Source: a virus (Duplodnaviria; Caudoviricetes). From it: 60,847 nucleotides of DNA. The notes under the pieces are model-generated. The model was not told the origin of the DNA. It was given only the letters and a program-made list of their open reading frames with translations, and did not search any database. Every line of letters starts with the position of its first letter. Position 1 is the first letter of the stretch. The stretch lies in the IMG/VR virus record IMGVR_UViG_3300034137_000025, positions 1 through 60,847 of that record; one strand, given 5' to 3'. Of this stretch, positions 1-60,847 are shown in pieces. Position numbers and translations under genes: made by a program.

Positions 1-127
1 TAAATCGCAAAGTGGGAAAGAATGGAACTCGCGGGTTCGCGGATAATAAAGATATTCTCCTGCTCCAGAAGAAACTCTGAATCAGCTTTCAACTCAGGCA
101 GGCAGTGATAGCACATGTCCTTGTGAA
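1..127 (-). pseudogene. 3' part of the interrupted host gene (sulfotransferase-like, tentative); continues beyond the window
   Basis: Minus strand reads HKDMC-YHCLPELKADSEFLLEQENIFIIREPASSILSHFAI with no stop, in frame with the right flank. Confidence 0.7.
111..127. repeat. att core, left junction: GCACATGTCCTTGTGAA
   Basis: Identical to 60721-60737; flanks diverge on both sides. Confidence 0.92.
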
Positions 128-160
128 GGACACAAAGCTTATTTTTATTTTCATCATATT

Positions 161-259
161 AATCAATCGATTAGAGCAAAAAAGGCCAGCTAAAAGCCGG
201 CCTTTTCCGTATCTTCATGCCCCATTAAAATCAATTACTTACGGTAGCGTTTTGGGGAA
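161..259. promoter_or_regulatory. att arm: two IHF-consensus sites (161-173, 229-241) and an arm-type-like TTTTGGGGAA (250-259)
   Basis: AATCAATCGATTA and AATCAATTACTTA match WATCAANNNNTTR; TTGGGGA recurs at the right end. Confidence 0.6.
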
Positions 260-527
260 GCTTTCCCCCGCCCGTGCTCCAGACATAAGGGGGCGAGCGT
301 GATTCACGCTACAAATCATGCGCTAAATTTACAGTGTCAGAGACAGGACGACTCTGGCCGGCCATACCTGGGTACGATTTTCGATTATGGCTCAGGCTGG
401 ACGTCACTTCTGCACCGTAAATGCCGGATATCCTTCCACGATGCACTGCTAGACTTCAAGAAGACGGGCGGAATTGAAAAAGAAATTCCACCTTCCCACT
501 ATGTGCATTACCCATTTGGATCGAGAT

Positions 528-1061
528 ATGTCGACGATTGGCGCCAGGCTCAAACAGGAACGAACCCGCATAGGGCTCACACAGCAGGAACTGGGGCGGG
601 TCGGGGGCGTTGCAGCTAATGCTCAAGGCTTATATGAGAAAGGAAAAAGATCTCCACGCGCGGACTATTTGGCGAAGATATTAACCGCCGGTATTGATGT
701 CGTTTATGTTCTGACTGGGAAACCTGTGCCGCCAACGGGCAAACCCGGAGCGGACGGTATATCGGATTGGTTCGACACTATCTTCGAGACCTACTTCGAG
801 CAAACCGAACGGTTGGCTTCTCTTTCACAGGCAGGCAGCGAATGGGCGATTCGGCTTCATTCATTTTGTCAAAATCAGCTTGCGATTGTTGCGACTGTAA
901 AATATCTCACTACGGTTGCTGAAGTTCAGGGCTACGACGACATTCCAGAACGTGTCTCCTATTCTTTAGACGCACTCTTAAACAATGCTTTGATAGTCGC
1001 TGAGGCCATTGTTGACAACCAGGTAAAAGCGCTCGGTTCGCACCGGAATGCTTCTACCTGA
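528..1061 (+). CDS. XRE-family HTH regulator with C-terminal extension
   Basis: GARLKQERTRIGLTQQELGRVGGV...YEKGKRSPRADYL is an XRE HTH; start codon uncertain (474/501/528). Confidence 0.85.
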   Translation: MSTIGARLKQERTRIGLTQQELGRVGGVAANAQGLYEKGKRSPRADYLAKILTAGIDVVYVLTGKPVPPTGKPGADGISDWFDTIFETYFEQTERLASLSQAGSEWAIRLHSFCQNQLAIVATVKYLTTVAEVQGYDDIPERVSYSLDALLNNALIVAEAIVDNQVKALGSHRNAST

Positions 1062-1316
1062 GATGTAGTCCCCCGATTGGGGGCGGCTGCTGCAGTGCGT
1101 TAAATTCGATACAGTTTCTCCTCTGGCATGCTGGCGTCACCACCAAACCATTTATCCGCTCGACTTTCGCATCACTCCCATCCAGCTAATGTTTATCTGT
1201 CAGGGACAGGATGACCATGACTGGCCAGCCTCGGTCTGCTTCACACCCCCGCCGAGGCTGGTCATTAGGAATGCAGTCCGTCGCCTGACTTTGCTGCCAG
1301 GAACCCAACTCGATTA

Positions 1317-1332
1317 CTGTATATAACAACAG
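1317..1332. promoter_or_regulatory. LexA (SOS) box
   Basis: CTGTATATAACAACAG matches CTGT-N8-ACAG, 18 bp before the ATG at 1351. Confidence 0.85.
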
Positions 1333-1350
1333 CATATAGATTTTCGAAGC

Positions 1351-1803
1351 ATGCTCATCGACGACGAATCATTCGGGTGCCTTGGGGTTCCGACCTCGCT
1401 GGAAATGCTGAAACAGCAGTCTGAAATGCTCTGCGACGAGGTGGCCGACCTTAACGACAGGCTACGCCGAAGCCGAAGCAACGTCGCCGAGCTGATCGAG
1501 ATGAATCAGCAGTTGGCGGCCGACCGGGATGCTTTGCGGGTGAAGCTCACAGCAACTGAGGCCAGGGTGGTGGGATGCCTTTTGCAAGCTGGACAGAGCT
1601 GCAATCAGATATCCGGACTGAAGAGAATCGCGGAGCAGGTCGATATGTTTCGCAGCGCGCTTGCCGATGCGAAAGAACAGCTCCGCAAATACGAAGCCCC
1701 CGCCGCGAGAAAGCAGCACAGCACACTAGCCGCTGGTGATTGCCCAAAGAACAACAAGCACAACCCCGATCCATCCGGCAGCCAGGAGGGCCGGAAGCAT
1801 TGA
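1351..1803 (+). CDS. SOS-regulated coiled-coil hypothetical protein
   Basis: 150-aa ORF with heptad pattern and an upstream LexA box. Confidence 0.7.
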   Translation: MLIDDESFGCLGVPTSLEMLKQQSEMLCDEVADLNDRLRRSRSNVAELIEMNQQLAADRDALRVKLTATEARVVGCLLQAGQSCNQISGLKRIAEQVDMFRSALADAKEQLRKYEAPAARKQHSTLAAGDCPKNNKHNPDPSGSQEGRKH

Positions 1804-1825
1804 AACAAAGCGATCCATCAAAACC

Positions 1826-2149
1826 TCAGTCGCAATCCGACAGGGATGATGACAGGTGGCCTATCGCGCGTTGATCGCCAGTGTCTAGAGAGCGGTAGTG
1901 TTCAAGCACCGTCCGCTCTTCTTCATTGAGGCTGTCCGCAGCCGTAGGTGTGCGTTTGCCCAATACGACGTACAGGATATCGACGCCTCCTTTTGCGATA
2001 GCAGCCAAGTAGTCGGCTTTGGGTACACGCTTGCCGCTCTCATAGTGACTCTGCGCGTTCGCTTCAACCCCGCCTAATGCCGCGAATCCCTGCTGACTGA
2101 GACCCGTTTTCCCGCGCTCCTCTTTGAGCCGATCGCCCATGTGGTCCAT
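1826..2149 (-). CDS. XRE-family HTH regulator (paralog of 528-1061)
   Basis: MGDRLKEERGKTGLSQQGFAALGGVEANAQSHYESGKRVPKADYL. Confidence 0.85.
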   Translation of the reverse strand: MDHMGDRLKEERGKTGLSQQGFAALGGVEANAQSHYESGKRVPKADYLAAIAKGGVDILYVVLGKRTPTAADSLNEEERTVLEHYRSLDTGDQRAIGHLSSSLSDCD

Positions 2150-2255
2150 AGTGATTACTCCTCTTCCAATCTTCAACCATACGCCCATATCCTCCATATG
2201 AGTGGCTTTATCTAGGCGAAACACTCAAGCGCGATGAGCTGACGGTGGTCAGCGG

Positions 2256-2405
2256 CTTACGCCGGAGCGTGCCGAGGAAATTGCCAAGGAGTGCTGTAGG
2301 CCGGTAGATGACTTCGAGTGGTATCCGGTCGGAAAAGCGGTAGGCAATGTGAGGAATCAGGGGCCTGAGCTGATCCGCCCTTGGATGTGCCTGGCGCGTA
2401 ACTGA
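2256..2405 (+). pseudogene. C-terminal remnant of an SOS response-associated peptidase (SRAP/DUF159)
   Basis: Translates LTPERAEEIAKECCRPVDDFEWYPVGKAVGNVRNQGPELIRP, a typical SRAP C-terminus; the N-terminal MCGR part is absent. Confidence 0.7.
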
Positions 2406-2475
2406 ACGAACTCCCACCCACCTAATCACAACCTAGGAGCGGTAACGCACCACATGATCAGCAGTAGGTGCCGAA

Positions 2476-2682
2476 ATGAGTCGTAGTGAAAGTTTAATCA
2501 GATGGCACGAATTGTGGGCTATCAAAGGCTCAAAGATCACTTGTCGCAACTGCGGAAGCACGCAAGACGAGTACTACAGCGCAGAATGCTTTCGTCATGT
2601 AGCACCATGTACGACAGATCGCCTCAGCCTGTCGCCATGGGAGACGCTCGCTTTTATAGTGCGGCAACCGAGTCACGCATAA
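2476..2682 (+). CDS. Small hypothetical protein with CxxC and HxxxC motifs
   Basis: AGGTG RBS-like site; CRNC and HVAPC are possible Zn ligands. Confidence 0.5.
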   Translation: MSRSESLIRWHELWAIKGSKITCRNCGSTQDEYYSAECFRHVAPCTTDRLSLSPWETLAFIVRQPSHA

Positions 2683-2735
2683 CCAATAGCCGATGTTTAT
2701 CCTCCACACGCCTGAGCGGAGATATTCAGTGAGGA

Positions 2736-3326
2736 TCATTTATCTGCCTTGGTCACGGTTCCTGGCGCCACTGCGAAATCAGTGATGGCAGCATTCTGCT
2801 TCTGCGATTCCTTGGTCATGCCGAAATAGAAGCCAAGCGTCGCCTTCAGCTCGTTGAACCAGAAGCCGATAACGATGCCCGCTGTTACCGATGCGGCGGA
2901 ATCTTTCAAAATACCCTCGGCATACCCGCCGAATACCGCAATCAGAATGCCAAAGGCGCCCATGATCAAAAGAATGGTGATCGCTGGGCGAATGATGTCG
3001 CGCGGCTGCTGAGCGGCCAGATTGCGTGCGCTATCCCGATCACTGGCCTCAGCGGCGTATTGCGCAGCCTCAGCTTGCAACCGATTGTTCTCTGCACTCA
3101 CCGCCAGCTGCTGCAGCTGAACCTTGGCGTTGGCCTGCAACTCCTGAATCTTGACCAAGGCATCCGGGTTAGACGCCAGCGCAGCGTTTATCGCGTCCGG
3201 ATCATTCGTGACGCCCAGAGCGCTCGAAATCAATGCGCCGACGGCTGCGCCGGCAGGACCGCCGAGTAGCGTGCCGACCGTAGGCGCCGCTGCGCCGATC
3301 CCCTTACCGATGTCTGACCAATTCAT
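2736..3326 (-). CDS. Holin-like membrane protein (3TM/GTA-holin-like)
   Basis: Overlaps the endolysin stop; DRDSAR motif followed by two C-terminal hydrophobic helices and GFYFG. Confidence 0.6.
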   Translation of the reverse strand: MNWSDIGKGIGAAAPTVGTLLGGPAGAAVGALISSALGVTNDPDAINAALASNPDALVKIQELQANAKVQLQQLAVSAENNRLQAEAAQYAAEASDRDSARNLAAQQPRDIIRPAITILLIMGAFGILIAVFGGYAEGILKDSAASVTAGIVIGFWFNELKATLGFYFGMTKESQKQNAAITDFAVAPGTVTKADK

Positions 3327-3841
3327 GCGTCCACCGCCCCGTACTGAAGGTTGCCTGCTACCCGGTTGGTCCAGCCCTTGCCGTAGGTGGCAAAGGTCGT
3401 CAGCTTGGTGATGAACAGCAGGCGCTCGGCATTTAGCCGCATGATCACGTCAGTGACGGTCATCGCCTTGATTGCTGCGATTGTGAGCGCCCCTATCTGC
3501 CCGTCATCAGCCACGCCCGCCGCGCGCTGCAACATACGAACCGCGTTACCGTTGCCGTTGTTCACGGCAATGTCGAACAACTGGTAGGCAATCGCTGCGT
3601 CGTACTGGTCGGCCTTGGCGCGATCCCAGAAGTCTCGCTTATAAATAGCCTTTGCCTGGTCGACCGTCAGGCTCTTGATGTCCAGGTCCGGATAGCTCAT
3701 CGCCGAGATGCCGAACTTGGTCCCTTTCAGTTCACCCTGGCCAATGATGCCAGTGGTCCAGTTGCCACGGTCCTTCGGGTCGGCGCCGAATCCGCCTTCG
3801 TGCCCCACCACTCTTTCAAATGCCAAATCGAATCCGGTCAT
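3323..3841 (-). CDS. Endolysin, glycoside hydrolase family 108 with peptidoglycan-binding domain
   Basis: HEGG..DPKDRG, TKFGIS, LQRAAGVADDGQIG, YGKGWTNRV. Confidence 0.92.
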   Translation of the reverse strand: MTGFDLAFERVVGHEGGFGADPKDRGNWTTGIIGQGELKGTKFGISAMSYPDLDIKSLTVDQAKAIYKRDFWDRAKADQYDAAIAYQLFDIAVNNGNGNAVRMLQRAAGVADDGQIGALTIAAIKAMTVTDVIMRLNAERLLFITKLTTFATYGKGWTNRVAGNLQYGAVDA

Positions 3842-3848
3842 ACTTTTC

Positions 3849-4085
3849 TCCAGGCGAAAAAAAACCGCTCAAGGCGGCCGGGATAGCTGAAATTTGTATC
3901 GATGCGCGAACTGGTATCGCTAGCACCCTAATAGGTAGCGTGCTATCGTTAATTCACATTCCGCCATGTTGAGATGCTTGAGGAATGAGAAGCCCTGACG
4001 TCCACGAACCGTCGGGGCTTTGTTTTTTTCAGTGTCCAGGCGAAAAAATACCCGCACTCGGCGGGCTGGATAGCTGAAATTTGTA
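3849..4085. repeat. ~50-bp imperfect direct repeats (3849-3898, 4035-4085), each containing a terminator hairpin
   Basis: Both begin TCCAGGCGAAAAAA and end GGATAGCTGAAATTTGTA. Confidence 0.8.
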
Positions 4086-4094
4086 GTCGTTGAA

Positions 4095-4325
4095 TCAGGC
4101 CGGCGGCGTTTCGGTTTCCGGCTCAGCAACCACCTCAGGCACCGCCTTAACGGTCACGGTGACCTTGGCGCTGTAGGTGTTGAGCAGCTGCGCGGTGCGG
4201 ATGACAGCCTGGGGCTGGTTGGCCATGATTTCGCGGGCCTTGGCATCAGCCAGGGCTTCCGTTGCGAATTCAACCTGGTTGCTTGGATCGAAGGCATTGC
4301 TGGAATTGATAACGATAAAAGGCAT
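4095..4325 (-). CDS. Small phage hypothetical protein
   Basis: GGAG RBS; co-oriented with the tail operon. Confidence 0.7.
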   Translation of the reverse strand: MPFIVINSSNAFDPSNQVEFATEALADAKAREIMANQPQAVIRTAQLLNTYSAKVTVTVKAVPEVVAEPETETPPA

Positions 4326-4373
4326 GGTGAATCTCCACTGGGGTTGATAAAGAAAGGATGTATCTAAAACGTT

Positions 4374-5051
4374 TTATCCTTCCATCTTTGCAAACAAGGC
4401 TGGAAGGTTGAAAGCAAAAGGGTTACTTGATCCGGTAGCTGTTGCGTAAAGCTTGCTCGCATTGAAATCCCAAACACAGCCGAGAGTTCTGCCTGGGTTA
4501 TTGGCTGCGACCATGTTCATTGAAAAGCTATTGATCAGAAGGTATTCATTTGTCGGAAAGTTGAATGGAACGGAGTAGAAGTTCGTGGAACCGATATCCA
4601 GAGCTTGGTTGAACTCATACGTCCACCCTTGAAATGCGCGAGTGAAGGTTGCACATGGAGTTCCACTGTCGAATATAACGCCGCCAGCAGCGTTAAACAG
4701 TCTCATGCCAAAGTGAGCAACAGCCGTCGAGCCAAACGCAGCAGCAAACCATCGGCCGTTCGGCCTCAGGTAATTGACGCTCCGCGTTCGAATCTGGAAC
4801 CCGGTCCAGTTGCCCGGAGAGCCATAGATCATGACGCCCGATATGGCTGAGCTTCCGGCCTCAGTATTTGGCCTGGCGAAGACCAGTGGCGGTTCCTGGC
4901 TGGTGATCGCGGCGGCAAACGTTACGATAGCAGTAAGATTGCCCTCCGCATTCGGTGAGTAGGTGCCAGATTGCAGCACCGTCAGCCGGGCCAGTTCAGA
5001 GTCAATCGTCACTACGTTGCTGTTGTTCATGAACCTAAGGCCAAAAGTCAT
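4374..5051 (-). CDS. Tail-tip associated protein
   Basis: FGLR.. and FGMRLFNAAGGVIFDS motifs are typical of proteins following J. Confidence 0.75.
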   Translation of the reverse strand: MTFGLRFMNNSNVVTIDSELARLTVLQSGTYSPNAEGNLTAIVTFAAAITSQEPPLVFARPNTEAGSSAISGVMIYGSPGNWTGFQIRTRSVNYLRPNGRWFAAAFGSTAVAHFGMRLFNAAGGVIFDSGTPCATFTRAFQGWTYEFNQALDIGSTNFYSVPFNFPTNEYLLINSFSMNMVAANNPGRTLGCVWDFNASKLYATATGSSNPFAFNLPALFAKMEG

Positions 5052-5392
5052 GCAAACCTCACGACGATAAGACGCATGGACCCGGCAGTCGCGGCCCACG
5101 CTCCGGCTGGGAATCCGCGATTGTAGTTATAGACTCGTGCAACTCCGTCCAGCATTTGCGCCTCAAACTGAGTAGCTGTCGAACTGTAAGATCCAACTGG
5201 TAGCAACAGTGCAGTGGCATTTCCGGCGTTACCATCTACAGCCCACTGTTTGTACCCAGATCCCGAAAAGGCTCCGTCTGCCGTCCATCCTACGTTGTCG
5301 ACCAATACGGACAGTATTGCCCGTATCGTGAAGGAGTTTTCATTGATCTGGAGGGCGCCATTGGCACCGTAAGTTCTGAGCCCGAATGCCAT
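5048..5392 (-). CDS. Tail-tip associated protein
   Basis: MAFGLRTYGANG start; coupled to the J stop and the next gene. Confidence 0.75.
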   Translation of the reverse strand: MAFGLRTYGANGALQINENSFTIRAILSVLVDNVGWTADGAFSGSGYKQWAVDGNAGNATALLLPVGSYSSTATQFEAQMLDGVARVYNYNRGFPAGAWAATAGSMRLIVVRFA

Positions 5393-8300
5393 TATCCAAG
5401 ATTCCCCAACTGTACGCGCAGAACGCCGTTCTGGTCATAAACGTTCATGCCGTTTCCGTTAATCAATACCCTTCCCGCACCGGGTATCGTGCTGTTTATC
5501 TCGAAGATGCCGTCTTTACGAAGTACCCAGCCAGACTGGTTAGCTACATAGTTACTCGAATATATTTGATCTCCAATTTTCGCATTGGTGATCGATGCGT
5601 CTCGAATAAATGCATCCGCAATAAAAGTCTGGCTGCCCTGCACTGCAAACGGAGATACTGCAGCTGCGCCAGAGACGTTGACTATGGCGAATCGGTCGGC
5701 AGCCACAATGAACTGGCTTTGAAATACACCGTTGTTATTCTCTAGGCCAAGCCCGTAGCCTGTCGCGTAGTACTGCCCCCCAGCTGTCACCGCCAATTTA
5801 ACGCTATACATCGCCGACGCCTTTCCGCTGACATCCGCTGCAGTGCTCATGGCTGTTTGTGCATTAGCGGCGGCTGTTCCTGCTGTTGCTTGCACGCCAC
5901 TAATCTGGGTTGCCAAGGAGCTGTCAGCATTGGCGCGCGTCGTCGCTTCAGACTGAATAGCTGCCTGAACGGTGCCAACGGTAGACGATAGCGTGTCAAT
6001 GCGGGTCGATTGCGCCGTGATGGCCGTACCCTGCTGCGTGACGGTGGCCTGGGTCGAGGACAGAGCCAGCGCCGAGGCGGATGGCGACTTGCTGCCAATC
6101 GAGATGTACGCCATGTCAAACGTGCCGGCGGTGTCGCCGCTGTTCACCACGTCCAGCCGGATTGCGGTGTTGGTCTTACCCACCCAGGCGGCATTGGCCG
6201 AAAGGTCAATCTCGACGGTCTGCCAATCGGTGGTCGTGATGTCGATGGGGAACGATCCGGTGCGCGCCTCAGCAAGACCGCCGTCCTGATTGGCCCAGTA
6301 GATGCGCCCACTGCCGCGAGTGGTACCCGAACGCTTGAAGCGCATGCGCAGGTATGGGTAAAGCGTCCCGTTGGCGTCAATCCCAATGCTTTTGAAGAAC
6401 TGCCCTGCGCCAGTCATCCGCGCAAACGTAGGGTTGGCGACCAGTGTCGGGCTTCCCGCCTGTACCGATGCAGTCCAGCCGTACAGGTTGCTCAGGAACT
6501 CCCAAGAGGCGGTCGACGCCGAGAACGGAGACGACTCGCCGGTAATGCTGGCTTTCAACGCTGTCAGGCTGGACGCCTGCGAGGTGTTCACGCCCTCGGC
6601 GTTCGTGACCCGCGTTGTCAGCGCGTTGAGCGCCGTAGTCGTGGCCTTGGTCGCCAGTCCGTCAGTGACGCTGTTGACGGTGCTGCTTAGGTCGGTGACT
6701 TGTGAAGACAGGGATGTAAGCGTCGTACCCTGCTGCGTGACGGTTGAGGTCAGCGCGGCAGTGGCGGCAGACTGGGCGTTATCGCCAAGCAGCACAGACG
6801 GTGCATAGGCTGTCGCAACAGCGCCTTCCTGGAGCTGGACATTATCGAACTCGATCCACATATCAGCGGCTGCGCCTGACCGGTTGATAAGTCGTGCGGG
6901 GAAAATCTGCGTCCTAACGGCGGTGGCCGGTGCGGTGGCAGTGAATTGCATCCTCGTAAAGGTTGTCGACCCGATGGCGACCTCTGGAAGCTGTGCAGTA
7001 GACAGTAGAGTGCTGGCTGCGTCGAGCCACTGGATGTACATCGTAAAGCGAGCGGACGGACTTGATACTCGGGCATAGGTACTAAGGGTGTATGTCTTGC
7101 CCCCCTCTACTTTGGGCCTTTCTCCATCAGCGATGTTATAGGTCATGCCGATATACCCGCCATTAGCGAGCCCGGCGTAAGAATTCCGCACGGCTTTGTT
7201 GCTCAGCGCTAAAGGCGAGTCTACTAGGCTGACCGAGATAGTCGCCCCGGCTGACCCATCGGTGCGCCACCAAAGCGGGCGGGTGCCGTCAGACGAAAGC
7301 TGCTCAAACGAACTGTTTGGCAGCAGGTTGTCGCCGCCTGCGCCCGCTAGGTTATTGGTCAGCGTGACGATATTCGCGCTGGCGCTGGTCAGGCCTGTCT
7401 CGGTCTGAGTCACACGCGCGGTCAGAGCGGTAGTTGCCGCAGCTCCAGCCGTTATGGCGTCATCGGTCAGACCGTTGTTGTCTTTCCAGCCTGACACCAC
7501 AGGGCTGAGTTCGAACTGGGCGCGATCCCACTCGGCAAAGCCGGTGATGGACGTCCCGCTGACAGGGCCGCGAACTCGATACAAAAGACGAACTGAGACC
7601 GCGCCATCGGGCACTGCTGCGCTGGTGCGCGACAGGCGCTGCCAGTCCGCTGTCAGGTTGACCGACGTTGCGCCATCCGAGGAGATGATCGTTCCAGCTG
7701 CGCTTTTCCATTGAAAATATAGCTGGGAGATCATGCCGACCGTGCCGCGCACATACGCAGACATCGTGACAATTTGCCCTGGCGAAACTTTAGGCTCCTG
7801 TGCACCTCCCGTCGAAAGATCCATATAGATCGATGCGTTAGGAATCGTCAGGTCAAGCCTTTGAGCCTTGCCAGCAGGATCAAGCGTTGACGTTACCTGC
7901 GACACTGAGACGGTCGCCAGCCCATTCAATGCCCAGCCGTCAGCCATACCGCTTGTTGCGCGCTCAAATGACGGGTTGAACAGCATGTTCTCCCCGCCGA
8001 CGCTACCGAGGTTGGCTGTTACATTCGTCAACGCCTGGCCTTGCGCCGTGATGTCGGTCCCTTGCTGCGTGACGGTATTGCTCAGCGCTTGAACCGTCGA
8101 GGCGTCGGCTTTTCCCGGCAGTGCGTTGGTCAGGCCGGTAATGGCCGTCCCGTGACTGGTGAGCGTTCCCTCGGCAACGGTCACCCGACTCCCGATGCTC
8201 TGGACGACACTTGATTCGGCCTTGCCGTCGAGCGCTGTCTGGACGCCGGTAATCTGGTTGGCCTGGGCCGTATTGACGCCTTCAATGGACGTGATTTTCG

Positions 8301-11175
8301 TCTCGGCGGTCTGCACGCGAACTGCCAAGCCATTGGCCGTTGTGACTGCCTGGCCCACGTTCAGCCAGTAGGTAACGTTCGGCGGCGGGGTTTCGACAGG
8401 CACATTCTTCGTTGCCTGATAGATGATGCCGTCTTCACCGAGCACGCCCTGCCCCGCCACATAGGTCTGGCCGGGTTTGTACGGCATCGAATCAGCCAGA
8501 TCGGCGATGGCGTCGATCTGCTCCTGCAGCGAGGTACGTACGTCGGAGACGCTTTGATCAACGGCGTCAAGCCCCTCCTGTAGAGCGCCTTTCACCTCAT
8601 TCAAGCGATCATTTACGGAGCCAGGACCATTGCCGTCAATCTTTTCGATATCCGACAGCAGCTCCTGCCCCAGCGCGCTTTTGGTCACTTCCCCGGCGAT
8701 CTGGTCGAGGATTGCGGTGGCGTCGGAGCTGGCCTGCCCTACCACACCATCAACGACCGGATAGAACGGACCGATATTGCCGGAACGGTCTACCAGGCGC
8801 GCCCAGAAGAACAGCGTGGCCCCGGCTTTGAGCTGCTGCATCGAGTAGTCAGATTGCGGATAGGCCAGATCGGCCAGCTTGGTCGCTGCTGCCAGATCAT
8901 TGGCCGGGCCGTACCAGATTTCCGTCCGCTGGGTATCTTCCGCACCTGGTGGGAAAGCCCAAGTGATTTTGATTCCGAACAACAGGCTTTCGGTGGTCAG
9001 GCTAGTGACTGACGGAGGTGTGCCGGTCTTGCCGTTGAGTTGAGTGAGGGTCGACGTGCGCCAGATAGACGAAATGTCGAAGGCGCTGACAGCACGAACG
9101 CGCGCCAGATACGCGCCGGAATAGATGCCGCGTACCTCAATGCTGGTTGTGCCGGTGCGCTGAACCTTGATCCAGTTGCCGTTATCTTTGCGCCATTCAA
9201 CGTCATAGGCGACAGCGCCGCTCACGGCTGGACAGGTAATCGTCATCGTGGTGATGGCGATGCCTTGGTCGATGGCCGAGGTCGCAGTCAGTGTCACGCT
9301 CGCCGGAGCTGGCACCACGGTGATCGGGATAACGCTGATCGGGCGCTCTTCCAGGCGCGCGCCAGTATCGATATAGGCGAACTTGCTCGGCTCGTACTGC
9401 AGGGCAGTGATCTCGTAATCGCCCTCGATGGTTCGCTTGGTGGTCAGCACGCGGTACAGCGGGATTGCCAGATCATCGGCATCCAGCACCCACTGAAGCT
9501 CCGGGATCGGCGCTTCGCTGTAGGCGGTCGTCAGCGTGACGGCGCGGCCGGCTACTGCCTGGACGGTCCGACCCTCGGCCTTGCCGCTTGGCAGGTTGAC
9601 GATCAGCCGGTCACCAGGCTTGGCCAAGGTGTCGCGGTCCAGCGTCACGACGCGACCAACAGATTCGGAAATCCGGCCGCCAACCTCGCGACCAGCCAGA
9701 AGCGAATCAGCAATGGGGATGATGAAGCCAGGCAGAGGGATTGCGCCCTCCATGCCGGTCTTGAAGCTTACAGTACGGTCGAGGTTGTTGCTTAGCACGA
9801 TCCATTTGCCACGGCGCTGCGCTTCAGAGGCACGGGTGCAGCCAATGGCGCTGATCTCGACAGGCCGGTCGCTGAAACGTCGCTGCAGGTCCGGGTCGGA
9901 ATAGGCCACGACGTCAGTGTCGTAGTTGTTCGCCGGGTTGTCGTAGCTGACGATGGCACGGGTATAACGAGTCTTCGCCGAGGCGCTGCCGTAGGAAAAC
10001 TTCCCATCGATAACATTCGCACGGGTGAAGACGTAGTCAAAGTCCTGCGCGCGCGGCATATCCGCTTGCATCACCAGCTGGCCCTGCGCCCAGTAGGTCA
10101 TGCCACGATAGATCGCCGAAATATCGCGCAGCAGGCCCCAGGCTTCAGCCTTGCCCTGCAGGTTCATGTCGCATAGGAAACGTGGCTCCTGCCCGCCTAC
10201 ACCGTCCGGCACCAGCTGGTCGCAATACTGCGCAATCCGGTACAGCTCCCACTTGTCGACCATGAAGGGCTTAATGCGCTTGCCCAGGCCAAAGCGGTCC
10301 TCAGTGCAGATGCCGAACGTGATCCACGCCGGGTTGTTGGTCCATGCCAGTTTGAAGGTACCATCCCAAACGCCGCTGTAGGAGCGGGTGACCGGATCAT
10401 AATTGCTCGGCACCTGCCACTTGCGGCCGTTGCAGTCGACCGTCACAGCCGGGATGTTGGAGAACTGTTCTGCGTCGAACTCGATATACAGAAGTGCGGT
10501 GTTCGGGTAGCGCAGTTTCGCGTCGATGACTTCTGTCAGGCCAGCCACGAGCATGGTGTCGGCGATTTTGTTGGTGTTCTGGTTCGCGGTGATTCGGCGG
10601 ACGCGGATCTGCCAGCCAGTGGTCGCGGTCGGCAGATCGATACGGCGCGACCGCTCATATCGGGTTGTGGTCTTGCCGTCCACAGCTTCGATCAGGACTT
10701 GCTGATACGCGCCGCCATCAGTAGCGACGTCAATAGCGTATTCAATGCGATACCCGCCGACATTGCCTTCGTCATCCTGCTTTTGCAGTGCTGGCCACGC
10801 CAGGCGCACGCGTGCCGCAGAGAGCTGGGTATTGGTGATCGAGCGAACCCATGGAGCATCGCTGCGCAATTCGACGTTAACGTTGGTTTCGTTCTCGACT
10901 GACGGAATGCCCGGGATATAGGCCTGGTCGACCGAACCGGTGCGCCACTCCCATTTCACATTTGTGAAATTCACGTTGCCGCTGGCATCGTTGATTGGCG
11001 TGCTGTCCAGATAGATGTTCGCGGCAGTCGGTGCGCCATCAAACTCACCCTCGCCCACCGCAATCAGAATCTTTGCAAGATTCGTCGAGCGCAGGCTATC
11101 GGCGGCCTCGACTGGCGCTTTCGGGCTGCTGTCGCCGCCTTTAGCGCCATGAATATTAAGCTCTGCTGCGCCCAT
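5392..11175 (-). CDS. Host-specificity / central tail fibre protein J with FN3, coiled-coil and carbohydrate-binding-like modules
   Basis: Lambda J motifs (WTNNPAW, ELYRIAQYCD, EPRFLC, FIVAADRFA); NMLFNPSFE and NLLPNSSFE modules. Confidence 0.93.
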   Translation of the reverse strand: MGAAELNIHGAKGGDSSPKAPVEAADSLRSTNLAKILIAVGEGEFDGAPTAANIYLDSTPINDASGNVNFTNVKWEWRTGSVDQAYIPGIPSVENETNVNVELRSDAPWVRSITNTQLSAARVRLAWPALQKQDDEGNVGGYRIEYAIDVATDGGAYQQVLIEAVDGKTTTRYERSRRIDLPTATTGWQIRVRRITANQNTNKIADTMLVAGLTEVIDAKLRYPNTALLYIEFDAEQFSNIPAVTVDCNGRKWQVPSNYDPVTRSYSGVWDGTFKLAWTNNPAWITFGICTEDRFGLGKRIKPFMVDKWELYRIAQYCDQLVPDGVGGQEPRFLCDMNLQGKAEAWGLLRDISAIYRGMTYWAQGQLVMQADMPRAQDFDYVFTRANVIDGKFSYGSASAKTRYTRAIVSYDNPANNYDTDVVAYSDPDLQRRFSDRPVEISAIGCTRASEAQRRGKWIVLSNNLDRTVSFKTGMEGAIPLPGFIIPIADSLLAGREVGGRISESVGRVVTLDRDTLAKPGDRLIVNLPSGKAEGRTVQAVAGRAVTLTTAYSEAPIPELQWVLDADDLAIPLYRVLTTKRTIEGDYEITALQYEPSKFAYIDTGARLEERPISVIPITVVPAPASVTLTATSAIDQGIAITTMTITCPAVSGAVAYDVEWRKDNGNWIKVQRTGTTSIEVRGIYSGAYLARVRAVSAFDISSIWRTSTLTQLNGKTGTPPSVTSLTTESLLFGIKITWAFPPGAEDTQRTEIWYGPANDLAAATKLADLAYPQSDYSMQQLKAGATLFFWARLVDRSGNIGPFYPVVDGVVGQASSDATAILDQIAGEVTKSALGQELLSDIEKIDGNGPGSVNDRLNEVKGALQEGLDAVDQSVSDVRTSLQEQIDAIADLADSMPYKPGQTYVAGQGVLGEDGIIYQATKNVPVETPPPNVTYWLNVGQAVTTANGLAVRVQTAETKITSIEGVNTAQANQITGVQTALDGKAESSVVQSIGSRVTVAEGTLTSHGTAITGLTNALPGKADASTVQALSNTVTQQGTDITAQGQALTNVTANLGSVGGENMLFNPSFERATSGMADGWALNGLATVSVSQVTSTLDPAGKAQRLDLTIPNASIYMDLSTGGAQEPKVSPGQIVTMSAYVRGTVGMISQLYFQWKSAAGTIISSDGATSVNLTADWQRLSRTSAAVPDGAVSVRLLYRVRGPVSGTSITGFAEWDRAQFELSPVVSGWKDNNGLTDDAITAGAAATTALTARVTQTETGLTSASANIVTLTNNLAGAGGDNLLPNSSFEQLSSDGTRPLWWRTDGSAGATISVSLVDSPLALSNKAVRNSYAGLANGGYIGMTYNIADGERPKVEGGKTYTLSTYARVSSPSARFTMYIQWLDAASTLLSTAQLPEVAIGSTTFTRMQFTATAPATAVRTQIFPARLINRSGAAADMWIEFDNVQLQEGAVATAYAPSVLLGDNAQSAATAALTSTVTQQGTTLTSLSSQVTDLSSTVNSVTDGLATKATTTALNALTTRVTNAEGVNTSQASSLTALKASITGESSPFSASTASWEFLSNLYGWTASVQAGSPTLVANPTFARMTGAGQFFKSIGIDANGTLYPYLRMRFKRSGTTRGSGRIYWANQDGGLAEARTGSFPIDITTTDWQTVEIDLSANAAWVGKTNTAIRLDVVNSGDTAGTFDMAYISIGSKSPSASALALSSTQATVTQQGTAITAQSTRIDTLSSTVGTVQAAIQSEATTRANADSSLATQISGVQATAGTAAANAQTAMSTAADVSGKASAMYSVKLAVTAGGQYYATGYGLGLENNNGVFQSQFIVAADRFAIVNVSGAAAVSPFAVQGSQTFIADAFIRDASITNAKIGDQIYSSNYVANQSGWVLRKDGIFEINSTIPGAGRVLINGNGMNVYDQNGVLRVQLGNLG

Positions 11176-11232
11176 GCTTTTCTCCAGGCATAAAAAAACC
11201 GCCTCATGGGCGGCTGGTGGTCACTGTTCGGT

Positions 11233-11844
11233 TCAGACTTTGTCTTCGGCGTAGATCGCTGCAGAGATGATCGCCCCGCCCCAGCGTCGGCGGCCTATGC
11301 AGATCGGGACCGGGTTACCGCTGGCGGTGGTGTTCTTGGCGCTGCCGAAGGCGTAGGACGGCAGGTTCTCGGGTGCAGCGCTTTGGGAGAGTCCGCCCTG
11401 TTGGGGACTTAGCATCTGGATGACGCCGCCAGCTACCATAGATGCGCCGAGAGTAATCAATGCCGAGCCGAAAGGAGCGCCCGCGCCGAATGTGCCGCCT
11501 GTAATCACAAGGCCAGCTACGATAAGCACCACACCCAAAATTGTCTGGAGCGAACCAGCTCGCTTACTCCCGACAAGCACTGGGACGATCCTCAGTTCAC
11601 GTGTTCCAGACAAATCGAAGGCAGCAACGCCCGAATTTTTTTTGTTTCGGAAGATGGCAAACCGAAGACCCAGCCGATCAAGCCGCCTGATTTCGTCTTC
11701 AAATCCATCCAGGGTCGCTTTCAGCGCCCGGAACGCCTCCCACACACTATGGCTGTCAACCAACCGGCGGTGTTCTCTTCCGAATAGCTTCGCCAGTGAG
11801 CCCGAAAGTTTTATCACGGTCATCGGAGTGTATTGAGCTGCCAT
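11233..11844 (-). CDS. Tail assembly protein I
   Basis: IKLSGSLAKLFGREH and GNPVPICIGRRRWGGAIISA. Confidence 0.92.
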   Translation of the reverse strand: MAAQYTPMTVIKLSGSLAKLFGREHRRLVDSHSVWEAFRALKATLDGFEDEIRRLDRLGLRFAIFRNKKNSGVAAFDLSGTRELRIVPVLVGSKRAGSLQTILGVVLIVAGLVITGGTFGAGAPFGSALITLGASMVAGGVIQMLSPQQGGLSQSAAPENLPSYAFGSAKNTTASGNPVPICIGRRRWGGAIISAAIYAEDKV

Positions 11845-11892
11845 ATTTTCTCCTCAATAAAAAACCCGCCGAAGCGGGCTTTATGAATATCG

Positions 11893-12243
11893 TTAAAGAC
11901 AGGACTGGAGCTTTTCTAGTCTCGCTTTTGCAATCCAGTTCCCGAGCACGACGTAATACTTCGCCACCGAGCCGGACGCGCCGGGTGCAATATCTACGAA
12001 ATATTCTGATCCTGCAGTGAACACGGTGTAACCGGCATCTCGACCAGGCTGCATAGTCGCTTCAGGCGTCACGCCGAGCAGCGACTGGTTTTGCCATTCG
12101 TACTGAACACATTTAGCCAATGCTTGATCTGTTTTTTTGGAATAAAGGGTTTTATATGGGCCATCCTGCCTTACCTCGTTCATCGGGCGAGCCATGCACC
12201 CAGCCAGCATTGCCACAGCCAGAGCCCCAATCAGAATTCGCAT
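11893..12243 (-). CDS. Lipoprotein moron (possible superinfection exclusion)
   Basis: Lipobox LAGC; own terminator at 11859-11882. Confidence 0.75.
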   Translation of the reverse strand: MRILIGALAVAMLAGCMARPMNEVRQDGPYKTLYSKKTDQALAKCVQYEWQNQSLLGVTPEATMQPGRDAGYTVFTAGSEYFVDIAPGASGSVAKYYVVLGNWIAKARLEKLQSCL

Positions 12244-12387
12244 GATGTTCCCTCATAGATGAAGGACTGAGCGTATCACCGGGCTGTCTGCCTATCTAGC
12301 ACGCCGAAGACGCGCTGGGAGTGCATTAGGAGCTAAAGAATTATTCGCTGGGGGCGATATAATTACTCCACAAAAAGGATTTTTAGC

Positions 12388-12870
12388 ATGCGCTCCTACG
12401 TTACAAATGCACTTTTCTCACTGGTCGTTCTCGCTGCAAGTGCCGCCGCGGCGCAACCAAGTGCTCCCTCTTCCTTTCCGCATATCCCTCTGATGAGCCA
12501 TGACACCATGACTTATAATGGCAAAGTCATCTATGACGCTTATGTGGACTTGGCTGATCCAGCTCGTAAGCAGACCACCCTCAAAATCGATCTTGATGGG
12601 TTTTCTAAGGGGTGCGATTCTTTGGTAGGTCATGTCGCGACCGACTCAGAGTGGAAGCGCTCCGGCGTATCAGGCTACTCGATCAGTTGTGTTGTACGAG
12701 ATCTAGGAGCTGATGGAAGCGCTAAGGTCGACGTCATCTATTCTTTGCGCGACCCAAGCCGAGGTGTTAACAAAAGTGAGCATATCACTGCGACGGTAAA
12801 GAGTGGCCAGCGCTACGAGAGCACAACTCCCACTGGCACAAAGGTCACGATGCTGCTTAATCTGCAGTAA
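12388..12870 (+). CDS. Secreted hypothetical moron protein
   Basis: Signal peptide, AAGGA RBS, antisense to the tail operon. Confidence 0.7.
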   Translation: MRSYVTNALFSLVVLAASAAAAQPSAPSSFPHIPLMSHDTMTYNGKVIYDAYVDLADPARKQTTLKIDLDGFSKGCDSLVGHVATDSEWKRSGVSGYSISCVVRDLGADGSAKVDVIYSLRDPSRGVNKSEHITATVKSGQRYESTTPTGTKVTMLLNLQ

Positions 12871-12928
12871 TCCTACTCCTGAAGCAGAGCGCCCAGCGCG
12901 GGCTGGGCTCAGTCATCGGGCCGGTGGC

Positions 12929-13084
12929 CTATCGGGCCTTAACCTCTAAGATGGTCACGCCGGGGTACTTTGCTTCAATTTTCCGCTCAGCCTCTCTCTG
13001 ATCGTAAGCGTTCTGCAGCACGCCGGCCATGATGCCGCCATTCTTGGGTTTTAGTCTAAACACGTAAGTGATTACTGCTGCCAC
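12929..13084 (-). CDS. Small basic hypothetical protein (51 aa)
   Basis: GAAGGAG RBS before GTG; MAAVITYVFRLKPKNGG... Confidence 0.55.
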   Translation of the reverse strand: MAAVITYVFRLKPKNGGIMAGVLQNAYDQREAERKIEAKYPGVTILEVKAR

Positions 13085-13129
13085 GGTGCGTCTCCTTCGC
13101 TTGATATATCGCAGACAGTAGCACTTTGC

Positions 13130-13198
13130 CTGTCCACCCATCCAGCGTGGATGGAATGCCAATGGCGACAACCGTTGGCTGGTAGTAGCGTTGCGCCT
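13130..13198 (+). promoter_or_regulatory. Repeated promoter module with LexA-like box, copy 1
   Basis: CTGTCCACCCATCCAG (CTG-N10-CAG), then CGTGGATGGAATGCCA, then GTAGTAGCGTTGCGCCT; near-identical blocks at 15024-15093. Confidence 0.65.
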
Positions 13199-13257
13199 AG
13201 ATTCACGATGGACATCAAGACCTAACCAGATAGCGCCAATTTAAGACAAGGGTTTAA

Positions 13258-13767
13258 ATGAAGACTGAATCTCTAGTACCAGCAGTATCAAACGCCCAAC
13301 AAAAAGTTATTCATTATTACGGATTATTTATGGTTGCTTGGTCGGCTCTAGAGAGTGTGATACAAGCTGCAATAATGAAAGAATTAAGCGTATCACCTAC
13401 GAAAGCAGTAATAATTACAGGAAAACTACAATTCCAGCCTCGCATCCAGCTTTTGATAGGTCTGCTCAAGCAAAGTACCCCTCAAAACCTAGAAGCAATT
13501 AAAGTCATACAAAAAATGGAAGGCTTCGCTCATCGCAACACTATCGTGCACGGGCTTATTATTGTTGGAAAACCAGAACAGCTTACTTTTATAAAATATG
13601 ATGGAGGCGCAAGCGTCAGTCGAAGCTTCACCCCAGATGACATGGAAAAACACATCACCGGTTTGATGGACCGCAGTCTAAATATTCAGCACCTGCTCGG
13701 GATCGCGGATACCGACATACAGCAAATCGGTGATGCGACATTAGCTCTCACAAAAAACCAAAAATAA
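13258..13767 (+). CDS. Hypothetical moron, possible HEPN-like RNase
   Basis: AT-rich; N-terminal ALE helix and RNTIVH (Rx4H). Confidence 0.55.
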   Translation: MKTESLVPAVSNAQQKVIHYYGLFMVAWSALESVIQAAIMKELSVSPTKAVIITGKLQFQPRIQLLIGLLKQSTPQNLEAIKVIQKMEGFAHRNTIVHGLIIVGKPEQLTFIKYDGGASVSRSFTPDDMEKHITGLMDRSLNIQHLLGIADTDIQQIGDATLALTKNQK

Positions 13768-13867
13768 GAGGTCCGGCCTCATCTTCGGATCCCACCAAGC
13801 TTGCATCAACGGTTTTTTTATCATGCAGGAAACAAAAAGCCCGGCTCGGGGCTGGGCTATTTGTTAT

Positions 13868-14947
13868 CTATCGCTTAGCTGTGAGTTGATCGTCCGGCAA
13901 GTCGTCATAAGCATCTTGGTCGGTGATCCTTGTGACCTTCTCGACCTCAGCCTTGATCAATTTCGCAGCTCGAGTTTTGGTCACCAAATGAAGCATTACG
14001 ACCTTTCCGCCCCATTCGGCTTCTTGAATAACATCAAGTATTTGGTCAGTAACGAACGATCCATCCCGCGGCAGCGTTGCAGTTATCTCTGTCTTGCGAA
14101 GCACGTCATATAGCGCGAGCTTGTATTCAGCCTTTGATCGGTGATCCACCCCGCGAACCGTGAATACGCTTACAGACCGATCTTCCACGGCAACGTTACG
14201 AGGGGCGTTACTCAGTTCCTCAACCGCAGCGCCGGGCACTTCAACCCCTTGAAGATTGATCGATTCAGAGTCTTTAGTGGCTGCTATCAGCTTGTTGTAG
14301 GTCCCAGCCATATGGTCGGAGATTGTTTGGATTTGGGGAGTCCTTTCAACCACCATTTTCATAAGCTCGGCGTAACGCTCTGCTGAGGTCTCAGATGCCT
14401 GCTTAACCAGCTGAAGCGTTTCCATGCGCTCACCGCGCTCGGCGTCAGATTCCAGTTTCGCTAGCTCCGCCCGTCTAGCTTCGGCTTGATGCTCCAAATG
14501 ATAAACGAAACCTGCAGTTCCGAACCCTAGTGCCCCTAAAGCCAAGAAGGTGATCAGCTTGTGCTTAGAATCCATAGTTTTAAATCCTTCACATAAACCG
14601 GCTACCAAGGCTTCCGCCTGCTCGCCGAGGGAGGCGAAAAAACCGGAACTCCCTTCTCCCACCTGTACAAGAATTTTCAGATCATCGCGATCTGACTTGG
14701 TCAGTCGCCTGCTCGAATCCGAGTAGCGTAGCAGTGCAAATGACTTGTTGATGGTCTTCTGGAAATCAAGGAATGACTCCATGAGCTCAGGCGTAATAGT
14801 CGAGTGGTAGCGCTCGCCCTTTACGTGCAGCTCGAACCGAGGCCAGTCTGCAAATTCGACCTTAGGCATCTTAGCGTCAGGCTCACGCAAGAGCGTCTCA
14901 AGCAAAGCCAGTGCAGATTCGTCGCTATCAATTACTACAGTACCCAT
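13868..14947 (-). CDS. Uncharacterised accessory protein with a central TM helix and coiled coil
   Basis: ~360-aa ORF; hydrophobic LITFLALGALGFGTAGFVY; terminator hairpin downstream. Confidence 0.7.
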   Translation of the reverse strand: MGTVVIDSDESALALLETLLREPDAKMPKVEFADWPRFELHVKGERYHSTITPELMESFLDFQKTINKSFALLRYSDSSRRLTKSDRDDLKILVQVGEGSSGFFASLGEQAEALVAGLCEGFKTMDSKHKLITFLALGALGFGTAGFVYHLEHQAEARRAELAKLESDAERGERMETLQLVKQASETSAERYAELMKMVVERTPQIQTISDHMAGTYNKLIAATKDSESINLQGVEVPGAAVEELSNAPRNVAVEDRSVSVFTVRGVDHRSKAEYKLALYDVLRKTEITATLPRDGSFVTDQILDVIQEAEWGGKVVMLHLVTKTRAAKLIKAEVEKVTRITDQDAYDDLPDDQLTAKR

Positions 14948-15023
14948 CCTAGGCCTCTCCATCGCAATGGCGCGGAAAGCTACCACATTGCCACTACAAA
15001 AACCTAGCGGTTACCTTCTCCTC

Positions 15024-15093
15024 CTGTCCACCCATCCAGCGTGTATGGAATGCCAGTAGCCGGGCTGGCCGGCGACGTAGTAGCGTTGTGCCT
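15024..15093 (+). promoter_or_regulatory. Repeated promoter module with LexA-like box, copy 2
   Basis: CTGTCCACCCATCCAG CGTGTATGGAATGCCAG ... GTAGTAGCGTTGTGCCT. Confidence 0.65.
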
Positions 15094-15122
15094 CCATTTT
15101 AGATCTGGAGACAGGGACGCAG

Positions 15123-15386
15123 ATGACAATTTCCCAACCAACGCCAAACAGCCTTGAGTTACGACCATCCCAAGAAAGCATTGATGCCTGGGTCAGGGGA
15201 GCTTTGCTTCAACGAGCAAATTTGCTGCTGTCGACTGATAACGCCAGCGCAAAGGCGGCTCTTGCCAGCTATGGCATTCCCAAATTTGTCGACGAATTCA
15301 CGATTTATGCAAAAAGCTACGGCTGGTACATAACTCCGCAGGATCGCCCATATCTGATCCACATGGCTGGCCAGCTTCCAAACTAA
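15123..15386 (+). CDS. Small hypothetical moron protein
   Basis: 87-aa ORF with GGAG/AGGGA RBS directly after the promoter module. Confidence 0.6.
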   Translation: MTISQPTPNSLELRPSQESIDAWVRGALLQRANLLLSTDNASAKAALASYGIPKFVDEFTIYAKSYGWYITPQDRPYLIHMAGQLPN

Positions 15387-15469
15387 GGAGAGATTTCCCG
15401 GGCCTTTGCCTGCAAGCCCAAGGACTGGGATGCGCCAAGTTCGGCGCGATTTATGACCTGGAGGTCAAT

Positions 15470-15943
15470 GTGAGTGAGTATGTAGTCGCGAGCGACGTTC
15501 CATACGTCCCTGTTAGATTCATGAACGAACAAGGCAATGTGACAGATGCTCCCCCAGGAAGACCTGTAGTGAAGGCCGTCTTGCGCCATGATCCACATCA
15601 CGGCAAGGGAATGGAGATCGCTTCGCCATGCCGGGAGGTATACGCCTTAGTGGACACGGGGGCCGACAATAACTATGCAACCCCCGAGCTGATAGCGGAA
15701 TCTACCTGCCCTCAAATCGGCACGGCGACAGTCCATGGAGGAACATCGTCAGCTGATGCAACGCACCATCTTGCGCACATTTTCTTTCCGGAGTTGGGCA
15801 CGCAAATTGAGACCGACATTTACTCCGCAAAGTTGCGGAATAGCGCTGCGACGGAGCATATGGTCATTGGGATGCTGTCGATCAGTTGCGGTCGACTGGT
15901 AATGGACTTTAAGCAAGGTATTTATCGCCTTTACTTGGGATAG
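15470..15943 (+). CDS. Retropepsin-like aspartyl protease
   Basis: ALVDTGA catalytic motif, C-terminal VIGM motif, GGAGG RBS. Confidence 0.75.
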   Translation: MSEYVVASDVPYVPVRFMNEQGNVTDAPPGRPVVKAVLRHDPHHGKGMEIASPCREVYALVDTGADNNYATPELIAESTCPQIGTATVHGGTSSADATHHLAHIFFPELGTQIETDIYSAKLRNSAATEHMVIGMLSISCGRLVMDFKQGIYRLYLG

Positions 15944-16211
15944 ATACGCTCCGTGCAGTTATGCAGGTTATCGCAGGCGCATGCGACTCTGAATTCGGCT
16001 CACTTCTAAGCCCAACAAATAGTAGCTCTGATGCGTCGAATGTATCGGGCTGCTTTAGTCGGATGACATTCTGAGATTCATCCCAATTGAACACTGAGGG
16101 CGGCACGGCGGCGCCCGTTCCGCCTGTGACCCTAGTTGTCAACGCACTGACAGCCACAGCGCCCGCCTCGCGTGATATATCCATCACCGCCCCCCCTGCG
16201 GCCCTGCCGCA

Positions 16212-16976
16212 TCATGTGGTTAGTTGTGCATCTTTATGCCTGAGGATCAGGCGTGTTCGGTCCATCCAAGGCCCCCCGAAAACAATAATTTCTGAAGGCC
16301 GTCCGTAGAGGTGATGCAGCAGAAACGGTCCCGAGCCGAACACAGCCGTCTCTTCGCCTGGCAGCGTTGCATCCGCGCCGAGGTAGATCCCGGCATGGTT
16401 CGGGTGCTTGGTGCGCCCTACTTCCATCACGATCATATCGCCACGCTGCGGGCTGCCCACTCGCGTGAAACCAGCAGCTTCATAGGATTGCTCGTAAAGG
16501 CTCGGGCCATCTGCTTGCTCCCACCAGCCGTCCTCACGCTTGAAGGCTTCGAACTCCAGACCCCATTCACGCCTATACCAGTCGGCGCAAACCTGCCAAC
16601 AGTCCCAGGCACCATGTACAAACGGGCGTTTCAGCAGAGGTGTGTTGCCTGTAGGAACAATGGTGCGCAGATCGCCCTCTGGCCAGCTCAGGATATGCCA
16701 GGGTAATTCCGTAGCCTCACACATGGCCAGGTCGCGAGGCGATGGCCTGCTGGTGGCGTCCGGGTGTGAGTGAACGATGCCGATCACTTCGCCGATGTCT
16801 TCAGCAGCGGCGTAATCCTCGGGGACAATTAGGAACTCTTCGGTCGGGTCGGTCGCGGTGTTTGAGCAGGCGAAGTATTGGTGCTTGCGACCAACTGCCA
16901 GCAGCAGGCCGCAGCACTCGCGCGGATATTCAGCAGAAGCATGGGCCCGCACCGCCTCCAGGATGTACTTGAACAT
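16212..16976 (-). CDS. Tail assembly protein K (JAB plus NlpC/P60)
   Basis: YPRECCG, VHSHPD, DCW, NHAGIYLG, LLHH. Confidence 0.93.
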   Translation of the reverse strand: MFKYILEAVRAHASAEYPRECCGLLLAVGRKHQYFACSNTATDPTEEFLIVPEDYAAAEDIGEVIGIVHSHPDATSRPSPRDLAMCEATELPWHILSWPEGDLRTIVPTGNTPLLKRPFVHGAWDCWQVCADWYRREWGLEFEAFKREDGWWEQADGPSLYEQSYEAAGFTRVGSPQRGDMIVMEVGRTKHPNHAGIYLGADATLPGEETAVFGSGPFLLHHLYGRPSEIIVFGGPWMDRTRLILRHKDAQLTT

Positions 16977-16978
16977 GG

Positions 16979-17728
16979 TCAGCCCCTCGCGATCAGTGAG
17001 ACAGCTGGGAAGCCGCCGTGGCTTAGCTCGTTTCCTTCACCAAACCGGCACTCGCACCCTGTTTTGAGCAACGCGTTGCACTGATCCTTTTCAGGGTCAT
17101 CCGTTGGTTGCCCTTCCATGTCGAAATAGGGGCCTGTGTATTGGCAGTTCGGGCCCCTGTAGCCGCCCGTCAATGCCCAGTGACACAGCGTGGTCATCTG
17201 CCGGCCGATGGATTCGCCGCCAACGTCGCCCGGGCTGGCCAGCTCCCACGAAACGGTCTCGCCGTCTTCGTTGGTCTTCTGGTCCAGATACCAGACCTCA
17301 ATGGATTCCTGGGTCGGGTCCGCCTCAGGGTTACCGTCAGGGAAGTTCGCGGCATCCAGGTACCGACCAAGCGTGTGCCGCATTGTGAGCTTGAAATCGA
17401 GTAGATCCTCAAAAGCGAGGCAAAGCGCAGTGATTCTGCCGCTCACGTTCCCCACTGAGAGGGTTGGCCGCACTGCTGTACCGTCGCCGTTGGCTTCAAT
17501 GCCGTCAATTTGCATCGGCCAGGCGCCGTACTCGAAACCTTGCCACCAAATAGATTTAGCCGGGAGCTGATCTGCAGCTTCCCCAGCATTCAATATTTCC
17601 TCCAGCGTGTGCGGTATGGCGTGTCCATGGAAGCGCAGAACGTCCGCACCGTACTCCGAACCATCTAGCTCAAAAAGCAGCGCCTCGCTTCCAGGATCGA
17701 GCGCCTGGATGTCACTAATCAGCGGCAT
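16979..17728 (-). CDS. Minor tail protein L
   Basis: RPTLSVGN, YRGPNCQY, C-terminal Cys cluster, GGFP. Confidence 0.93.
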   Translation of the reverse strand: MPLISDIQALDPGSEALLFELDGSEYGADVLRFHGHAIPHTLEEILNAGEAADQLPAKSIWWQGFEYGAWPMQIDGIEANGDGTAVRPTLSVGNVSGRITALCLAFEDLLDFKLTMRHTLGRYLDAANFPDGNPEADPTQESIEVWYLDQKTNEDGETVSWELASPGDVGGESIGRQMTTLCHWALTGGYRGPNCQYTGPYFDMEGQPTDDPEKDQCNALLKTGCECRFGEGNELSHGGFPAVSLIARG

Positions 17729-17737
17729 GGTTTCCCC

Positions 17738-18079
17738 TTAGGGCTTGAAGGCTCGGCCGAAAGTGGCCGTGAGTTTGAAAACTCCACCACCAACTGGAGT
17801 GGGGACCGGGTCTTTGCAGGTGAACATTCCGAGCTGACCAAGCGGGGTCTTCCAGAGAAACGCCTTCGCGCCGGCGTGCCGATCCAGGAAGGCCATGATC
17901 TCCATCACTCTGGCCTTTGGCCCGGTATGGGAGATCGGGTAAGAGTCTTCCTTATTGTTCGGGCCGTCTCCTGACTCCTGCTTGTATCCGTCACCAAACT
18001 TGGCGGTCCGAACCCGGTAGGTGATCTCAGGTGAGCTTCCAGTTTCGGTGGGCCAAGTGAATATCTCCATTGCCATCAC
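17738..18079 (-). CDS. Minor tail protein M
   Basis: FGDGYKQ...DGPN and FLDRHAGAKAFLW. Confidence 0.93.
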   Translation of the reverse strand: MMAMEIFTWPTETGSSPEITYRVRTAKFGDGYKQESGDGPNNKEDSYPISHTGPKARVMEIMAFLDRHAGAKAFLWKTPLGQLGMFTCKDPVPTPVGGGVFKLTATFGRAFKP

Positions 18080-21000
18080 GCTCTCCCCCTAGAGTTACGG
18101 AAGCTGACACCGCCGCCGCGCCAAGAGTCGGCGACAGCCTTTTCAGCGGCGGCTTTCATTTGGGTTTGTAGGTTTTGAGTCAGGGCCGCTTGATCCAGCT
18201 GCATCCCCTTTGAGCTTCGATCCTCGGTTACCACGGTGACTGGGGCGCTGATGCTGATCGATGATCCGCCGCCGCTGCTCAGTGCCCTTACTCCCAGCTG
18301 TCCCCCAGCCGTCCGGGCGAGAGGCATGATCGCCTCATCCCCCGCCTCACCCATCACTCCGGTTCTGCCGTTGGCCATGCCGAAGGCAGTCGGAGTGCTC
18401 ACGACGCTATTGGTGAACGCGCCACCGTTGGCAAACATCTGGACACCATCGCGCCAAGCGCCCCCTTTGGCCTGGGGGAAAGCCACGGTTGCCGAGCTCG
18501 CGTCGAATTGACTGGCAAAGTTGCTTGCCCCTGCCTGCGCCCCGCCAGCCGTGGCGGACGCAGTTGCACCGCCAGCCCCTCCTGCGAAGTAGCTCGTTGC
18601 AGCGCCAACCAGCGTGCTCAGCAATGCCGAACTCGCTTGCTGAGATGCAATGCGGGCCATATCGGAAATAATCGACTTCGAGAAGTCCGAGAACTTGAAC
18701 TTCCCTGTGGTCGCGAAGTTTGCGATTGCATCGCCCATCGAGCTGAACGCATTGGTAAACAGGCTTTTCGTCTGCCCAGCCGCGTCCCGAGCTGATTCCA
18801 GGTAGTTCTGCCAGGCTGACGTTGCACCACTGCGCCAATCGCCCTGGGCCACCGACATCTGCTCGTAATTACTGAGCGTCGTGTCCTTGAGGTCTGCCTC
18901 ACTCTGGTTGATAGCCGTCAGCTTGGCGATGTACTCCTCGGCGCTCATGTTGCGCGAGGCGTCCGCCTTGTCGCGCGCAAGATCCAGGCGCTGCTGGTTG
19001 GCCTTGTCCTCGATACCGTTGATTGAGCTGGTAAGCGATGCCTGACGGTCGCCTTGGCCGAGGCCTACAACTGCACGCTGCCCGGCGCGCTGGAGCGCAA
19101 GGTTCTGCTGATCCAGAGCATCGGTGTAGTTGCTGATGGCAAGCTTCTGCTTGGCGAGTCGGCCGGTTTCAGCGGTGGCCAGGACTTCCAGCTGGCTATC
19201 GGCGTCCTGCTGAGCCTTGACCATGCTGGTGCGAGCGTCAGCAATCTTCTGGTCCAGCTGAATTCGCTGGACGGCAGAGGTCGACGTCTTGCCCCGAACC
19301 GCTTCCAGCGCAGCAATCTCGGACTCATACGCCGAGGTTATGTCGCCCTTTTCCTGCTCAACAATTGCAACGCGCTGACTGCTATATGACTCGGCTGTAA
19401 TGAGACCGGCCTTCTGCGCAGCTTCAAGCTCCTTCTGCGCATTTTGGTAGTAGCTGATGATCGACTTCAGCTGGTTCTGCGCTGTGTTGAATGCTGTCAG
19501 ATCAACAGCGCCCGCTGCGGCTGGTTTAGCGTCTTTGTTCTTCTCGGCGATGTTCGAAAGGCCCTGGGCCACGGCCTTAGGACTGACTGCGGGATCGTTG
19601 GCGTTTGCCTTGCGCAGCTTTTCGACATCTGCCAGATATTCTTTCTGAAGCTTGTTGCGCTTCTCCAGCGGAGTGAGGTTCGAATCATTCGCGGCTTTGA
19701 TCCGGCGTGCAGCGCCGATCCCGTCTTCCTGAATCTTGGCCTGCTCACCATCGTACTTCGCTATGTCGGCCTTGGCAGCCTTCTCATCACGCAACATATT
19801 CAGCTTGTTGTCGTAATAATCGATCATCACCTGTTTGTTTTGAAACAGGCCGACGTCCCCGTTTTTAGCGTCATCAAGGTTTTTCTGGGCCTGCTCGATA
19901 TCCGCATCGATGTCAGGGCGCCCGATGTTCTTGAGCGAGTCGGCAGCCTTGGCAACAGCGTTGTAAGCCTTCTCCCAGATGCTCAGGTTTTCAAGAATCT
20001 TCGGCGTCCGGTCATTGATCGCATCAGCGAACTGCTCGGTTGCCAGCTTGACCGCGCCAGCATGATTACCTTGCTCTTCCAGAGCTACGATCTGCGCATA
20101 AACCGAGGCAGTCAGGTAATGGTATTGCTGGTTAAGCGCCTCCGAGGCCTTGACCGGATCGTCAGCGATCTTGACGAACTCAGCGATGGTTTCGCTGATT
20201 GCCTTGCCGGTTGCCTCCTTCATCGAAACTGCGGCTTCAGTGATTTCGAGAAAAGCACTGGACGCAATTTTCCCATTGCCTGCCAGGGCGGCCAGAGCCT
20301 CAGCGGCCGCCCCCGTTGTGCCTACGATTGCACTGACCTGTTTGGCCATCTCGGAGAGTTGAGTAGCGCTTAACCCGGCATAGCTGCCTGTGAGAATCAG
20401 TGACTTATTGAACGCATCGGCTTCCTGAGCGCCCTTGTAGTACGCAACCGAAAGCACGCCGACTACCGCCGCCACGGCCGCGAACGGCGCAATCAAAGCA
20501 GCCAGGCGCAAAGCAGATGTTCCAGCATTCGCGCCAATTTCCAGAAGATTGTGCGCAGCTACTCGAAAGTTTCCCTCCGCCAAAGCATTGCCCAACTGAA
20601 GGACGTTCTCCCGCGCTCCCTTGGAGTTCAACCCGAACTTCGACGTGTCATCGCTCAGCCCCTTGATACGCTGGCGAGCTGCATCAATATCGGCAGAGTA
20701 AGTTTTGAATTCGTCTTCGCCAATGACTCCGCTGTCTCGATGTTTTTTCAGCTCATCGAGTTGATCGTCCAGCTTCTTCAAGGCTGCTTGTGCCGGGCTG
20801 ATTTTTCCTAGCAGCTTCTCCAGCCCTTCGGTCTGGACACCCGTTGCAGCGGCGGCCTGCTTCGTAGCCGCGGCCACTTCGTCCGTCGAGCCGATCAACG
20901 CATCGGACATTGATTGGAGCCGTTTCTGCAAATCGACATAGTTGGCAGTGGACGCACGACCAGCATCCATGGCCGACGTGTTGCTCTTAACGCCGGCAGT

Positions 21001-21270
21001 TAACGATTGGTAATACTGGCTCGCCTCAAGTGAGGCCTTGGCCGTTTCCAATAATCGGGTTTTGGCGTCATCTGTGGCTTGAGCCGCCTTTACCTCGGCG
21101 GCCGCAAGGTCATCGGCAGAAGCGGCGGTCTTTTTGAAGCTGGCCGCCACATCCTCTGCAGCCTTCTCAGCTTTGACCCCGGCCTGGGTAAGTTTGTCGA
21201 GGTCAGTTGCAGCCGTCGCGGCCTGACTGGAATCAACCTCAAGGCCGAGCTGCGCGATGGTTCCCGACAT
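18076..21270 (-). CDS. Tape measure protein (lambda family)
   Basis: 1064-aa Ala-rich helical protein; FANGG and MGEAGDEAIMPL at the C-terminus. Confidence 0.95.
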   Translation of the reverse strand: MSGTIAQLGLEVDSSQAATAATDLDKLTQAGVKAEKAAEDVAASFKKTAASADDLAAAEVKAAQATDDAKTRLLETAKASLEASQYYQSLTAGVKSNTSAMDAGRASTANYVDLQKRLQSMSDALIGSTDEVAAATKQAAAATGVQTEGLEKLLGKISPAQAALKKLDDQLDELKKHRDSGVIGEDEFKTYSADIDAARQRIKGLSDDTSKFGLNSKGARENVLQLGNALAEGNFRVAAHNLLEIGANAGTSALRLAALIAPFAAVAAVVGVLSVAYYKGAQEADAFNKSLILTGSYAGLSATQLSEMAKQVSAIVGTTGAAAEALAALAGNGKIASSAFLEITEAAVSMKEATGKAISETIAEFVKIADDPVKASEALNQQYHYLTASVYAQIVALEEQGNHAGAVKLATEQFADAINDRTPKILENLSIWEKAYNAVAKAADSLKNIGRPDIDADIEQAQKNLDDAKNGDVGLFQNKQVMIDYYDNKLNMLRDEKAAKADIAKYDGEQAKIQEDGIGAARRIKAANDSNLTPLEKRNKLQKEYLADVEKLRKANANDPAVSPKAVAQGLSNIAEKNKDAKPAAAGAVDLTAFNTAQNQLKSIISYYQNAQKELEAAQKAGLITAESYSSQRVAIVEQEKGDITSAYESEIAALEAVRGKTSTSAVQRIQLDQKIADARTSMVKAQQDADSQLEVLATAETGRLAKQKLAISNYTDALDQQNLALQRAGQRAVVGLGQGDRQASLTSSINGIEDKANQQRLDLARDKADASRNMSAEEYIAKLTAINQSEADLKDTTLSNYEQMSVAQGDWRSGATSAWQNYLESARDAAGQTKSLFTNAFSSMGDAIANFATTGKFKFSDFSKSIISDMARIASQQASSALLSTLVGAATSYFAGGAGGATASATAGGAQAGASNFASQFDASSATVAFPQAKGGAWRDGVQMFANGGAFTNSVVSTPTAFGMANGRTGVMGEAGDEAIMPLARTAGGQLGVRALSSGGGSSISISAPVTVVTEDRSSKGMQLDQAALTQNLQTQMKAAAEKAVADSWRGGGVSFRNSRGRA

Positions 21271-21280
21271 GATGACTCCG

Positions 21281-21583
21281 TTATTTCGATTCGCTCATGA
21301 CGAGCAAGGCTTCGGCCTCCATTACGCGAAGGTCTTGGAAAATGCTTTTTCGGGTTTTCTTGGGAATGTCGAGCAGGGACAAGACCGCTGGGAGCGATCC
21401 GTAATCAAGGCCAGTCGGACCAGCCATGCCTACGCGCCACTGAGTACCCATGGCATCCAGCGCGAGGAATGCAGTCCAGTTGTCTGGGAAAACCTCAACC
21501 GTATCGTCGAGGTCGTCCGCAGAAAGTCCGTACAAGGAGAGCTGCTCTGGCGGTGCCGAAGCCCCGTACAGAGCTTGCGACAC
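21281..21583 (-). CDS. Tail chaperone downstream ORF (DUF1799-like, gpT analogue)
   Basis: TQWRVGMAGPTGLDY and LRVMEAEAL; lies in the -1 frame of the upstream chaperone. Confidence 0.8.
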   Translation of the reverse strand: MSQALYGASAPPEQLSLYGLSADDLDDTVEVFPDNWTAFLALDAMGTQWRVGMAGPTGLDYGSLPAVLSLLDIPKKTRKSIFQDLRVMEAEALLVMSESK

Positions 21584-21588
21584 CTCGA

Positions 21589-21978
21589 TCAGTTTCCCAG
21601 TCGTGCCGTTGCAAAAGCCTGCTGATAGGCATCGACAATGGCCTGACCTGCACCTGCAGAGGTTTCAACCAAGGCGCGGATGGACTCAGGGCTCAACTTG
21701 TCTTCGAACCCCCAACCAGATACTAGAGCCTGAACTTGCTCAACCTGGCGCTCGATGTCGGCCTCGGTCACATCGATCAGAGTGAGTTCATCCGCTTTTG
21801 CAGCGAAGGATTCCTGATCTTCTTTGACCTTTGCTTGCCATCCAGCGAACAGCGCAGCCAACTCTTTGCGGTCGCGATACCGGAATTCAAACGGGACCTT
21901 TATCACGGCCCCGCCAACCCGAGGGATATCGACGTCAGCCTTGAACGTCGGGTTTTGGGCGATTTTGAACTTCGCCAT
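21589..21978 (-). CDS. Tail assembly chaperone
   Basis: NPTFKADVDIP...RLGN, between the tail tube and tape measure genes. Confidence 0.88.
   Translation of the reverse strand: MAKFKIAQNPTFKADVDIPRVGGAVIKVPFEFRYRDRKELAALFAGWQAKVKEDQESFAAKADELTLIDVTEADIERQVEQVQALVSGWGFEDKLSPESIRALVETSAGAGQAIVDAYQQAFATARLGN
21592..21598 (-). promoter_or_regulatory. Programmed -1 frameshift site G GGA AAC
   Basis: Lambda-G-like slippery heptamer just before the chaperone stop; the -1 frame reads open (KLIEVSQALYG) into 21281-21583. Confidence 0.75.
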
Positions 21979-21981
21979 GGA

Positions 21982-22638
21982 TTACACCGCCGCCGTAACG
22001 TAGCGAGTCGGCTCAGCCTGCAGCGCGAGGTTGACGGTCCGGGTCAGCAGGTTGTTGCGGGAAACGGCCGGCTGCTTGGAGAACGAGGTGTAGGCGCCGT
22101 ACAGCAACTGGTCGTTGCCGGGGAGTACAAGACGTGCAGCCTGAACCTGCTTGCCGGCATCAGCCTTCAGAAGGATCGAGTTGAACGGCTTGGCAGGATC
22201 ATCCGCGATTGTCAGCGTCATGCTGGTGGCCGATTTGTCGGTTGGGATCTGCCTGCCTTGGTCGTCTTCAAGGAAAACCACGTCTAGGTAATTCTGATCG
22301 CCGCCCGAGAAGGCCAGGTCGCTGATCTGAGGGATCTGCACCCACGTCAGAATTTTCTTCATGCTGCCTACGCCGCCGCCGGCCGGGAAAACGGTCACGT
22401 CGCTGGTGTCGATCGATTCCAGAGTAATCGCGGTTGCAGTTGCAGCTTTCACGCGAACGACCCGGTTATCCAACTTGCTCCAGCCGGAACTGAGCAAGAC
22501 GATATCGCCCGACTCGAGCGCGCCCCCAATGACAGTCGCAACGGCCTCGGTAGCGTTCGAAATAGCGCTGAAGGCCAGCACCGCCTCATAGGTTGCGGCA
22601 TGCTGGAAATAGCCGCCGTTCGGGATTTTGTACGCCAT
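21982..22638 (-). CDS. Major tail tube protein
   Basis: AISNATEAVAT, SGWSKL, QIPTDKS; position in the tail operon. Confidence 0.88.
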   Translation of the reverse strand: MAYKIPNGGYFQHAATYEAVLAFSAISNATEAVATVIGGALESGDIVLLSSGWSKLDNRVVRVKAATATAITLESIDTSDVTVFPAGGGVGSMKKILTWVQIPQISDLAFSGGDQNYLDVVFLEDDQGRQIPTDKSATSMTLTIADDPAKPFNSILLKADAGKQVQAARLVLPGNDQLLYGAYTSFSKQPAVSRNNLLTRTVNLALQAEPTRYVTAAV

Positions 22639-22708
22639 TGGTGTTTCCTCTTCTCAGAAATGACAAAACCCGCTCGATGGCGGGTTTCGGGGTTGCCCAA
22701 TGGGCGAA

Positions 22709-23119
22709 TTATTCTGTGTCGGCTCGATACTGGAACGAGGCCGAAACGGACAGTGTTGTATCAACAGTAATCACAGGGCCCGGCTCAACCGGCGTCAATA
22801 CGATCACCTCGAAGTCGCCCTGTGCCAGGCGCAGATACGCGGGGAACACGTCAGCGAGCTCTTCGACCAAGCCCTCTGCGTCACCGCTGCCGTTGCCGAC
22901 GGGCGTCACTACGTTGATTTGGAACACACCGGTGTACACGCGGTGGTCACCAGCCAATGTGTTGGTGTCCGTGCCGGCAGGCAGTGCAAAGCAGCTCAGG
23001 TACGTCTCGTCGACTTCGGGCACGAACTCAGCGCCTTGGTACGCAACGCGCAGGGCTTTATCGGCGGCCCACGCGGCAAGTCGTTGCTGATAAAGCAGGC
23101 GGATGGTCAGGTGGCTCAT
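22709..23119 (-). CDS. Tail terminator-like protein
   Basis: YTGVFQINVVTP; position. Confidence 0.75.
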   Translation of the reverse strand: MSHLTIRLLYQQRLAAWAADKALRVAYQGAEFVPEVDETYLSCFALPAGTDTNTLAGDHRVYTGVFQINVVTPVGNGSGDAEGLVEELADVFPAYLRLAQGDFEVIVLTPVEPGPVITVDTTLSVSASFQYRADTE

Positions 23120-23772
23120 ATCTGATGGTTCCTGATGGCTTCGAGCACGATCTGTTGGAAGCGCGCGACGGTGATGCGCACCATGCCGCCAGGTGCCTGA
23201 GTCGAATGGCCAAACTCCAGCGGAATCGCGTAAGGCAGCGAATTGGTGATATAGCAGGTGTCGCCAGCACTGAATTCAATGGCGCCGCTGACGATCCGCG
23301 CAGTTGATTTGTTCCCGCTCGGGTCCACTTCATCGGTCGTCGTGCTGTCCGGGCTCCCAATGCTGAACATCCAGTTGCCGCGAAATCGGCCGCCGACGTA
23401 GCCGCTGCCGGAAACCAGACCGTTTACGTTGAAGTTCTGCACCCGTTCGGCTTTGGTCAGAGGCTTTGCATACTTCACGCCGCGCTTGAGTTTTCCGGCC
23501 TTGGTGAAGTTGCTGTCGGTCAGATTGATGACCGTGTTGCGCACCGCGACCTTGAAGTCGTAGTCATCAGCGGCGCGTGTATTCGCTGCGCGGTGAGCGA
23601 CATTTGCTGCCCAAATCTCAGGATTCCCCACCGGTGACATGCGGATGACGCTGGAGCCGAGTTCGATGATGATCTCGCGCATACTGGCATCAATGGCGCC
23701 CTTGGCCTCTTCGGCGAACTTCGCAATGCTGAGCGCGAAACTGCCAGATTGACCTGCGCCTGCCCTGCTCAC
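23116..23772 (-). CDS. HK97 gp10-like neck protein with an internal insertion
   Basis: SPVG...GRFRGNW and PYAIPLEFGHSTQAPGGMVR. Confidence 0.8.
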   Translation of the reverse strand: MSRAGAGQSGSFALSIAKFAEEAKGAIDASMREIIIELGSSVIRMSPVGNPEIWAANVAHRAANTRAADDYDFKVAVRNTVINLTDSNFTKAGKLKRGVKYAKPLTKAERVQNFNVNGLVSGSGYVGGRFRGNWMFSIGSPDSTTTDEVDPSGNKSTARIVSGAIEFSAGDTCYITNSLPYAIPLEFGHSTQAPGGMVRITVARFQQIVLEAIRNHQI

Positions 23773-24137
23773 GACCTCACCTGCAGCTCATACAGCAGTG
23801 GCGTACCGGCAGGGTTGATCTCTTTGAGCGGTGGGATGATTGACCAGGTCTTGTTCTGGACAATGACCTTGCTGAGCAGTGTCGGTGGTGCTGATAGCCC
23901 ACTCGCCGCGATCTTCAGCTTCTTGTCGCCCACCTTGATGAGCGTGTTGGTCTGGAATTCTTGCCCGGTGAAGTCCTGAAGGATTCCTTGGGCGGTCCGC
24001 TCGGTGACTGTGTCCAGGCCGGTCTTGCCCCTGGCAGGGTCGTAGACGCCTTTTACCGTATCGCGAATGGTTACTGGCTGACCAAACTCGGTGATCAGCT
24101 GAAAGGCCATCACGGCCATCTCGTCATAGAAGGCCAT
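23769..24137 (-). CDS. Head-tail joining / head closure protein
   Basis: FGQPVT, YDP, YELQVR; position. Confidence 0.7.
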   Translation of the reverse strand: MAFYDEMAVMAFQLITEFGQPVTIRDTVKGVYDPARGKTGLDTVTERTAQGILQDFTGQEFQTNTLIKVGDKKLKIAASGLSAPPTLLSKVIVQNKTWSIIPPLKEINPAGTPLLYELQVRS

Positions 24138-24184
24138 CAGGACTCCAGATGCAAAAAACCCAGCGCAACGGCTGGGCTTATTGA

Positions 24185-24508
24185 TTAGCTATAGGACAAG
24201 GTAACCGTGCCGAAGCCGCGACTTTTCAACTCTTCCAAAATTTGCTCCAGAGTCGATTCAGACAACGATTCGCCAATATCTTGCTTCTTGGCTTCCGCCT
24301 CGACCTCCTCATCATCGACCTCGAAAAGGACCTTGTTGAGCTCTTGCCAAGTCCCCATTGTCGGCTGCGACTCGCCACGCTCATAGCGGCCAGGCATCAC
24401 TCCCGAAATGCCCGCCTCCTCGGCCAACTGCGTCAGAGTGAGGCCCGCTTCTTTGCGCGCTGACCGAAGTGCAGATGGGAAATTACTGCTTTTTGGGTTG
24501 GGTAGCAT
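24185..24508 (-). CDS. XRE-family HTH moron in the head-tail operon
   Basis: LRSARKEAGLTLTQLAEEAGIS...YERGESQP; AT-rich upstream spacer and own terminator. Confidence 0.8.
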   Translation of the reverse strand: MLPNPKSSNFPSALRSARKEAGLTLTQLAEEAGISGVMPGRYERGESQPTMGTWQELNKVLFEVDDEEVEAEAKKQDIGESLSESTLEQILEELKSRGFGTVTLSYS

Positions 24509-24591
24509 GGCAAAACTCCTGTAGTGAGCCGCCAAAATATACACCTAAAACCAAACGATCAAGATATTTTTATATCATGGCCAGTATTCTT

Positions 24592-25095
24592 TTATACCCT
24601 TACCGCGAACAACCCACGCTTCAGCAGGTAATCAGCAAACTGTGTCGCGCTAGGCCGATCTGGCGCAGCCGGAAGCAGCCGCGAGCTGTTGCTCGGGATT
24701 ACCGCGTATTCCCGAGTGACAGCGCCCTCGACACGATCCAGCGTCACCGCACCTTTACGCTGCTCGACAGGATCGATGTCATCAGCGTGAATCTCGGCGG
24801 CCAGAGCCATCTGACCGTACTGGATGCGCGCCGGAAGATAGTTGTCCGCCTTGATCTCATGATCCAGGTGGACTTCCCGGCGCGGCCAAGCCAACGCCTG
24901 ATCGCTGTCGGTCTTGCGCCCCTTCCAGGTCATACCATCCATCACCAAGGCCGCCCGGCGCAGCAGTGCTTCCTGAGGAGCGACGTCAGCAGGGATGACC
25001 ACGCCGAACTTTACGGCGTATAGGGTCAGGTCTGCAGCGCTGGCGTAGCTTTCGGCGTCAGGCTTACCGGTGCCGTCCTCGATGATGAGTGCCAT
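24592..25095 (-). CDS. Head-tail connector (DnaT-like annotated family)
   Basis: MALIIEDGTG..AESYAS and QALAWPR. Confidence 0.75.
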   Translation of the reverse strand: MALIIEDGTGKPDAESYASAADLTLYAVKFGVVIPADVAPQEALLRRAALVMDGMTWKGRKTDSDQALAWPRREVHLDHEIKADNYLPARIQYGQMALAAEIHADDIDPVEQRKGAVTLDRVEGAVTREYAVIPSNSSRLLPAAPDRPSATQFADYLLKRGLFAVRV

Positions 25096-25098
25096 GGT

Positions 25099-25413
25099 TT
25101 ATTCCGCTGGAATTAGGGCTTGAAGCTCGGGTTTCAGTGCGCCGGCATCATACTCGATACCCTTGCCGGTGAGCCAAGCGCGCAGCTCGTCGACCTTCAT
25201 CTTGTTCGGATCGGTTTCAGGTTCGTCCTTTTCAGGCTTGCCTGCCCATTCCGGCTTTAGCTTGGCCGTCGGCGCCTTCTCGACGGCGCCGTCACGACTG
25301 TCCGTTACGTTGGCGTCGATGATGACCAGCCCGGCCTTCTTGGCCTGCGCCTTCACGTCGCCTTCATAGCGATGGAATGGCCCCGGCAGGTACCAAATGT
25401 TGTCGTCGCTCAT
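25099..25413 (-). CDS. Small head-associated protein with HeH/LEM-like C-terminus
   Basis: MKVDELRAWLTGKGIEY...KPELQAL. Confidence 0.7.
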   Translation of the reverse strand: MSDDNIWYLPGPFHRYEGDVKAQAKKAGLVIIDANVTDSRDGAVEKAPTAKLKPEWAGKPEKDEPETDPNKMKVDELRAWLTGKGIEYDAGALKPELQALIPAE

Positions 25414-25458
25414 GATCAAATCTCCGTTGCGCCGGTATTTCACGGCGCAGTAATGTGG

Positions 25459-26427
25459 TTACTGAGCAGCGTCACCGATCAGAGCAACACCGGCGGTGTC
25501 TTTGATGCTGGTAGCGGTCTTGTCCCAGTTAGTGCCGGTAGCCAGAGCGGGATTGGTTGGAGACTTGCCACCGTTGATGATGTCCCAGGTATAACCCTTG
25601 AGGCCGAGGCCGAAGGTATAATCAACCTGGATTGTCGTCTCAATGCGAGCCTTACCGTTGTCGGTCGATACGTTCGAAATAATGTCGCGGTTGTCGTGCA
25701 CCAGTGCCGCACCAGTCGCCAGCGCCAAGATGATTTCTTTGTCCGGCGTGCCAGCCTGCGCAAGCGCAGGGGCGTCCGTTACGACGGAGATCTTGCCGAG
25801 AATATCGACGACGCGAACGTTACCAGCCAGGAACAGGTTGGCCGGGTTCGCCAGACCTTGGCCGACCAGCTTGTGCCAGGTGCTGCCCTGCATTACCTGA
25901 GTCACAAGGTTCTGACTCGCATCACCGAATTTCGCGTGAGTACTGTTCAGCGCGGACTGGCTGATGCCGGCGGTAGCCGAGACATCGTTGGTAGCTGCGG
26001 CCTGAGCGGTAATAGCCGCAACCAGCGCGGCGATTGCGGTGTTCAACTGATCCTTCAGCAGCACTTCGGCAAACGCACGGCTCGCAACTTCAATGCCCTG
26101 CACAGTCGGACGTTGCAGCCAGGTCATCTGAGACGGCTCGTAGCGCAGCGGGCCGAAACCACCCGCTACCTTCACGGTATTGTTTTGCAGCTCGGTCAGG
26201 TCGACCGGAGTTACTGTGGCGTTCGCGCCGTAGCGATCAACGCGGCGCTGAGCTGCGCCGAGGTTCTGAAAGAACGACTCTTGCAGGAAGTCGCCAGTGA
26301 AGCCGTCCGGGGATAGCACGATGGCGCCATTGCTGGCTTCGTTGAACGCCTGAAGCATTTGATCCAGCGTCTCGAGAGTCGCGGGCATGATGTAATCGTT
26401 AAAAACCTGCATTTGTGCCAGGGACAT
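25459..26427 (-). CDS. Major capsid protein
   Basis: 322 aa, follows the scaffold gene; LGLKGYTWD and SPT..LATGTNW. Confidence 0.88.
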   Translation of the reverse strand: MSLAQMQVFNDYIMPATLETLDQMLQAFNEASNGAIVLSPDGFTGDFLQESFFQNLGAAQRRVDRYGANATVTPVDLTELQNNTVKVAGGFGPLRYEPSQMTWLQRPTVQGIEVASRAFAEVLLKDQLNTAIAALVAAITAQAAATNDVSATAGISQSALNSTHAKFGDASQNLVTQVMQGSTWHKLVGQGLANPANLFLAGNVRVVDILGKISVVTDAPALAQAGTPDKEIILALATGAALVHDNRDIISNVSTDNGKARIETTIQVDYTFGLGLKGYTWDIINGGKSPTNPALATGTNWDKTATSIKDTAGVALIGDAAQ

Positions 26428-26437
26428 AGGTCAATCC

Positions 26438-27145
26438 TTACTTAAGAGGGATGTCAGAGAATCGGGAGGCGATTGCCGCCGTACGCTCTGTCTTGGTGCC
26501 GCCAATGTTGCCTTTTGCGGCCCCGCCGCCATTCCCAGCACCTGCAGCCCCGCCGCCAGATGCCTTGCTGCCTGCGATCAATGGCGCGAACGCCGAATCG
26601 CCTGCGATTTCTGCTTTCAGCTCGTCCAGCGTTGCCGCCGAGAGCTTTCCAAATTGGTCGAGTACGACAACAACAGGCTTCCCATCACGCTGCTCGACGC
26701 TCAACCGGCGTTCGATGTGCGGTAACAGAGCTTTTGCGCTGCCAGGAATTGCCAGGGCAGACGCAATGTCAGTAGCGGTGCGACCAACAGTCAAATCCCG
26801 GATTTGACCGCTCAGGCTGCCGCGCTCCTGTTCAAGCAGGCCGTTCAGTTCAGCTTCGCGGCGATTGAATTTCTCGGACCAGGACTTTTCGATCTCTTCG
26901 ACGTTGCCGGATTTTCGGGCAATTTCTTCGCGATCTCGTTGCGCCTGCTCTTCGGCTTCGCGCTTCAAGCGCTTGGCCTCTTTGGTCTCGTCGAGCAGGG
27001 TCTGAAGCTGCGCCTTGAGTCCTGATACGTCTTCAGCTTCCGGCAGGCCCTCAATGCCGAGAACGAACTTTCCATCCTTCTCGACATACATGGCTTGGGT
27101 GGCTTCGTCGACGCCTTCGAGGGTGTCGAGTGTGAACTTCAGCAT
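26438..27145 (-). CDS. Capsid scaffolding protein
   Basis: Coiled coil with a Gly-rich C-terminal linker; precedes the capsid gene. Confidence 0.75.
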   Translation of the reverse strand: MLKFTLDTLEGVDEATQAMYVEKDGKFVLGIEGLPEAEDVSGLKAQLQTLLDETKEAKRLKREAEEQAQRDREEIARKSGNVEEIEKSWSEKFNRREAELNGLLEQERGSLSGQIRDLTVGRTATDIASALAIPGSAKALLPHIERRLSVEQRDGKPVVVVLDQFGKLSAATLDELKAEIAGDSAFAPLIAGSKASGGGAAGAGNGGGAAKGNIGGTKTERTAAIASRFSDIPLK

Positions 27146-27353
27146 TGTTTGTCTCCCAGAGACGTTGGTGCAGGCCCTGCCCGCCGAGGAAAACCCCGGC
27201 ATGTGCCGGGGCCGTACTGTTTCGCTATCCGTGCCGAATACTTTCTTGCAGATTCTAAATTCGACACGTAGGATGAATAGAGTTTTAATTCACTCCACAC
27301 AAATGCTCTTTACCTGCTGAGAAAAATCCAATATTTATTGAATAGAGATCGAC

Positions 27354-27746
27354 ATGACCGAGCCAACAAATCCAAACGCTGCAATCGTTATCGTTCAACC
27401 TGCTGCCCAAGCCACTTTCTCCAAAACAACAATGGCCAAAGTGCGGCTGACTCAGCAGCATCTCACCGACACCAAGGCGAGCATGATTAATGACATGTCT
27501 ACCCAGCGACTTAGCCCACAGGCCATGTTTGAGAAAATTGATCAGTTGCAGAAGATTCAGGTCAGCCTTGATGCGGTAGCTGGCGCCGTTGAGGAAACCG
27601 TTCCTGAAGTTTTTACTGATGAGGATGCGGTAGGTATGCGCACCCTCAAGAAGGAGCATGACCTCACCGACGTCGAGCTCGCCAAGCTCTACGACACCAA
27701 CCAAAGCAAAGTGAATCGGTTGCTCAACAGCCCTATCAAGAGCTAA
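27354..27746 (+). CDS. Antisense moron with a C-terminal HTH-like motif
   Basis: LTDVELAKLYDTNQSKVNRLL; AT-rich upstream region. Confidence 0.6.
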   Translation: MTEPTNPNAAIVIVQPAAQATFSKTTMAKVRLTQQHLTDTKASMINDMSTQRLSPQAMFEKIDQLQKIQVSLDAVAGAVEETVPEVFTDEDAVGMRTLKKEHDLTDVELAKLYDTNQSKVNRLLNSPIKS

Positions 27747-28827
27747 TTCCTGCCCGCTCGAACGCCAGCGGCTCAAGTGAGCGCATCTGGTCGAGGGTCA
27801 AAGGTGAAAAGTTGCGGTCGAGTTGTAGCTCCGAGAACCGTTCGACAGTCAGCCCGCCATCACGAAACAGTTTCGCGCGGACCGGGCCAATGGCCTGATT
27901 TTGAAATGCTGCCGGCTGCTCTTTAAGCCAGTCGTAATACGTGAGCCCTGCCGACACCTGTCCGCCGCCATTCGGGCCGACTGATGCACGCGTGGCGTCC
28001 TTGCTGAATAGCGCAGTGAAGCGAGTGACGGCCACCACCGTGGATCGGCAGTTAATATGCAGTGGCGGGCGCGGACCGACACCTAGCTTGAAGCGCCTTC
28101 CATCAAGCGATCGGCATTGAGTGGTCGTTTTGTTGTCCAGCGTCGAGACCCAATCGACCTCCTCGACAATGTCTGGGTTCACCTTGAATGTCTCCAGTCG
28201 CGCTTGAGTGGCTACGTGCTGAACTGCGGTACGCACAATCGCGCCCGCATTACGGTCCGTCGTCGCAAGGATGCCGTCGGCATATCCCAGCGCTTTCGTC
28301 CCGCGAACAGTCTTGATGATCTGGAAGTTCGTCTGGCCTTCGAAAAAGCCCTGCCTAATCGCGCCAGTGATGCGCTGACGCTCAGTTGATGTCCAGCCAT
28401 CGATAAAGGCTTGAAGCAGCTTTCCGCCATCTGCGCCGCGCACGCTGAGCGGGTTGGTGAAGATGGCCGCCCGGATCACGGTTGCCCCCGGCAGGATCGC
28501 ATTGAACGAAGCTCCAGCCGGCGCCGTAGTGGTCAGGCTAGTAGCTTCGAACTGGGCCTCGTAGCTCGCGATATCTACCAGGTCGAGCGTCAGTTGCCCG
28601 CTGTATTTATCAAAGATGCCCAGCAGCAGGCTATCAACGCCTGCCAGCAGCGCGGTCAAGCGCTTCAGGTTGTAGTCGGTAATGTCGGCCTTGGTCAGTT
28701 GCTCGCGAACGCTACGGTCGATTTCTTTGAGAAATGGGGCGAATTTCTTCACCTCGCCCGCTTTCAGTTGCTCAAGAAATACCGCGTGCCGAACGGTTGC
28801 GTCATACAGCGCCTGGCTTGCTGCCAT
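27736..28827 (-). CDS. Minor head / head morphogenesis protein (SPP1 gp7, Mu F-like)
   Basis: VRTA, WVSTLDNKTTTQCRSLDG, PPLHINCRS. Confidence 0.9.
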   Translation of the reverse strand: MAASQALYDATVRHAVFLEQLKAGEVKKFAPFLKEIDRSVREQLTKADITDYNLKRLTALLAGVDSLLLGIFDKYSGQLTLDLVDIASYEAQFEATSLTTTAPAGASFNAILPGATVIRAAIFTNPLSVRGADGGKLLQAFIDGWTSTERQRITGAIRQGFFEGQTNFQIIKTVRGTKALGYADGILATTDRNAGAIVRTAVQHVATQARLETFKVNPDIVEEVDWVSTLDNKTTTQCRSLDGRRFKLGVGPRPPLHINCRSTVVAVTRFTALFSKDATRASVGPNGGGQVSAGLTYYDWLKEQPAAFQNQAIGPVRAKLFRDGGLTVERFSELQLDRNFSPLTLDQMRSLEPLAFERAGISS

Positions 28828-30265
28828 TCGAATTCACTCCAGTCGTGTCATCGAGACCAAGGCCGGAAGCGCTGGTTTCAAGCTCGCCGCGAATGCTGTC
28901 GTCGTCCTTTTCGGGATTAATGACACCGCGATCACGTAAGTAGCGCCAGAATTCGGACTCAGGAAGCAATCCGCCGCGAACAGCGTTGAATAGTTGAGCG
29001 ACGATATTCGCGTCCAAACTGACCTGCGTGAAGTCTTGGTTGAGCTTGTAAATCGGCTCGCCAGTGGCATTCGTGAAGGCGGCCATCCAGACAAGGCATT
29101 GGCAATAACCTTCGCTGACGTTGCTTACCACCAAGGACAGCACGCTGTGCTCGGCTGCGCTGTCGTTGTCGGCCTGGGTGGCAGTCTTCACCGCACTACC
29201 CCGCTCGATCAGCCGGGCGCCAAGGGCAATCATCTGCGTTTCCTTGGTGTCCATGGCCTCCTTGGCTACGGTGTTCGGCTGAGCCTGCATCAACCCGCAG
29301 GCGCCATTAACTGGTAGCAGCCAAGGTGCCCGGGCACCGAGGTAGATTCCGGTCTTCTCCAGGTGATCGCGCCAATGCTCGTCCAGGCCGGACATCCACG
29401 GTTGCGGCTGGCCAACCAGGTAAGCGGCTTCCTCGTAGTCGGCGCTGTTGCGGTAATGGCCGATATTGACTTCCGCCATGTCGTACAACGGAGAGTCATC
29501 GATGCTGGTGTCGTTGTTCTCACTGCCAAGGAATTGAAACGGGATTGATCGCCACGACTGGCCTGAGCCATCCAGAGGCGCAAAAGGCGCGACCCTCATA
29601 TTGGTAGCGCTACTGCCCTCCTCCCATACCTCTTGGGTGTAAACGCCGCCTTGATCTAGGCGCAGCACGCGAAACTGAACCACCTGCTCACTGCCGAATC
29701 CGTCATCTGTGTCGACGTCGACCGTCTCGCGCAACACAACCAGACTCAAGAGGCGCTGCCCACCAACTTGGCGAGTTTTCCAGTTGATGATTGCCTCGGC
29801 CGGGTAGCTTGAAATGCTTGCCCGTGCGCGGCCAGCCTGTTCGTCTGCCTTGCTAACCGTGCCCGCTTCGACAGCGGCGTAATCTACCAGTAGACCGTGA
29901 CGGCCAACTTCGAGCAGGTGCCCGACTACCGACTGCGACTGCTGATAAATACTCACACCCTGCCCGTCTACGTCCTTCGATACGTAGTCAAGCGCACCCG
30001 GAACGGTCAGCGTTGGCCATGTGCGGAACACCGCACCCACAAGACTGTGCTTTGTTCTGCCCGTAGCGTTGTAGAAGACTGCGCGCTTCTTGTAAGCCTC
30101 GTAGCGCTCTCTGTTGTCCTGAGTGGTATCAGCGGCATTCGGCCTTGGCAGGTAGTGATCACCAGATGCCTTGATAGCTTCCGAGCCTTTACAGACGTCA
30201 CGCACCAAGCGCCAGCGGTATCGCGCCGCTTTGTACTCGGGGCGGGTAAAAGTGACGTCCGTCAT
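28802..30265 (-). CDS. Portal protein (DUF4055-like)
   Basis: YLPR, RAVFYNATGRT, GHYRNSADYE; follows terminase. Confidence 0.88.
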   Translation of the reverse strand: MTDVTFTRPEYKAARYRWRLVRDVCKGSEAIKASGDHYLPRPNAADTTQDNRERYEAYKKRAVFYNATGRTKHSLVGAVFRTWPTLTVPGALDYVSKDVDGQGVSIYQQSQSVVGHLLEVGRHGLLVDYAAVEAGTVSKADEQAGRARASISSYPAEAIINWKTRQVGGQRLLSLVVLRETVDVDTDDGFGSEQVVQFRVLRLDQGGVYTQEVWEEGSSATNMRVAPFAPLDGSGQSWRSIPFQFLGSENNDTSIDDSPLYDMAEVNIGHYRNSADYEEAAYLVGQPQPWMSGLDEHWRDHLEKTGIYLGARAPWLLPVNGACGLMQAQPNTVAKEAMDTKETQMIALGARLIERGSAVKTATQADNDSAAEHSVLSLVVSNVSEGYCQCLVWMAAFTNATGEPIYKLNQDFTQVSLDANIVAQLFNAVRGGLLPESEFWRYLRDRGVINPEKDDDSIRGELETSASGLGLDDTTGVNSNGSKPGAV

Positions 30266-31584
30266 CGGGCGAATCCCATTTTGATTGAGGTGACGATCGT
30301 TTTGATCGGATAGCGCTTGGCGATGAAGTAGCCAGCGGCGTCGTTCATGTGGTCGTGCCCCTTTTTCGGGTCCTTGTCTGGCTCGCCCTTGTCCGTGTAG
30401 GTCTGGCGCTCCAAGCACTGCACAAGCTGCGGGCACTGGTCAGGGTTGACCTTGAGGCGTCGCTCGCCGTAGCTGTTCAGGAACATGGCGTTCAGGGCGT
30501 TGACCCGATCTTTAACGCCGGGGTTGGTCGAATCCACGATGACGGTGAATCCGGCCTTCTTCAGCAGGGATAGATCCGACTCACTGGCATTCTTGCTGCT
30601 GGTGTTCTGGCCGCTGGCATCCGGATAGACCGTGATGCCGTGCGCAGGGAAGCGTGCTTGAATCCTTTCGATCATGTCTGGCGTGTCGCGAACGGTGTGC
30701 AGTTCATCCAGAGCCAGTGGCAAGCCGTCGCGGATCACGTAGACCACGGCGCTCATCTTCATGACGTTGAAGTCCATGCCGATGTGAAGCTGTTCGCCCG
30801 GTTTGATTCGTTCGGCTGTACTGCAATCGGCGCGGTTGAACGTGTAATAAACGACGCCCTGGTAATTCTCGAAACTGGCTTCGTACTCTTGCCGGAATGT
30901 CCGGGGGTCCATCTTGCGACGGGCCGCCTCGATCTCTTCTGATGGGACGTTGCCGCCATCGAGCGAGGTGTAAAGCCAGCTACGGTGATCAGGTTCATGG
31001 CCTGGCTTGCCGTCCTGAAAGGTGTCGTAGCAGTGGTTGAAGCCTTTCGGGGTGCCGATGCGCAGTGCATGGCCGCCCTTCCTGACTTCACCTGTCGGTA
31101 GCGTGTAGGTGCAGGTCGAAAGCATCGGCCTGATGACTTCTTCCCACGCGGCGTATTTGCAGTCTGCCCACTCATCCACAAGGATGAAGAACAGGCCGGA
31201 GCCGCGCAGGTCGTCGTAGTTCTCAAGGCCCACGCAGCGCATTAAGTGACCACTTTTCAGGGTGATCAGCATGTCTGTTTCGTTTGGCTTGCTCGCCATC
31301 CATGATTTCGGGATGGCTTGCTTCAGTCGGCGCCAGAACACCCGGCGCGCTTGCTTCTGTGTCGGAGCGGCGTACCAAATTTCATCCTCGACGCTAACAT
31401 TCCACTCAGAAGCGAGCTTTGCGGCGCGGCGCATCTCAGCCTTGCCGAGGAATGTCTTACCGAACCGGCGACCACACACCGCATCACGAAAGCGCGCGTC
31501 AGGCTGGAAACCCCAGCAATAGATGTTTGCCTGTTTCGGTGTTAACGCGATCAACACATCAGAGATACGGGCTGGCAGGGACAT
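30262..31584 (-). CDS. Terminase large subunit
   Basis: GRRFGKT Walker A, LVDE Walker B, GMDFN, DHMNDA. Confidence 0.95.
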   Translation of the reverse strand: MSLPARISDVLIALTPKQANIYCWGFQPDARFRDAVCGRRFGKTFLGKAEMRRAAKLASEWNVSVEDEIWYAAPTQKQARRVFWRRLKQAIPKSWMASKPNETDMLITLKSGHLMRCVGLENYDDLRGSGLFFILVDEWADCKYAAWEEVIRPMLSTCTYTLPTGEVRKGGHALRIGTPKGFNHCYDTFQDGKPGHEPDHRSWLYTSLDGGNVPSEEIEAARRKMDPRTFRQEYEASFENYQGVVYYTFNRADCSTAERIKPGEQLHIGMDFNVMKMSAVVYVIRDGLPLALDELHTVRDTPDMIERIQARFPAHGITVYPDASGQNTSSKNASESDLSLLKKAGFTVIVDSTNPGVKDRVNALNAMFLNSYGERRLKVNPDQCPQLVQCLERQTYTDKGEPDKDPKKGHDHMNDAAGYFIAKRYPIKTIVTSIKMGFAR

Positions 31585-32050
31585 CTTCGTCAGGCCTCAG
31601 CACGTATTCAGCGGCAGGCTCGGCACCCGCCTCTGATCCAGGGGGCTTGATTGGGTCAAGGCGGCGATTCATGTAGACGTCCCCTACCTCTTTGGCGGCC
31701 TGCTCCAATAGCTGGGCAGTCAAAGCCATGTTCTTCATGTTCTCGGCTTTCTCAGCCATTCTCCCAAGCGTTCGAAGCCGGAAGGCTCTGTTGGCTATCG
31801 GGATGTCGGCGGTCTCTTCTCTGAATCGTCTACGGGCGTCATGGAATAGCTCAACCCACTTTGCGCCCAGCCCTCGACCGGCAAACTTGGTCGGGTCGTG
31901 GGATTCGCACTGCTGGCGAGTTATTTCCATCCCGAATTCAGTCTTGACCGATGCAACCACTTGAGATGGCGTATCAAAGCAGGCCAGAGCCTGAACGATG
32001 AAGGCTTTGACCTCGCTTCGTAGTACCGCCATAGGGTTCTCATCCGTCAT
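31559..32050 (-). CDS. Terminase small subunit (DUF2280-like)
   Basis: FIVQALACFDTPSQV and LLEQAAKEVG. Confidence 0.8.
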   Translation of the reverse strand: MTDENPMAVLRSEVKAFIVQALACFDTPSQVVASVKTEFGMEITRQQCESHDPTKFAGRGLGAKWVELFHDARRRFREETADIPIANRAFRLRTLGRMAEKAENMKNMALTAQLLEQAAKEVGDVYMNRRLDPIKPPGSEAGAEPAAEYVLRPDEDVPASPYL

Positions 32051-32065
32051 AACCTGTCATGAAAG

Positions 32066-32689
32066 TCAGGCCGACTTGAGCAGACAGGTTCCGCAGGCCC
32101 TCGAAATGTTTAATTTGCCGACCTCCGCAGGTTTGTTTGCTGCATCCACCAGAGCTTGAACGTCTGGGCTCGCACCGTAGCGGCGAACCACTCCGACGAA
32201 CTCTTCGACGTCATGGCCGCGCATCTCAAGCTTGGGCAGACCTTCCTGCGTGAACTTGGGAGCGCCATATCCATCCTTTGCCTGGGCAATGTGGTACAGC
32301 TCATGCTCAACCAGAGCGCAGAAGTCGATATCGGGGCACTGAGCGCAGTAGTCGGCTGCCAAGGTGATGATGTAGGTGGGCACACATCCGAACCAGTCGA
32401 ACATCTGCTGCTCCATCCGAGCCTTCTGCCACCCTCCTGCTCGGAAGGCGACTTGCTCAGCTTGGCCCAATACAGTGCGGCCCTGCTTGTTGAAGCTGGA
32501 TGATGCCCACATCACACGGATGTCAGCGTCGATCAGGTGAGCGTGATCTGGGTTGTGAATACTGCCGGTATCGGCAAGGACCTCTGCTTGTATCCACTCC
32601 CACACTTCAGGCGCAGGAGTCAGGCGAAGACCGAAAGCGGATGGATCGAGAATCCCGAGCGGCAATATTGAAGGAAATGGCCTAGTCAT
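32066..32689 (-). CDS. Putative phage metallopeptidase
   Basis: HELYH and HDVEEF motifs. Confidence 0.85.
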   Translation of the reverse strand: MTRPFPSILPLGILDPSAFGLRLTPAPEVWEWIQAEVLADTGSIHNPDHAHLIDADIRVMWASSSFNKQGRTVLGQAEQVAFRAGGWQKARMEQQMFDWFGCVPTYIITLAADYCAQCPDIDFCALVEHELYHIAQAKDGYGAPKFTQEGLPKLEMRGHDVEEFVGVVRRYGASPDVQALVDAANKPAEVGKLNISRACGTCLLKSA

Positions 32690-32747
32690 ATTGGCACCCA
32701 AAGAAAACCCCGCACTTGGCGGGGCTCGTTATACCTGAAGGTCGCTC

Positions 32748-33209
32748 TCAGCCCGCGCCAATGGAATAGATCAACGCCAGGCCAAGCGCGACAAGGGCCT
32801 CATCTGCTTCACGGCGGAAGCGAGTGTGATCAATCGAGGGGTTAGTCAGTGAGTCGCCTTGGTATACCTTTCCGTCTGCAGTGATCCGGATCGACCAGAC
32901 GACTGGGTATTCGGTTTTCAGAGATAGACTGAGTTTCTCTTTGCGGATCAAAAGCCGGCCATATACCCCCTCATCGCCTACAGCTAAAACAAGATCTGCT
33001 CTCCCGTTGCCGAAAGGGGTTTTGATTAAGTATCCGCTATCGTCGGCTTGCTCGATCGAAGTGCCCCAGCACTCCGTGGGCACCCGTTCTGCAAACAAAG
33101 ACTTCAGGCGCTCCATCACCTTCACTGCCATACCCGCAACTAGCTGGGTATCATTTACTGAACGCCGAACCTGATCGAATTGCTTTTCCGTTACAGGTAG
33201 AAATTCCAT
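32748..33209 (-). CDS. Hypothetical moron between the spanins and packaging genes
   Basis: ~150-aa ORF with lower GC, followed by a terminator. Confidence 0.6.
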   Translation of the reverse strand: MEFLPVTEKQFDQVRRSVNDTQLVAGMAVKVMERLKSLFAERVPTECWGTSIEQADDSGYLIKTPFGNGRADLVLAVGDEGVYGRLLIRKEKLSLSLKTEYPVVWSIRITADGKVYQGDSLTNPSIDHTRFRREADEALVALGLALIYSIGAG

Positions 33210-33290
33210 TTGCACCATCCTGCTCAATTTGAAGCAGCAGTATGCATCACCTCGCGCCACGAAACGGCGCATCTGAAAACGTGGCGCGGA

Positions 33291-33566
33291 TTACTTGCTC
33301 TTGCTGCGCACGATCTGGGCGTCCACCTGATCGGCGCACGTATCGAGCAGGTTCACCGCCCGATCCTTCAACGCCCAGAGGTCGCCATTCAGGGCAAGGT
33401 CATCCTCGCTCTGGGTGATCCGCTCACAGGGGATCAGCTCAGGGGGTTCGAGCCTTACTGCTGTTGTCTTTACCACCATTGGCTGCGGGCTTCCCGCGCA
33501 GGCCGTCAGGCAGAGGCTGATCAGCCCACTTGCGAACAGCCGGACTCTTACGCTTGAGGTCTTCAA
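33291..33566 (-). CDS. o-spanin (Rz1/LysC-like lipoprotein)
   Basis: Lipobox LTAC; NGDL...LDTCADQVD; overlaps the i-spanin. Confidence 0.85.
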   Translation of the reverse strand: MKTSSVRVRLFASGLISLCLTACAGSPQPMVVKTTAVRLEPPELIPCERITQSEDDLALNGDLWALKDRAVNLLDTCADQVDAQIVRSKSK

Positions 33567-33837
33567 AGTCTTTCCTTGCCTTCAGGGCTTTCTGTTCGCT
33601 GTCTTTGAGGCGCTTGCTCAGATCGGCCTGATAATCGGCATTGCGTTTGGCTTCAGCCCGCAGCGTGGTGATCGTCGCCTGGCTCGCTTCATTGGCTTCC
33701 ACCGCGTCCGTCTTGGCCTTGGTTTCAATGCTGACCTTGCCTTCGAGCGCGAGGACCCGGTACTGCTGAATCCCCACCAACAGAACGCCGACGAGGGCGA
33801 TCACGACGGCAAGCGCAATCGCTTTCAATGTGCTCAT
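33439..33837 (-). CDS. i-spanin (Rz/LysB-like)
   Basis: N-terminal TM, coiled coil, WADQPLP. Confidence 0.85.
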   Translation of the reverse strand: MSTLKAIALAVVIALVGVLLVGIQQYRVLALEGKVSIETKAKTDAVEANEASQATITTLRAEAKRNADYQADLSKRLKDSEQKALKARKDFEDLKRKSPAVRKWADQPLPDGLRGKPAANGGKDNSSKARTP

Positions 33838-34160
33838 GGAGAATCTGCCTTTCGCCCGAGAAACTTGATGATCAGCTCTCTGATCGCCGTGACCCCAACG
33901 AAGCCAATGGTCCCGCCAGCGGCGACCGACAGGCTCGGAGGCCAGGCCATCCATTCAATGACGCTACTGGCTGACAGACTCAGCGAACCGCAGATAAGCG
34001 CCTCAAGGACGATCCGCCATTTGTTCGCTTCCTTGGCTTCATAGAGGACACGCAGCAGCGAGACAGTGGTCGCCATGATCGCGCCCAGCCATAGCGGCGT
34101 ACTGATGATGAGGTACAGCTGCGCCCAGAAATCAGGATTCTTTTCTGGCATGGACTTCAT
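33834..34160 (-). CDS. Lambda-family holin with dual-start motif MKSM
   Basis: MPEKNPDFW, EALICG, GGTIGFVGV; three TM segments. Confidence 0.9.
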   Translation of the reverse strand: MKSMPEKNPDFWAQLYLIISTPLWLGAIMATTVSLLRVLYEAKEANKWRIVLEALICGSLSLSASSVIEWMAWPPSLSVAAGGTIGFVGVTAIRELIIKFLGRKADSP

Positions 34161-34303
34161 CCGGTGTCCTCCCTTTGGGGAGCTGTAAACAAGAAAGCCC
34201 CAGCAAATGCCGAGGTTCGTAATGGGCGGCATAGAGAAAGTCTATGAATTTTTTGGCTGAGCATTAGATCGGTTTAGAGACATTGTCATTCAGAGAAAAG
34301 GCT

Positions 34304-34528
34304 ATGCCACTAGAACACCACTACCGGATCGATTACCTGTTACACGGCACTTGCAAATCTTTCTACGTCCGCGCTGCAACCATGAGCAATGCGGAAGCGT
34401 GGCATTGGGCGACATTAGACGCTGGTATCGGCCAGATTCCCAAGTACCGCACCGATCCGGTGCCCAAACTGAGCAAGCCTCAGGCCGAGCGGTTTGGACT
34501 CACCAACGTTGAATGGGTACTAACCTGA
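34304..34528 (+). CDS. Small conserved-looking hypothetical protein
   Basis: 74 aa, AWHWA..DAG motif, AAAGG RBS. Confidence 0.65.
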   Translation: MPLEHHYRIDYLLHGTCKSFYVRAATMSNAEAWHWATLDAGIGQIPKYRTDPVPKLSKPQAERFGLTNVEWVLT

Positions 34529-34767
34529 TTGGCGCGTTCGTTCTCGCTACCGATGATCGCCGCCGCGGAGGGGCTGGAGGCGGCACTTGCCAGCGTTTAG
34601 TTGTATAGAGTGATGCGGGGTAGCGAGAGGAAAATCCCCGCATTGTTGCCTGCGCAACGAATGGCTCAGTGCACCTTCACGCCGGTCATCGGAACCGCCG
34701 AACCGTGCATTGCAGAGAACTCAGAGCAGCCTCATAGTGGCAAATTTACATCACAGAGACATGCACC

Positions 34768-35079
34768 ATGCCGTGGCAGCGTTCAGACAACAAACGTTAT
34801 TCAGGGAAGCTCGACAGCATCTTCGTATCGATCTTTGAGGCCTGGGATGCTGAACATTTTATTGATCAATATCTCGACCTACGTGGATACAAGGTTAATG
34901 ACACAAACCGCGACCTCGTCGCCCTACGGCTCGAGGCTGTCCCTGGACGTCCTCCCTATCGGGCGCACCAATTGGTCGAATGGTTGGATGAGCAATACAA
35001 GATGGTCAGCCGAGGAGCAGCCGACCATTCCATAATTGACACCCCAACCCTCGGCCCCGTGCTCTCAGTCGGGCTATGA
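34768..35079 (+). CDS. Hypothetical moron protein
   Basis: 103-aa ORF with plausible composition. Confidence 0.5.
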   Translation: MPWQRSDNKRYSGKLDSIFVSIFEAWDAEHFIDQYLDLRGYKVNDTNRDLVALRLEAVPGRPPYRAHQLVEWLDEQYKMVSRGAADHSIIDTPTLGPVLSVGL

Positions 35080-35426
35080 AGCTGTTGGGCCAACCGACCT
35101 CAGCCTCACAGGCCCCGTTGCGCCCCTTTCCGCACACGATCTAGCTACTCTAGGGTGTCTTTACCCCTGGCAGCGGTCAACATCAAACATGAAAGTTGGC
35201 CGCAACAGCACTCCCAGCTCAGAGCAATGGGTGTGGCGGAGCCGAAACTGCTGGGTCGCGTTGCAGTAACCCTAATTAGGTACATCCGGGAAAGCATCCA
35301 CTTGGGTAGCGGCTTTCCTCGGAGGCAGGGAGATCCTACGTATTCAACTATCCAATCAAAGCGAAAGGGTCCGCGCTAGGCAGACCCTTTTTTATGCTCA
35401 GTGAAAGAGCATTTACCTCTCTAGAA

Positions 35427-35864
35427 TCAAGGCAGTAGATCGTATGTCACGTACGCCTTGCCATCACCAGCCTGTGACAAAGCGACCCAAAGTCCTTTGC
35501 CAGCAGGAATTGTCAAAGGAAACGGGAGGCTAACAGACGCGCCAGCGTTGGAGCCCGCCGGGGCGTTGGTCCCGCGAACCGAGAGCAATACCGGCACGTT
35601 TACGGCGCTGTAGCCAGACGGCGCGGTTGCGCCCGCCGGGGCGTTGGTCCCGCGAACCGAGAGCAATACCGGCACGTTTACGGCGCTGTAGCCAGACGGC
35701 GCGGTTGCGCCCGTCGACAGAATCCCGTACGCGGCACCGACCTGCATGGTTGCAGTTCGGAGAATTGCACCATTTACGTTCTGAGCCGGAGTAAAAACAG
35801 CCTCCACTGCAGTTGTGCTGGTAGAGAAGAACTTTTCACCAATTTGTTCAGCCATTGTGTTCAC
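35427..35864 (-). CDS. Hypothetical beta-rich protein with a 26-aa tandem duplication
   Basis: Abuts the Com-like stop; GATAPSGYSAVNVPVLLSVRGTNAPA occurs twice. Confidence 0.7.
   Translation of the reverse strand: MNTMAEQIGEKFFSTSTTAVEAVFTPAQNVNGAILRTATMQVGAAYGILSTGATAPSGYSAVNVPVLLSVRGTNAPAGATAPSGYSAVNVPVLLSVRGTNAPAGSNAGASVSLPFPLTIPAGKGLWVALSQAGDGKAYVTYDLLP
35553..35713. repeat. Perfect 78-bp tandem duplication with 5-bp GCCCG microhomology
   Basis: 35553-35630 equals 35631-35708; GCCCG at 35553, 35631 and 35709. Confidence 0.92.
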
Positions 35865-36050
35865 CTATTGAGTCGAATGATTTTGTGCGGAGAATTCCGC
35901 TTTCATGTCGCTCAAAGGCGATGACTCGGGGCTCGTGGCCCTCACATGATTCAACGTCCCGCATCGGGAACATTTGATCTGGAGTTCGGTGTACTCACCC
36001 ACTCGGGCAAGAAGTCGTTTGCGTTTCCCACATCTGCAATCTTTCAACAT
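35865..36050 (-). CDS. Mu Com-like zinc-finger regulator (one Cys ligand replaced by Arg)
   Basis: CRCGKRKRLLAR...IKCSRCGTLN. Confidence 0.8.
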   Translation of the reverse strand: MLKDCRCGKRKRLLARVGEYTELQIKCSRCGTLNHVRATSPESSPLSDMKAEFSAQNHSTQ

Positions 36051-36202
36051 CTGCAATGCCTTTTGATTTCTGCTAGGCTCCGCCCCGCTCTCGCGAGAGT
36101 GAGGGGGTCTTGGCTGGCTTGCAGGCACGTTCTGCGATCTGGTGGCTTCAGGAGGTGTTCGCGCACAACCTGGAGTCGCCCTCTCTTTTTTCGCTACAAC
36201 GC

Positions 36203-36231
36203 AAAAGCCCCGATCAATGTCGGGGCTTTTT
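36203..36231. terminator. Bidirectional intrinsic terminator
   Basis: AAAAGCCCCGA-TCAATG-TCGGGGCTTTTT. Confidence 0.75.
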
Positions 36232-36327
36232 GGTTTCTGATGGGCAATAAAAAACCCCGCCGAAGGACGAGGTTTGATTGATTTGAAGGCGAATACACCC
36301 GGGAAAGTGTCCACTTTAGTAGCGACT

Positions 36328-36400
36328 TTCCCCGGAGGGACTCGAACCCACGACCGGCGACTTAGTAAGAAGCTGCTCTATCCAGCTGAGCTACGGGGCC
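36328..36400 (-). tRNA. Degenerate tRNA (Arg-like body, anticodon ACT); probable pseudo-tRNA
   Basis: TAGCTCAGCTGGATAGAGC D-arm and GGTTCGAGTCC T-arm; mismatches in the acceptor, anticodon and T stems; no CCA. Confidence 0.75.
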
Positions 36401-36516
36401 ATAAAGGCATCGGCGAACCGACAACCAAGTTATACGCCCAAACTCTTGCACCTGCAATGCCATTCTGCCATCAAAAAAAACCGGCTCGGTGGCCGGGTTT
36501 GGTCGCTCTGGTTGTT

Positions 36517-36891
36517 TTAAGAGTCCAATTGATGCAGTAGTCGCTTAACCTCGCCAGCATCAATTTCGGCATGCATACCTTCGAAAAAGGAAACAACACC
36601 GCTCCGGCCAAGAGCCTCATAAAGCTCCTCGCCCGATTCTGTTCGCTCCATGGCGCCAATGATCGACGCTCCGCCACCCAAGGAAGCAGCTGGCCGGAGA
36701 AATCCGGACTCCTGTAGCTGCTCAGAAAGCAGTTCCGCAGCATCAGAGATGTCAGGGAATGGCTGATTTGCTTCAGTGCCCGCGCGCCGCAAATCACTGT
36801 AGTAAGTGATGCCAATCAACCTAGGCATAAACGTCTGCCCACCGCCAGCAGCACCGGCTAGAAGCCGTTTCACCAGTCCCCACATTTCCAT
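36517..36891 (-). CDS. Hypothetical moron protein
   Basis: AAGGA RBS; terminator hairpins on both sides. Confidence 0.55.
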   Translation of the reverse strand: MEMWGLVKRLLAGAAGGGQTFMPRLIGITYYSDLRRAGTEANQPFPDISDAAELLSEQLQESGFLRPAASLGGGASIIGAMERTESGEELYEALGRSGVVSFFEGMHAEIDAGEVKRLLHQLDS

Positions 36892-37025
36892 GTGAAAAAT
36901 CCTTTTGAGTAGTTTGCAAAAAGCCCAGCGGTTAGGCTGGGCTTCTTGTGGTCAATTTGTGGTCAATCCCCTGTGTGCGCGGGAATGACAGGATAGAGCG
37001 ATATTGGCTCATTGGATCAGTGCCG

Positions 37026-37571
37026 TCAAGCAGCTTCTGACATCAATAGGCCTTCATGCTCAAGAATGTGCTGAGCCTCGACTAAAGCGCCGTCCACGGC
37101 CTGCTCAAGTGCCTTGCGAATGTCACGCCTCCACCGCTCTTGAGTCTTGATCGGGTGCGGCTCATCAGTCCAGTTGTCCATCAGGTACCACCCTGCCGGG
37201 AGCACATTGGTGGATCGCTTGCCGTCAGCACCTGGCAGCTTCGGCAATGCCCAAGTGACAACAGCGCAATGACGGAATCGTTCGGGAGCAGGAGAGCGCA
37301 TGCCCTTCGTCAACTCTGCGATTGCGGCGTGCTTGCGGTCGGTGTGCGTGGAGAACTTCGCCACCAGCGCCCGCCAGTGCGCCGGGCTCAATCCCCTATG
37401 CAGCCGACCGAACACCCAGCAGTCAGTCAAGAACGCCGCCTCCTTCCCGGCAATCTCCCCCTTCTGCTTGGCGCACTGGACCTTCGGCTCGAAATCACAT
37501 CCGCCCGCGCTGTTGATCGTCTCGGCGGCCAGGGCCCGGACTACTGCTGCAACCACATTGCGATATGTCAT
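37026..37571 (-). CDS. Probable late-gene regulator (Q-position antiterminator)
   Basis: Located after ninG and before the tRNA/lysis region; function inferred from position only. Confidence 0.55.
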   Translation of the reverse strand: MTYRNVVAAVVRALAAETINSAGGCDFEPKVQCAKQKGEIAGKEAAFLTDCWVFGRLHRGLSPAHWRALVAKFSTHTDRKHAAIAELTKGMRSPAPERFRHCAVVTWALPKLPGADGKRSTNVLPAGWYLMDNWTDEPHPIKTQERWRRDIRKALEQAVDGALVEAQHILEHEGLLMSEAA

Positions 37572-38152
37572 GCCTGCGCCCTCTTCAATTCTCTTGTCAT
37601 GGCCCGGTAACTGGCCGTCATAGCCTTCAATTCTTCGATGGTGTAGCGCTTGGGCTCATGCGGCCCCTCTAACCACTCAACCTTTTCAACGCCAATCCGC
37701 TTGATCAACTCGACGCGGTAGTTCAAGAGGTCGCCTGATTTGTGGGTGTTACAGGGGGCGCACTGCCTCCAGACATTGAGCGGTTCAAACCGAAGTTCTG
37801 GATGACCGCCGACCGACTTGAAATGCCCCGCTTGCCATTGACCGTTGTGGTGACGTCCGCAGCTCACACACGGCAGGCCGATGTCTCGCTCACGAATCCA
37901 GGCATTGAAAGCACGCTGAGTATCCTTGAGGTGCTCCGCCCTGCTCTTCAGCTTCTCCTTGCGAACCTTGATGTCCCGGCGCTCACGCTGATCAATGGCC
38001 TTGCGAGCCCTGTCCTGATTGGCCGGGGCAATGGCAAGGCCACACGTCCAACCGCAAACTTTTTGACCCAATTGCGCAGGCACGAACTGAGATCCGCACG
38101 CAGCGTTCGCACAGGTTTTCTTCCTTCGCTCTTTGATGACTGCACGTATCAA
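37568..38152 (-). CDS. ninG: NinG/Rap recombination endonuclease
   Basis: FNAWIRERD, CVSC, AGHF, QCAPCN. Confidence 0.92.
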   Translation of the reverse strand: MIRAVIKERRKKTCANAACGSQFVPAQLGQKVCGWTCGLAIAPANQDRARKAIDQRERRDIKVRKEKLKSRAEHLKDTQRAFNAWIRERDIGLPCVSCGRHHNGQWQAGHFKSVGGHPELRFEPLNVWRQCAPCNTHKSGDLLNYRVELIKRIGVEKVEWLEGPHEPKRYTIEELKAMTASYRAMTRELKRAQA

Positions 38153-38565
38153 TACCTGCCCTCCCACAAATCCTTCTGCGTCCACCGCACCTGGTGTTCC
38201 GCCCCAAACGCCGCAATCCATTCCAGTAAACTGGCGCACTGCTTCACGGTCAGCTTTGAGGTCCGCTCGTAGATCACGTCGAAGCCGTGGCCATCTACCG
38301 CAGGGATCATCTGCGGCTGGTCACCGGCCTCACGCAGCCAGGCAGCAGTCAGCAGGCGCTTCCAGATCAGCGCGTCCCACTTGCGCCCGGCGTGCTCGAC
38401 TTGATTAGCGATATCGGTCAGCGAGGCATGGAGCTTCTTGTTCTGCTCCCCACTGCGGTCTTGATCCTTAATGACGATCTTCTTTGGTCGGGTGAAGTCC
38501 GTTCCGTGGAGAATCCCCATCAGCCGAGAGGTGTCGTCGAGGCTTCGCATTACAAATTCGGTCAT
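38149..38565 (-). CDS. ninB: NinB recombination protein
   Basis: RSGEQNKKLHA, WKRLL, RTSKL. Confidence 0.9.
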   Translation of the reverse strand: MTEFVMRSLDDTSRLMGILHGTDFTRPKKIVIKDQDRSGEQNKKLHASLTDIANQVEHAGRKWDALIWKRLLTAAWLREAGDQPQMIPAVDGHGFDVIYERTSKLTVKQCASLLEWIAAFGAEHQVRWTQKDLWEGRY

Positions 38566-39284
38566 TGCATGGTCCTCTTGCCAAATTTCGCCATCAGCAG
38601 TTCGCGCGCTGATGCGCCGTCCACTGGGATTCCCTGCTTGATGATTCGCGCCTGGGTTTCCTGTTCGGCCAATTCGTCAGCCAGTTCCAGCGGCGTCTTC
38701 TGGCTGTCATGCCCGATGCCGGTGAGGATCTTGCCGTCGAGTGGCTGGCCTGACTGGGCGCGGCGCAGGACAATCTCGTAATTGCGCTCAAACCGGGCGC
38801 GTATGGCTTTGTCGTCCTGTTTGGCCGCTCGCAGGTCGAACTGGCCGGTCGCGTTCACGGCGATTCGTACAGCTGCATGAGTCGACGTACCCATAAGCGC
38901 TTCCATCCACGCATCGGCCTTGGATGGCATGCCGTAGGCTTCTAGGCCGGGCGTACACCACTGGATGAATTGGCCAATGCTCGGGGCGAATGGCGAGCCA
39001 CTTTTTCGACACTGCTTGATTCCGAACTCGACCTGGTTGATATCGCGAATACCGGCGTCGATGAAGCCTTTGGTCCAGCTGCGCTGAGCGGAGCCGAGGG
39101 CTTTCTCGTCTGGCCAAGCGGTTTTCCATGCTGGAAAAATGGCTTTGAGCTGGCGGAATATCTTCTCGACCACTTCGGCGGTCTGGCTGTCGACATTGCC
39201 GAGCTGAACAGGCGCCGGAGCTTCGCCCTGGCCGGCACGGATGGCCTTCGCGGCGGCTGACGTGACCGACTTGACGATTCTCAT
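38562..39284 (-). CDS. Replication protein P
   Basis: FRQLKAIFPAW and PFAPSIGQFIQWC. Confidence 0.88.
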   Translation of the reverse strand: MRIVKSVTSAAAKAIRAGQGEAPAPVQLGNVDSQTAEVVEKIFRQLKAIFPAWKTAWPDEKALGSAQRSWTKGFIDAGIRDINQVEFGIKQCRKSGSPFAPSIGQFIQWCTPGLEAYGMPSKADAWMEALMGTSTHAAVRIAVNATGQFDLRAAKQDDKAIRARFERNYEIVLRRAQSGQPLDGKILTGIGHDSQKTPLELADELAEQETQARIIKQGIPVDGASARELLMAKFGKRTMQ

Positions 39285-40138
39285 AGCTCGTCGCTCAAGT
39301 CGTTGCGCCATGCGGTGCTGTAGAAATCAGGACCGGCCGAAGATGACGATTGAGTGCGGCCAGCTTGAGCGAGACGGTTAGCGATCCAATCGGCCTTGAA
39401 TCCCTGCCAACCTGCGGACAGAGCCTCGGTCATCGCGACAGTGGCGGTGATACCAAGCTCTGCGCACTTCTCCAGCTCTGCGTTCAGGGCATCCCATACG
39501 GTCGCGCTGACGGCGGCACGCTTGGTCTTGCGCAGGGCCAACCAGTCGACAAGCAGTTGATCAGGAATCTGGTGTGGGTTCGTGGCTTGCATCTGAACCA
39601 TGCCGAACGGTGCTTTGCGCTCTGGCTTGGATTTAGCCTCCGGAACCGTCGTGACCACCTGGGGAGTAACAACCTCTTTCGTAGAAAGAGTTGTAAGGGG
39701 GTTTTTCTTTGTATAAAGAAGGCAAGTTGCAGTTTTGGTCTCACTCGCTACCGGTCTCAGTGAGACGATATTGTCTGAGTGAGACGGTTTGGTCTCAGTG
39801 AGACTTTCTGGTTTTCCTGAGTAAAAGATCCATTCGGATACAGGAGAAATGCCGATATCACCACGGCTTCCACCTACGCGAAAGATGATACGGCGCTCAA
39901 GCAGGTGGCTGATCGACTTGGACGTAACGTCGCGGCGCATGTTGGTGAGTTTGCCGATCTCATCGGCAGTTAGACGCTTGGTCTCAAGTTGATAGCCGAT
40001 TGTCTTCCTGGCAATGGCCATGAGGACGCGCAGATCACGCGCTGACAGGTCAACCGTAGCCAAGGCCTCCATGAGGCGATTGTCCATGCGGGTGAAGCCT
40101 CTGATGCTCTGGAGTGAAACAACGTTGTCGATGATCAT
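39281..40138 (-). CDS. Replication initiator O
   Basis: GFTRMDNRLMEAL and IARKTIGY; contains iterons. Confidence 0.9.
   Translation of the reverse strand: MIIDNVVSLQSIRGFTRMDNRLMEALATVDLSARDLRVLMAIARKTIGYQLETKRLTADEIGKLTNMRRDVTSKSISHLLERRIIFRVGGSRGDIGISPVSEWIFYSGKPESLTETKPSHSDNIVSLRPVASETKTATCLLYTKKNPLTTLSTKEVVTPQVVTTVPEAKSKPERKAPFGMVQMQATNPHQIPDQLLVDWLALRKTKRAAVSATVWDALNAELEKCAELGITATVAMTEALSAGWQGFKADWIANRLAQAGRTQSSSSAGPDFYSTAWRNDLSDEL
39700..39804. promoter_or_regulatory. Phage replication origin: iterons plus AT-rich tract
   Basis: GTCT(C/G)AGTGAGAC at 39754, 39773 and 39792 (19-bp period), half-site at 39738, adjacent A/T tract, all inside O. Confidence 0.8.
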
Positions 40139-40230
40139 TGGCTGATACTCGACATTGCTCGCGCCACGAAATGCTTGATCGCAAATCGTGGCGCGGGACG
40201 GGTGTTGTGTGAATCAGGTGTGGTGTGCAT
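40135..40230 (-). pseudogene. 31-codon ORF; probable N-terminal remnant of an Rha/antirepressor gene
   Basis: MHTTPDSHNTRPAPRFAIKHFVARAMSS...; GGAG RBS; stop overlaps the O start (ATGA). Confidence 0.4.
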
Positions 40231-40294
40231 AATCAACTCCGCAAATGTTGTGCAATGAGCCGGGCCGCAATCCCGGCTTTTTTGTGCCTGAAAT

Positions 40295-40717
40295 TCAGGC
40301 GGCTTTTACCGATGAATCCATCACGTCCAAACTCTGACGAACGTGTTCAATCTCAACTCGGATCTGGGCTTTCTCGAACTGGCTGATGTGGTTGTCACCC
40401 AGCGCCTCGTGGACCGCGATGGTTAGGTCTGCCACTTCCTTGCCTACGTTGATGAGGGATGAGGTCAGTGCCTGGGGCTGAGCAGCCGTCTTCGATACCA
40501 ACTGAAATCCGAACTCTTCCGCCAGCACCATCAGTGGGCGCATGTCGCCGGTGTGCAGCAGAATCCCGAAGAGGTGCTCAATAGTCAGGCGATGAGCGTC
40601 GTTGTCCGGATTGGCACGCTGGAGCAGGCTCACATGAGCAACGCCCATCTTGGCCGCCAGCGCCTTGGCTTCGTTCTCCAGAACAGCGCTCTGGCAAGCC
40701 CTCAAGAAATTGTCCAT
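40295..40717 (-). CDS. cII: Phage regulatory protein CII family
   Basis: LAAKMG..LLQRANPDNDAHRLT and KEVADL. Confidence 0.8.
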   Translation of the reverse strand: MDNFLRACQSAVLENEAKALAAKMGVAHVSLLQRANPDNDAHRLTIEHLFGILLHTGDMRPLMVLAEEFGFQLVSKTAAQPQALTSSLINVGKEVADLTIAVHEALGDNHISQFEKAQIRVEIEHVRQSLDVMDSSVKAA

Positions 40718-40882
40718 TCGTAAAACCTCTGTTCTGTTTCCGTGGTGGCGCAATGCCAACAAGGTGAAACTCTGTTCATCAACTGATCAGGGATGAACCC
40801 ATGACCCTTTCAAGTCCTTTTGTAGGGACCCGAATTTACAAACCTCACCACCGCTGTTTGCGGTCCCTAATAAAGGACCCGG

Positions 40883-41122
40883 TTACGCTTTGCGGCGGAT
40901 ATGAACCACGTTGTTCGGTACTGATGAGTCTTGTGGAATGCTTGAAGCGAATGACCCGTGTACTGGGTCGCTAGCCCTATGAGCGTCCTCAAGCGCCCCA
41001 AGGATCTTGCTGAGCGCTCGCCTGACCAGCTCGGGACCGGTGGACCCAACCTTCATTGCCATTCGGTCGAAAGCGTCCATCTGTTGCTGATCCAGGGTTA
41101 CTTCATGCTCTGGAGTCTTCAT
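40883..41122 (-). CDS. Small RHH-like protein
   Basis: VTLD..MDAFDRMA...ELVRRAL; GAGG RBS. Confidence 0.5.
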   Translation of the reverse strand: MKTPEHEVTLDQQQMDAFDRMAMKVGSTGPELVRRALSKILGALEDAHRASDPVHGSFASSIPQDSSVPNNVVHIRRKA

Positions 41123-41149
41123 TGCCCGTCCTCTGGTGCGATTGAGCTG

Positions 41150-41353
41150 TCAGCCAAGTTTTCTTTCGATCCAGTCGGGCAACTCGCCCGTCTCCTCGAA
41201 TACCTCGATTACCGCCTTGAGAATTTCCCGACTCAAGACGCTGTGCTGCTCGCCAAGGCGAAGCGCGCAGGCCTTAAGCCGAAAAAACTCGTCCTCATTC
41301 AGCAGAACCTTCACTTGGCGCTTGTGGAGATGCGCTTTCTTTCCGTAGGCCAT
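41150..41353 (-). CDS. Small RHH-like DNA-binding protein
   Basis: VKVLLNEDEF..LKACA...SVLSREIL. Confidence 0.6.
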   Translation of the reverse strand: MAYGKKAHLHKRQVKVLLNEDEFFRLKACALRLGEQHSVLSREILKAVIEVFEETGELPDWIERKLG

Positions 41354-41386
41354 GTGGGTCGGTTCCCGGGTTGCGAGGGTTATTGG

Positions 41387-41584
41387 TCAGGCGGCGGACT
41401 TTCGCGCCGGAATTGGCCTGATCTCATTGGCTTCAACTGTTCCGTCATCCATCAACGTGATGGATATGGCCCGGTTCGAGCGATGCATCTGGGATACGGC
41501 GCTCTGCTGAATACCCAGAGCCTTGGCGAGATCGCTCTGGGTGCCATGAGCTGACAGGTACTCCCCAAGGGTTACGGTCTTCAT
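41387..41584 (-). CDS. cro: Cro repressor
   Basis: TQSDLAKALGIQQSAVSQM HTH; divergent from cI. Confidence 0.9.
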   Translation of the reverse strand: MKTVTLGEYLSAHGTQSDLAKALGIQQSAVSQMHRSNRAISITLMDDGTVEANEIRPIPARKSAA

Positions 41585-41615
41585 TGGCGGTGCTCACGTT
41601 GGATTTGATCCAGAT

Positions 41616-41689
41616 ATTAGCACTGCTGTTTTGAAAAAAACAAGGAAAGGATTAGCACTGCTGTTTGCACAAATAACAGCGGTGCTACT
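41616..41689. promoter_or_regulatory. OR: three 15-bp operators
   Basis: ATTAGCACTGCTGTT at 41616 and 41651; AACAGCGGTGCTACT at 41675; palindromic AGCAnTGCT core. Confidence 0.85.
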
Positions 41690-41700
41690 TAATCACGCGC

Positions 41701-42522
41701 ATGAAGAAACCGATTAGAACGCCGCTAACCCAAGAGCAGCTGGCTGATGCCCAGCGCCTGCGGGATGCGTACAAGCGAAAAGTTGCCGAGTCGAAGGCCT
41801 TGGGCCAGACGCCAACTTTGAACCAGGCGGAGGTCGGGTCGATGTGCGGCTGGAATTCGCCTCAAAGCACTGTCAGCCAGTACATGAACGGCAAGGTGGC
41901 GCTGAATCTCGATGCACTGATCAAGTTGTCCCATGCATTGGACTTTGAGCCAGCAGATGTGAGCCCCACTCTTGCCGCTGGCATTACTCGGGCGCCAGAT
42001 CCAGGCGCTGCACAGCTTGAGGCTCGAGAGGCACCAGCGTCCGCCGCGAAAACGCCTCTTCCGGCCGGCAGCGACCTTGATGATGACCGTGACGAGAAAT
42101 ACGCCTTCATCCCTCAATATTCAGCAAAGGCAGCAGCAGGATTTGGTCACGAGAATCCACACGTCGAATCCCTCGCCACGCTCGCCTTCAAGCGCGAATG
42201 GCTCAAGATGAAGGGAGTCAACCAAAAGCATCTGATCGTGATCTATGCCGACGGCGACAGCATGTGGCCGACGATCAACGACCACGATGTTCTATTGTTG
42301 GACACGTCCAAGACAGAGCCAGCTGATGGACAGGTGTTTGTTCTGACTAGTGCTGATAAGGGTGCGATCGTAAAGCGCCTAGTCCAAACGCCCTTGGGCG
42401 GTTGGATCATTCGGAGCGACAACGACGACTGCGACGATTATGCGGACGTGATGCTTTCACGCAGCGAGGTAAACGAGCACAGGATCATAGGAAAGGTTAT
42501 CTGGCGCGGCGGGGATTTGTAG
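41701..42522 (+). CDS. cI: CI repressor (HTH plus S24 autopeptidase)
   Basis: QSTVSQYMNG HTH, AAG cleavage site, GDSM and VKRL catalytic motifs intact. Confidence 0.95.
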   Translation: MKKPIRTPLTQEQLADAQRLRDAYKRKVAESKALGQTPTLNQAEVGSMCGWNSPQSTVSQYMNGKVALNLDALIKLSHALDFEPADVSPTLAAGITRAPDPGAAQLEAREAPASAAKTPLPAGSDLDDDRDEKYAFIPQYSAKAAAGFGHENPHVESLATLAFKREWLKMKGVNQKHLIVIYADGDSMWPTINDHDVLLLDTSKTEPADGQVFVLTSADKGAIVKRLVQTPLGGWIIRSDNDDCDDYADVMLSRSEVNEHRIIGKVIWRGGDL

Positions 42523-42548
42523 ACTTACTTCCTTCACGGGAGGGCATC

Positions 42549-42788
42549 ATGAGTATCAATAAGCCTTCAAACGATATGCGCATGGACCTGGGCAAAGCGG
42601 CAAAGAAGCTCAGGCGCACCTCAATAGGCCTGCTTGGAATGGCTGTGCGACTGAGCGAAGCAGGCCTCGAAGCCGAGTCACTGAAGCTGCTTGCGATGGC
42701 GCGCGACCTGAATGAGATCGAGGACGCGGCCGTTGCCTACGCCAAAGAAGTCGGCACAGGAGTAGTGGCGCGGTCCAGTATCAACTGA
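42549..42788 (+). CDS. Small helical protein, paralog A
   Basis: GGAGG RBS; aligns without gaps to 43109-43372. Confidence 0.7.
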   Translation: MSINKPSNDMRMDLGKAAKKLRRTSIGLLGMAVRLSEAGLEAESLKLLAMARDLNEIEDAAVAYAKEVGTGVVARSSIN

Positions 42789-42826
42789 GGTAGCGCGACG
42801 GCATCTATAAGATCAGGAGCCTTATT

Positions 42827-43051
42827 ATGAGCACCGAGATTGCCAGGACACACATGGTTTCAGAACTTTCCAGGCTCGCAGAGGATTTCGAGTTTTCTGC
42901 TGCTGGCTTGGGCAAGCTCCGGGAAGCTGAAGGGTTAATGGATGCCGAAACATCAGACCTGATAAAGCAACTTCGTTACACCTCAGCTCAATTAAAGATC
43001 CTTGCTGGTCAAGCCGACAAAGGCGTCAATGGTGACGGCGATGCTGAGTAG
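42827..43051 (+). CDS. Small helical protein
   Basis: AGGAG RBS; amphipathic helices. Confidence 0.65.
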   Translation: MSTEIARTHMVSELSRLAEDFEFSAAGLGKLREAEGLMDAETSDLIKQLRYTSAQLKILAGQADKGVNGDGDAE

Positions 43052-43108
43052 ATGGCGCAGCGCGGATTCGTAGCCGATAACGAATGGCAAGCTAGGGCAG
43101 CAGAATAA

Positions 43109-43372
43109 ATGGCTGATGACATTCAAGGGCTTGATGGGGAGAGAACTGCCCAGCAAGAGTTGTTTTTCGATCTTGAAGACTCCGGCGCAATACTTGGTTG
43201 GTCTGTCGTTGAGCTGAATGGCATCGCCATGCGCATCGACGCTGGCGGTAATGCCGATGACGCTGCAGCCCTGCTGAGCATCTGCAAGCTGCTTAAAACC
43301 GAGCAAGGAAGGATTTCAACGTACGCGGATGAAGCAAAAGGCGGCCGGATCGTTAGGGTCGGGGTTGAATAG
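43109..43372 (+). CDS. Small helical protein, paralog B
   Basis: 16/63 ungapped identities with 42549-42788. Confidence 0.7.
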   Translation: MADDIQGLDGERTAQQELFFDLEDSGAILGWSVVELNGIAMRIDAGGNADDAAALLSICKLLKTEQGRISTYADEAKGGRIVRVGVE

Positions 43373-43426
43373 CTAGCGCGGCAGAGACTCGTAGGGACCA
43401 TCAAAAATACTTTACGGACGGCTATT

Positions 43427-43475
43427 GCATGCTAATTTTTTCAACCTACAATGTAGGTACGAAAAATTAGCATGC
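43427..43475. promoter_or_regulatory. 49-bp palindromic operator
   Basis: GCATGCTAATTTTT-tca-ACCTACA-a-TGTAGGT-acg-AAAAATTAGCATGC. Confidence 0.75.
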
Positions 43476-43484
43476 GAGCTATCG

Positions 43485-44150
43485 ATGCAGAATCTAAACA
43501 CCGTCGTCATTGATCAGCCCCTAGAAGTGCAGCACGCTCTTGCCTCTATTGGGCTTACCAAAGAAATAGTCATAGGCATCGCAAAGAGCGCGGCATATGC
43601 CAGAGCCGAATATCTTCCCAGCGTTGATCCTGTCAACTTCCCAGGAACTCGCGCCTATCAAGAAGGCACCAGGCAGCTACGCTTGCAGACCAAGCCTGAC
43701 GGTTGGGTTACGAAAAAATTCAATAACATCGAGCTTATTCACAGTTCTGATGCCGGCCTAATGCTCGGCTTTCAAAATGTCGATCATGCCTGCTCTAGTA
43801 AAGATCCTCAGGCCATCTCCCGTCGGGGCGAGGGTACCAAGCAGCTCGTATCCATGCCGTACCAAACGAACCTCTTTGGGGGTGGTAACAGCGTTGCTTA
43901 CTCATCCGCTCCAAGTGGAGTTTTTCCTGTCGTTTGGTTCGTTTGTGTGGCCGCGCATGCAGATCGTATTCAAGTCGAGGTATCTCGACCTAAGCCTTTT
44001 GAGGGCGATCAGTTTAATGGCTTTTTTGAGAGAATTTTTGTAGCGGATGAGAGCCTCGAATCCGACGAACCTACTCCGGCACGCCTTGATGACGATATTG
44101 AGGATGATCACGACTTCACAATCACCAAAAAGCAAAATGGCAACTCTTAA
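43485..44150 (+). CDS. Putative toxin of a RosmerTA-like system
   Basis: Overlaps the HTH-Zn peptidase start by 14 nt; acidic tail; function inferred from architecture. Confidence 0.6.
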   Translation: MQNLNTVVIDQPLEVQHALASIGLTKEIVIGIAKSAAYARAEYLPSVDPVNFPGTRAYQEGTRQLRLQTKPDGWVTKKFNNIELIHSSDAGLMLGFQNVDHACSSKDPQAISRRGEGTKQLVSMPYQTNLFGGGNSVAYSSAPSGVFPVVWFVCVAAHADRIQVEVSRPKPFEGDQFNGFFERIFVADESLESDEPTPARLDDDIEDDHDFTITKKQNGNS

Positions 44151-45210
44151 CTTAACTCGCCTGACTTTTGCGAGGAAGCGACGGCAGCTTACGCAGAAGC
44201 AGCTCGCGGAGTTGGCGGGCATTTCAAGCATCACTCTAACCCGCATACTCAAGGGCGTAATCATATCGCCTGGCGATGAGACGATAGCGTCGTTGGCCAA
44301 GGCGTTAGGTTATCCAGTCAGTTTTCTCTTCATGGATGACATCGATGAGCTGGATGAGAAAGAAGTTAGCTTCAGAAGCTTGAAGGCAATGACTGCCAAA
44401 CAAACCGACGCAGCTTTAGCTAGCGGCTCACTGGGCTACATATTTAACGACTGGGTGTCTAGTAAGTTCAATTTGCCTGAAGCTGATCTCCCGGAGCTCC
44501 GATCCGAAGATCCCGCATCCGCCGCAGCGGCGATCCGCAGGCATTGGGGTATTGGATTCCGTCCGATCCCTAACCTGATAAAGCTCTTAGAGTCAAAAGG
44601 GGTCAGGGTATTCACCCTCGCGGAAGGAAAGAACGTCGATGCTTTCTCTTTCTGGAGAGATGGCGTTCCTTATATGTTCCTGAACACGCTGAAGTCTGCT
44701 GAGCGCAGCCGTTTTGATGCGGCCCATGAGCTCGGCCACCTGTTGATGCACTGCCACGGATATCCAGATGGGCGCGAAGTCGAAAGGGAGGCGGATACCT
44801 TTGCCTCACAATTGCTGATTCCTAGAGAAGATCTTCTTGCTCACCTCCCGGCACTTCCGTCATTGAGGAAAATACTCGCGAGTAAGCACAGGTGGGGGGT
44901 TTCAGTTGCCGCGCTAGCACGTACCGCCAGGGATTCTGAACTCCTGACTGACTGGCATTACAGGGAGCTTTGTAAACAGATAGCGACTGCTGGGTATCGC
45001 ACCAAGGAGCCGGAATCCATTCCGCGCGAACGGTCTGTACTCTGGAAGAAGGTACTGGAGGAGCTGTGGAGGGATGGGCACACAAAAGAGACCATAGCTA
45101 CACAGTTATGCCTGCCACTTGACGAAGTTCACTCGCTTCTCCAAGGGGTGTTGGGCGGGATACTTCTCACGGAAAGGACCGCCGCCGCACAGCCCCTCCG
45201 GCTGGTATAG
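44137..45210 (+). CDS. XRE-HTH plus ImmA/IrrE-type zinc metallopeptidase (RmrA-like antitoxin)
   Basis: LTQKQLAELAGIS HTH; RSRFDAAHELGHL; EREADTFAS. Confidence 0.9.
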   Translation: MATLNLTRLTFARKRRQLTQKQLAELAGISSITLTRILKGVIISPGDETIASLAKALGYPVSFLFMDDIDELDEKEVSFRSLKAMTAKQTDAALASGSLGYIFNDWVSSKFNLPEADLPELRSEDPASAAAAIRRHWGIGFRPIPNLIKLLESKGVRVFTLAEGKNVDAFSFWRDGVPYMFLNTLKSAERSRFDAAHELGHLLMHCHGYPDGREVEREADTFASQLLIPREDLLAHLPALPSLRKILASKHRWGVSVAALARTARDSELLTDWHYRELCKQIATAGYRTKEPESIPRERSVLWKKVLEELWRDGHTKETIATQLCLPLDEVHSLLQGVLGGILLTERTAAAQPLRLV

Positions 45211-45226
45211 CAGGAAGTATTATCCG

Positions 45227-45252
45227 AAGCCCGGCAAAGCGCCGGGCTTTTT
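45227..45252 (+). terminator. Intrinsic terminator
   Basis: AAGCCCGGC-AAAGC-GCCGGGCTTTTT. Confidence 0.8.
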
Positions 45253-45414
45253 CATTGCAGGCTTTCACGAGCTTTTCATGTTTCGCCGCGTAGCCTTGGT
45301 TTTGCTCCTTCATGACTTTAAGCCCGTTGATCCCCATCACGGGCTTTTCTTTGTCCGCAATTCGTCAACGTGCCATGCCTGCCCTACGCTTTCCTCTCCT
45401 ATGGAGGAAGCGCT

Positions 45415-45657
45415 ATGTCCCTGCCAGACGATCCAACCCCTGCCCTGCTCCACCGTCTTAACTTGAACATCAATGCTCTCGGCTCGGCCATCGAAGAGAT
45501 CGGCATCTGGATCAATCAGCGCGGATCTATAGAGGTGTCTGGAAGGATTGAACAGCAGCTTGACGTGCTTAACGAGAATGCAGACTTCATCGCCGAGGCC
45601 ATGGCTGACCTAGTGGCGAGGTGGAAGCCCGAGAGCGAGATTGACTCAAGCGATTAA
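45415..45657 (+). CDS. Small helical hypothetical protein
   Basis: GGAGG RBS; LNLNINALGSAIEEIGIW. Confidence 0.7.
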   Translation: MSLPDDPTPALLHRLNLNINALGSAIEEIGIWINQRGSIEVSGRIEQQLDVLNENADFIAEAMADLVARWKPESEIDSSD

Positions 45658-45743
45658 CTCGTTGCACGCCGACGAGCGGTATTGACGCAGCGATCCAGTC
45701 ACATAATTTCCGATGTGAACCCACCATACACAGGGAACATATA

Positions 45744-45983
45744 ATGGACATTGAGCACGGCTTAAGGCTGCTTCTTCCACAGATCCAAGCGTTGCTGGGA
45801 AACAATACCTTGAGCTACCAGTATCACGGCCAGGATCGGTCTGCTTCATTTACTCTAAGGCACCCCGAGGGCGGGCTTTTGATCATTCATGAACCGCGCC
45901 CGGATATCATTGCTTTAAACGGGCCTGAAAAGCCTGCGCAATTCTTCATCGACCAGATGGTGCACAAACGGTGGCCAATCTGA
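45744..45983 (+). CDS. Small hypothetical protein
   Basis: AGGGA RBS; terminator downstream. Confidence 0.5.
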   Translation: MDIEHGLRLLLPQIQALLGNNTLSYQYHGQDRSASFTLRHPEGGLLIIHEPRPDIIALNGPEKPAQFFIDQMVHKRWPI

Positions 45984-46084
45984 CCAACGACCGAGCCCGC
46001 TAATGCCGCGGGCTTTTTCGTGCCCACAACATCACGGAGTACAAATGTACTCCTCCGGCTTGCCATTTTCCGGCAAGGCCAATA

Positions 46085-46100
46085 CTGTATATCCATACAT
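46085..46100. promoter_or_regulatory. Imperfect LexA box
   Basis: CTGTATATCCATACAT has one mismatch at the final G. Confidence 0.5.
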
Positions 46101-46118
46101 ATATGGAGCAGTAATCTC

Positions 46119-46367
46119 ATGGCAAAGGCAAAACCAGCACTGAAAGTCCCCACCTCCTACGAGCTGCTTGGGATGCGCATCCAGAAGTCCATAAACAACC
46201 CTAGGGCGCAAATCTCGAAGTCGGCGCTTCTGGAGCGATTACCGGATGACCTAGCTGAAGACTGGGCGCAGATGCTGGATGAGATCGCCGAGAACGACAA
46301 CGTAACCCTTGCCCACCGTGATGACGGCAACGTCCACATCTTCTGGACCGTTCCGAAGGAAGACTGA
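46119..46367 (+). CDS. DUF1654-like phage protein
   Basis: YELLGMRIQKSIN.P.AQ and LLERLPDD..DW. Confidence 0.75.
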   Translation: MAKAKPALKVPTSYELLGMRIQKSINNPRAQISKSALLERLPDDLAEDWAQMLDEIAENDNVTLAHRDDGNVHIFWTVPKED

Positions 46368-46426
46368 ATTTCGAAGCACCAATAGCCCGCCGCTGTGCGG
46401 GCTTTTTCATGCCTGGTTGAAAATAT

Positions 46427-46466
46427 ATTAGCAGTGCTGTTTAAAGACAATATCAGCAGTGCTAAT
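46427..46466. promoter_or_regulatory. OL/pL: two 15-bp operators
   Basis: ATTAGCAGTGCTGTT (46427) and ATCAGCAGTGCTAAT (46452) match the OR sites; terminator at 46384-46407 upstream. Confidence 0.85.
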
Positions 46467-46511
46467 TTACATCCATCGAAGCGGTCCTCACTCAGGGACC
46501 GGCGGAGATAC

Positions 46512-46520
46512 CGCTCTTTA
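46512..46520 (+). promoter_or_regulatory. boxA-like antitermination element
   Basis: CGCTCTTTA about 45 bp downstream of OL. Confidence 0.55.
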
Positions 46521-46986
46521 GCCACACAGCAACACCCTTGCCGGATAACCACCGGCCCAGCAGTACAGGCAGCGATGAGTCGGCCTTAACGACTCAGATG
46601 GGTGGCCACTACCCAGGGCGTGCAGCGTAAAGCGCCAAGACAAGTGTTCCAGCGGAAGAATCCGAAAGGCCGCGGCTGGAGAGAAAGATACACCGAATAT
46701 TTACGCCAACCCCCTTGAGCGGAGGATTCGCACCGATGCACCACTAAGCGATTCACCAGTGCGGCGCAGTAAGCCTGAAGGCTGCGCCCAATACCTGACA
46801 GGCAGCGGAAAGCAGGGCCGACAATGCGACCGCGCATTGGCCGTAAGGTAGGCCCACCCCGACGCATCAAGACATCGCTGATGCAGCAAGCCCGGTCCGA
46901 CGCCAGTTGCGGGACCGGGTCACAGATTTCACTGGCAGCCCTTCTCGCGAGGGGCTGACGGGAAATCAACAGCCCTGGAGGCCACC

Positions 46987-47409
46987 ATGAACGCAGCTTT
47001 GCAGATAGCACAATTGAACTACGACCGTGTATTGCCTCCTGAGGATAACGAGGCGGCAGATGTAGCGCGCAGCAACTGGCTATTTGAGTCAGCAGAGATG
47101 CTGATTCGCGGCAGTGACGTGATTTTCCAGCGGCGGATGCGCTCGCCTCAAAGCGTCAGCTACGCCGAGTTCGCCACAGCTGTTCAGGATCATCTGAATC
47201 AGCAGCAGATTGACGGCAATGATGACGAAGACTCGTTCGCACACCTAGTCATCGACGCGTTAGCTGGAGCGCCATGCAGGACACCAGCACTCAACCTGCT
47301 CGGAGAGTCGACCCACACCCACGGCAAGCTCTACGAGATAGCTGATGCCCTACTTGAGCCCTACGCCGATGACGCGCTGATCGCCAAGGCTGAGGACGAT
47401 GCGCTATGA
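46987..47409 (+). CDS. Early hypothetical phage protein
   Basis: GGAGG RBS; first gene of the pL operon. Confidence 0.75.
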   Translation: MNAALQIAQLNYDRVLPPEDNEAADVARSNWLFESAEMLIRGSDVIFQRRMRSPQSVSYAEFATAVQDHLNQQQIDGNDDEDSFAHLVIDALAGAPCRTPALNLLGESTHTHGKLYEIADALLEPYADDALIAKAEDDAL

Positions 47410-47600
47410 GTCGCCAAGCCATTGAAGCGGCCATTGCGGCAATACCCGGCCACTACAACCCCGATCTTGCCTCAGGCATCGCAGAGGGGCTGGTGATCGC
47501 CTACTTCACTTCGCAGGTTATCGACTCGGACAACTTCAAAGACTACTGCGCGCAGATCCTGGCCGAGAGCCAAGCGCGCCAACCAAGGAGAGCGGCATGA
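47406..47600 (+). CDS. Early hypothetical protein
   Basis: ATGA coupling on both sides. Confidence 0.65.
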   Translation: MSRQAIEAAIAAIPGHYNPDLASGIAEGLVIAYFTSQVIDSDNFKDYCAQILAESQARQPRRAA

Positions 47601-47776
47601 ATACTGCCCCGGTTAAAACGTTGATCGACGAGCAGGTTGAAGAGCTTGAAACCCGAACCCGACCAGCCCTGGTGCGTGGCACTTTCTCCCCGCATCGGGG
47701 CATGCGTGTGGCCGATCTGCCTTACCCCATCAAAGCGGACTGGCTCAAGCGCCGACCGATCAAGGTGTGGAGATGA
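47597..47776 (+). CDS. Early hypothetical protein (59 aa, not in the ORF track)
   Basis: MNTAPVKTLIDEQVEE...; AGGAG RBS; ATGA overlaps. Confidence 0.6.
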   Translation: MNTAPVKTLIDEQVEELETRTRPALVRGTFSPHRGMRVADLPYPIKADWLKRRPIKVWR

Positions 47777-47892
47777 CTGCCAATCAGCGCCGACGCCGCT
47801 TGGTGTTCTGGCGCGGCAGCTTCCCGGTCCTATTCGTGTTCACGATCGTATTCCTCGCGACCGCCCTGGCCGACCGCATCGCCCCGCTCTAA
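47773..47892 (+). CDS. 39-aa single-TM peptide (not in the ORF track)
   Basis: MTANQRRRRLVFWRGSFPVLFVFTIVFLATALADRIAPL. Confidence 0.55.
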   Translation: MTANQRRRRLVFWRGSFPVLFVFTIVFLATALADRIAPL

Positions 47893-47944
47893 CCCCCTAA
47901 TTTCACATATCACAGCGCCCCTCTCCGGTGGCGTGGAGAAGCTC

Positions 47945-48700
47945 ATGTCCGATTTGACCGTTAAGCAAAGTTTCAGCCTCACCCCGTCCTCTCTGACCGA
48001 AGCGATGGAGTTCGCAGGCATCCTCGCCAAGTCCACCATCGTGCCGAAAGAGTTCCTCGGAAACCCGGGCAACATTCTTGTCGCCATCCAGTGGGGCCTT
48101 GAGCTGGGGCTGCAACCGCTTCAGGCAATGCAGAACATCGCCGTCATCAACGGTCGCCCTGCCCTCTGGGGTGATGCAGTGATCGCCCTGGTGCGCGGCT
48201 CGACTCTTTGCGAATACGTGTACGAAGAGGACGACGGACATGTAGCAACCTGCCGCGTGAAGCGCCGGGGCGAGAACGAACAGGTCCGCACATTCAGCAT
48301 GGATGACGCCAAGATCGCCGGTTTGATGGGCAAGCAAGGGCCTTGGACCCAGCACCCGAAGCGTATGCGCCAGATGCGCGCCAGGGCGTTTGCATTGCGT
48401 GACGTGTTCCCTGATGTGCTGCGCGGTATGCCAGTTGCGGAAGAGCTGCAGGACATGCCGAAAGAGCGCGAGCCAGGCGCAGCGCTGGCGAGCGTTCAGA
48501 AGATTGCCGCACCGGTGGAGCTGCCAGCTTACGACGATGAAAAGTTTGAGGAGATGATCCCTAAGTGGCAAGAGGGGGTTGATGCCCGCAAGACTGACTC
48601 GGAAAGCCTGATCGCCTTCCTTGCTTCCAAATACGTGCTCAGCGAAGCGCAAATTGAGCGCATCAACAAAATGACACCTATTGAAGGGGCAGCCGCATGA
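47945..48700 (+). CDS. recT: RecT-like ssDNA annealing protein
   Basis: GLELGLQPLQAMQNIAVINGRP and PWTQHPKRM..RA. Confidence 0.8.
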   Translation: MSDLTVKQSFSLTPSSLTEAMEFAGILAKSTIVPKEFLGNPGNILVAIQWGLELGLQPLQAMQNIAVINGRPALWGDAVIALVRGSTLCEYVYEEDDGHVATCRVKRRGENEQVRTFSMDDAKIAGLMGKQGPWTQHPKRMRQMRARAFALRDVFPDVLRGMPVAEELQDMPKEREPGAALASVQKIAAPVELPAYDDEKFEEMIPKWQEGVDARKTDSESLIAFLASKYVLSEAQIERINKMTPIEGAAA

Positions 48701-50331
48701 AGATCCATAACGTTTCCCAAGGCAGCGCCGAGTGGCATGCCCTCCGCGCCCAGCACTTCACCGCGTCCGAAGCCCCGGCAATGATGGGCGCTTCGAAGTA
48801 CCAGACCCGCACCGAACTGCTTACCCAGAAGAAAACAGGCATCAGCCCGGACGTGACGCCGCAACAGCAGCGCATATTCGACAAGGGTCACGCCACCGAG
48901 GCTCTGGCCCGCCCGCTGGTTGAGGTGATGATCGGCGAAGAGCTTTACCCAATCGTCGGCAGCAAAGGGAATCTGTTGGCGTCGATGGATGGCGCAACCA
49001 TGATGTGCGACACGCTGTTCGAGCATAAGCTCTGGAACGAATCGCTTGTCGCCCGGGTGCGCACCGAGGATTTGGCGTCCCACTACTACTGGCAGCTTGA
49101 GCAGCAATTGTTGGTGAGTGGTGCCGAGCGAGTCATCTTCGTTTGCTCGGATGGCACCGAAGAGAACTTCGTTTCGATGGAATACCGCGCCGTCCCGGGT
49201 CGTGCCGAGCAATTGGTCGAAGGCTGGAAACAGTTTGAGGCTGACCTCGCCGGTCACTCTCCCGTCGATTCAGTGGTCGAAGCGGTCGGCAAGACACCGG
49301 ACAACCTGCCGGCGCTGCGCATCGAAGTAACCGGAATGGTCACCGCCAGCAACCTGGAGCAGTTCAAGGCGCATTCGCTGGCAGTGATCAGCGCCATCAA
49401 CACCGACCTCCAGACCGACCAGCACTTTGCTGATGCAGAGCAGACCGTGAAGTGGTGCGCCGGGGTGGAGGAAAAGCTGGCAGCGGCCAAGCAGCATGCT
49501 CTCAGCCAGACAGAAAGCATCGACGTGCTGTTCAGCACAATTGAAAGCATCAGCGAGCAGGTTCGGCAGAAACGTCTCGAACTCAACAAGCTGGTGACGG
49601 CACGCAAGAGCGCGATTCGCGAAGACATCGTGATGAGTGCGGCAAAGTCGCTGCAAAGTCATATCGACCAGATCAACTCGTCGCTGGGTGGCAAGGCGCG
49701 GCTACCGAAAGTGGCGGCGGACTTCGCCGGGGCCATCAAGGGCAAGAAGACAATCGCCAGCCTGCGGGATGCCGCCGACAGCGAGCTGGCCCGCGCCAAG
49801 ATCGAAGCCAGTCAACAGGGCGACAGCATCCGCTGCAACCTGAGCAGCCTGGACGAACTCGCCGCCGACTACACCTTCCTGTTCAACGACACCGAGCACC
49901 TGGTACTGAAGGCCAATGACGATCTGGTAGCGCTGGTCAAGGTTCGTATTTCCGAGCATCAGAAAGCCGAGGCCGTGAAGGAAGAGGCTCAACGAGAACG
50001 CATTCGCCAGGAAGAGAAACAGCGCCTTGAAGACGAGGCGGCTCGGGTCAGTGCTGAGGCCAAGCCAGCAACAAAAGTCGATCCTCCGCCGGTGGCGGCA
50101 GTGCCGGTATCCACCCGGGTCGCTGTCGCCCCTTCTGCGAAGGTTCCGGCGAAGGCGGTTCGGCTAGAAGCCAGGGTCACGGACATGGAAGCGCTGGTCA
50201 AGGCAGTTGCTGCCGGTAAGGCCCCTATTTCGGTCCTCACGGTCAACTGGCAAAACCTCGACGACCTAGTTGAGTCGCAAGGCTCTGAATTCAACATGCC
50301 GGGGGTGATTCTGGAGCAGGTGGCGGCATGA
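48697..50331 (+). CDS. YqaJ-like viral recombinase/exonuclease with a coiled-coil tail
   Basis: QGSAEWHALR..TASEA, GHATE, ASMDG, EHK, YYWQ. Confidence 0.9.
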   Translation: MKIHNVSQGSAEWHALRAQHFTASEAPAMMGASKYQTRTELLTQKKTGISPDVTPQQQRIFDKGHATEALARPLVEVMIGEELYPIVGSKGNLLASMDGATMMCDTLFEHKLWNESLVARVRTEDLASHYYWQLEQQLLVSGAERVIFVCSDGTEENFVSMEYRAVPGRAEQLVEGWKQFEADLAGHSPVDSVVEAVGKTPDNLPALRIEVTGMVTASNLEQFKAHSLAVISAINTDLQTDQHFADAEQTVKWCAGVEEKLAAAKQHALSQTESIDVLFSTIESISEQVRQKRLELNKLVTARKSAIREDIVMSAAKSLQSHIDQINSSLGGKARLPKVAADFAGAIKGKKTIASLRDAADSELARAKIEASQQGDSIRCNLSSLDELAADYTFLFNDTEHLVLKANDDLVALVKVRISEHQKAEAVKEEAQRERIRQEEKQRLEDEAARVSAEAKPATKVDPPPVAAVPVSTRVAVAPSAKVPAKAVRLEARVTDMEALVKAVAAGKAPISVLTVNWQNLDDLVESQGSEFNMPGVILEQVAA

Positions 50332-50903
50332 TCAGCATGGAGCTGAGCAGTGTTCAGCACAACACGCAGAGATCAGCAGTTCTGTCCGTTGCCATGGAAA
50401 GCTTCCTCGCCAATGGCGGCACCATATCCACCCTGGAAGGTTTCGTGCAGAAGCCGAAGCCGCCTGCTGTGCCGTACGGACGCAAACCCACGCCTGCACC
50501 GAAGCCTGTAATCGATGCGCCGAGAAAGCTCAAGCGGCGCGCCGCTGTGCCGCGCATCAAGATCGCCCAGCTCATCAAGGACCGGGTCAGCGCCTTGGCG
50601 CCGGATATGACCAAGCAAGAGATCGTGAGAGCTACCGGCTTGAGCGAATACATGCTGAACCGGCTCGCGAAAGAATGCGGCATTGAGTACAAAAAACACG
50701 ACCCGACGCCATTCCTGAAACCGCCCCAGATCGACCCGATTGCAGATGCGATGAACGTCATCAGGGTCAAGGCGGCTCGTGACCAAGGCCTTGCGCGAAA
50801 GCAGGCGGCGGCCAGTTTGGGTATCAGCCGTACGTTAATTGATCGGTTGGTCGAGGATTACTGCATCGACTATCCCAAGCGGCCACCAGGTAAACGGCGT
50901 TGA
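50328..50903 (+). CDS. Phage protein with two HTH-like motifs
   Basis: FLANGGTI; KQAAASLGISRTL. Confidence 0.7.
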   Translation: MISMELSSVQHNTQRSAVLSVAMESFLANGGTISTLEGFVQKPKPPAVPYGRKPTPAPKPVIDAPRKLKRRAAVPRIKIAQLIKDRVSALAPDMTKQEIVRATGLSEYMLNRLAKECGIEYKKHDPTPFLKPPQIDPIADAMNVIRVKAARDQGLARKQAAASLGISRTLIDRLVEDYCIDYPKRPPGKRR

Positions 50904-50994
50904 AGCGCATGCAATCCCACGCCAACCAGCGCCGCCGCCCACTTCAACTGCAAATCCCACCCAGCGGGCTCTTGGCCCTGACGGAGAAACGCCC

Positions 50995-51342
50995 ATGTCT
51001 ACCGCAACAGATACCGCCGAGTTTCTTGAAGAGCTGAACGGCGGCGCCTTCGCCAGCCAGATCGGCCACGCCCTTTCCGAAGTAGCCGCCGGCGTAATCG
51101 ATCACGGCAAAGTCGGGAAGCTGGTCATCACGCTGGACTTCTCCCAGATCGGCGAATCGGCCCAGGTGAAGATCAAGCACAAGCTCGACTACAAGGTGCC
51201 GACCAAGCGCGGTACCCGCAGCGAGAACACCAGCCTCGACACGCCGATGCACGTCGGCAGCGGGGGCAAGATCTCGCTGTTTGCCGAGAAGCACGACCAG
51301 TTGTTTACCCGAGAACAGGCGCCGATCAACCCGCGCACCTGA
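50995..51342 (+). CDS. Conserved phage protein preceding DUF2303
   Basis: FLEELNGG and TPMHVGSGG. Confidence 0.8.
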   Translation: MSTATDTAEFLEELNGGAFASQIGHALSEVAAGVIDHGKVGKLVITLDFSQIGESAQVKIKHKLDYKVPTKRGTRSENTSLDTPMHVGSGGKISLFAEKHDQLFTREQAPINPRT

Positions 51343-51379
51343 TCCCCGCTGCACCCCTTTCCCATAGAGACCTGAAAAC

Positions 51380-52192
51380 ATGTCGCTAACAGCAGAAGCA
51401 ATTCAACTGATCACGGACACCGCGCTGATCGCCACGGCAAAAGCGCTGGATACCAACACGCCCACCGTGGTGCTGCCCGAAGGCGCGAAGATTGTCAGCC
51501 TTGAGCAGTACAGCGCCGGACGTAGCCGCTTCCGTGGCACCTTCTCCACCAACTCGCTGCTGGACTTCAGCAAATACGTGATCGACCGCAACGTCGCGGA
51601 TGCCCAAGGCTTCATCAACCAGGATGAAATGACCTGCTCGGTGTTGTTCAATCTGGGCACTGAAGAAGTGCCAGGCCACGCTGATGACCGTGCGGTGTTG
51701 AAGCTGAAAGCCACTGCTGGTTATCAGGCAGTGCAGGCAATCAGCGGCCGCGCAATGTCGCAGAAGGACATGAGCGACTGGATCGAGGACTGGCACAGCA
51801 CGCTGTCGGCTGTTGGTGAAGACCTGCAGAACATCAGCCTGGTCAAAGCCATCGCGGCGGTGCGCACGATCTCGATCAAGGCCACTTCGGAAAGCGATCA
51901 CACCGTCAGCGAGACCCGCGCCAGCCGCAGCGCGATGGATGCCATCGAGGCAACCAGCAAAGAAACCCTGCCTACGTCGCTGATCTTCTCAGTGGTGCCG
52001 TTCGAAGGCCTGGCGCTGCGCGAGATCATATTGCGTATCTCGGTCGTTACCAGTGGCCCGGTACCGGTGCTGAAGTTGCGCTGGGTCGGCGAGGAGGTGC
52101 AGCGCGAGGCGATCGCTCAAGAATTCAAGTCTGTGCTGGAAGATAAGATTGGGACAGCAGCGAAACTGGCTCTGGGTAGTTTCGCTGCTTAA
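51380..52192 (+). CDS. DUF2303/YfdQ-family protein
   Basis: RSRFRG, NLG..PGHAD, WIEDW, PFEGL. Confidence 0.88.
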   Translation: MSLTAEAIQLITDTALIATAKALDTNTPTVVLPEGAKIVSLEQYSAGRSRFRGTFSTNSLLDFSKYVIDRNVADAQGFINQDEMTCSVLFNLGTEEVPGHADDRAVLKLKATAGYQAVQAISGRAMSQKDMSDWIEDWHSTLSAVGEDLQNISLVKAIAAVRTISIKATSESDHTVSETRASRSAMDAIEATSKETLPTSLIFSVVPFEGLALREIILRISVVTSGPVPVLKLRWVGEEVQREAIAQEFKSVLEDKIGTAAKLALGSFAA

Positions 52193-52244
52193 TACTAACC
52201 CGCGCCTGCATGAGCTATGCTACCAACTGCCATGCAGGCGAGAG

Positions 52245-52965
52245 TTATTTTGGCTCAGGGGATGGAAGTGCTTTTCTTGGCTCTAAGTTCTTAAAAACCT
52301 TTTTAGCCCTGTATGGAATAATGTATGTGCCTATCAGAATATGCTCGATAACCTCCAGGGCCAAAAGCAGCTGATTTTTGGTAGGAGCTTTCCCTCTATG
52401 TGCCGCATGGTTACCCAAGACCCTTATCTTGTGGAGCGTCTGAACACCCTCTTCAGTAACCAACGATCGCGCATGAAGATTGTCGATTTTAAGCTCCAAA
52501 TTCCTACCCTTAGCCTCCACGTCGGAGCAGATAGTGTCCAGGATCGCTCGTATCCCAATGCCGCTGATTATCAACAAATCGTTATCTAGCGCGCTTCTAG
52601 TCTCGCGGTAGATTTGTTCAATATCAAACGGCAAAGAGGCATGATCGATAATTTTCGATCCAACAACCCGTCCAGGATAAAACGTAACAGTGGATACCCA
52701 GTATGCATCGCCGCTGTCATCGTGATCCCAATCCTCCGAGTTAGACGATTCGACTCGAAAGGATATTTCTTCACATCCTAAACATTGGATGATCTGGTTA
52801 TGCTCAGTCCACTCGACCGCATTGCCACCACCGCAATCTTCAAACCCCTCTTTCTGTATAGGTGGCGACAATCTTGTGATTCGAGCTCAAGCAACATTTC
52901 TTGCAAGGAAATTTCTGAGTTTCGCCATCAAGGGTTACATCGAATGTTTTAGTTATCGGCGCCAT
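52245..52965 (-). pseudogene. Zn-ribbon plus DUF4145 protein, frameshifted near 52850
   Basis: N-terminus MAPITK...CKKC (RBS GAAGGA) in one frame; CLGC and LHKIRVLGNHAAH in another. Confidence 0.75.
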
Positions 52966-52995
52966 ATGCGATTCCTTCGCGGTTTTTGCTAAACG

Positions 52996-53035
52996 ACACC
53001 AATACTCCACTTCAACGAATCACACCACACTGGCG
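52996..53035. repeat. 40-bp dispersed repeat, copy 1
   Basis: ACACCAATACTCCACTTCAACGAATCACACCACACTGGCG; 36/40 identical to 54098-54137. Confidence 0.85.
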
Positions 53036-53055
53036 TCAATGCACGATCGATTCAC

Positions 53056-53287
53056 GGGAAGCCCTGGCTAAGCTGATGGAATGGGCTGGCTCGAACAGCA
53101 AGGTGAGGCGCTGACGTTGATGATCCATCATCTGCACGGGCTGGGTGCTGCTCGGTGCCTGCCCCTGCTTTCGCCGCCGCGCCACGTTTTCGTACTAACG
53201 GAATGTGTGGCGCTTGAGTTTCGCAACAAAAGCCTACTGGCAATCATGAAAGACCCGGGCGACGAGATTATTGAGCCTCAGTATTGA
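53056..53287 (+). pseudogene. Truncated, frameshifted remnant of a phage early protein
   Basis: REALAKLMEWAG and EQQGEALTLMIHHLH lie in different frames; no start codon with RBS. Confidence 0.55.
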
Positions 53288-53290
53288 CGT

Positions 53291-53581
53291 CTACTTGAGA
53301 GAGTTTCGATCAGTGAAGACATTACCGCGGACAGATGGCGCGTAGACTTCGGTCGCGCCCATCAGGCTAGCATTCACAAGCTCCACCATCACAGCCGCCT
53401 TAGTTAAGCCGCAACCAGGCAGTAGCTCGTAATTTTTTTTGGAAATCCTATCTATCTGCATTTCGTATTTTTCTTCGCTATCGCAGATCAAGGAACCCTT
53501 CTGAAGCATGTGCGCCGCCGCGCTGGACTCAGCACCCACAAGGAAGGCAGACAGCCCGGTGACAGCTAGAAAAAACCTCAT
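53291..53581 (-). CDS. Small secreted protein with two Cys
   Basis: AAGGAG RBS; signal peptide. Confidence 0.7.
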   Translation of the reverse strand: MRFFLAVTGLSAFLVGAESSAAAHMLQKGSLICDSEEKYEMQIDRISKKNYELLPGCGLTKAAVMVELVNASLMGATEVYAPSVRGNVFTDRNSLK

Positions 53582-53695
53582 TGACTCACTCCTTTGATCC
53601 GGCTCCATGCCGGTCACCCGTAATACCCCAACTCAAACCAAATAGCCACTATGTCGCATCCGGTCACGGAGGGCGGCGCATGCACTCGAGGTAAC

Positions 53696-54061
53696 TCAGT
53701 TTCTACCAAACAAATCTTCAACGATAAGCGCAGGTATGCGGGCGAAGCCGGCAGCAATAGACAGATGATAGCGATGATAACCATCGAAAAGCGCATATCT
53801 GAATTCAGTATTCCTGCCTACGATTGGGTAGACCTCAATGGGCGGAATCTCAGCGCCAGATAGCATGCCTTGAACGATTGATTCAGCTCTATCGATATTT
53901 AGAAGGGAGACGTCGGGCTTTCTTTCGGGCGGCCGTATGTCTTCGAGGGCGAGGAGAAACACGATATCTCGAGCGCTTTCCCATAAGTAGCTTTCTGAAT
54001 CGCATGGCCTCTTGATGCCTGCTTGGGTGAGGATCTGTCTGGCTTGAACGCGTACGTCCAT
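53696..54061 (-). CDS. Stand-alone ParB/Srx-like domain protein
   Basis: IPPIEV...YALFDGYHRY...IPA. Confidence 0.75.
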   Translation of the reverse strand: MDVRVQARQILTQAGIKRPCDSESYLWESARDIVFLLALEDIRPPERKPDVSLLNIDRAESIVQGMLSGAEIPPIEVYPIVGRNTEFRYALFDGYHRYHLSIAAGFARIPALIVEDLFGRN

Positions 54062-54097
54062 TTGATACCACCTTAGGCCGGTCAAGTGCTGGTCAGC

Positions 54098-54137
54098 ACA
54101 CCATTACCCCACTTCAACGAATCACGCCACACCGGCG
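54098..54137. repeat. 40-bp dispersed repeat, copy 2
   Basis: ACACCATTACCCCACTTCAACGAATCACGCCACACCGGCG, followed by GAGG RBS and the ATG at 54148. Confidence 0.85.
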
Positions 54138-54147
54138 AGGATGATCT

Positions 54148-54477
54148 ATGTCCGTTCAGCACGCAGCGTTCACGAAGACTTTCACCGAGCCTGGCACGTT
54201 CCAGGCGCTCTACGCTGCACAGAGGTGGCTGGATGAAAACGGCTACAGCTACGGACCTGGCTCGGCAATGCATCCTGTCCCGGTCCTCAAAGGCGACTTC
54301 ATCATCGCCAAGTGGAAGAACCTGACCCGCAAGGAGATAGCCCAGCTCGACGGCAAGATCGACGGCAATTTCCGCGAAGGCCCGGTCACTGTGACGCTGA
54401 AGGTCGAGCCTCAGGCAATATCACTTTCGACACCACCTCAAGGCCCGAGACGCTTAAACCGTCCCCCTTTTGGGTAA
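54148..54477 (+). CDS. Phage hypothetical protein
   Basis: GTFQALYAAQRWL and IAKWKNL; phage-like codon usage. Confidence 0.75.
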   Translation: MSVQHAAFTKTFTEPGTFQALYAAQRWLDENGYSYGPGSAMHPVPVLKGDFIIAKWKNLTRKEIAQLDGKIDGNFREGPVTVTLKVEPQAISLSTPPQGPRRLNRPPFG

Positions 54478-54498
54478 ACATCGGCGCGGGCATGCTTC

Positions 54499-54780
54499 CT
54501 ACTTACACACACCGGTATTGAGGTAGTTGGTTACGGCCTTGATGTATGGCGAATTCTTGATCCACGTTGCATCTCGCATTGTCAGATCAACTGAGCCTCC
54601 ATTCTTATGGCCGACGATACTGGTGAATACCTGAGGTCCGGTCATGGTCTGCGGGCCGTATTCGATCCGGAATTCGTTCATTTTCGGATAAATAGCGCTG
54701 CGCACAATCCACTTGATGCAGTCACTGTCGCTGGGACCGCCGGCGGTCAGTTTGTAGTACACGTCATCGTGGCGCTTCAT
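54499..54780 (-). CDS. Hypothetical protein or remnant
   Basis: 93-aa ORF with weak RBS; in-frame stops upstream. Confidence 0.35.
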   Translation of the reverse strand: MKRHDDVYYKLTAGGPSDSDCIKWIVRSAIYPKMNEFRIEYGPQTMTGPQVFTSIVGHKNGGSVDLTMRDATWIKNSPYIKAVTNYLNTGVCK

Positions 54781-55022
54781 TTGGATAACAATGAGTGACA
54801 GCCACGCGCGGACCTAAAGGCGAGCATCGCCGACGTCAGCGATTTACACTCGCTCGCCCCTAGTCTGTAACAACCGGTCAAACGAATCACTCAGAATTAC
54901 GAGACGAACGAAAGAGATCCTAAAGCAAGTCTGGAACCTTGCTCATCAACTGGACAGCACTAGTTAACGAACCTTCTCTGGCTACTACCATATCACTCGT
55001 GGCAATAGAACAACGCCTCCCG

Positions 55023-55352
55023 CTAGACCGGTATTATTGCCTTAACTAAGCCATCGATAGCGATGTCCAGCAAACGGTATGTTATTTTTTGAAGCTTTGC
55101 TAACACCTTAATATTTGCATTATTAGCTTCTATTTGCGCTATTTTCTTTCCCTTTTTAAGAACCAACATGACATCATCGTATTTTATTTTTCCTTCCGCA
55201 TAGTAAACCAATGTTTTTGCGGTCTGCTCAGCCATGAATTTTAAAAAATCATTTTCGTCTTTCTTCGCCTGTCCTAAAAGCTCTAGGAATTCCTCTTTCA
55301 TTGCTTTGAGAGACTCGTCCTTTATACCTTCAATAACGTCATCAATGTTCAT
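55023..55352 (-). CDS. AT-rich helical hypothetical protein
   Basis: Starts 9 bp after the lipoprotein stop; highly charged. Confidence 0.75.
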   Translation of the reverse strand: MNIDDVIEGIKDESLKAMKEEFLELLGQAKKDENDFLKFMAEQTAKTLVYYAEGKIKYDDVMLVLKKGKKIAQIEANNANIKVLAKLQKITYRLLDIAIDGLVKAIIPV

Positions 55353-55361
55353 CTTAAACCC

Positions 55362-55811
55362 CTACTTGCATTTAGCCTCTGGATGTGCGCACTCACCTAT
55401 AATCGCCCTATCATATGCCGGACCACTGACATCACGCATGCGATTAGCCTGCTCACGACTCAACACATAACGCCCGCGCCTAATGGCTTCAACATCGTCT
55501 GAAAATATTGAGTGCAAAATCATAATATTTGCAGTGCGCCATTGTTCATTCAAACTTCTGGAAAACTCAATCGCCTCTTGAAATTTCAACTCAAGGCTAT
55601 CGACAGCGGCATCAAATTCATGCCGATCATAGACATGACCGGGGGCAGCGGTTACATCATTTATCATTTTGATATGTGCCGCTTTGAGAGAGGTTAGATT
55701 TTGATGCGCGTCAGCGTTGTACCCCCCAATGAAAGTACAAGATATCAAAAGCAAAAGCATACTAAATATAACGCTAGCAGGACCTACCCGACCGACCCTA
55801 AGACTTAACAT
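55362..55811 (-). CDS. Putative lipoprotein
   Basis: AGGAG RBS; LLLLISC lipobox-like signal. Confidence 0.7.
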   Translation of the reverse strand: MLSLRVGRVGPASVIFSMLLLLISCTFIGGYNADAHQNLTSLKAAHIKMINDVTAAPGHVYDRHEFDAAVDSLELKFQEAIEFSRSLNEQWRTANIMILHSIFSDDVEAIRRGRYVLSREQANRMRDVSGPAYDRAIIGECAHPEAKCK

Positions 55812-55983
55812 ATCGCCCACTCCTGACTGAAGTGATAAAGGCGAATACTCCAAACTACCTTCGCTGCGGTGTTTACGATAGAAATTCCTAGCTAGCCTAA
55901 GCTCGCAACAGCAGAAATTTCTGATCTTAACTCATAGACTACGAGTTGGAATAATGCAACACAAATCGGAGGAACGGGCACAA

Positions 55984-56409
55984 CTACAGCGGCGTGCCTA
56001 CATCTCGACCAGTTTGTTCACTGGTGCTGGATTCCTCAGCAGCGGTTGTAACCACCTCGTCGTGCTCGGATATTATGTTTTTTAGGCGCAGAGCAAGATG
56101 CCGGGTATCAAAGCTTTCATCCTCCAAATCCAGAAGTATGGCGTCGATACGGCTCCGGCTCATTCGATTGCTTCTCCACTTCCTCATGAACCCTCCGGCA
56201 GCCGCCATTCCCGTAAGCGCCGCCGCCGCCGCTGTAAGAGCAGAAGCAAACACCCTTCCGTCCGCAATCTGTATGAAGACGCCTGCGGCGATGCTGCATA
56301 TGATCGATCCGAAAATCGAAACGTGATGAGCTGTGCTCCAAGCACGTTGCCCGCGTGTATAGCGACGTCGCCAAACTTCACACTGTTCTTTTATTAGGAG
56401 ACGATCCAT
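55984..56409 (-). CDS. SLATT/DUF4231-like 2TM protein
   Basis: GGAGG RBS; two TM helices followed by KWRSNR and a helical tail. Confidence 0.65.
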   Translation of the reverse strand: MDRLLIKEQCEVWRRRYTRGQRAWSTAHHVSIFGSIICSIAAGVFIQIADGRVFASALTAAAAALTGMAAAGGFMRKWRSNRMSRSRIDAILLDLEDESFDTRHLALRLKNIISEHDEVVTTAAEESSTSEQTGRDVGTPL

Positions 56410-56695
56410 AAAGTAACCTCCAAGCAACGTATTCAGGGTAGTACATTTCCAAAAATCAGCCATGCCCCCCCGCGGGCTAGGTTATGTGTTTTACCAGTAG
56501 ATAGAGGTGACCACTCTCTAGCTTCGATGCGGTCGCACCAGTGCCCCCAATAACGCAGAACCATCGCGTCCAACAGTCTCAGCCAGTGGTGGCGGCAAGA
56601 GCGCGATATCGTCGCCAGAGCACTACGATGACCCTCTGCGGGTCGCTCCATACCTGATCAGCTGCTACGGCACGGAGAACATGAGCAGTTGCGGA

Positions 56696-56993
56696 ATGCC
56701 CGCGCCGACGATCACCACAAAGGATCGGCTGGCTCTGGTCACCGTCATTGTCAAGGGCACGCCCTATGTGATCGCCGACATTTGCCTGCGCATGCTCCAA
56801 CCGGCCGAGCTGTACAAGGCCCAAGGCTTCCCCGCCGACTACATCATCGACAAGGGTCGCCGACGGCAAGCCATTCACCAAAACCCAACAGGTTCACATG
56901 TGCGGCAACAGCGTCAGCCCTCCCCCAATGGCTGCGCTTGCCCAGGCCAACGACCCTTGGCGCATCTCAACTCAACAGCGGGAGGCAGCATGA
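56696..56993 (+). pseudogene. C-terminal fragment of a DNA cytosine methyltransferase, frameshifted
   Basis: LRMLQPAELYKAQGFPADY, then a frame change to DGKPFTKTQQVHMCGNSVSP (motifs IX/X); N-terminus absent. Confidence 0.8.
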
Positions 56994-57317
56994 CTCGACT
57001 TTACTTGGCAGGCCCCCATGACCGGCCTGCCCGAATTCAATTACCCGGCCTTCCACGCAGAAGCTGCCCGGCTCCGGGCCCTGGGCTTCGAAGTCGTCAG
57101 CCCCGCCGAGATCAACCCAGAGGGCGGCACCTGGCACGAATGCATGCGCCGCGACGTTGCCATGATGGTTACCTGCGACCAGATCGCAACCCTGCCCGGC
57201 TGGGCCAACTCGCCAGGCGCACAGCTGGAGGTCTACATCGGCCAGCGCCTGGGCATTGATGCGTCACATGCATCCAACTTCACCGATTCGAAGGTGTTCG
57301 AATGCTCAAGCCGCTGA
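56990..57317 (+). pseudogene. DUF4406 (deoxyribosyltransferase-like) gene, frameshifted in a C5 run
   Basis: MTRLYLAGP and MTGLPEFNYPAF are offset by one extra C at 57013-57017. Confidence 0.8.
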
Positions 57318-57487
57318 CAGTCGTCCACGTCCCCAAACACAACCTGATCGTCTTCGAGAGCCTCCCACCGAGCGTAACGCCGGAAGACGCTCTGCTACTC
57401 GGCCGGGCCATTCAACAAGCTGGCATCGATGCGCTTCAAGGCGCCAAGGGCGAGCAGTCGTATCCTCCGTTGGTGGAATCGGCTTAA
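57302..57487 (+). CDS. Small phage hypothetical protein
   Basis: AAGGTG RBS; 61 aa. Confidence 0.45.
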   Translation: MLKPLTVVHVPKHNLIVFESLPPSVTPEDALLLGRAIQQAGIDALQGAKGEQSYPPLVESA

Positions 57488-57568
57488 TCCTCGCCCCAAA
57501 ACATAAATGCCAAACTCGCAATGAATACCGCGGTGAGCAGCGTAATTAGAGCGAATGCTGCAATGAGT

Positions 57569-57817
57569 TCATTCAAGTGGCTTCTCCCACTCCAACGAAG
57601 TTCCAACCTGGCGATGTCGGAACTTGGCGACAAACAATGACTCGTTGATGACGTCTGCCGCAGCACCAGAGATAGGATTCGGTATCTCCTCATCGTATCC
57701 CGCGACAGCAAGCTTCGCCTGGACCGCCAAAGCGTAAGGGTCGAAACCCAACTCGAAGGCAGCGGTGAAGATCGCAACAAGCGTTTGCATGTAAACAGAT
57801 TCGGTCGGGGTGCTCAT
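57569..57817 (-). CDS. Small hypothetical moron protein
   Basis: GGGAGAG RBS; 82 aa. Confidence 0.5.
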   Translation of the reverse strand: MSTPTESVYMQTLVAIFTAAFELGFDPYALAVQAKLAVAGYDEEIPNPISGAAADVINESLFVAKFRHRQVGTSLEWEKPLE

Positions 57818-58131
57818 GATCTCTCCCTGAGTAACCTCTAGGGTCGCAGTCACTCCGTGCGCGCCCTTTGTTGTTTCATTGAAGTCGCTTTTCGCGATCC
57901 ATTCAAATGAATAGCCGATGAACGCAATGAATGCAGACAGTCGGTCTGCCAGACACGATTCGCACTGTCCTTGACGGGCTCAACACGTACGAAAATCGTA
58001 ACGCCAGACCGAAAACGCTAATTCTCCGCGCTCCGTCGCAAATTCGTTTAACAATCTCAAAGTCAGCCGCTGTAGCGGTAAGGACGAAGTCAGGCCTGAG
58101 AAACTGAACAATTCTCCGCATATCACATAGG

Positions 58132-58617
58132 TCAGCGATCAGCGGAAAATTCGCACTCCGAAACAAACGTGACGGCTTTAGCGTCAGCGCCGCCTATAGG
58201 GTTTGATTCATGGAAGGTAAAAAATCCAAAGCCTGACGCTGGGTACAGTGAGAACACTGCAACTCCATCCTCGGTGACTCTAATAGCGGTTATCAAATCG
58301 CTAGACAAGTTCAATATATATGCCTGCTGTGCGCCTGGAGTGGGGACACCCAGGCCCTTCGCGGACTTCGTATTCCCGAAGACATAGGTAAGACGTTTCA
58401 TGTCCGAATCATCCAGTATGAAAGTGGGAAAAACACCTGTATAGGAATCCTCAATCTGATTGATCCGTTTTCCGCTTTTTTCCGCAAGCCAACCGCCGAC
58501 ATCGACTCGCGGACCTTTCGGCTCATCGCAAACTACAGTGAAAAATGGTTTGGCAAGGCTTGGCCCTGCCATCAAAGCCATGACCAAACAGAGTGGCACC
58601 ACATTCGTTCGCTTCAT
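58132..58617 (-). CDS. Secreted hypothetical moron protein
   Basis: Signal peptide ending SLA; Cys near each end of the mature part. Confidence 0.7.
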   Translation of the reverse strand: MKRTNVVPLCLVMALMAGPSLAKPFFTVVCDEPKGPRVDVGGWLAEKSGKRINQIEDSYTGVFPTFILDDSDMKRLTYVFGNTKSAKGLGVPTPGAQQAYILNLSSDLITAIRVTEDGVAVFSLYPASGFGFFTFHESNPIGGADAKAVTFVSECEFSADR

Positions 58618-58760
58618 GACAGCTGCCCGCTATGTGAATGAGCCCCGAGTCTTATAAAGACTAGATCAGTTCTTCGAGTGCGCCCGTGCAGTGCGCGCCA
58701 GCCAGCCTAATCCTTCCCCCTACCTTTAGCCTGCCGGTGATCGGCGGGCGGAGCATCCCT

Positions 58761-59258
58761 ATGTCTGACGCACTGAACCGCTTTCATCTAGCCGCCAACG
58801 ATGTGCTGGTCGCACTCGGCGGAAAATTGTGGCCCGAGGCCAAGATCACACTGGTTGTTTACACCCCAGACAGCCCAGAGCGCGACATCGTCCTGAAGGA
58901 TCGAGCGGTGTCCCCTGACGAAGTTGTCAGCTCGTTGCGGCGCCGTGTCCTGAGCATCGATGGCGACAACGCCTACAAACGCGACCTGTGTAACTCGATT
59001 GTCGGGGCCATATGGATGGGTGCCCAAAATAAGCTATCACCGCCATCCGGACATTGGGGCCAGCGTTTCTGGGACATTGGCAGGGCCGAGGGCGAGCTTC
59101 GAGAAGAGTTGGTAGCTGCGTTGAAATTGACACGCGAGAACCTGCGGGCCTGCCAAGCAACCATTCACCTTTCCGGTGGGTTCGATCCAGCCTATGTGAA
59201 CGACGCCCAGGCTGCGATGAAGGTTGCGGACGTCGCGCTGGCCAAAGCAAACGCCTGA
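58761..59258 (+). CDS. Phage hypothetical protein
   Basis: GGAG RBS; HWGQRFWDIG motif. Confidence 0.7.
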   Translation: MSDALNRFHLAANDVLVALGGKLWPEAKITLVVYTPDSPERDIVLKDRAVSPDEVVSSLRRRVLSIDGDNAYKRDLCNSIVGAIWMGAQNKLSPPSGHWGQRFWDIGRAEGELREELVAALKLTRENLRACQATIHLSGGFDPAYVNDAQAAMKVADVALAKANA

Positions 59259-59312
59259 TCACCACACAACCAAAACCTTCTGCCGCCATAGGGCGGCGCG
59301 GAGCATCACCCT

Positions 59313-59555
59313 ATGAGCAAAGTTACTCTCGACGAGTGGGCCGCCGACCAGTTCCGGACGCCACCAACGCTGAACACCCTCCGCAAATGGGCGCGGGAGG
59401 GAAGGATTGCGCCAGCCCCCGTAAAGCACGGCCGCAGCTACTATGTTGAAGCCGAAGCGCAATACACCGAACCAGAAGCGCCAAATGTCCGCGTCGTGAG
59501 CGGCAGCCTTATCAGTCGAATAGCGAGTGCACGCAATGGTTCCAAGGCCGCGTAA
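59313..59555 (+). CDS. xis: Excisionase
   Basis: TLDEWA...TLRKWAREGRIAPAPVKHGRSYYV; overlaps the int start. Confidence 0.92.
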   Translation: MSKVTLDEWAADQFRTPPTLNTLRKWAREGRIAPAPVKHGRSYYVEAEAQYTEPEAPNVRVVSGSLISRIASARNGSKAA

Positions 59556-60639
59556 CACCGGATCAAAAGATTTGCCACCCAACTTGTACCGAAAGACCGA
59601 TAGCCGGAATGGAGTAATTTATTACACCTACCGCGACCCAGTAAGTGGTCGAGTGTTCGGCCTGGGCAAAGACAAAGATGCTGCGATTCGTGAGGCCGTC
59701 GCCGCCAATCATGCAGAAGTGCTAAAGCCAACACTGACCGCGCGCATTGCGGAACCGGTGTTAGAGAGAGGTAAAACATTCGCAGAATGGTTAGTTGAAT
59801 ATAAAGCCGATTACTTGGAAAAAGACTTGTCCAGTCACACGATGCGAAATTTTAAAAGTCGCATCGTGCGCTTAGAGGCAAGGTTCGGTCATATGCCGAT
59901 CCGTGACATAAGGACAATGGACGTAGCCGCATATCTAACGGGCTTCGCCAAGGAAGGAAAGGCAAATATGTCAAAAGCTCTCAGGTCTATGTTGCGCGAC
60001 ATCTTCGCAGAAGCCATTGCGGCCGGCTTATGCGATATCAATCCTATCGACGCAACCAAAGCGGCGCGGGCGAAAGTTACGCGGGAGCGCCTCAGCCTGG
60101 AGCTGTGGAAGGCGATTTACGATACAACAGATCGCCCATGGCTGAAGCGAGCAATGGAACTTGCGCTGCTAACTGGCCAGCGCCGTGATGACATTCGATC
60201 CATCCTCTTCAAGGATGAGCAGGATGGCTTTCTCCATGTCGTACAGTCAAAGACCGGGGCCAGGCTTCGAATAAGCACCGCGCTTCGCTTGGAGGCTATT
60301 GACCTTGATTTAGCGACAGTCATCAAGCGCTGCAGGGATCGCGTTTTATCTCAGCACATGGTTCACCATTCGCAGTCGATCGCGAAAGTAAAAGGCGGAT
60401 CTGCCCTTACCCGGGAAACCATGACGCGAATATTCGCCAAAACCAGAGATAAAGCCGCTGCTGCCTATGGCATTCAACTGAGCGACCATCCGCCTAGTTT
60501 TCACGAAATGCGATCCCTCTCCGCCCGCGTTCATGCGGCGGAAGGGCGCGATCCTCAAAAGCTGCTGGGCCACAAAAGCGCGGCGATGACTGACGTATAC
60601 CGTGATAGTCGCGGCACCGAGTGGATCGACGTTGCTTAG
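59536..60639 (+). CDS. int: Tyrosine integrase (lambda family) with arm-binding domain
   Basis: LPPNLY, TGQRRDD, FHEMRSL, LLGH and catalytic Y all present. Confidence 0.96.
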   Translation: MVPRPRNTGSKDLPPNLYRKTDSRNGVIYYTYRDPVSGRVFGLGKDKDAAIREAVAANHAEVLKPTLTARIAEPVLERGKTFAEWLVEYKADYLEKDLSSHTMRNFKSRIVRLEARFGHMPIRDIRTMDVAAYLTGFAKEGKANMSKALRSMLRDIFAEAIAAGLCDINPIDATKAARAKVTRERLSLELWKAIYDTTDRPWLKRAMELALLTGQRRDDIRSILFKDEQDGFLHVVQSKTGARLRISTALRLEAIDLDLATVIKRCRDRVLSQHMVHHSQSIAKVKGGSALTRETMTRIFAKTRDKAAAAYGIQLSDHPPSFHEMRSLSARVHAAEGRDPQKLLGHKSAAMTDVYRDSRGTEWIDVA

Positions 60640-60665
60640 TTTGGGAGGGGAGTTTTGTGGATATA

Positions 60666-60714
60666 TTGGGGAGGTTTTGGGGAAAGATTTAAACCCAATA
60701 AAATCAAAGGCTTG
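60666..60714. promoter_or_regulatory. att arm: tandem TTGGGGA arm-type-like repeats and an IHF site (60702-60714)
   Basis: TTGGGGAGGTTTTGGGGAA; AATCAAAGGCTTG matches the IHF consensus. Confidence 0.6.
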
Positions 60715-60720
60715 AAAATG

Positions 60721-60737
60721 GCACATGTCCTTGTGAA
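60721..60737. repeat. att core, right junction: GCACATGTCCTTGTGAA
   Basis: Identical to 111-127; about 80 bp after the integrase stop. Confidence 0.92.
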
Positions 60738-60847
60738 ACACGGCGCGCTGCTGCCGCGCTTCACGCAGCAGCGCCTTGACCCCTGCATAAGTCGTCGGCA
60801 AACCACAGTCCAGATTATCCGACGGGATCGGCGAATCCTGCCCGAAA
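60721..60847 (-). pseudogene. 5' part of the interrupted host gene (sulfotransferase-like, tentative); begins beyond the window
   Basis: Minus strand reads FGQDSPIPSDNLDCGLPTTYAGVKALLREARQQRAVFHKDMC up to the att core. Confidence 0.7.

Follow-up and report, generated by a model that had tools for sequence, protein, structure and literature searches.

Does a prophage that splits a host gene simply knock that gene out, or could its excision be used to switch the gene on? This question is raised by the window, i.e. the whole stretch of DNA analysed here (60,847 nt; IMG/VR virus record IMGVR_UViG_3300034137_000025), for which a preliminary description had proposed that SOS induction might turn on a sulfotransferase-like host gene restored by prophage excision. 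We consider it likely that the lambda-like prophage has reversibly knocked out a sulfotransferase gene of soil Pseudomonas by inserting at an intragenic att site that is used recurrently. This reading builds on the anatomy of the element, the restoration of the gene in silico, the recurrence of insertion at the core and the polymorphism of occupancy, all of which we observed.

The prophage is delimited by GCACATGTCCTTGTGAA, a 17-bp direct repeat that occurs exactly twice in the window; the copies match at 17 of 17 bp, and identity ends at both core edges. Compared with the intact locus L001, the break falls at L001 positions 6227-6242, which correspond to the core. A chance origin of the junction is excluded, because L001 is collinear with the host flanks on both sides. 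We thus confirmed that the prophage is bounded by the repeat and lies within the host sulfotransferase gene. The features of the element are as follows.

111 to 127 (no strand assigned): left att core copy, one of the two exact copies that the window contains
60721 to 60737 (no strand assigned): right att core copy, exact repeat
128 to 60720 (no strand assigned): lambdoid siphovirus prophage of 60.6 kb, annotated by PHROGs and Pfam scans
128 to 300 (no strand assigned): left phage arm beside the left core, with IHF-consensus matches and a hairpin
60640 to 60720 (no strand assigned): right phage arm from int to the right core, with candidate arm-type repeats and an IHF-consensus match
41701 to 42522, plus strand: CI-type repressor with HTH_3 and Peptidase_S24 domains
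59313 to 59555, plus strand: excisionase Xis of the Exc family (PF07825, E 1.1e-33)
59536 to 60639, plus strand: lambda-type tyrosine integrase Int with arm-binding, core-binding and catalytic domains

According to the PHROGs and Pfam scans, the prophage carries modules for lysis, tail, head, terminase, NinG, O/P-like replication, CII, CI, RecET, xis and int. A megablast search of 20.8 kb of the prophage against 50,697 phage records returned short patches only and no close relative. The domain matches and arm sites support the earlier claim that int, xis, a cleavable CI and IHF sites look intact. Int matches PF09003 (E 4.9e-25), PF22022 and PF00589 (1.2e-11), and it contains the residue pattern R..K..HxxR..H..Y, which we take to be that of a tyrosine integrase. 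The xis gene adjoins int, and its end overlaps the int start. In CI, Ala-Gly, GDSM and KR motifs are visible, an assignment we presume from what is known of LexA and CI.

IHF-consensus matches are found at 161-173 and 229-241 in the left arm and at 60702-60714 in the right arm; these are consensus matches only, with 4 in the whole window compared to 1.2 expected, and 3 of the 4 lie inside the att arms. Repeats of the ATATTGGGGAG type at 60661-60683 are candidate arm-type Int sites and are also present after int in Int relatives. The left arm is partly conserved in the four other elements found at this core. It contains a GC hairpin of 15 pairs with A/T flanks (about 183-209; fold, z = -2.7), which may be a bidirectional terminator-like element, although a simple terminator scan did not list it. 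The overall arrangement resembles the Int/Xis/IHF system of phage lambda with respect to the arm-binding N-domain of Int, the Exc-family Xis overlapping the int start, and the IHF-consensus matches and arm-type repeats. It differs in that the 17-bp core is located inside a gene and the host is a Pseudomonas; lambda attB is intergenic, between gal and bio. The phage is probably complete, lambda-like, temperate and inducible. Presumably, it integrated by Int-mediated site-specific recombination at the 17-bp core inside the sulfotransferase gene. It is predicted to be competent for excision, and excision by Int and Xis would rebuild the gene exactly.

The host gene is represented in the window by the following parts.

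1 to 127, minus strand: 3'-side sulfotransferase piece (residues about 77-117, core included), from translation and tblastn of P0001 residues 70-117
60721 to 60847, minus strand: 5'-side sulfotransferase piece (residues 40-81), from translation of the joined flanks
60346 to 60846, minus strand: read-through frame of 166 aa, open at its 5' end (stop codon 60346-60348)

When the flanks were joined (1-127 and 60738-60847), we obtained the open minus-strand frame that had been proposed, 78 codons long and reading ...LLREARQQRAVFHKDMC|YHCLPELKADSEFLLEQENIFIIREPASSILSHF, which matches residues 40-117 of 247-aa Pseudomonas sulfotransferases (PF19798). On its left side, the window stops short of the remaining 3' part of the gene and of the operon genes downstream. 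Nucleotide identity to L001 is 98% for the piece at 1-127 and 94% for that at 60721-60847. Wider host flanks were taken from a metagenome-assembled genome (MAG) with contigs that match the ends of the window at 100% identity: L012 carries the 3'-side piece through to the stop codon, and L051 carries the 5'-side piece back to the ATG. The gene rebuilt in this way is a clean ORF of 247 aa from ATG to stop, free of internal stops and frameshifts, of which 230 of 247 residues are identical to P0001 in a gapless alignment. Full-length homologues spanning the junction were found, and the rebuilt ORF aligns collinearly to the intact locus of another strain. The insertion is placed at codon 76-81 of 247. 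As had also been claimed, the 5' half reads into phage DNA antisense to int and ends at the stop codon given above; the read-through frame consists of native residues followed by 124 unrelated codons. A tblastn search of an intact homologue against the whole window retrieved only the two flank pieces, so that the phage brings no replacement for the lost 3' end, in agreement with the preliminary description.

The proposed sulfotransferase-like nature of the target was likewise borne out. Against PF19798 (cut-off 23.2 bits), the intact homologues P0001 and L001 reach 55 bits. The two halves of the window host taken alone score 22.3 and 21.8 bits, each just below the cut-off, and match adjoining profile ranges (3-79 and 77-196); a Pfam search of the 41-42-aa window fragments alone gave nothing useful. 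The nearest solved relative is the CurM sulfotransferase (4gbm). Residues H10, P11, R12, S15, T16, R105 and S113 are invariant in 34 sequences and align to PRSGST and LVRHP..S of 4gbm. We take the H10-T16 motif to be the 5'-phosphosulfate-binding loop and R105..S113 to be the 3'-phosphate-binding motif. Judged by profile and motifs, the target is a PAPS-type sulfotransferase-family gene (Sulfotransfer_5). The GC step between the flanks was reproduced (44.5% in 1-110 versus 62.7% in 60738-60847), but its earlier interpretation as a hint of different histories of the halves was not supported, since the step is native to the intact L001 gene (65.5% upstream of the core, 43.6% downstream).

The sulfotransferase is the third gene of an operon that comprises, in order, a small ORF, a transaldolase-like gene, the sulfotransferase, an SDR, a Rossmann-type oxidoreductase, an unknown 200-aa protein, an MFS exporter and, closing the cluster, an APS kinase, with gene starts and stops overlapping by 4 nt. 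Because the target lies inside the operon, the insertion would also detach the downstream genes from the operon promoter, a predicted polar effect. Within the gene, residues 10-16, which form the 5'-phosphosulfate-binding loop, would come to lie on one side of the insertion and the 3'-phosphate-binding motif (R105..S113) on the other. Loss of sulfotransferase function together with polarity would thus amount to a knock-out of a sulfated-metabolite pathway, i.e. negative lysogenic conversion. Among 401 sampled Pseudomonas genomes, 41 had a match to the gene: 37 with a full-length copy, 2 with a copy split at the core and 2 with distant or partial matches only. The operon is therefore accessory and usually intact, and 2 of the 39 gene-carrying genomes are occupied.

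The same break point was seen in four genomes besides the window. In total, five elements with related Int (82-100% identical) and otherwise unrelated cargo occupy this core, namely the window prophage, G001:C196 (42.3 kb), G002, G003 and G162. In-silico excision of the G002 element likewise rebuilds the gene, and the sulfotransferase halves are open in G001:C196, G003 and G162. The lysogens are species-level relatives with 60-95% protein identity, a distance at which saturation of synonymous sites would rule out dN/dS on the split halves. Of the G162 element, a remnant of 13.1 kb is left, in which Int is reduced to residues 289-367 and the structural genes are partial; no match to Xis was found in it. 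This degenerate descendant has not retained the excision machinery and appears to be locked in, as most of int is lost.

With regard to the choice of site, the core ranks 16th in conservation among the 725 17-nt segments of the gene, and 14 of the 15 top-conserved segments are located at offsets 225-243. The core stretch encodes the motif VFHKDMCYHC, which is invariant in 42 of 42 intact genes. Int relatives with 71-81% identity adjoin truncated hybrid sensor-kinase genes. Taken together, this shows that conserved, motif-coding DNA within genes is the habitual target of the lambda-type Int family. One integrase clade would recognise the most conserved nucleotide stretch of the sulfotransferase gene, and the core is probably used for this reason rather than because the host employs the phage as a regulator. 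In IMG/VR, Int relatives were present at 11 loci, 8 of which are trimmed at the int stop codon; a sulfotransferase fragment was found in 0 of 5 such records, an empty answer that is uninformative there. The 17-nt junction word had 5 matches in IMG/VR, all of them unrelated chance matches, and a 42-nt core-plus-arm stretch had 0 matches in JGI metagenome contigs. A clade tied to a conserved position inside a protein-coding gene is also known from the dusA integrases. The dusA elements reportedly insert near the 5' end and preserve the gene, whereas the present insertion lies at codon 76-81 of 247 and supplies no replacement sequence. Farrugia et al. 2015 describe a tyrosine integrase clade dedicated to one conserved intragenic position in many bacteria (PMC4482086).

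Prophage presence is polymorphic in near-identical host sequence, of which other metagenomes contain copies with an unoccupied site. In X2, a 19.1-kb contig (record 8) runs unbroken through the site, which is thus empty, and differs from L001 at 161 positions, the same total as for the two lysogen pieces of X1 (86 + 75). Contigs of X3 and X4 also bridge the core. Furthermore, the probable source run contains a 43-nt contig across the empty junction. Its depth is 19.7, whereas the contigs of the lysogen junctions have 36.4, so that unoccupied sites are not rare in the probable source sample. Frequent excision and a mixed population would both account for this contig. Among the carrier runs listed, RNA is recorded for none.

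Besides the 43-nt contig, two observations count against a simple knock-out. The gene halves and every examined flanking operon gene are open and full-length in 5 of 5 lysogens, the decayed element included; the capacity for restoration could be under selection, and recent insertion explains the open frames equally well. Additionally, a recurrent intragenic site used by one phage clade is also a property of the comK and hlb switches. Active lysogeny would mean that the phage leaves without lysis on a cue, that the rebuilt operon is expressed, and that the phage re-integrates later. We regard this as unlikely. The mid-gene insertion with its exact restoration, the intact Int, Xis and cores, the five elements at one site, the open genes in lysogens and the attB-length contig would all suit it. 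Between the host 5' fragment and int, no terminator-like site beyond chance-level matches was found, so that transcripts of the host operon would extend into int and xis in antisense orientation and might couple the two. An on/off switch of the sulfated-metabolite operon common to the Pseudomonas phage clade, in which a shared int-xis-attP cassette is read antisense from the operon promoter, the activity of the operon would thereby be coupled to the stability of the prophage, and lysis-free excision would restore production in a subpopulation, likewise seems unlikely to us. However, the case for active lysogeny is one of geometry throughout. G162 has lost int and most phage genes and appears to be locked in, unlike domesticated switches that keep the recombinase, only 2 of the 39 gene carriers in the genus sample are occupied, the Int family also enters unrelated genes, and a core in the most conserved stretch explains site choice by itself. 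Moreover, the S24 domain of CI predicts SOS-triggered excision coupled to lysis. When a lambdoid phage with a cleavable CI is induced by the SOS response, the cell lyses, and the restored gene would therefore appear mainly in dying cells.

Known systems put active lysogeny into perspective. The comK prophages phi10403S and A118 of Listeria monocytogenes are alike in that a complete inducible prophage sits in a non-essential gene and excision rebuilds the ORF. For comK, lysis-free excision in a defined niche and subsequent gene expression have reportedly been demonstrated experimentally, whereas the present case is known from geometry, involves a lambda-type tyrosine Int with Xis, and targets a metabolic gene in an operon. 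Papers on the Listeria system include PMC6872733 and PMC8235301. In Bacillus subtilis, SPbeta in spsM and skin in sigK also split genes that site-specific excision rebuilds. The recombinases there are serine enzymes that have dedicated directionality factors and are produced in the mother cell, which is terminally differentiated, and known degenerate versions have retained the recombinase; the degenerate element G162, in contrast, has lost its integrase. The Sa3int phages in hlb of Staphylococcus aureus (and L54a in geh) share a tyrosine-integrase clade, a fixed core in an accessory enzyme gene, enzyme loss in lysogens, restoration upon excision and polymorphic occupancy among strains, i.e. 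negative lysogenic conversion. They differ in host, target and phage type, and Sa3int phages bring conversion genes as substitute functions. An active-lysogeny role has been argued for hlb (PMC12607152, PMC9694928).

Alternatively, the disruption itself might be selected, with silencing of the sulfated-metabolite pathway benefiting phage or lysogen and accounting for the target of the Int clade, for instance because PAPS is saved or because a product acting on phage adsorption or on competitors is no longer made. In agreement with this, a single accessory operon has been hit independently several times, and the insertion parts two cofactor-binding motifs and detaches five downstream genes. We consider it very unlikely nonetheless, since most operon carriers are unoccupied and Int relatives target sensor-kinase genes instead, so that no common pathway is silenced; in addition, a targeted literature search yielded no description of the cluster or att site, the term matches in PMC8719888 being unrelated. 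Finally, chimeric joins from assembly or binning can be practically dismissed: although the window is a stand-alone virus record with 110 bp of flank per side and the prophage is broken over two contigs in the MAG, both junctions recur at 100% identity in independent contigs of the MAG, where syntenic host flank extends over 5-6 kb, and in Logan contigs of run X1, and the identical break point is present in four other genomes.

Overall, we favour the reversible insertional knock-out. Gene-disrupting prophage integration is already well known, and what is new here is chiefly a clean, well-documented example. It adds an intragenic att site in soil- and plant-associated Pseudomonas, of which the targeted literature search found no earlier report, and which one integrase clade uses repeatedly, probably knocking out an uncharacterised PAPS-dependent operon. 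If the switch reading were true, no active-lysogeny switch would be known earlier from Pseudomonas, and none earlier that controls a specialised-metabolite pathway. The existence of a cultured lysogen, Pseudomonas sp. DSP3-2-3, provides a practical handle both on the proposed switch and on what the operon does.

The 17-mer GCACATGTCCTTGTGAA occurs in only two copies in the window, and the identity between the two ends stops at both edges of this core. Joining positions 1-127 to 60738-60847 in silico gave an open frame of 78 codons on the minus strand, which includes the peptide that the preliminary description had reported for this junction. All DNA between the cores belongs to a lambdoid siphovirus prophage in which the module set is complete:

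111-127, left copy of the att core, exact 17-mer GCACATGTCCTTGTGAA
128-60720, prophage
3323-3841, endolysin
5392-11175, central tail fibre J
18076-21270, tape measure protein
30262-31584, large terminase
41701-42522, CI (HTH_3 and Peptidase_S24)
59313-59555, Xis (PF07825, E 1e-33)
59536-60639, Int (arm domain PF09003, PF22022 and PF00589)
60721-60737, right copy of the att core, exact 17-mer GCACATGTCCTTGTGAA

In the lysogen, the 5' half of the host gene runs through 124 unrelated codons antisense to int up to the stop codon at 60346-60348, as had been described, and the 3' half is preceded by just 11 in-frame phage codons with a TAA upstream of them. A tblastn search of the whole window with an intact homologue matched the two flank pieces only. 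The phage thus supplies neither a replacement 3' end, in agreement with the earlier claim, nor a new 5' end.

The prophage additionally carries genes for the major tail, connector, major head, scaffold, head morphogenesis and portal proteins, as well as NinG, P-like and O-like replication genes, CII, RecT and RecE. No close relative was found among 50,697 deposited phage genomes. The presence of int, xis, IHF sites and a cleavable CI, noted previously, is corroborated by the Pfam domains and by IHF-consensus matches: of four in the whole window, where 1.2 are expected, three lie in the att arms (at 161, 229 and 60702). Repeats of the ATATTGGGGAG type are located 3' of int both in the window and in relatives of Int. 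Folding revealed a hairpin at about 183-209 with 15 pairs and with A and T runs at its sides, which a simple terminator scan had missed and which looks like a bidirectional terminator. Its predicted position in the circular phage is directly 3' of int and attP, whereas in the prophage it would stop read-out toward the host gene.

Several further features of the phage were observed. Three iterons with 19-nt spacing and GGTCTCAGTGAGAC-type inverted repeats at 39753-39821, within the O-like gene (39281-40138, minus strand), probably represent the replication origin. The 387-aa protein encoded at 44047-45210 (plus strand) combines an HTH with a Peptidase_M78 domain and matches RmrA in PADLOC (PDLC03949, E 1e-132), which suggests that, together with an upstream partner, it forms a RosmerTA-like toxin-antitoxin defence module adjoining the immunity region; the candidate partner (43425-44150 or 43777-44043) had no Pfam or PADLOC match. 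Two additional XRE-type HTH regulators (474-1061, plus strand; 1826-2224, minus strand) adjoin the att arm at the left end of the phage, away from the main immunity region. A 78-nt tandem duplication in perfect register (35545-35700, 96% identical) encodes a 26-residue repeat inside an ORF without assigned function (35427-35864, minus strand). Amid the tail genes, 38-nt direct repeats (13129-13166 and 15023-15060, 92% identical) surround a 1.9-kb segment of low GC content (~49-52%), possibly a moron cassette, which carries an ORF of unassigned function (13868-14986, minus strand; phrog_6191).

Since the window is a stand-alone virus record, we sought wider host flanks in other genomes. The 41-aa 3' fragment matched 33 longer proteins (166-247 aa), and PF19798 is present in 32. 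The best match was P0001, a Pseudomonas "sulfotransferase family protein" of 247 aa that is 98% identical across the fragment and whose residues 40-117 correspond to the joined frame. A search of species-representative genomes with P0001 yielded 52 loci. Full or near-full matches were obtained in 42 Pseudomonas and four other loci, while four loci matched the C-terminal part alone (starting at residues 68-75) and two matched residues 1-82 alone. Two loci in one metagenome-assembled genome (MAG), G001, are 100% identical to window positions 1-6152 and 54718-60847 and extend the host flanks by 6.4 kb and 5.2 kb. An intact locus of another strain, L001, is collinear with both flanks, and the break at L001 6227-6242 coincides with the core. 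The rebuilt host gene has 247 codons and is open from its ATG to the stop codon, free of internal stops and frameshifts beyond the window, and it aligns without gaps to P0001, a full-length homologue spanning the junction (230 of 247 residues identical). Scored apart against PF19798, the two halves cover adjoining profile ranges (3-79 and 77-196).

The preliminary description had taken the GC difference between the flanks (44.5% vs 62.7% in the window) as a hint that the gene halves have separate histories. This does not hold, as the same step is found in the uninterrupted L001 gene, where GC drops from 65.5% to 43.6% between the 110-bp segments upstream and downstream of the core. Two other intact loci, L046 (62.7/49.1%) and L002 (57.3/44.5%), also have a step; it was small or absent in the four remaining intact loci that were compared (66.4/62.7%, 61.8/52.7%, 52.7/51.8% and 50.0/47.3%). 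The step is native to the gene, and its halves do not differ in history.

The assignment of the target as sulfotransferase-like was substantiated by PF19798 in the homologues and by a profile match to the CurM sulfotransferase. In an alignment of 34 sequences, the H10-P11-R12-..-S15-T16 loop, the H77-K78-D79-M80-C81-Y82-H83 block, R105 and S113 are invariant. Antibodies aside, the PDB matches of note for the alignment profile were CurM (4gbm, E 1.6e-5) and the OLS sulfotransferase domain (4gox, E 0.032). The prophage splits the enzyme between its two cofactor motifs (H10..T16 and R105..S113), which we take to be the 5'-PSB and 3'-PB motifs and whose aligned counterparts in CurM are PRSGST and LVRHP..S. 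In L001, 4-nt overlaps translationally couple the sulfotransferase gene to its neighbours, a transaldolase-like gene on the upstream side and an SDR gene on the downstream side, the latter followed by genes for a 404-aa protein, a 200-aa protein without assigned function, an MFS transporter and an APS kinase. Nearest language-model clusters give a lead to a saccharopine-dehydrogenase-like Rossmann protein for the 404-aa product. Because the operon has a private APS kinase and an exporter, it points to a predicted pathway for a secreted sulfated small molecule, and the prophage would cut off five downstream genes from the operon promoter.

Whole-genome searches revealed that this core is occupied by five elements, spread over four genomes.

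Insertions at the core
G001, contigs C11 and C147: window element, 60.6 kb, Int 100%
G001:C196:14530-57608 (L054-L056): 42.3 kb, Int 93% identical to the window Int
G002, isolate Pseudomonas sp. DSP3-2-3: junctions on two contigs, Int 94.6%
G003, another MAG: Int 84%
G162:C4, about 1909-15060 of L053 (G162:C4:88000-104500): 13.1 kb, Int 82%, residues 289-367 only

The second prophage of G001 splits, also at the core, another copy of the operon (75-80% identical) in the same MAG, reflecting either an operon duplication with one prophage in each copy or a mixed bin. Beyond the int-xis-att region, the elements have almost no DNA in common with the window, so that different phages share a recombination cassette. 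In the decayed G162 element, some connector and tail genes persist alongside a partial portal gene, an opposite-strand protease gene and a C-terminal Int stub (the last 79 residues), and the element would be unable to excise. The gene halves are open in all five insertions, and the operon genes within the fetched flanks are all full-length. Of 401 evenly sampled Pseudomonas genomes, 41 gave a match: 37 contain a full-length copy (at least 60% identity), two a copy split at the core and two distant or partial matches only.

The junction stretch was partly present in 13 public sequencing runs, with 99% of the sampled words in the probable source run (X1) and a third to half in four others. We compared four runs (X1-X4) with the intact reference L001:5200-7400. 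A 19.1-kb contig in X2 is unbroken across the whole stretch, and its 161 differences from L001 equal the sum for the two lysogen pieces of X1 (86 + 75); this contig represents an unoccupied site in host DNA that is nearly identical. X3 (records 13 and 14) and X4 (record 19) likewise have contigs that continue across the core. In X1, the lysogen junctions are a contig ending at 6242 and one starting at 6227, with a depth of 36.4 each, and a separate 43-nt contig (6214-6256, one difference from L001) has a depth of 19.7, although depth is little informative as all of these sequences are contigs. The length of 43 nt (31 + 12) is exactly that expected for k-mers private to the empty junction with a 17-bp core, assuming contig words of 31 letters like the index words of the run search. 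With fewer than 31 letters on each side of the core, this contig hints faintly at the empty form in that sample, arising by excision or from non-lysogenic siblings.

The choice of site appears to follow sequence conservation. In 42 intact genes, the 17-nt window of the core ranks 16th of 725 in nucleotide conservation, 14 of the 15 most conserved windows fall within offsets 225-243 and thereby overlap the core or border on it, and VFHKDMCYHC is invariant (42/42). Relatives of Int (71-81% identical) in IMG/VR and JGI metagenomes directly adjoin other truncated genes. One group adjoins a receiver domain whose match begins at profile position 46 (of 111) and after which an Hpt domain comes, and another a HisKA-HATPase-receiver hybrid kinase gene (integrases beside truncated hybrid sensor-kinase genes: L079:2659-3276 and L077:2670-4100, also L063, L065, L066, L078 and L080). 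Judging from these contexts, sensor-kinase genes would provide two further intragenic att sites for the family, in which integration into conserved motif-coding DNA is a habit, and the sulfotransferase would have no special relation to it.

Taken together, we consider ordinary, reversible insertional inactivation of the sulfotransferase gene to be the probable explanation. It is improbable that the prophage is an evolved regulatory interrupter of this gene. The mid-gene position with exact restoration in silico, the intact Int and Xis, the repeated use of one site, the preserved gene halves and the 43-nt contig would fit such a switch, as would transcription of the host operon, which would enter int and xis antisense; no convincing terminator was found between the host 5' fragment and these genes. 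However, the G162 element has decayed and lost its integrase, occupancy is low (two of the 39 sampled Pseudomonas genomes that carry the gene) and polymorphic among near-identical hosts, and both the intragenic habit of the Int family and the location of the core in the best-conserved DNA of the gene speak against it. Moreover, when the S24-type CI of a complete lambdoid phage is cleaved in the SOS response, lysis is the usual outcome, so that a gene switched on via SOS induction, as had been proposed, would work in dying cells.

Full-text searches of freely accessible journals found no published account of this att site or operon. The prophage matches in kind those that interrupt hlb (Sa3int phages), geh (L54a) and comK (phi10403S or A118), and the Int clade is, like dusA integrases, dedicated to one site. 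It differs from the sporulation elements skin and SPbeta in recombinase type, and its degenerate relative in G162, unlike these, has lost the recombinase. Overall, our results confirm and extend the observation of the split host gene and partly support the interpretation in the preliminary description, and the prophage represents another case of the known gene-disrupting integration.
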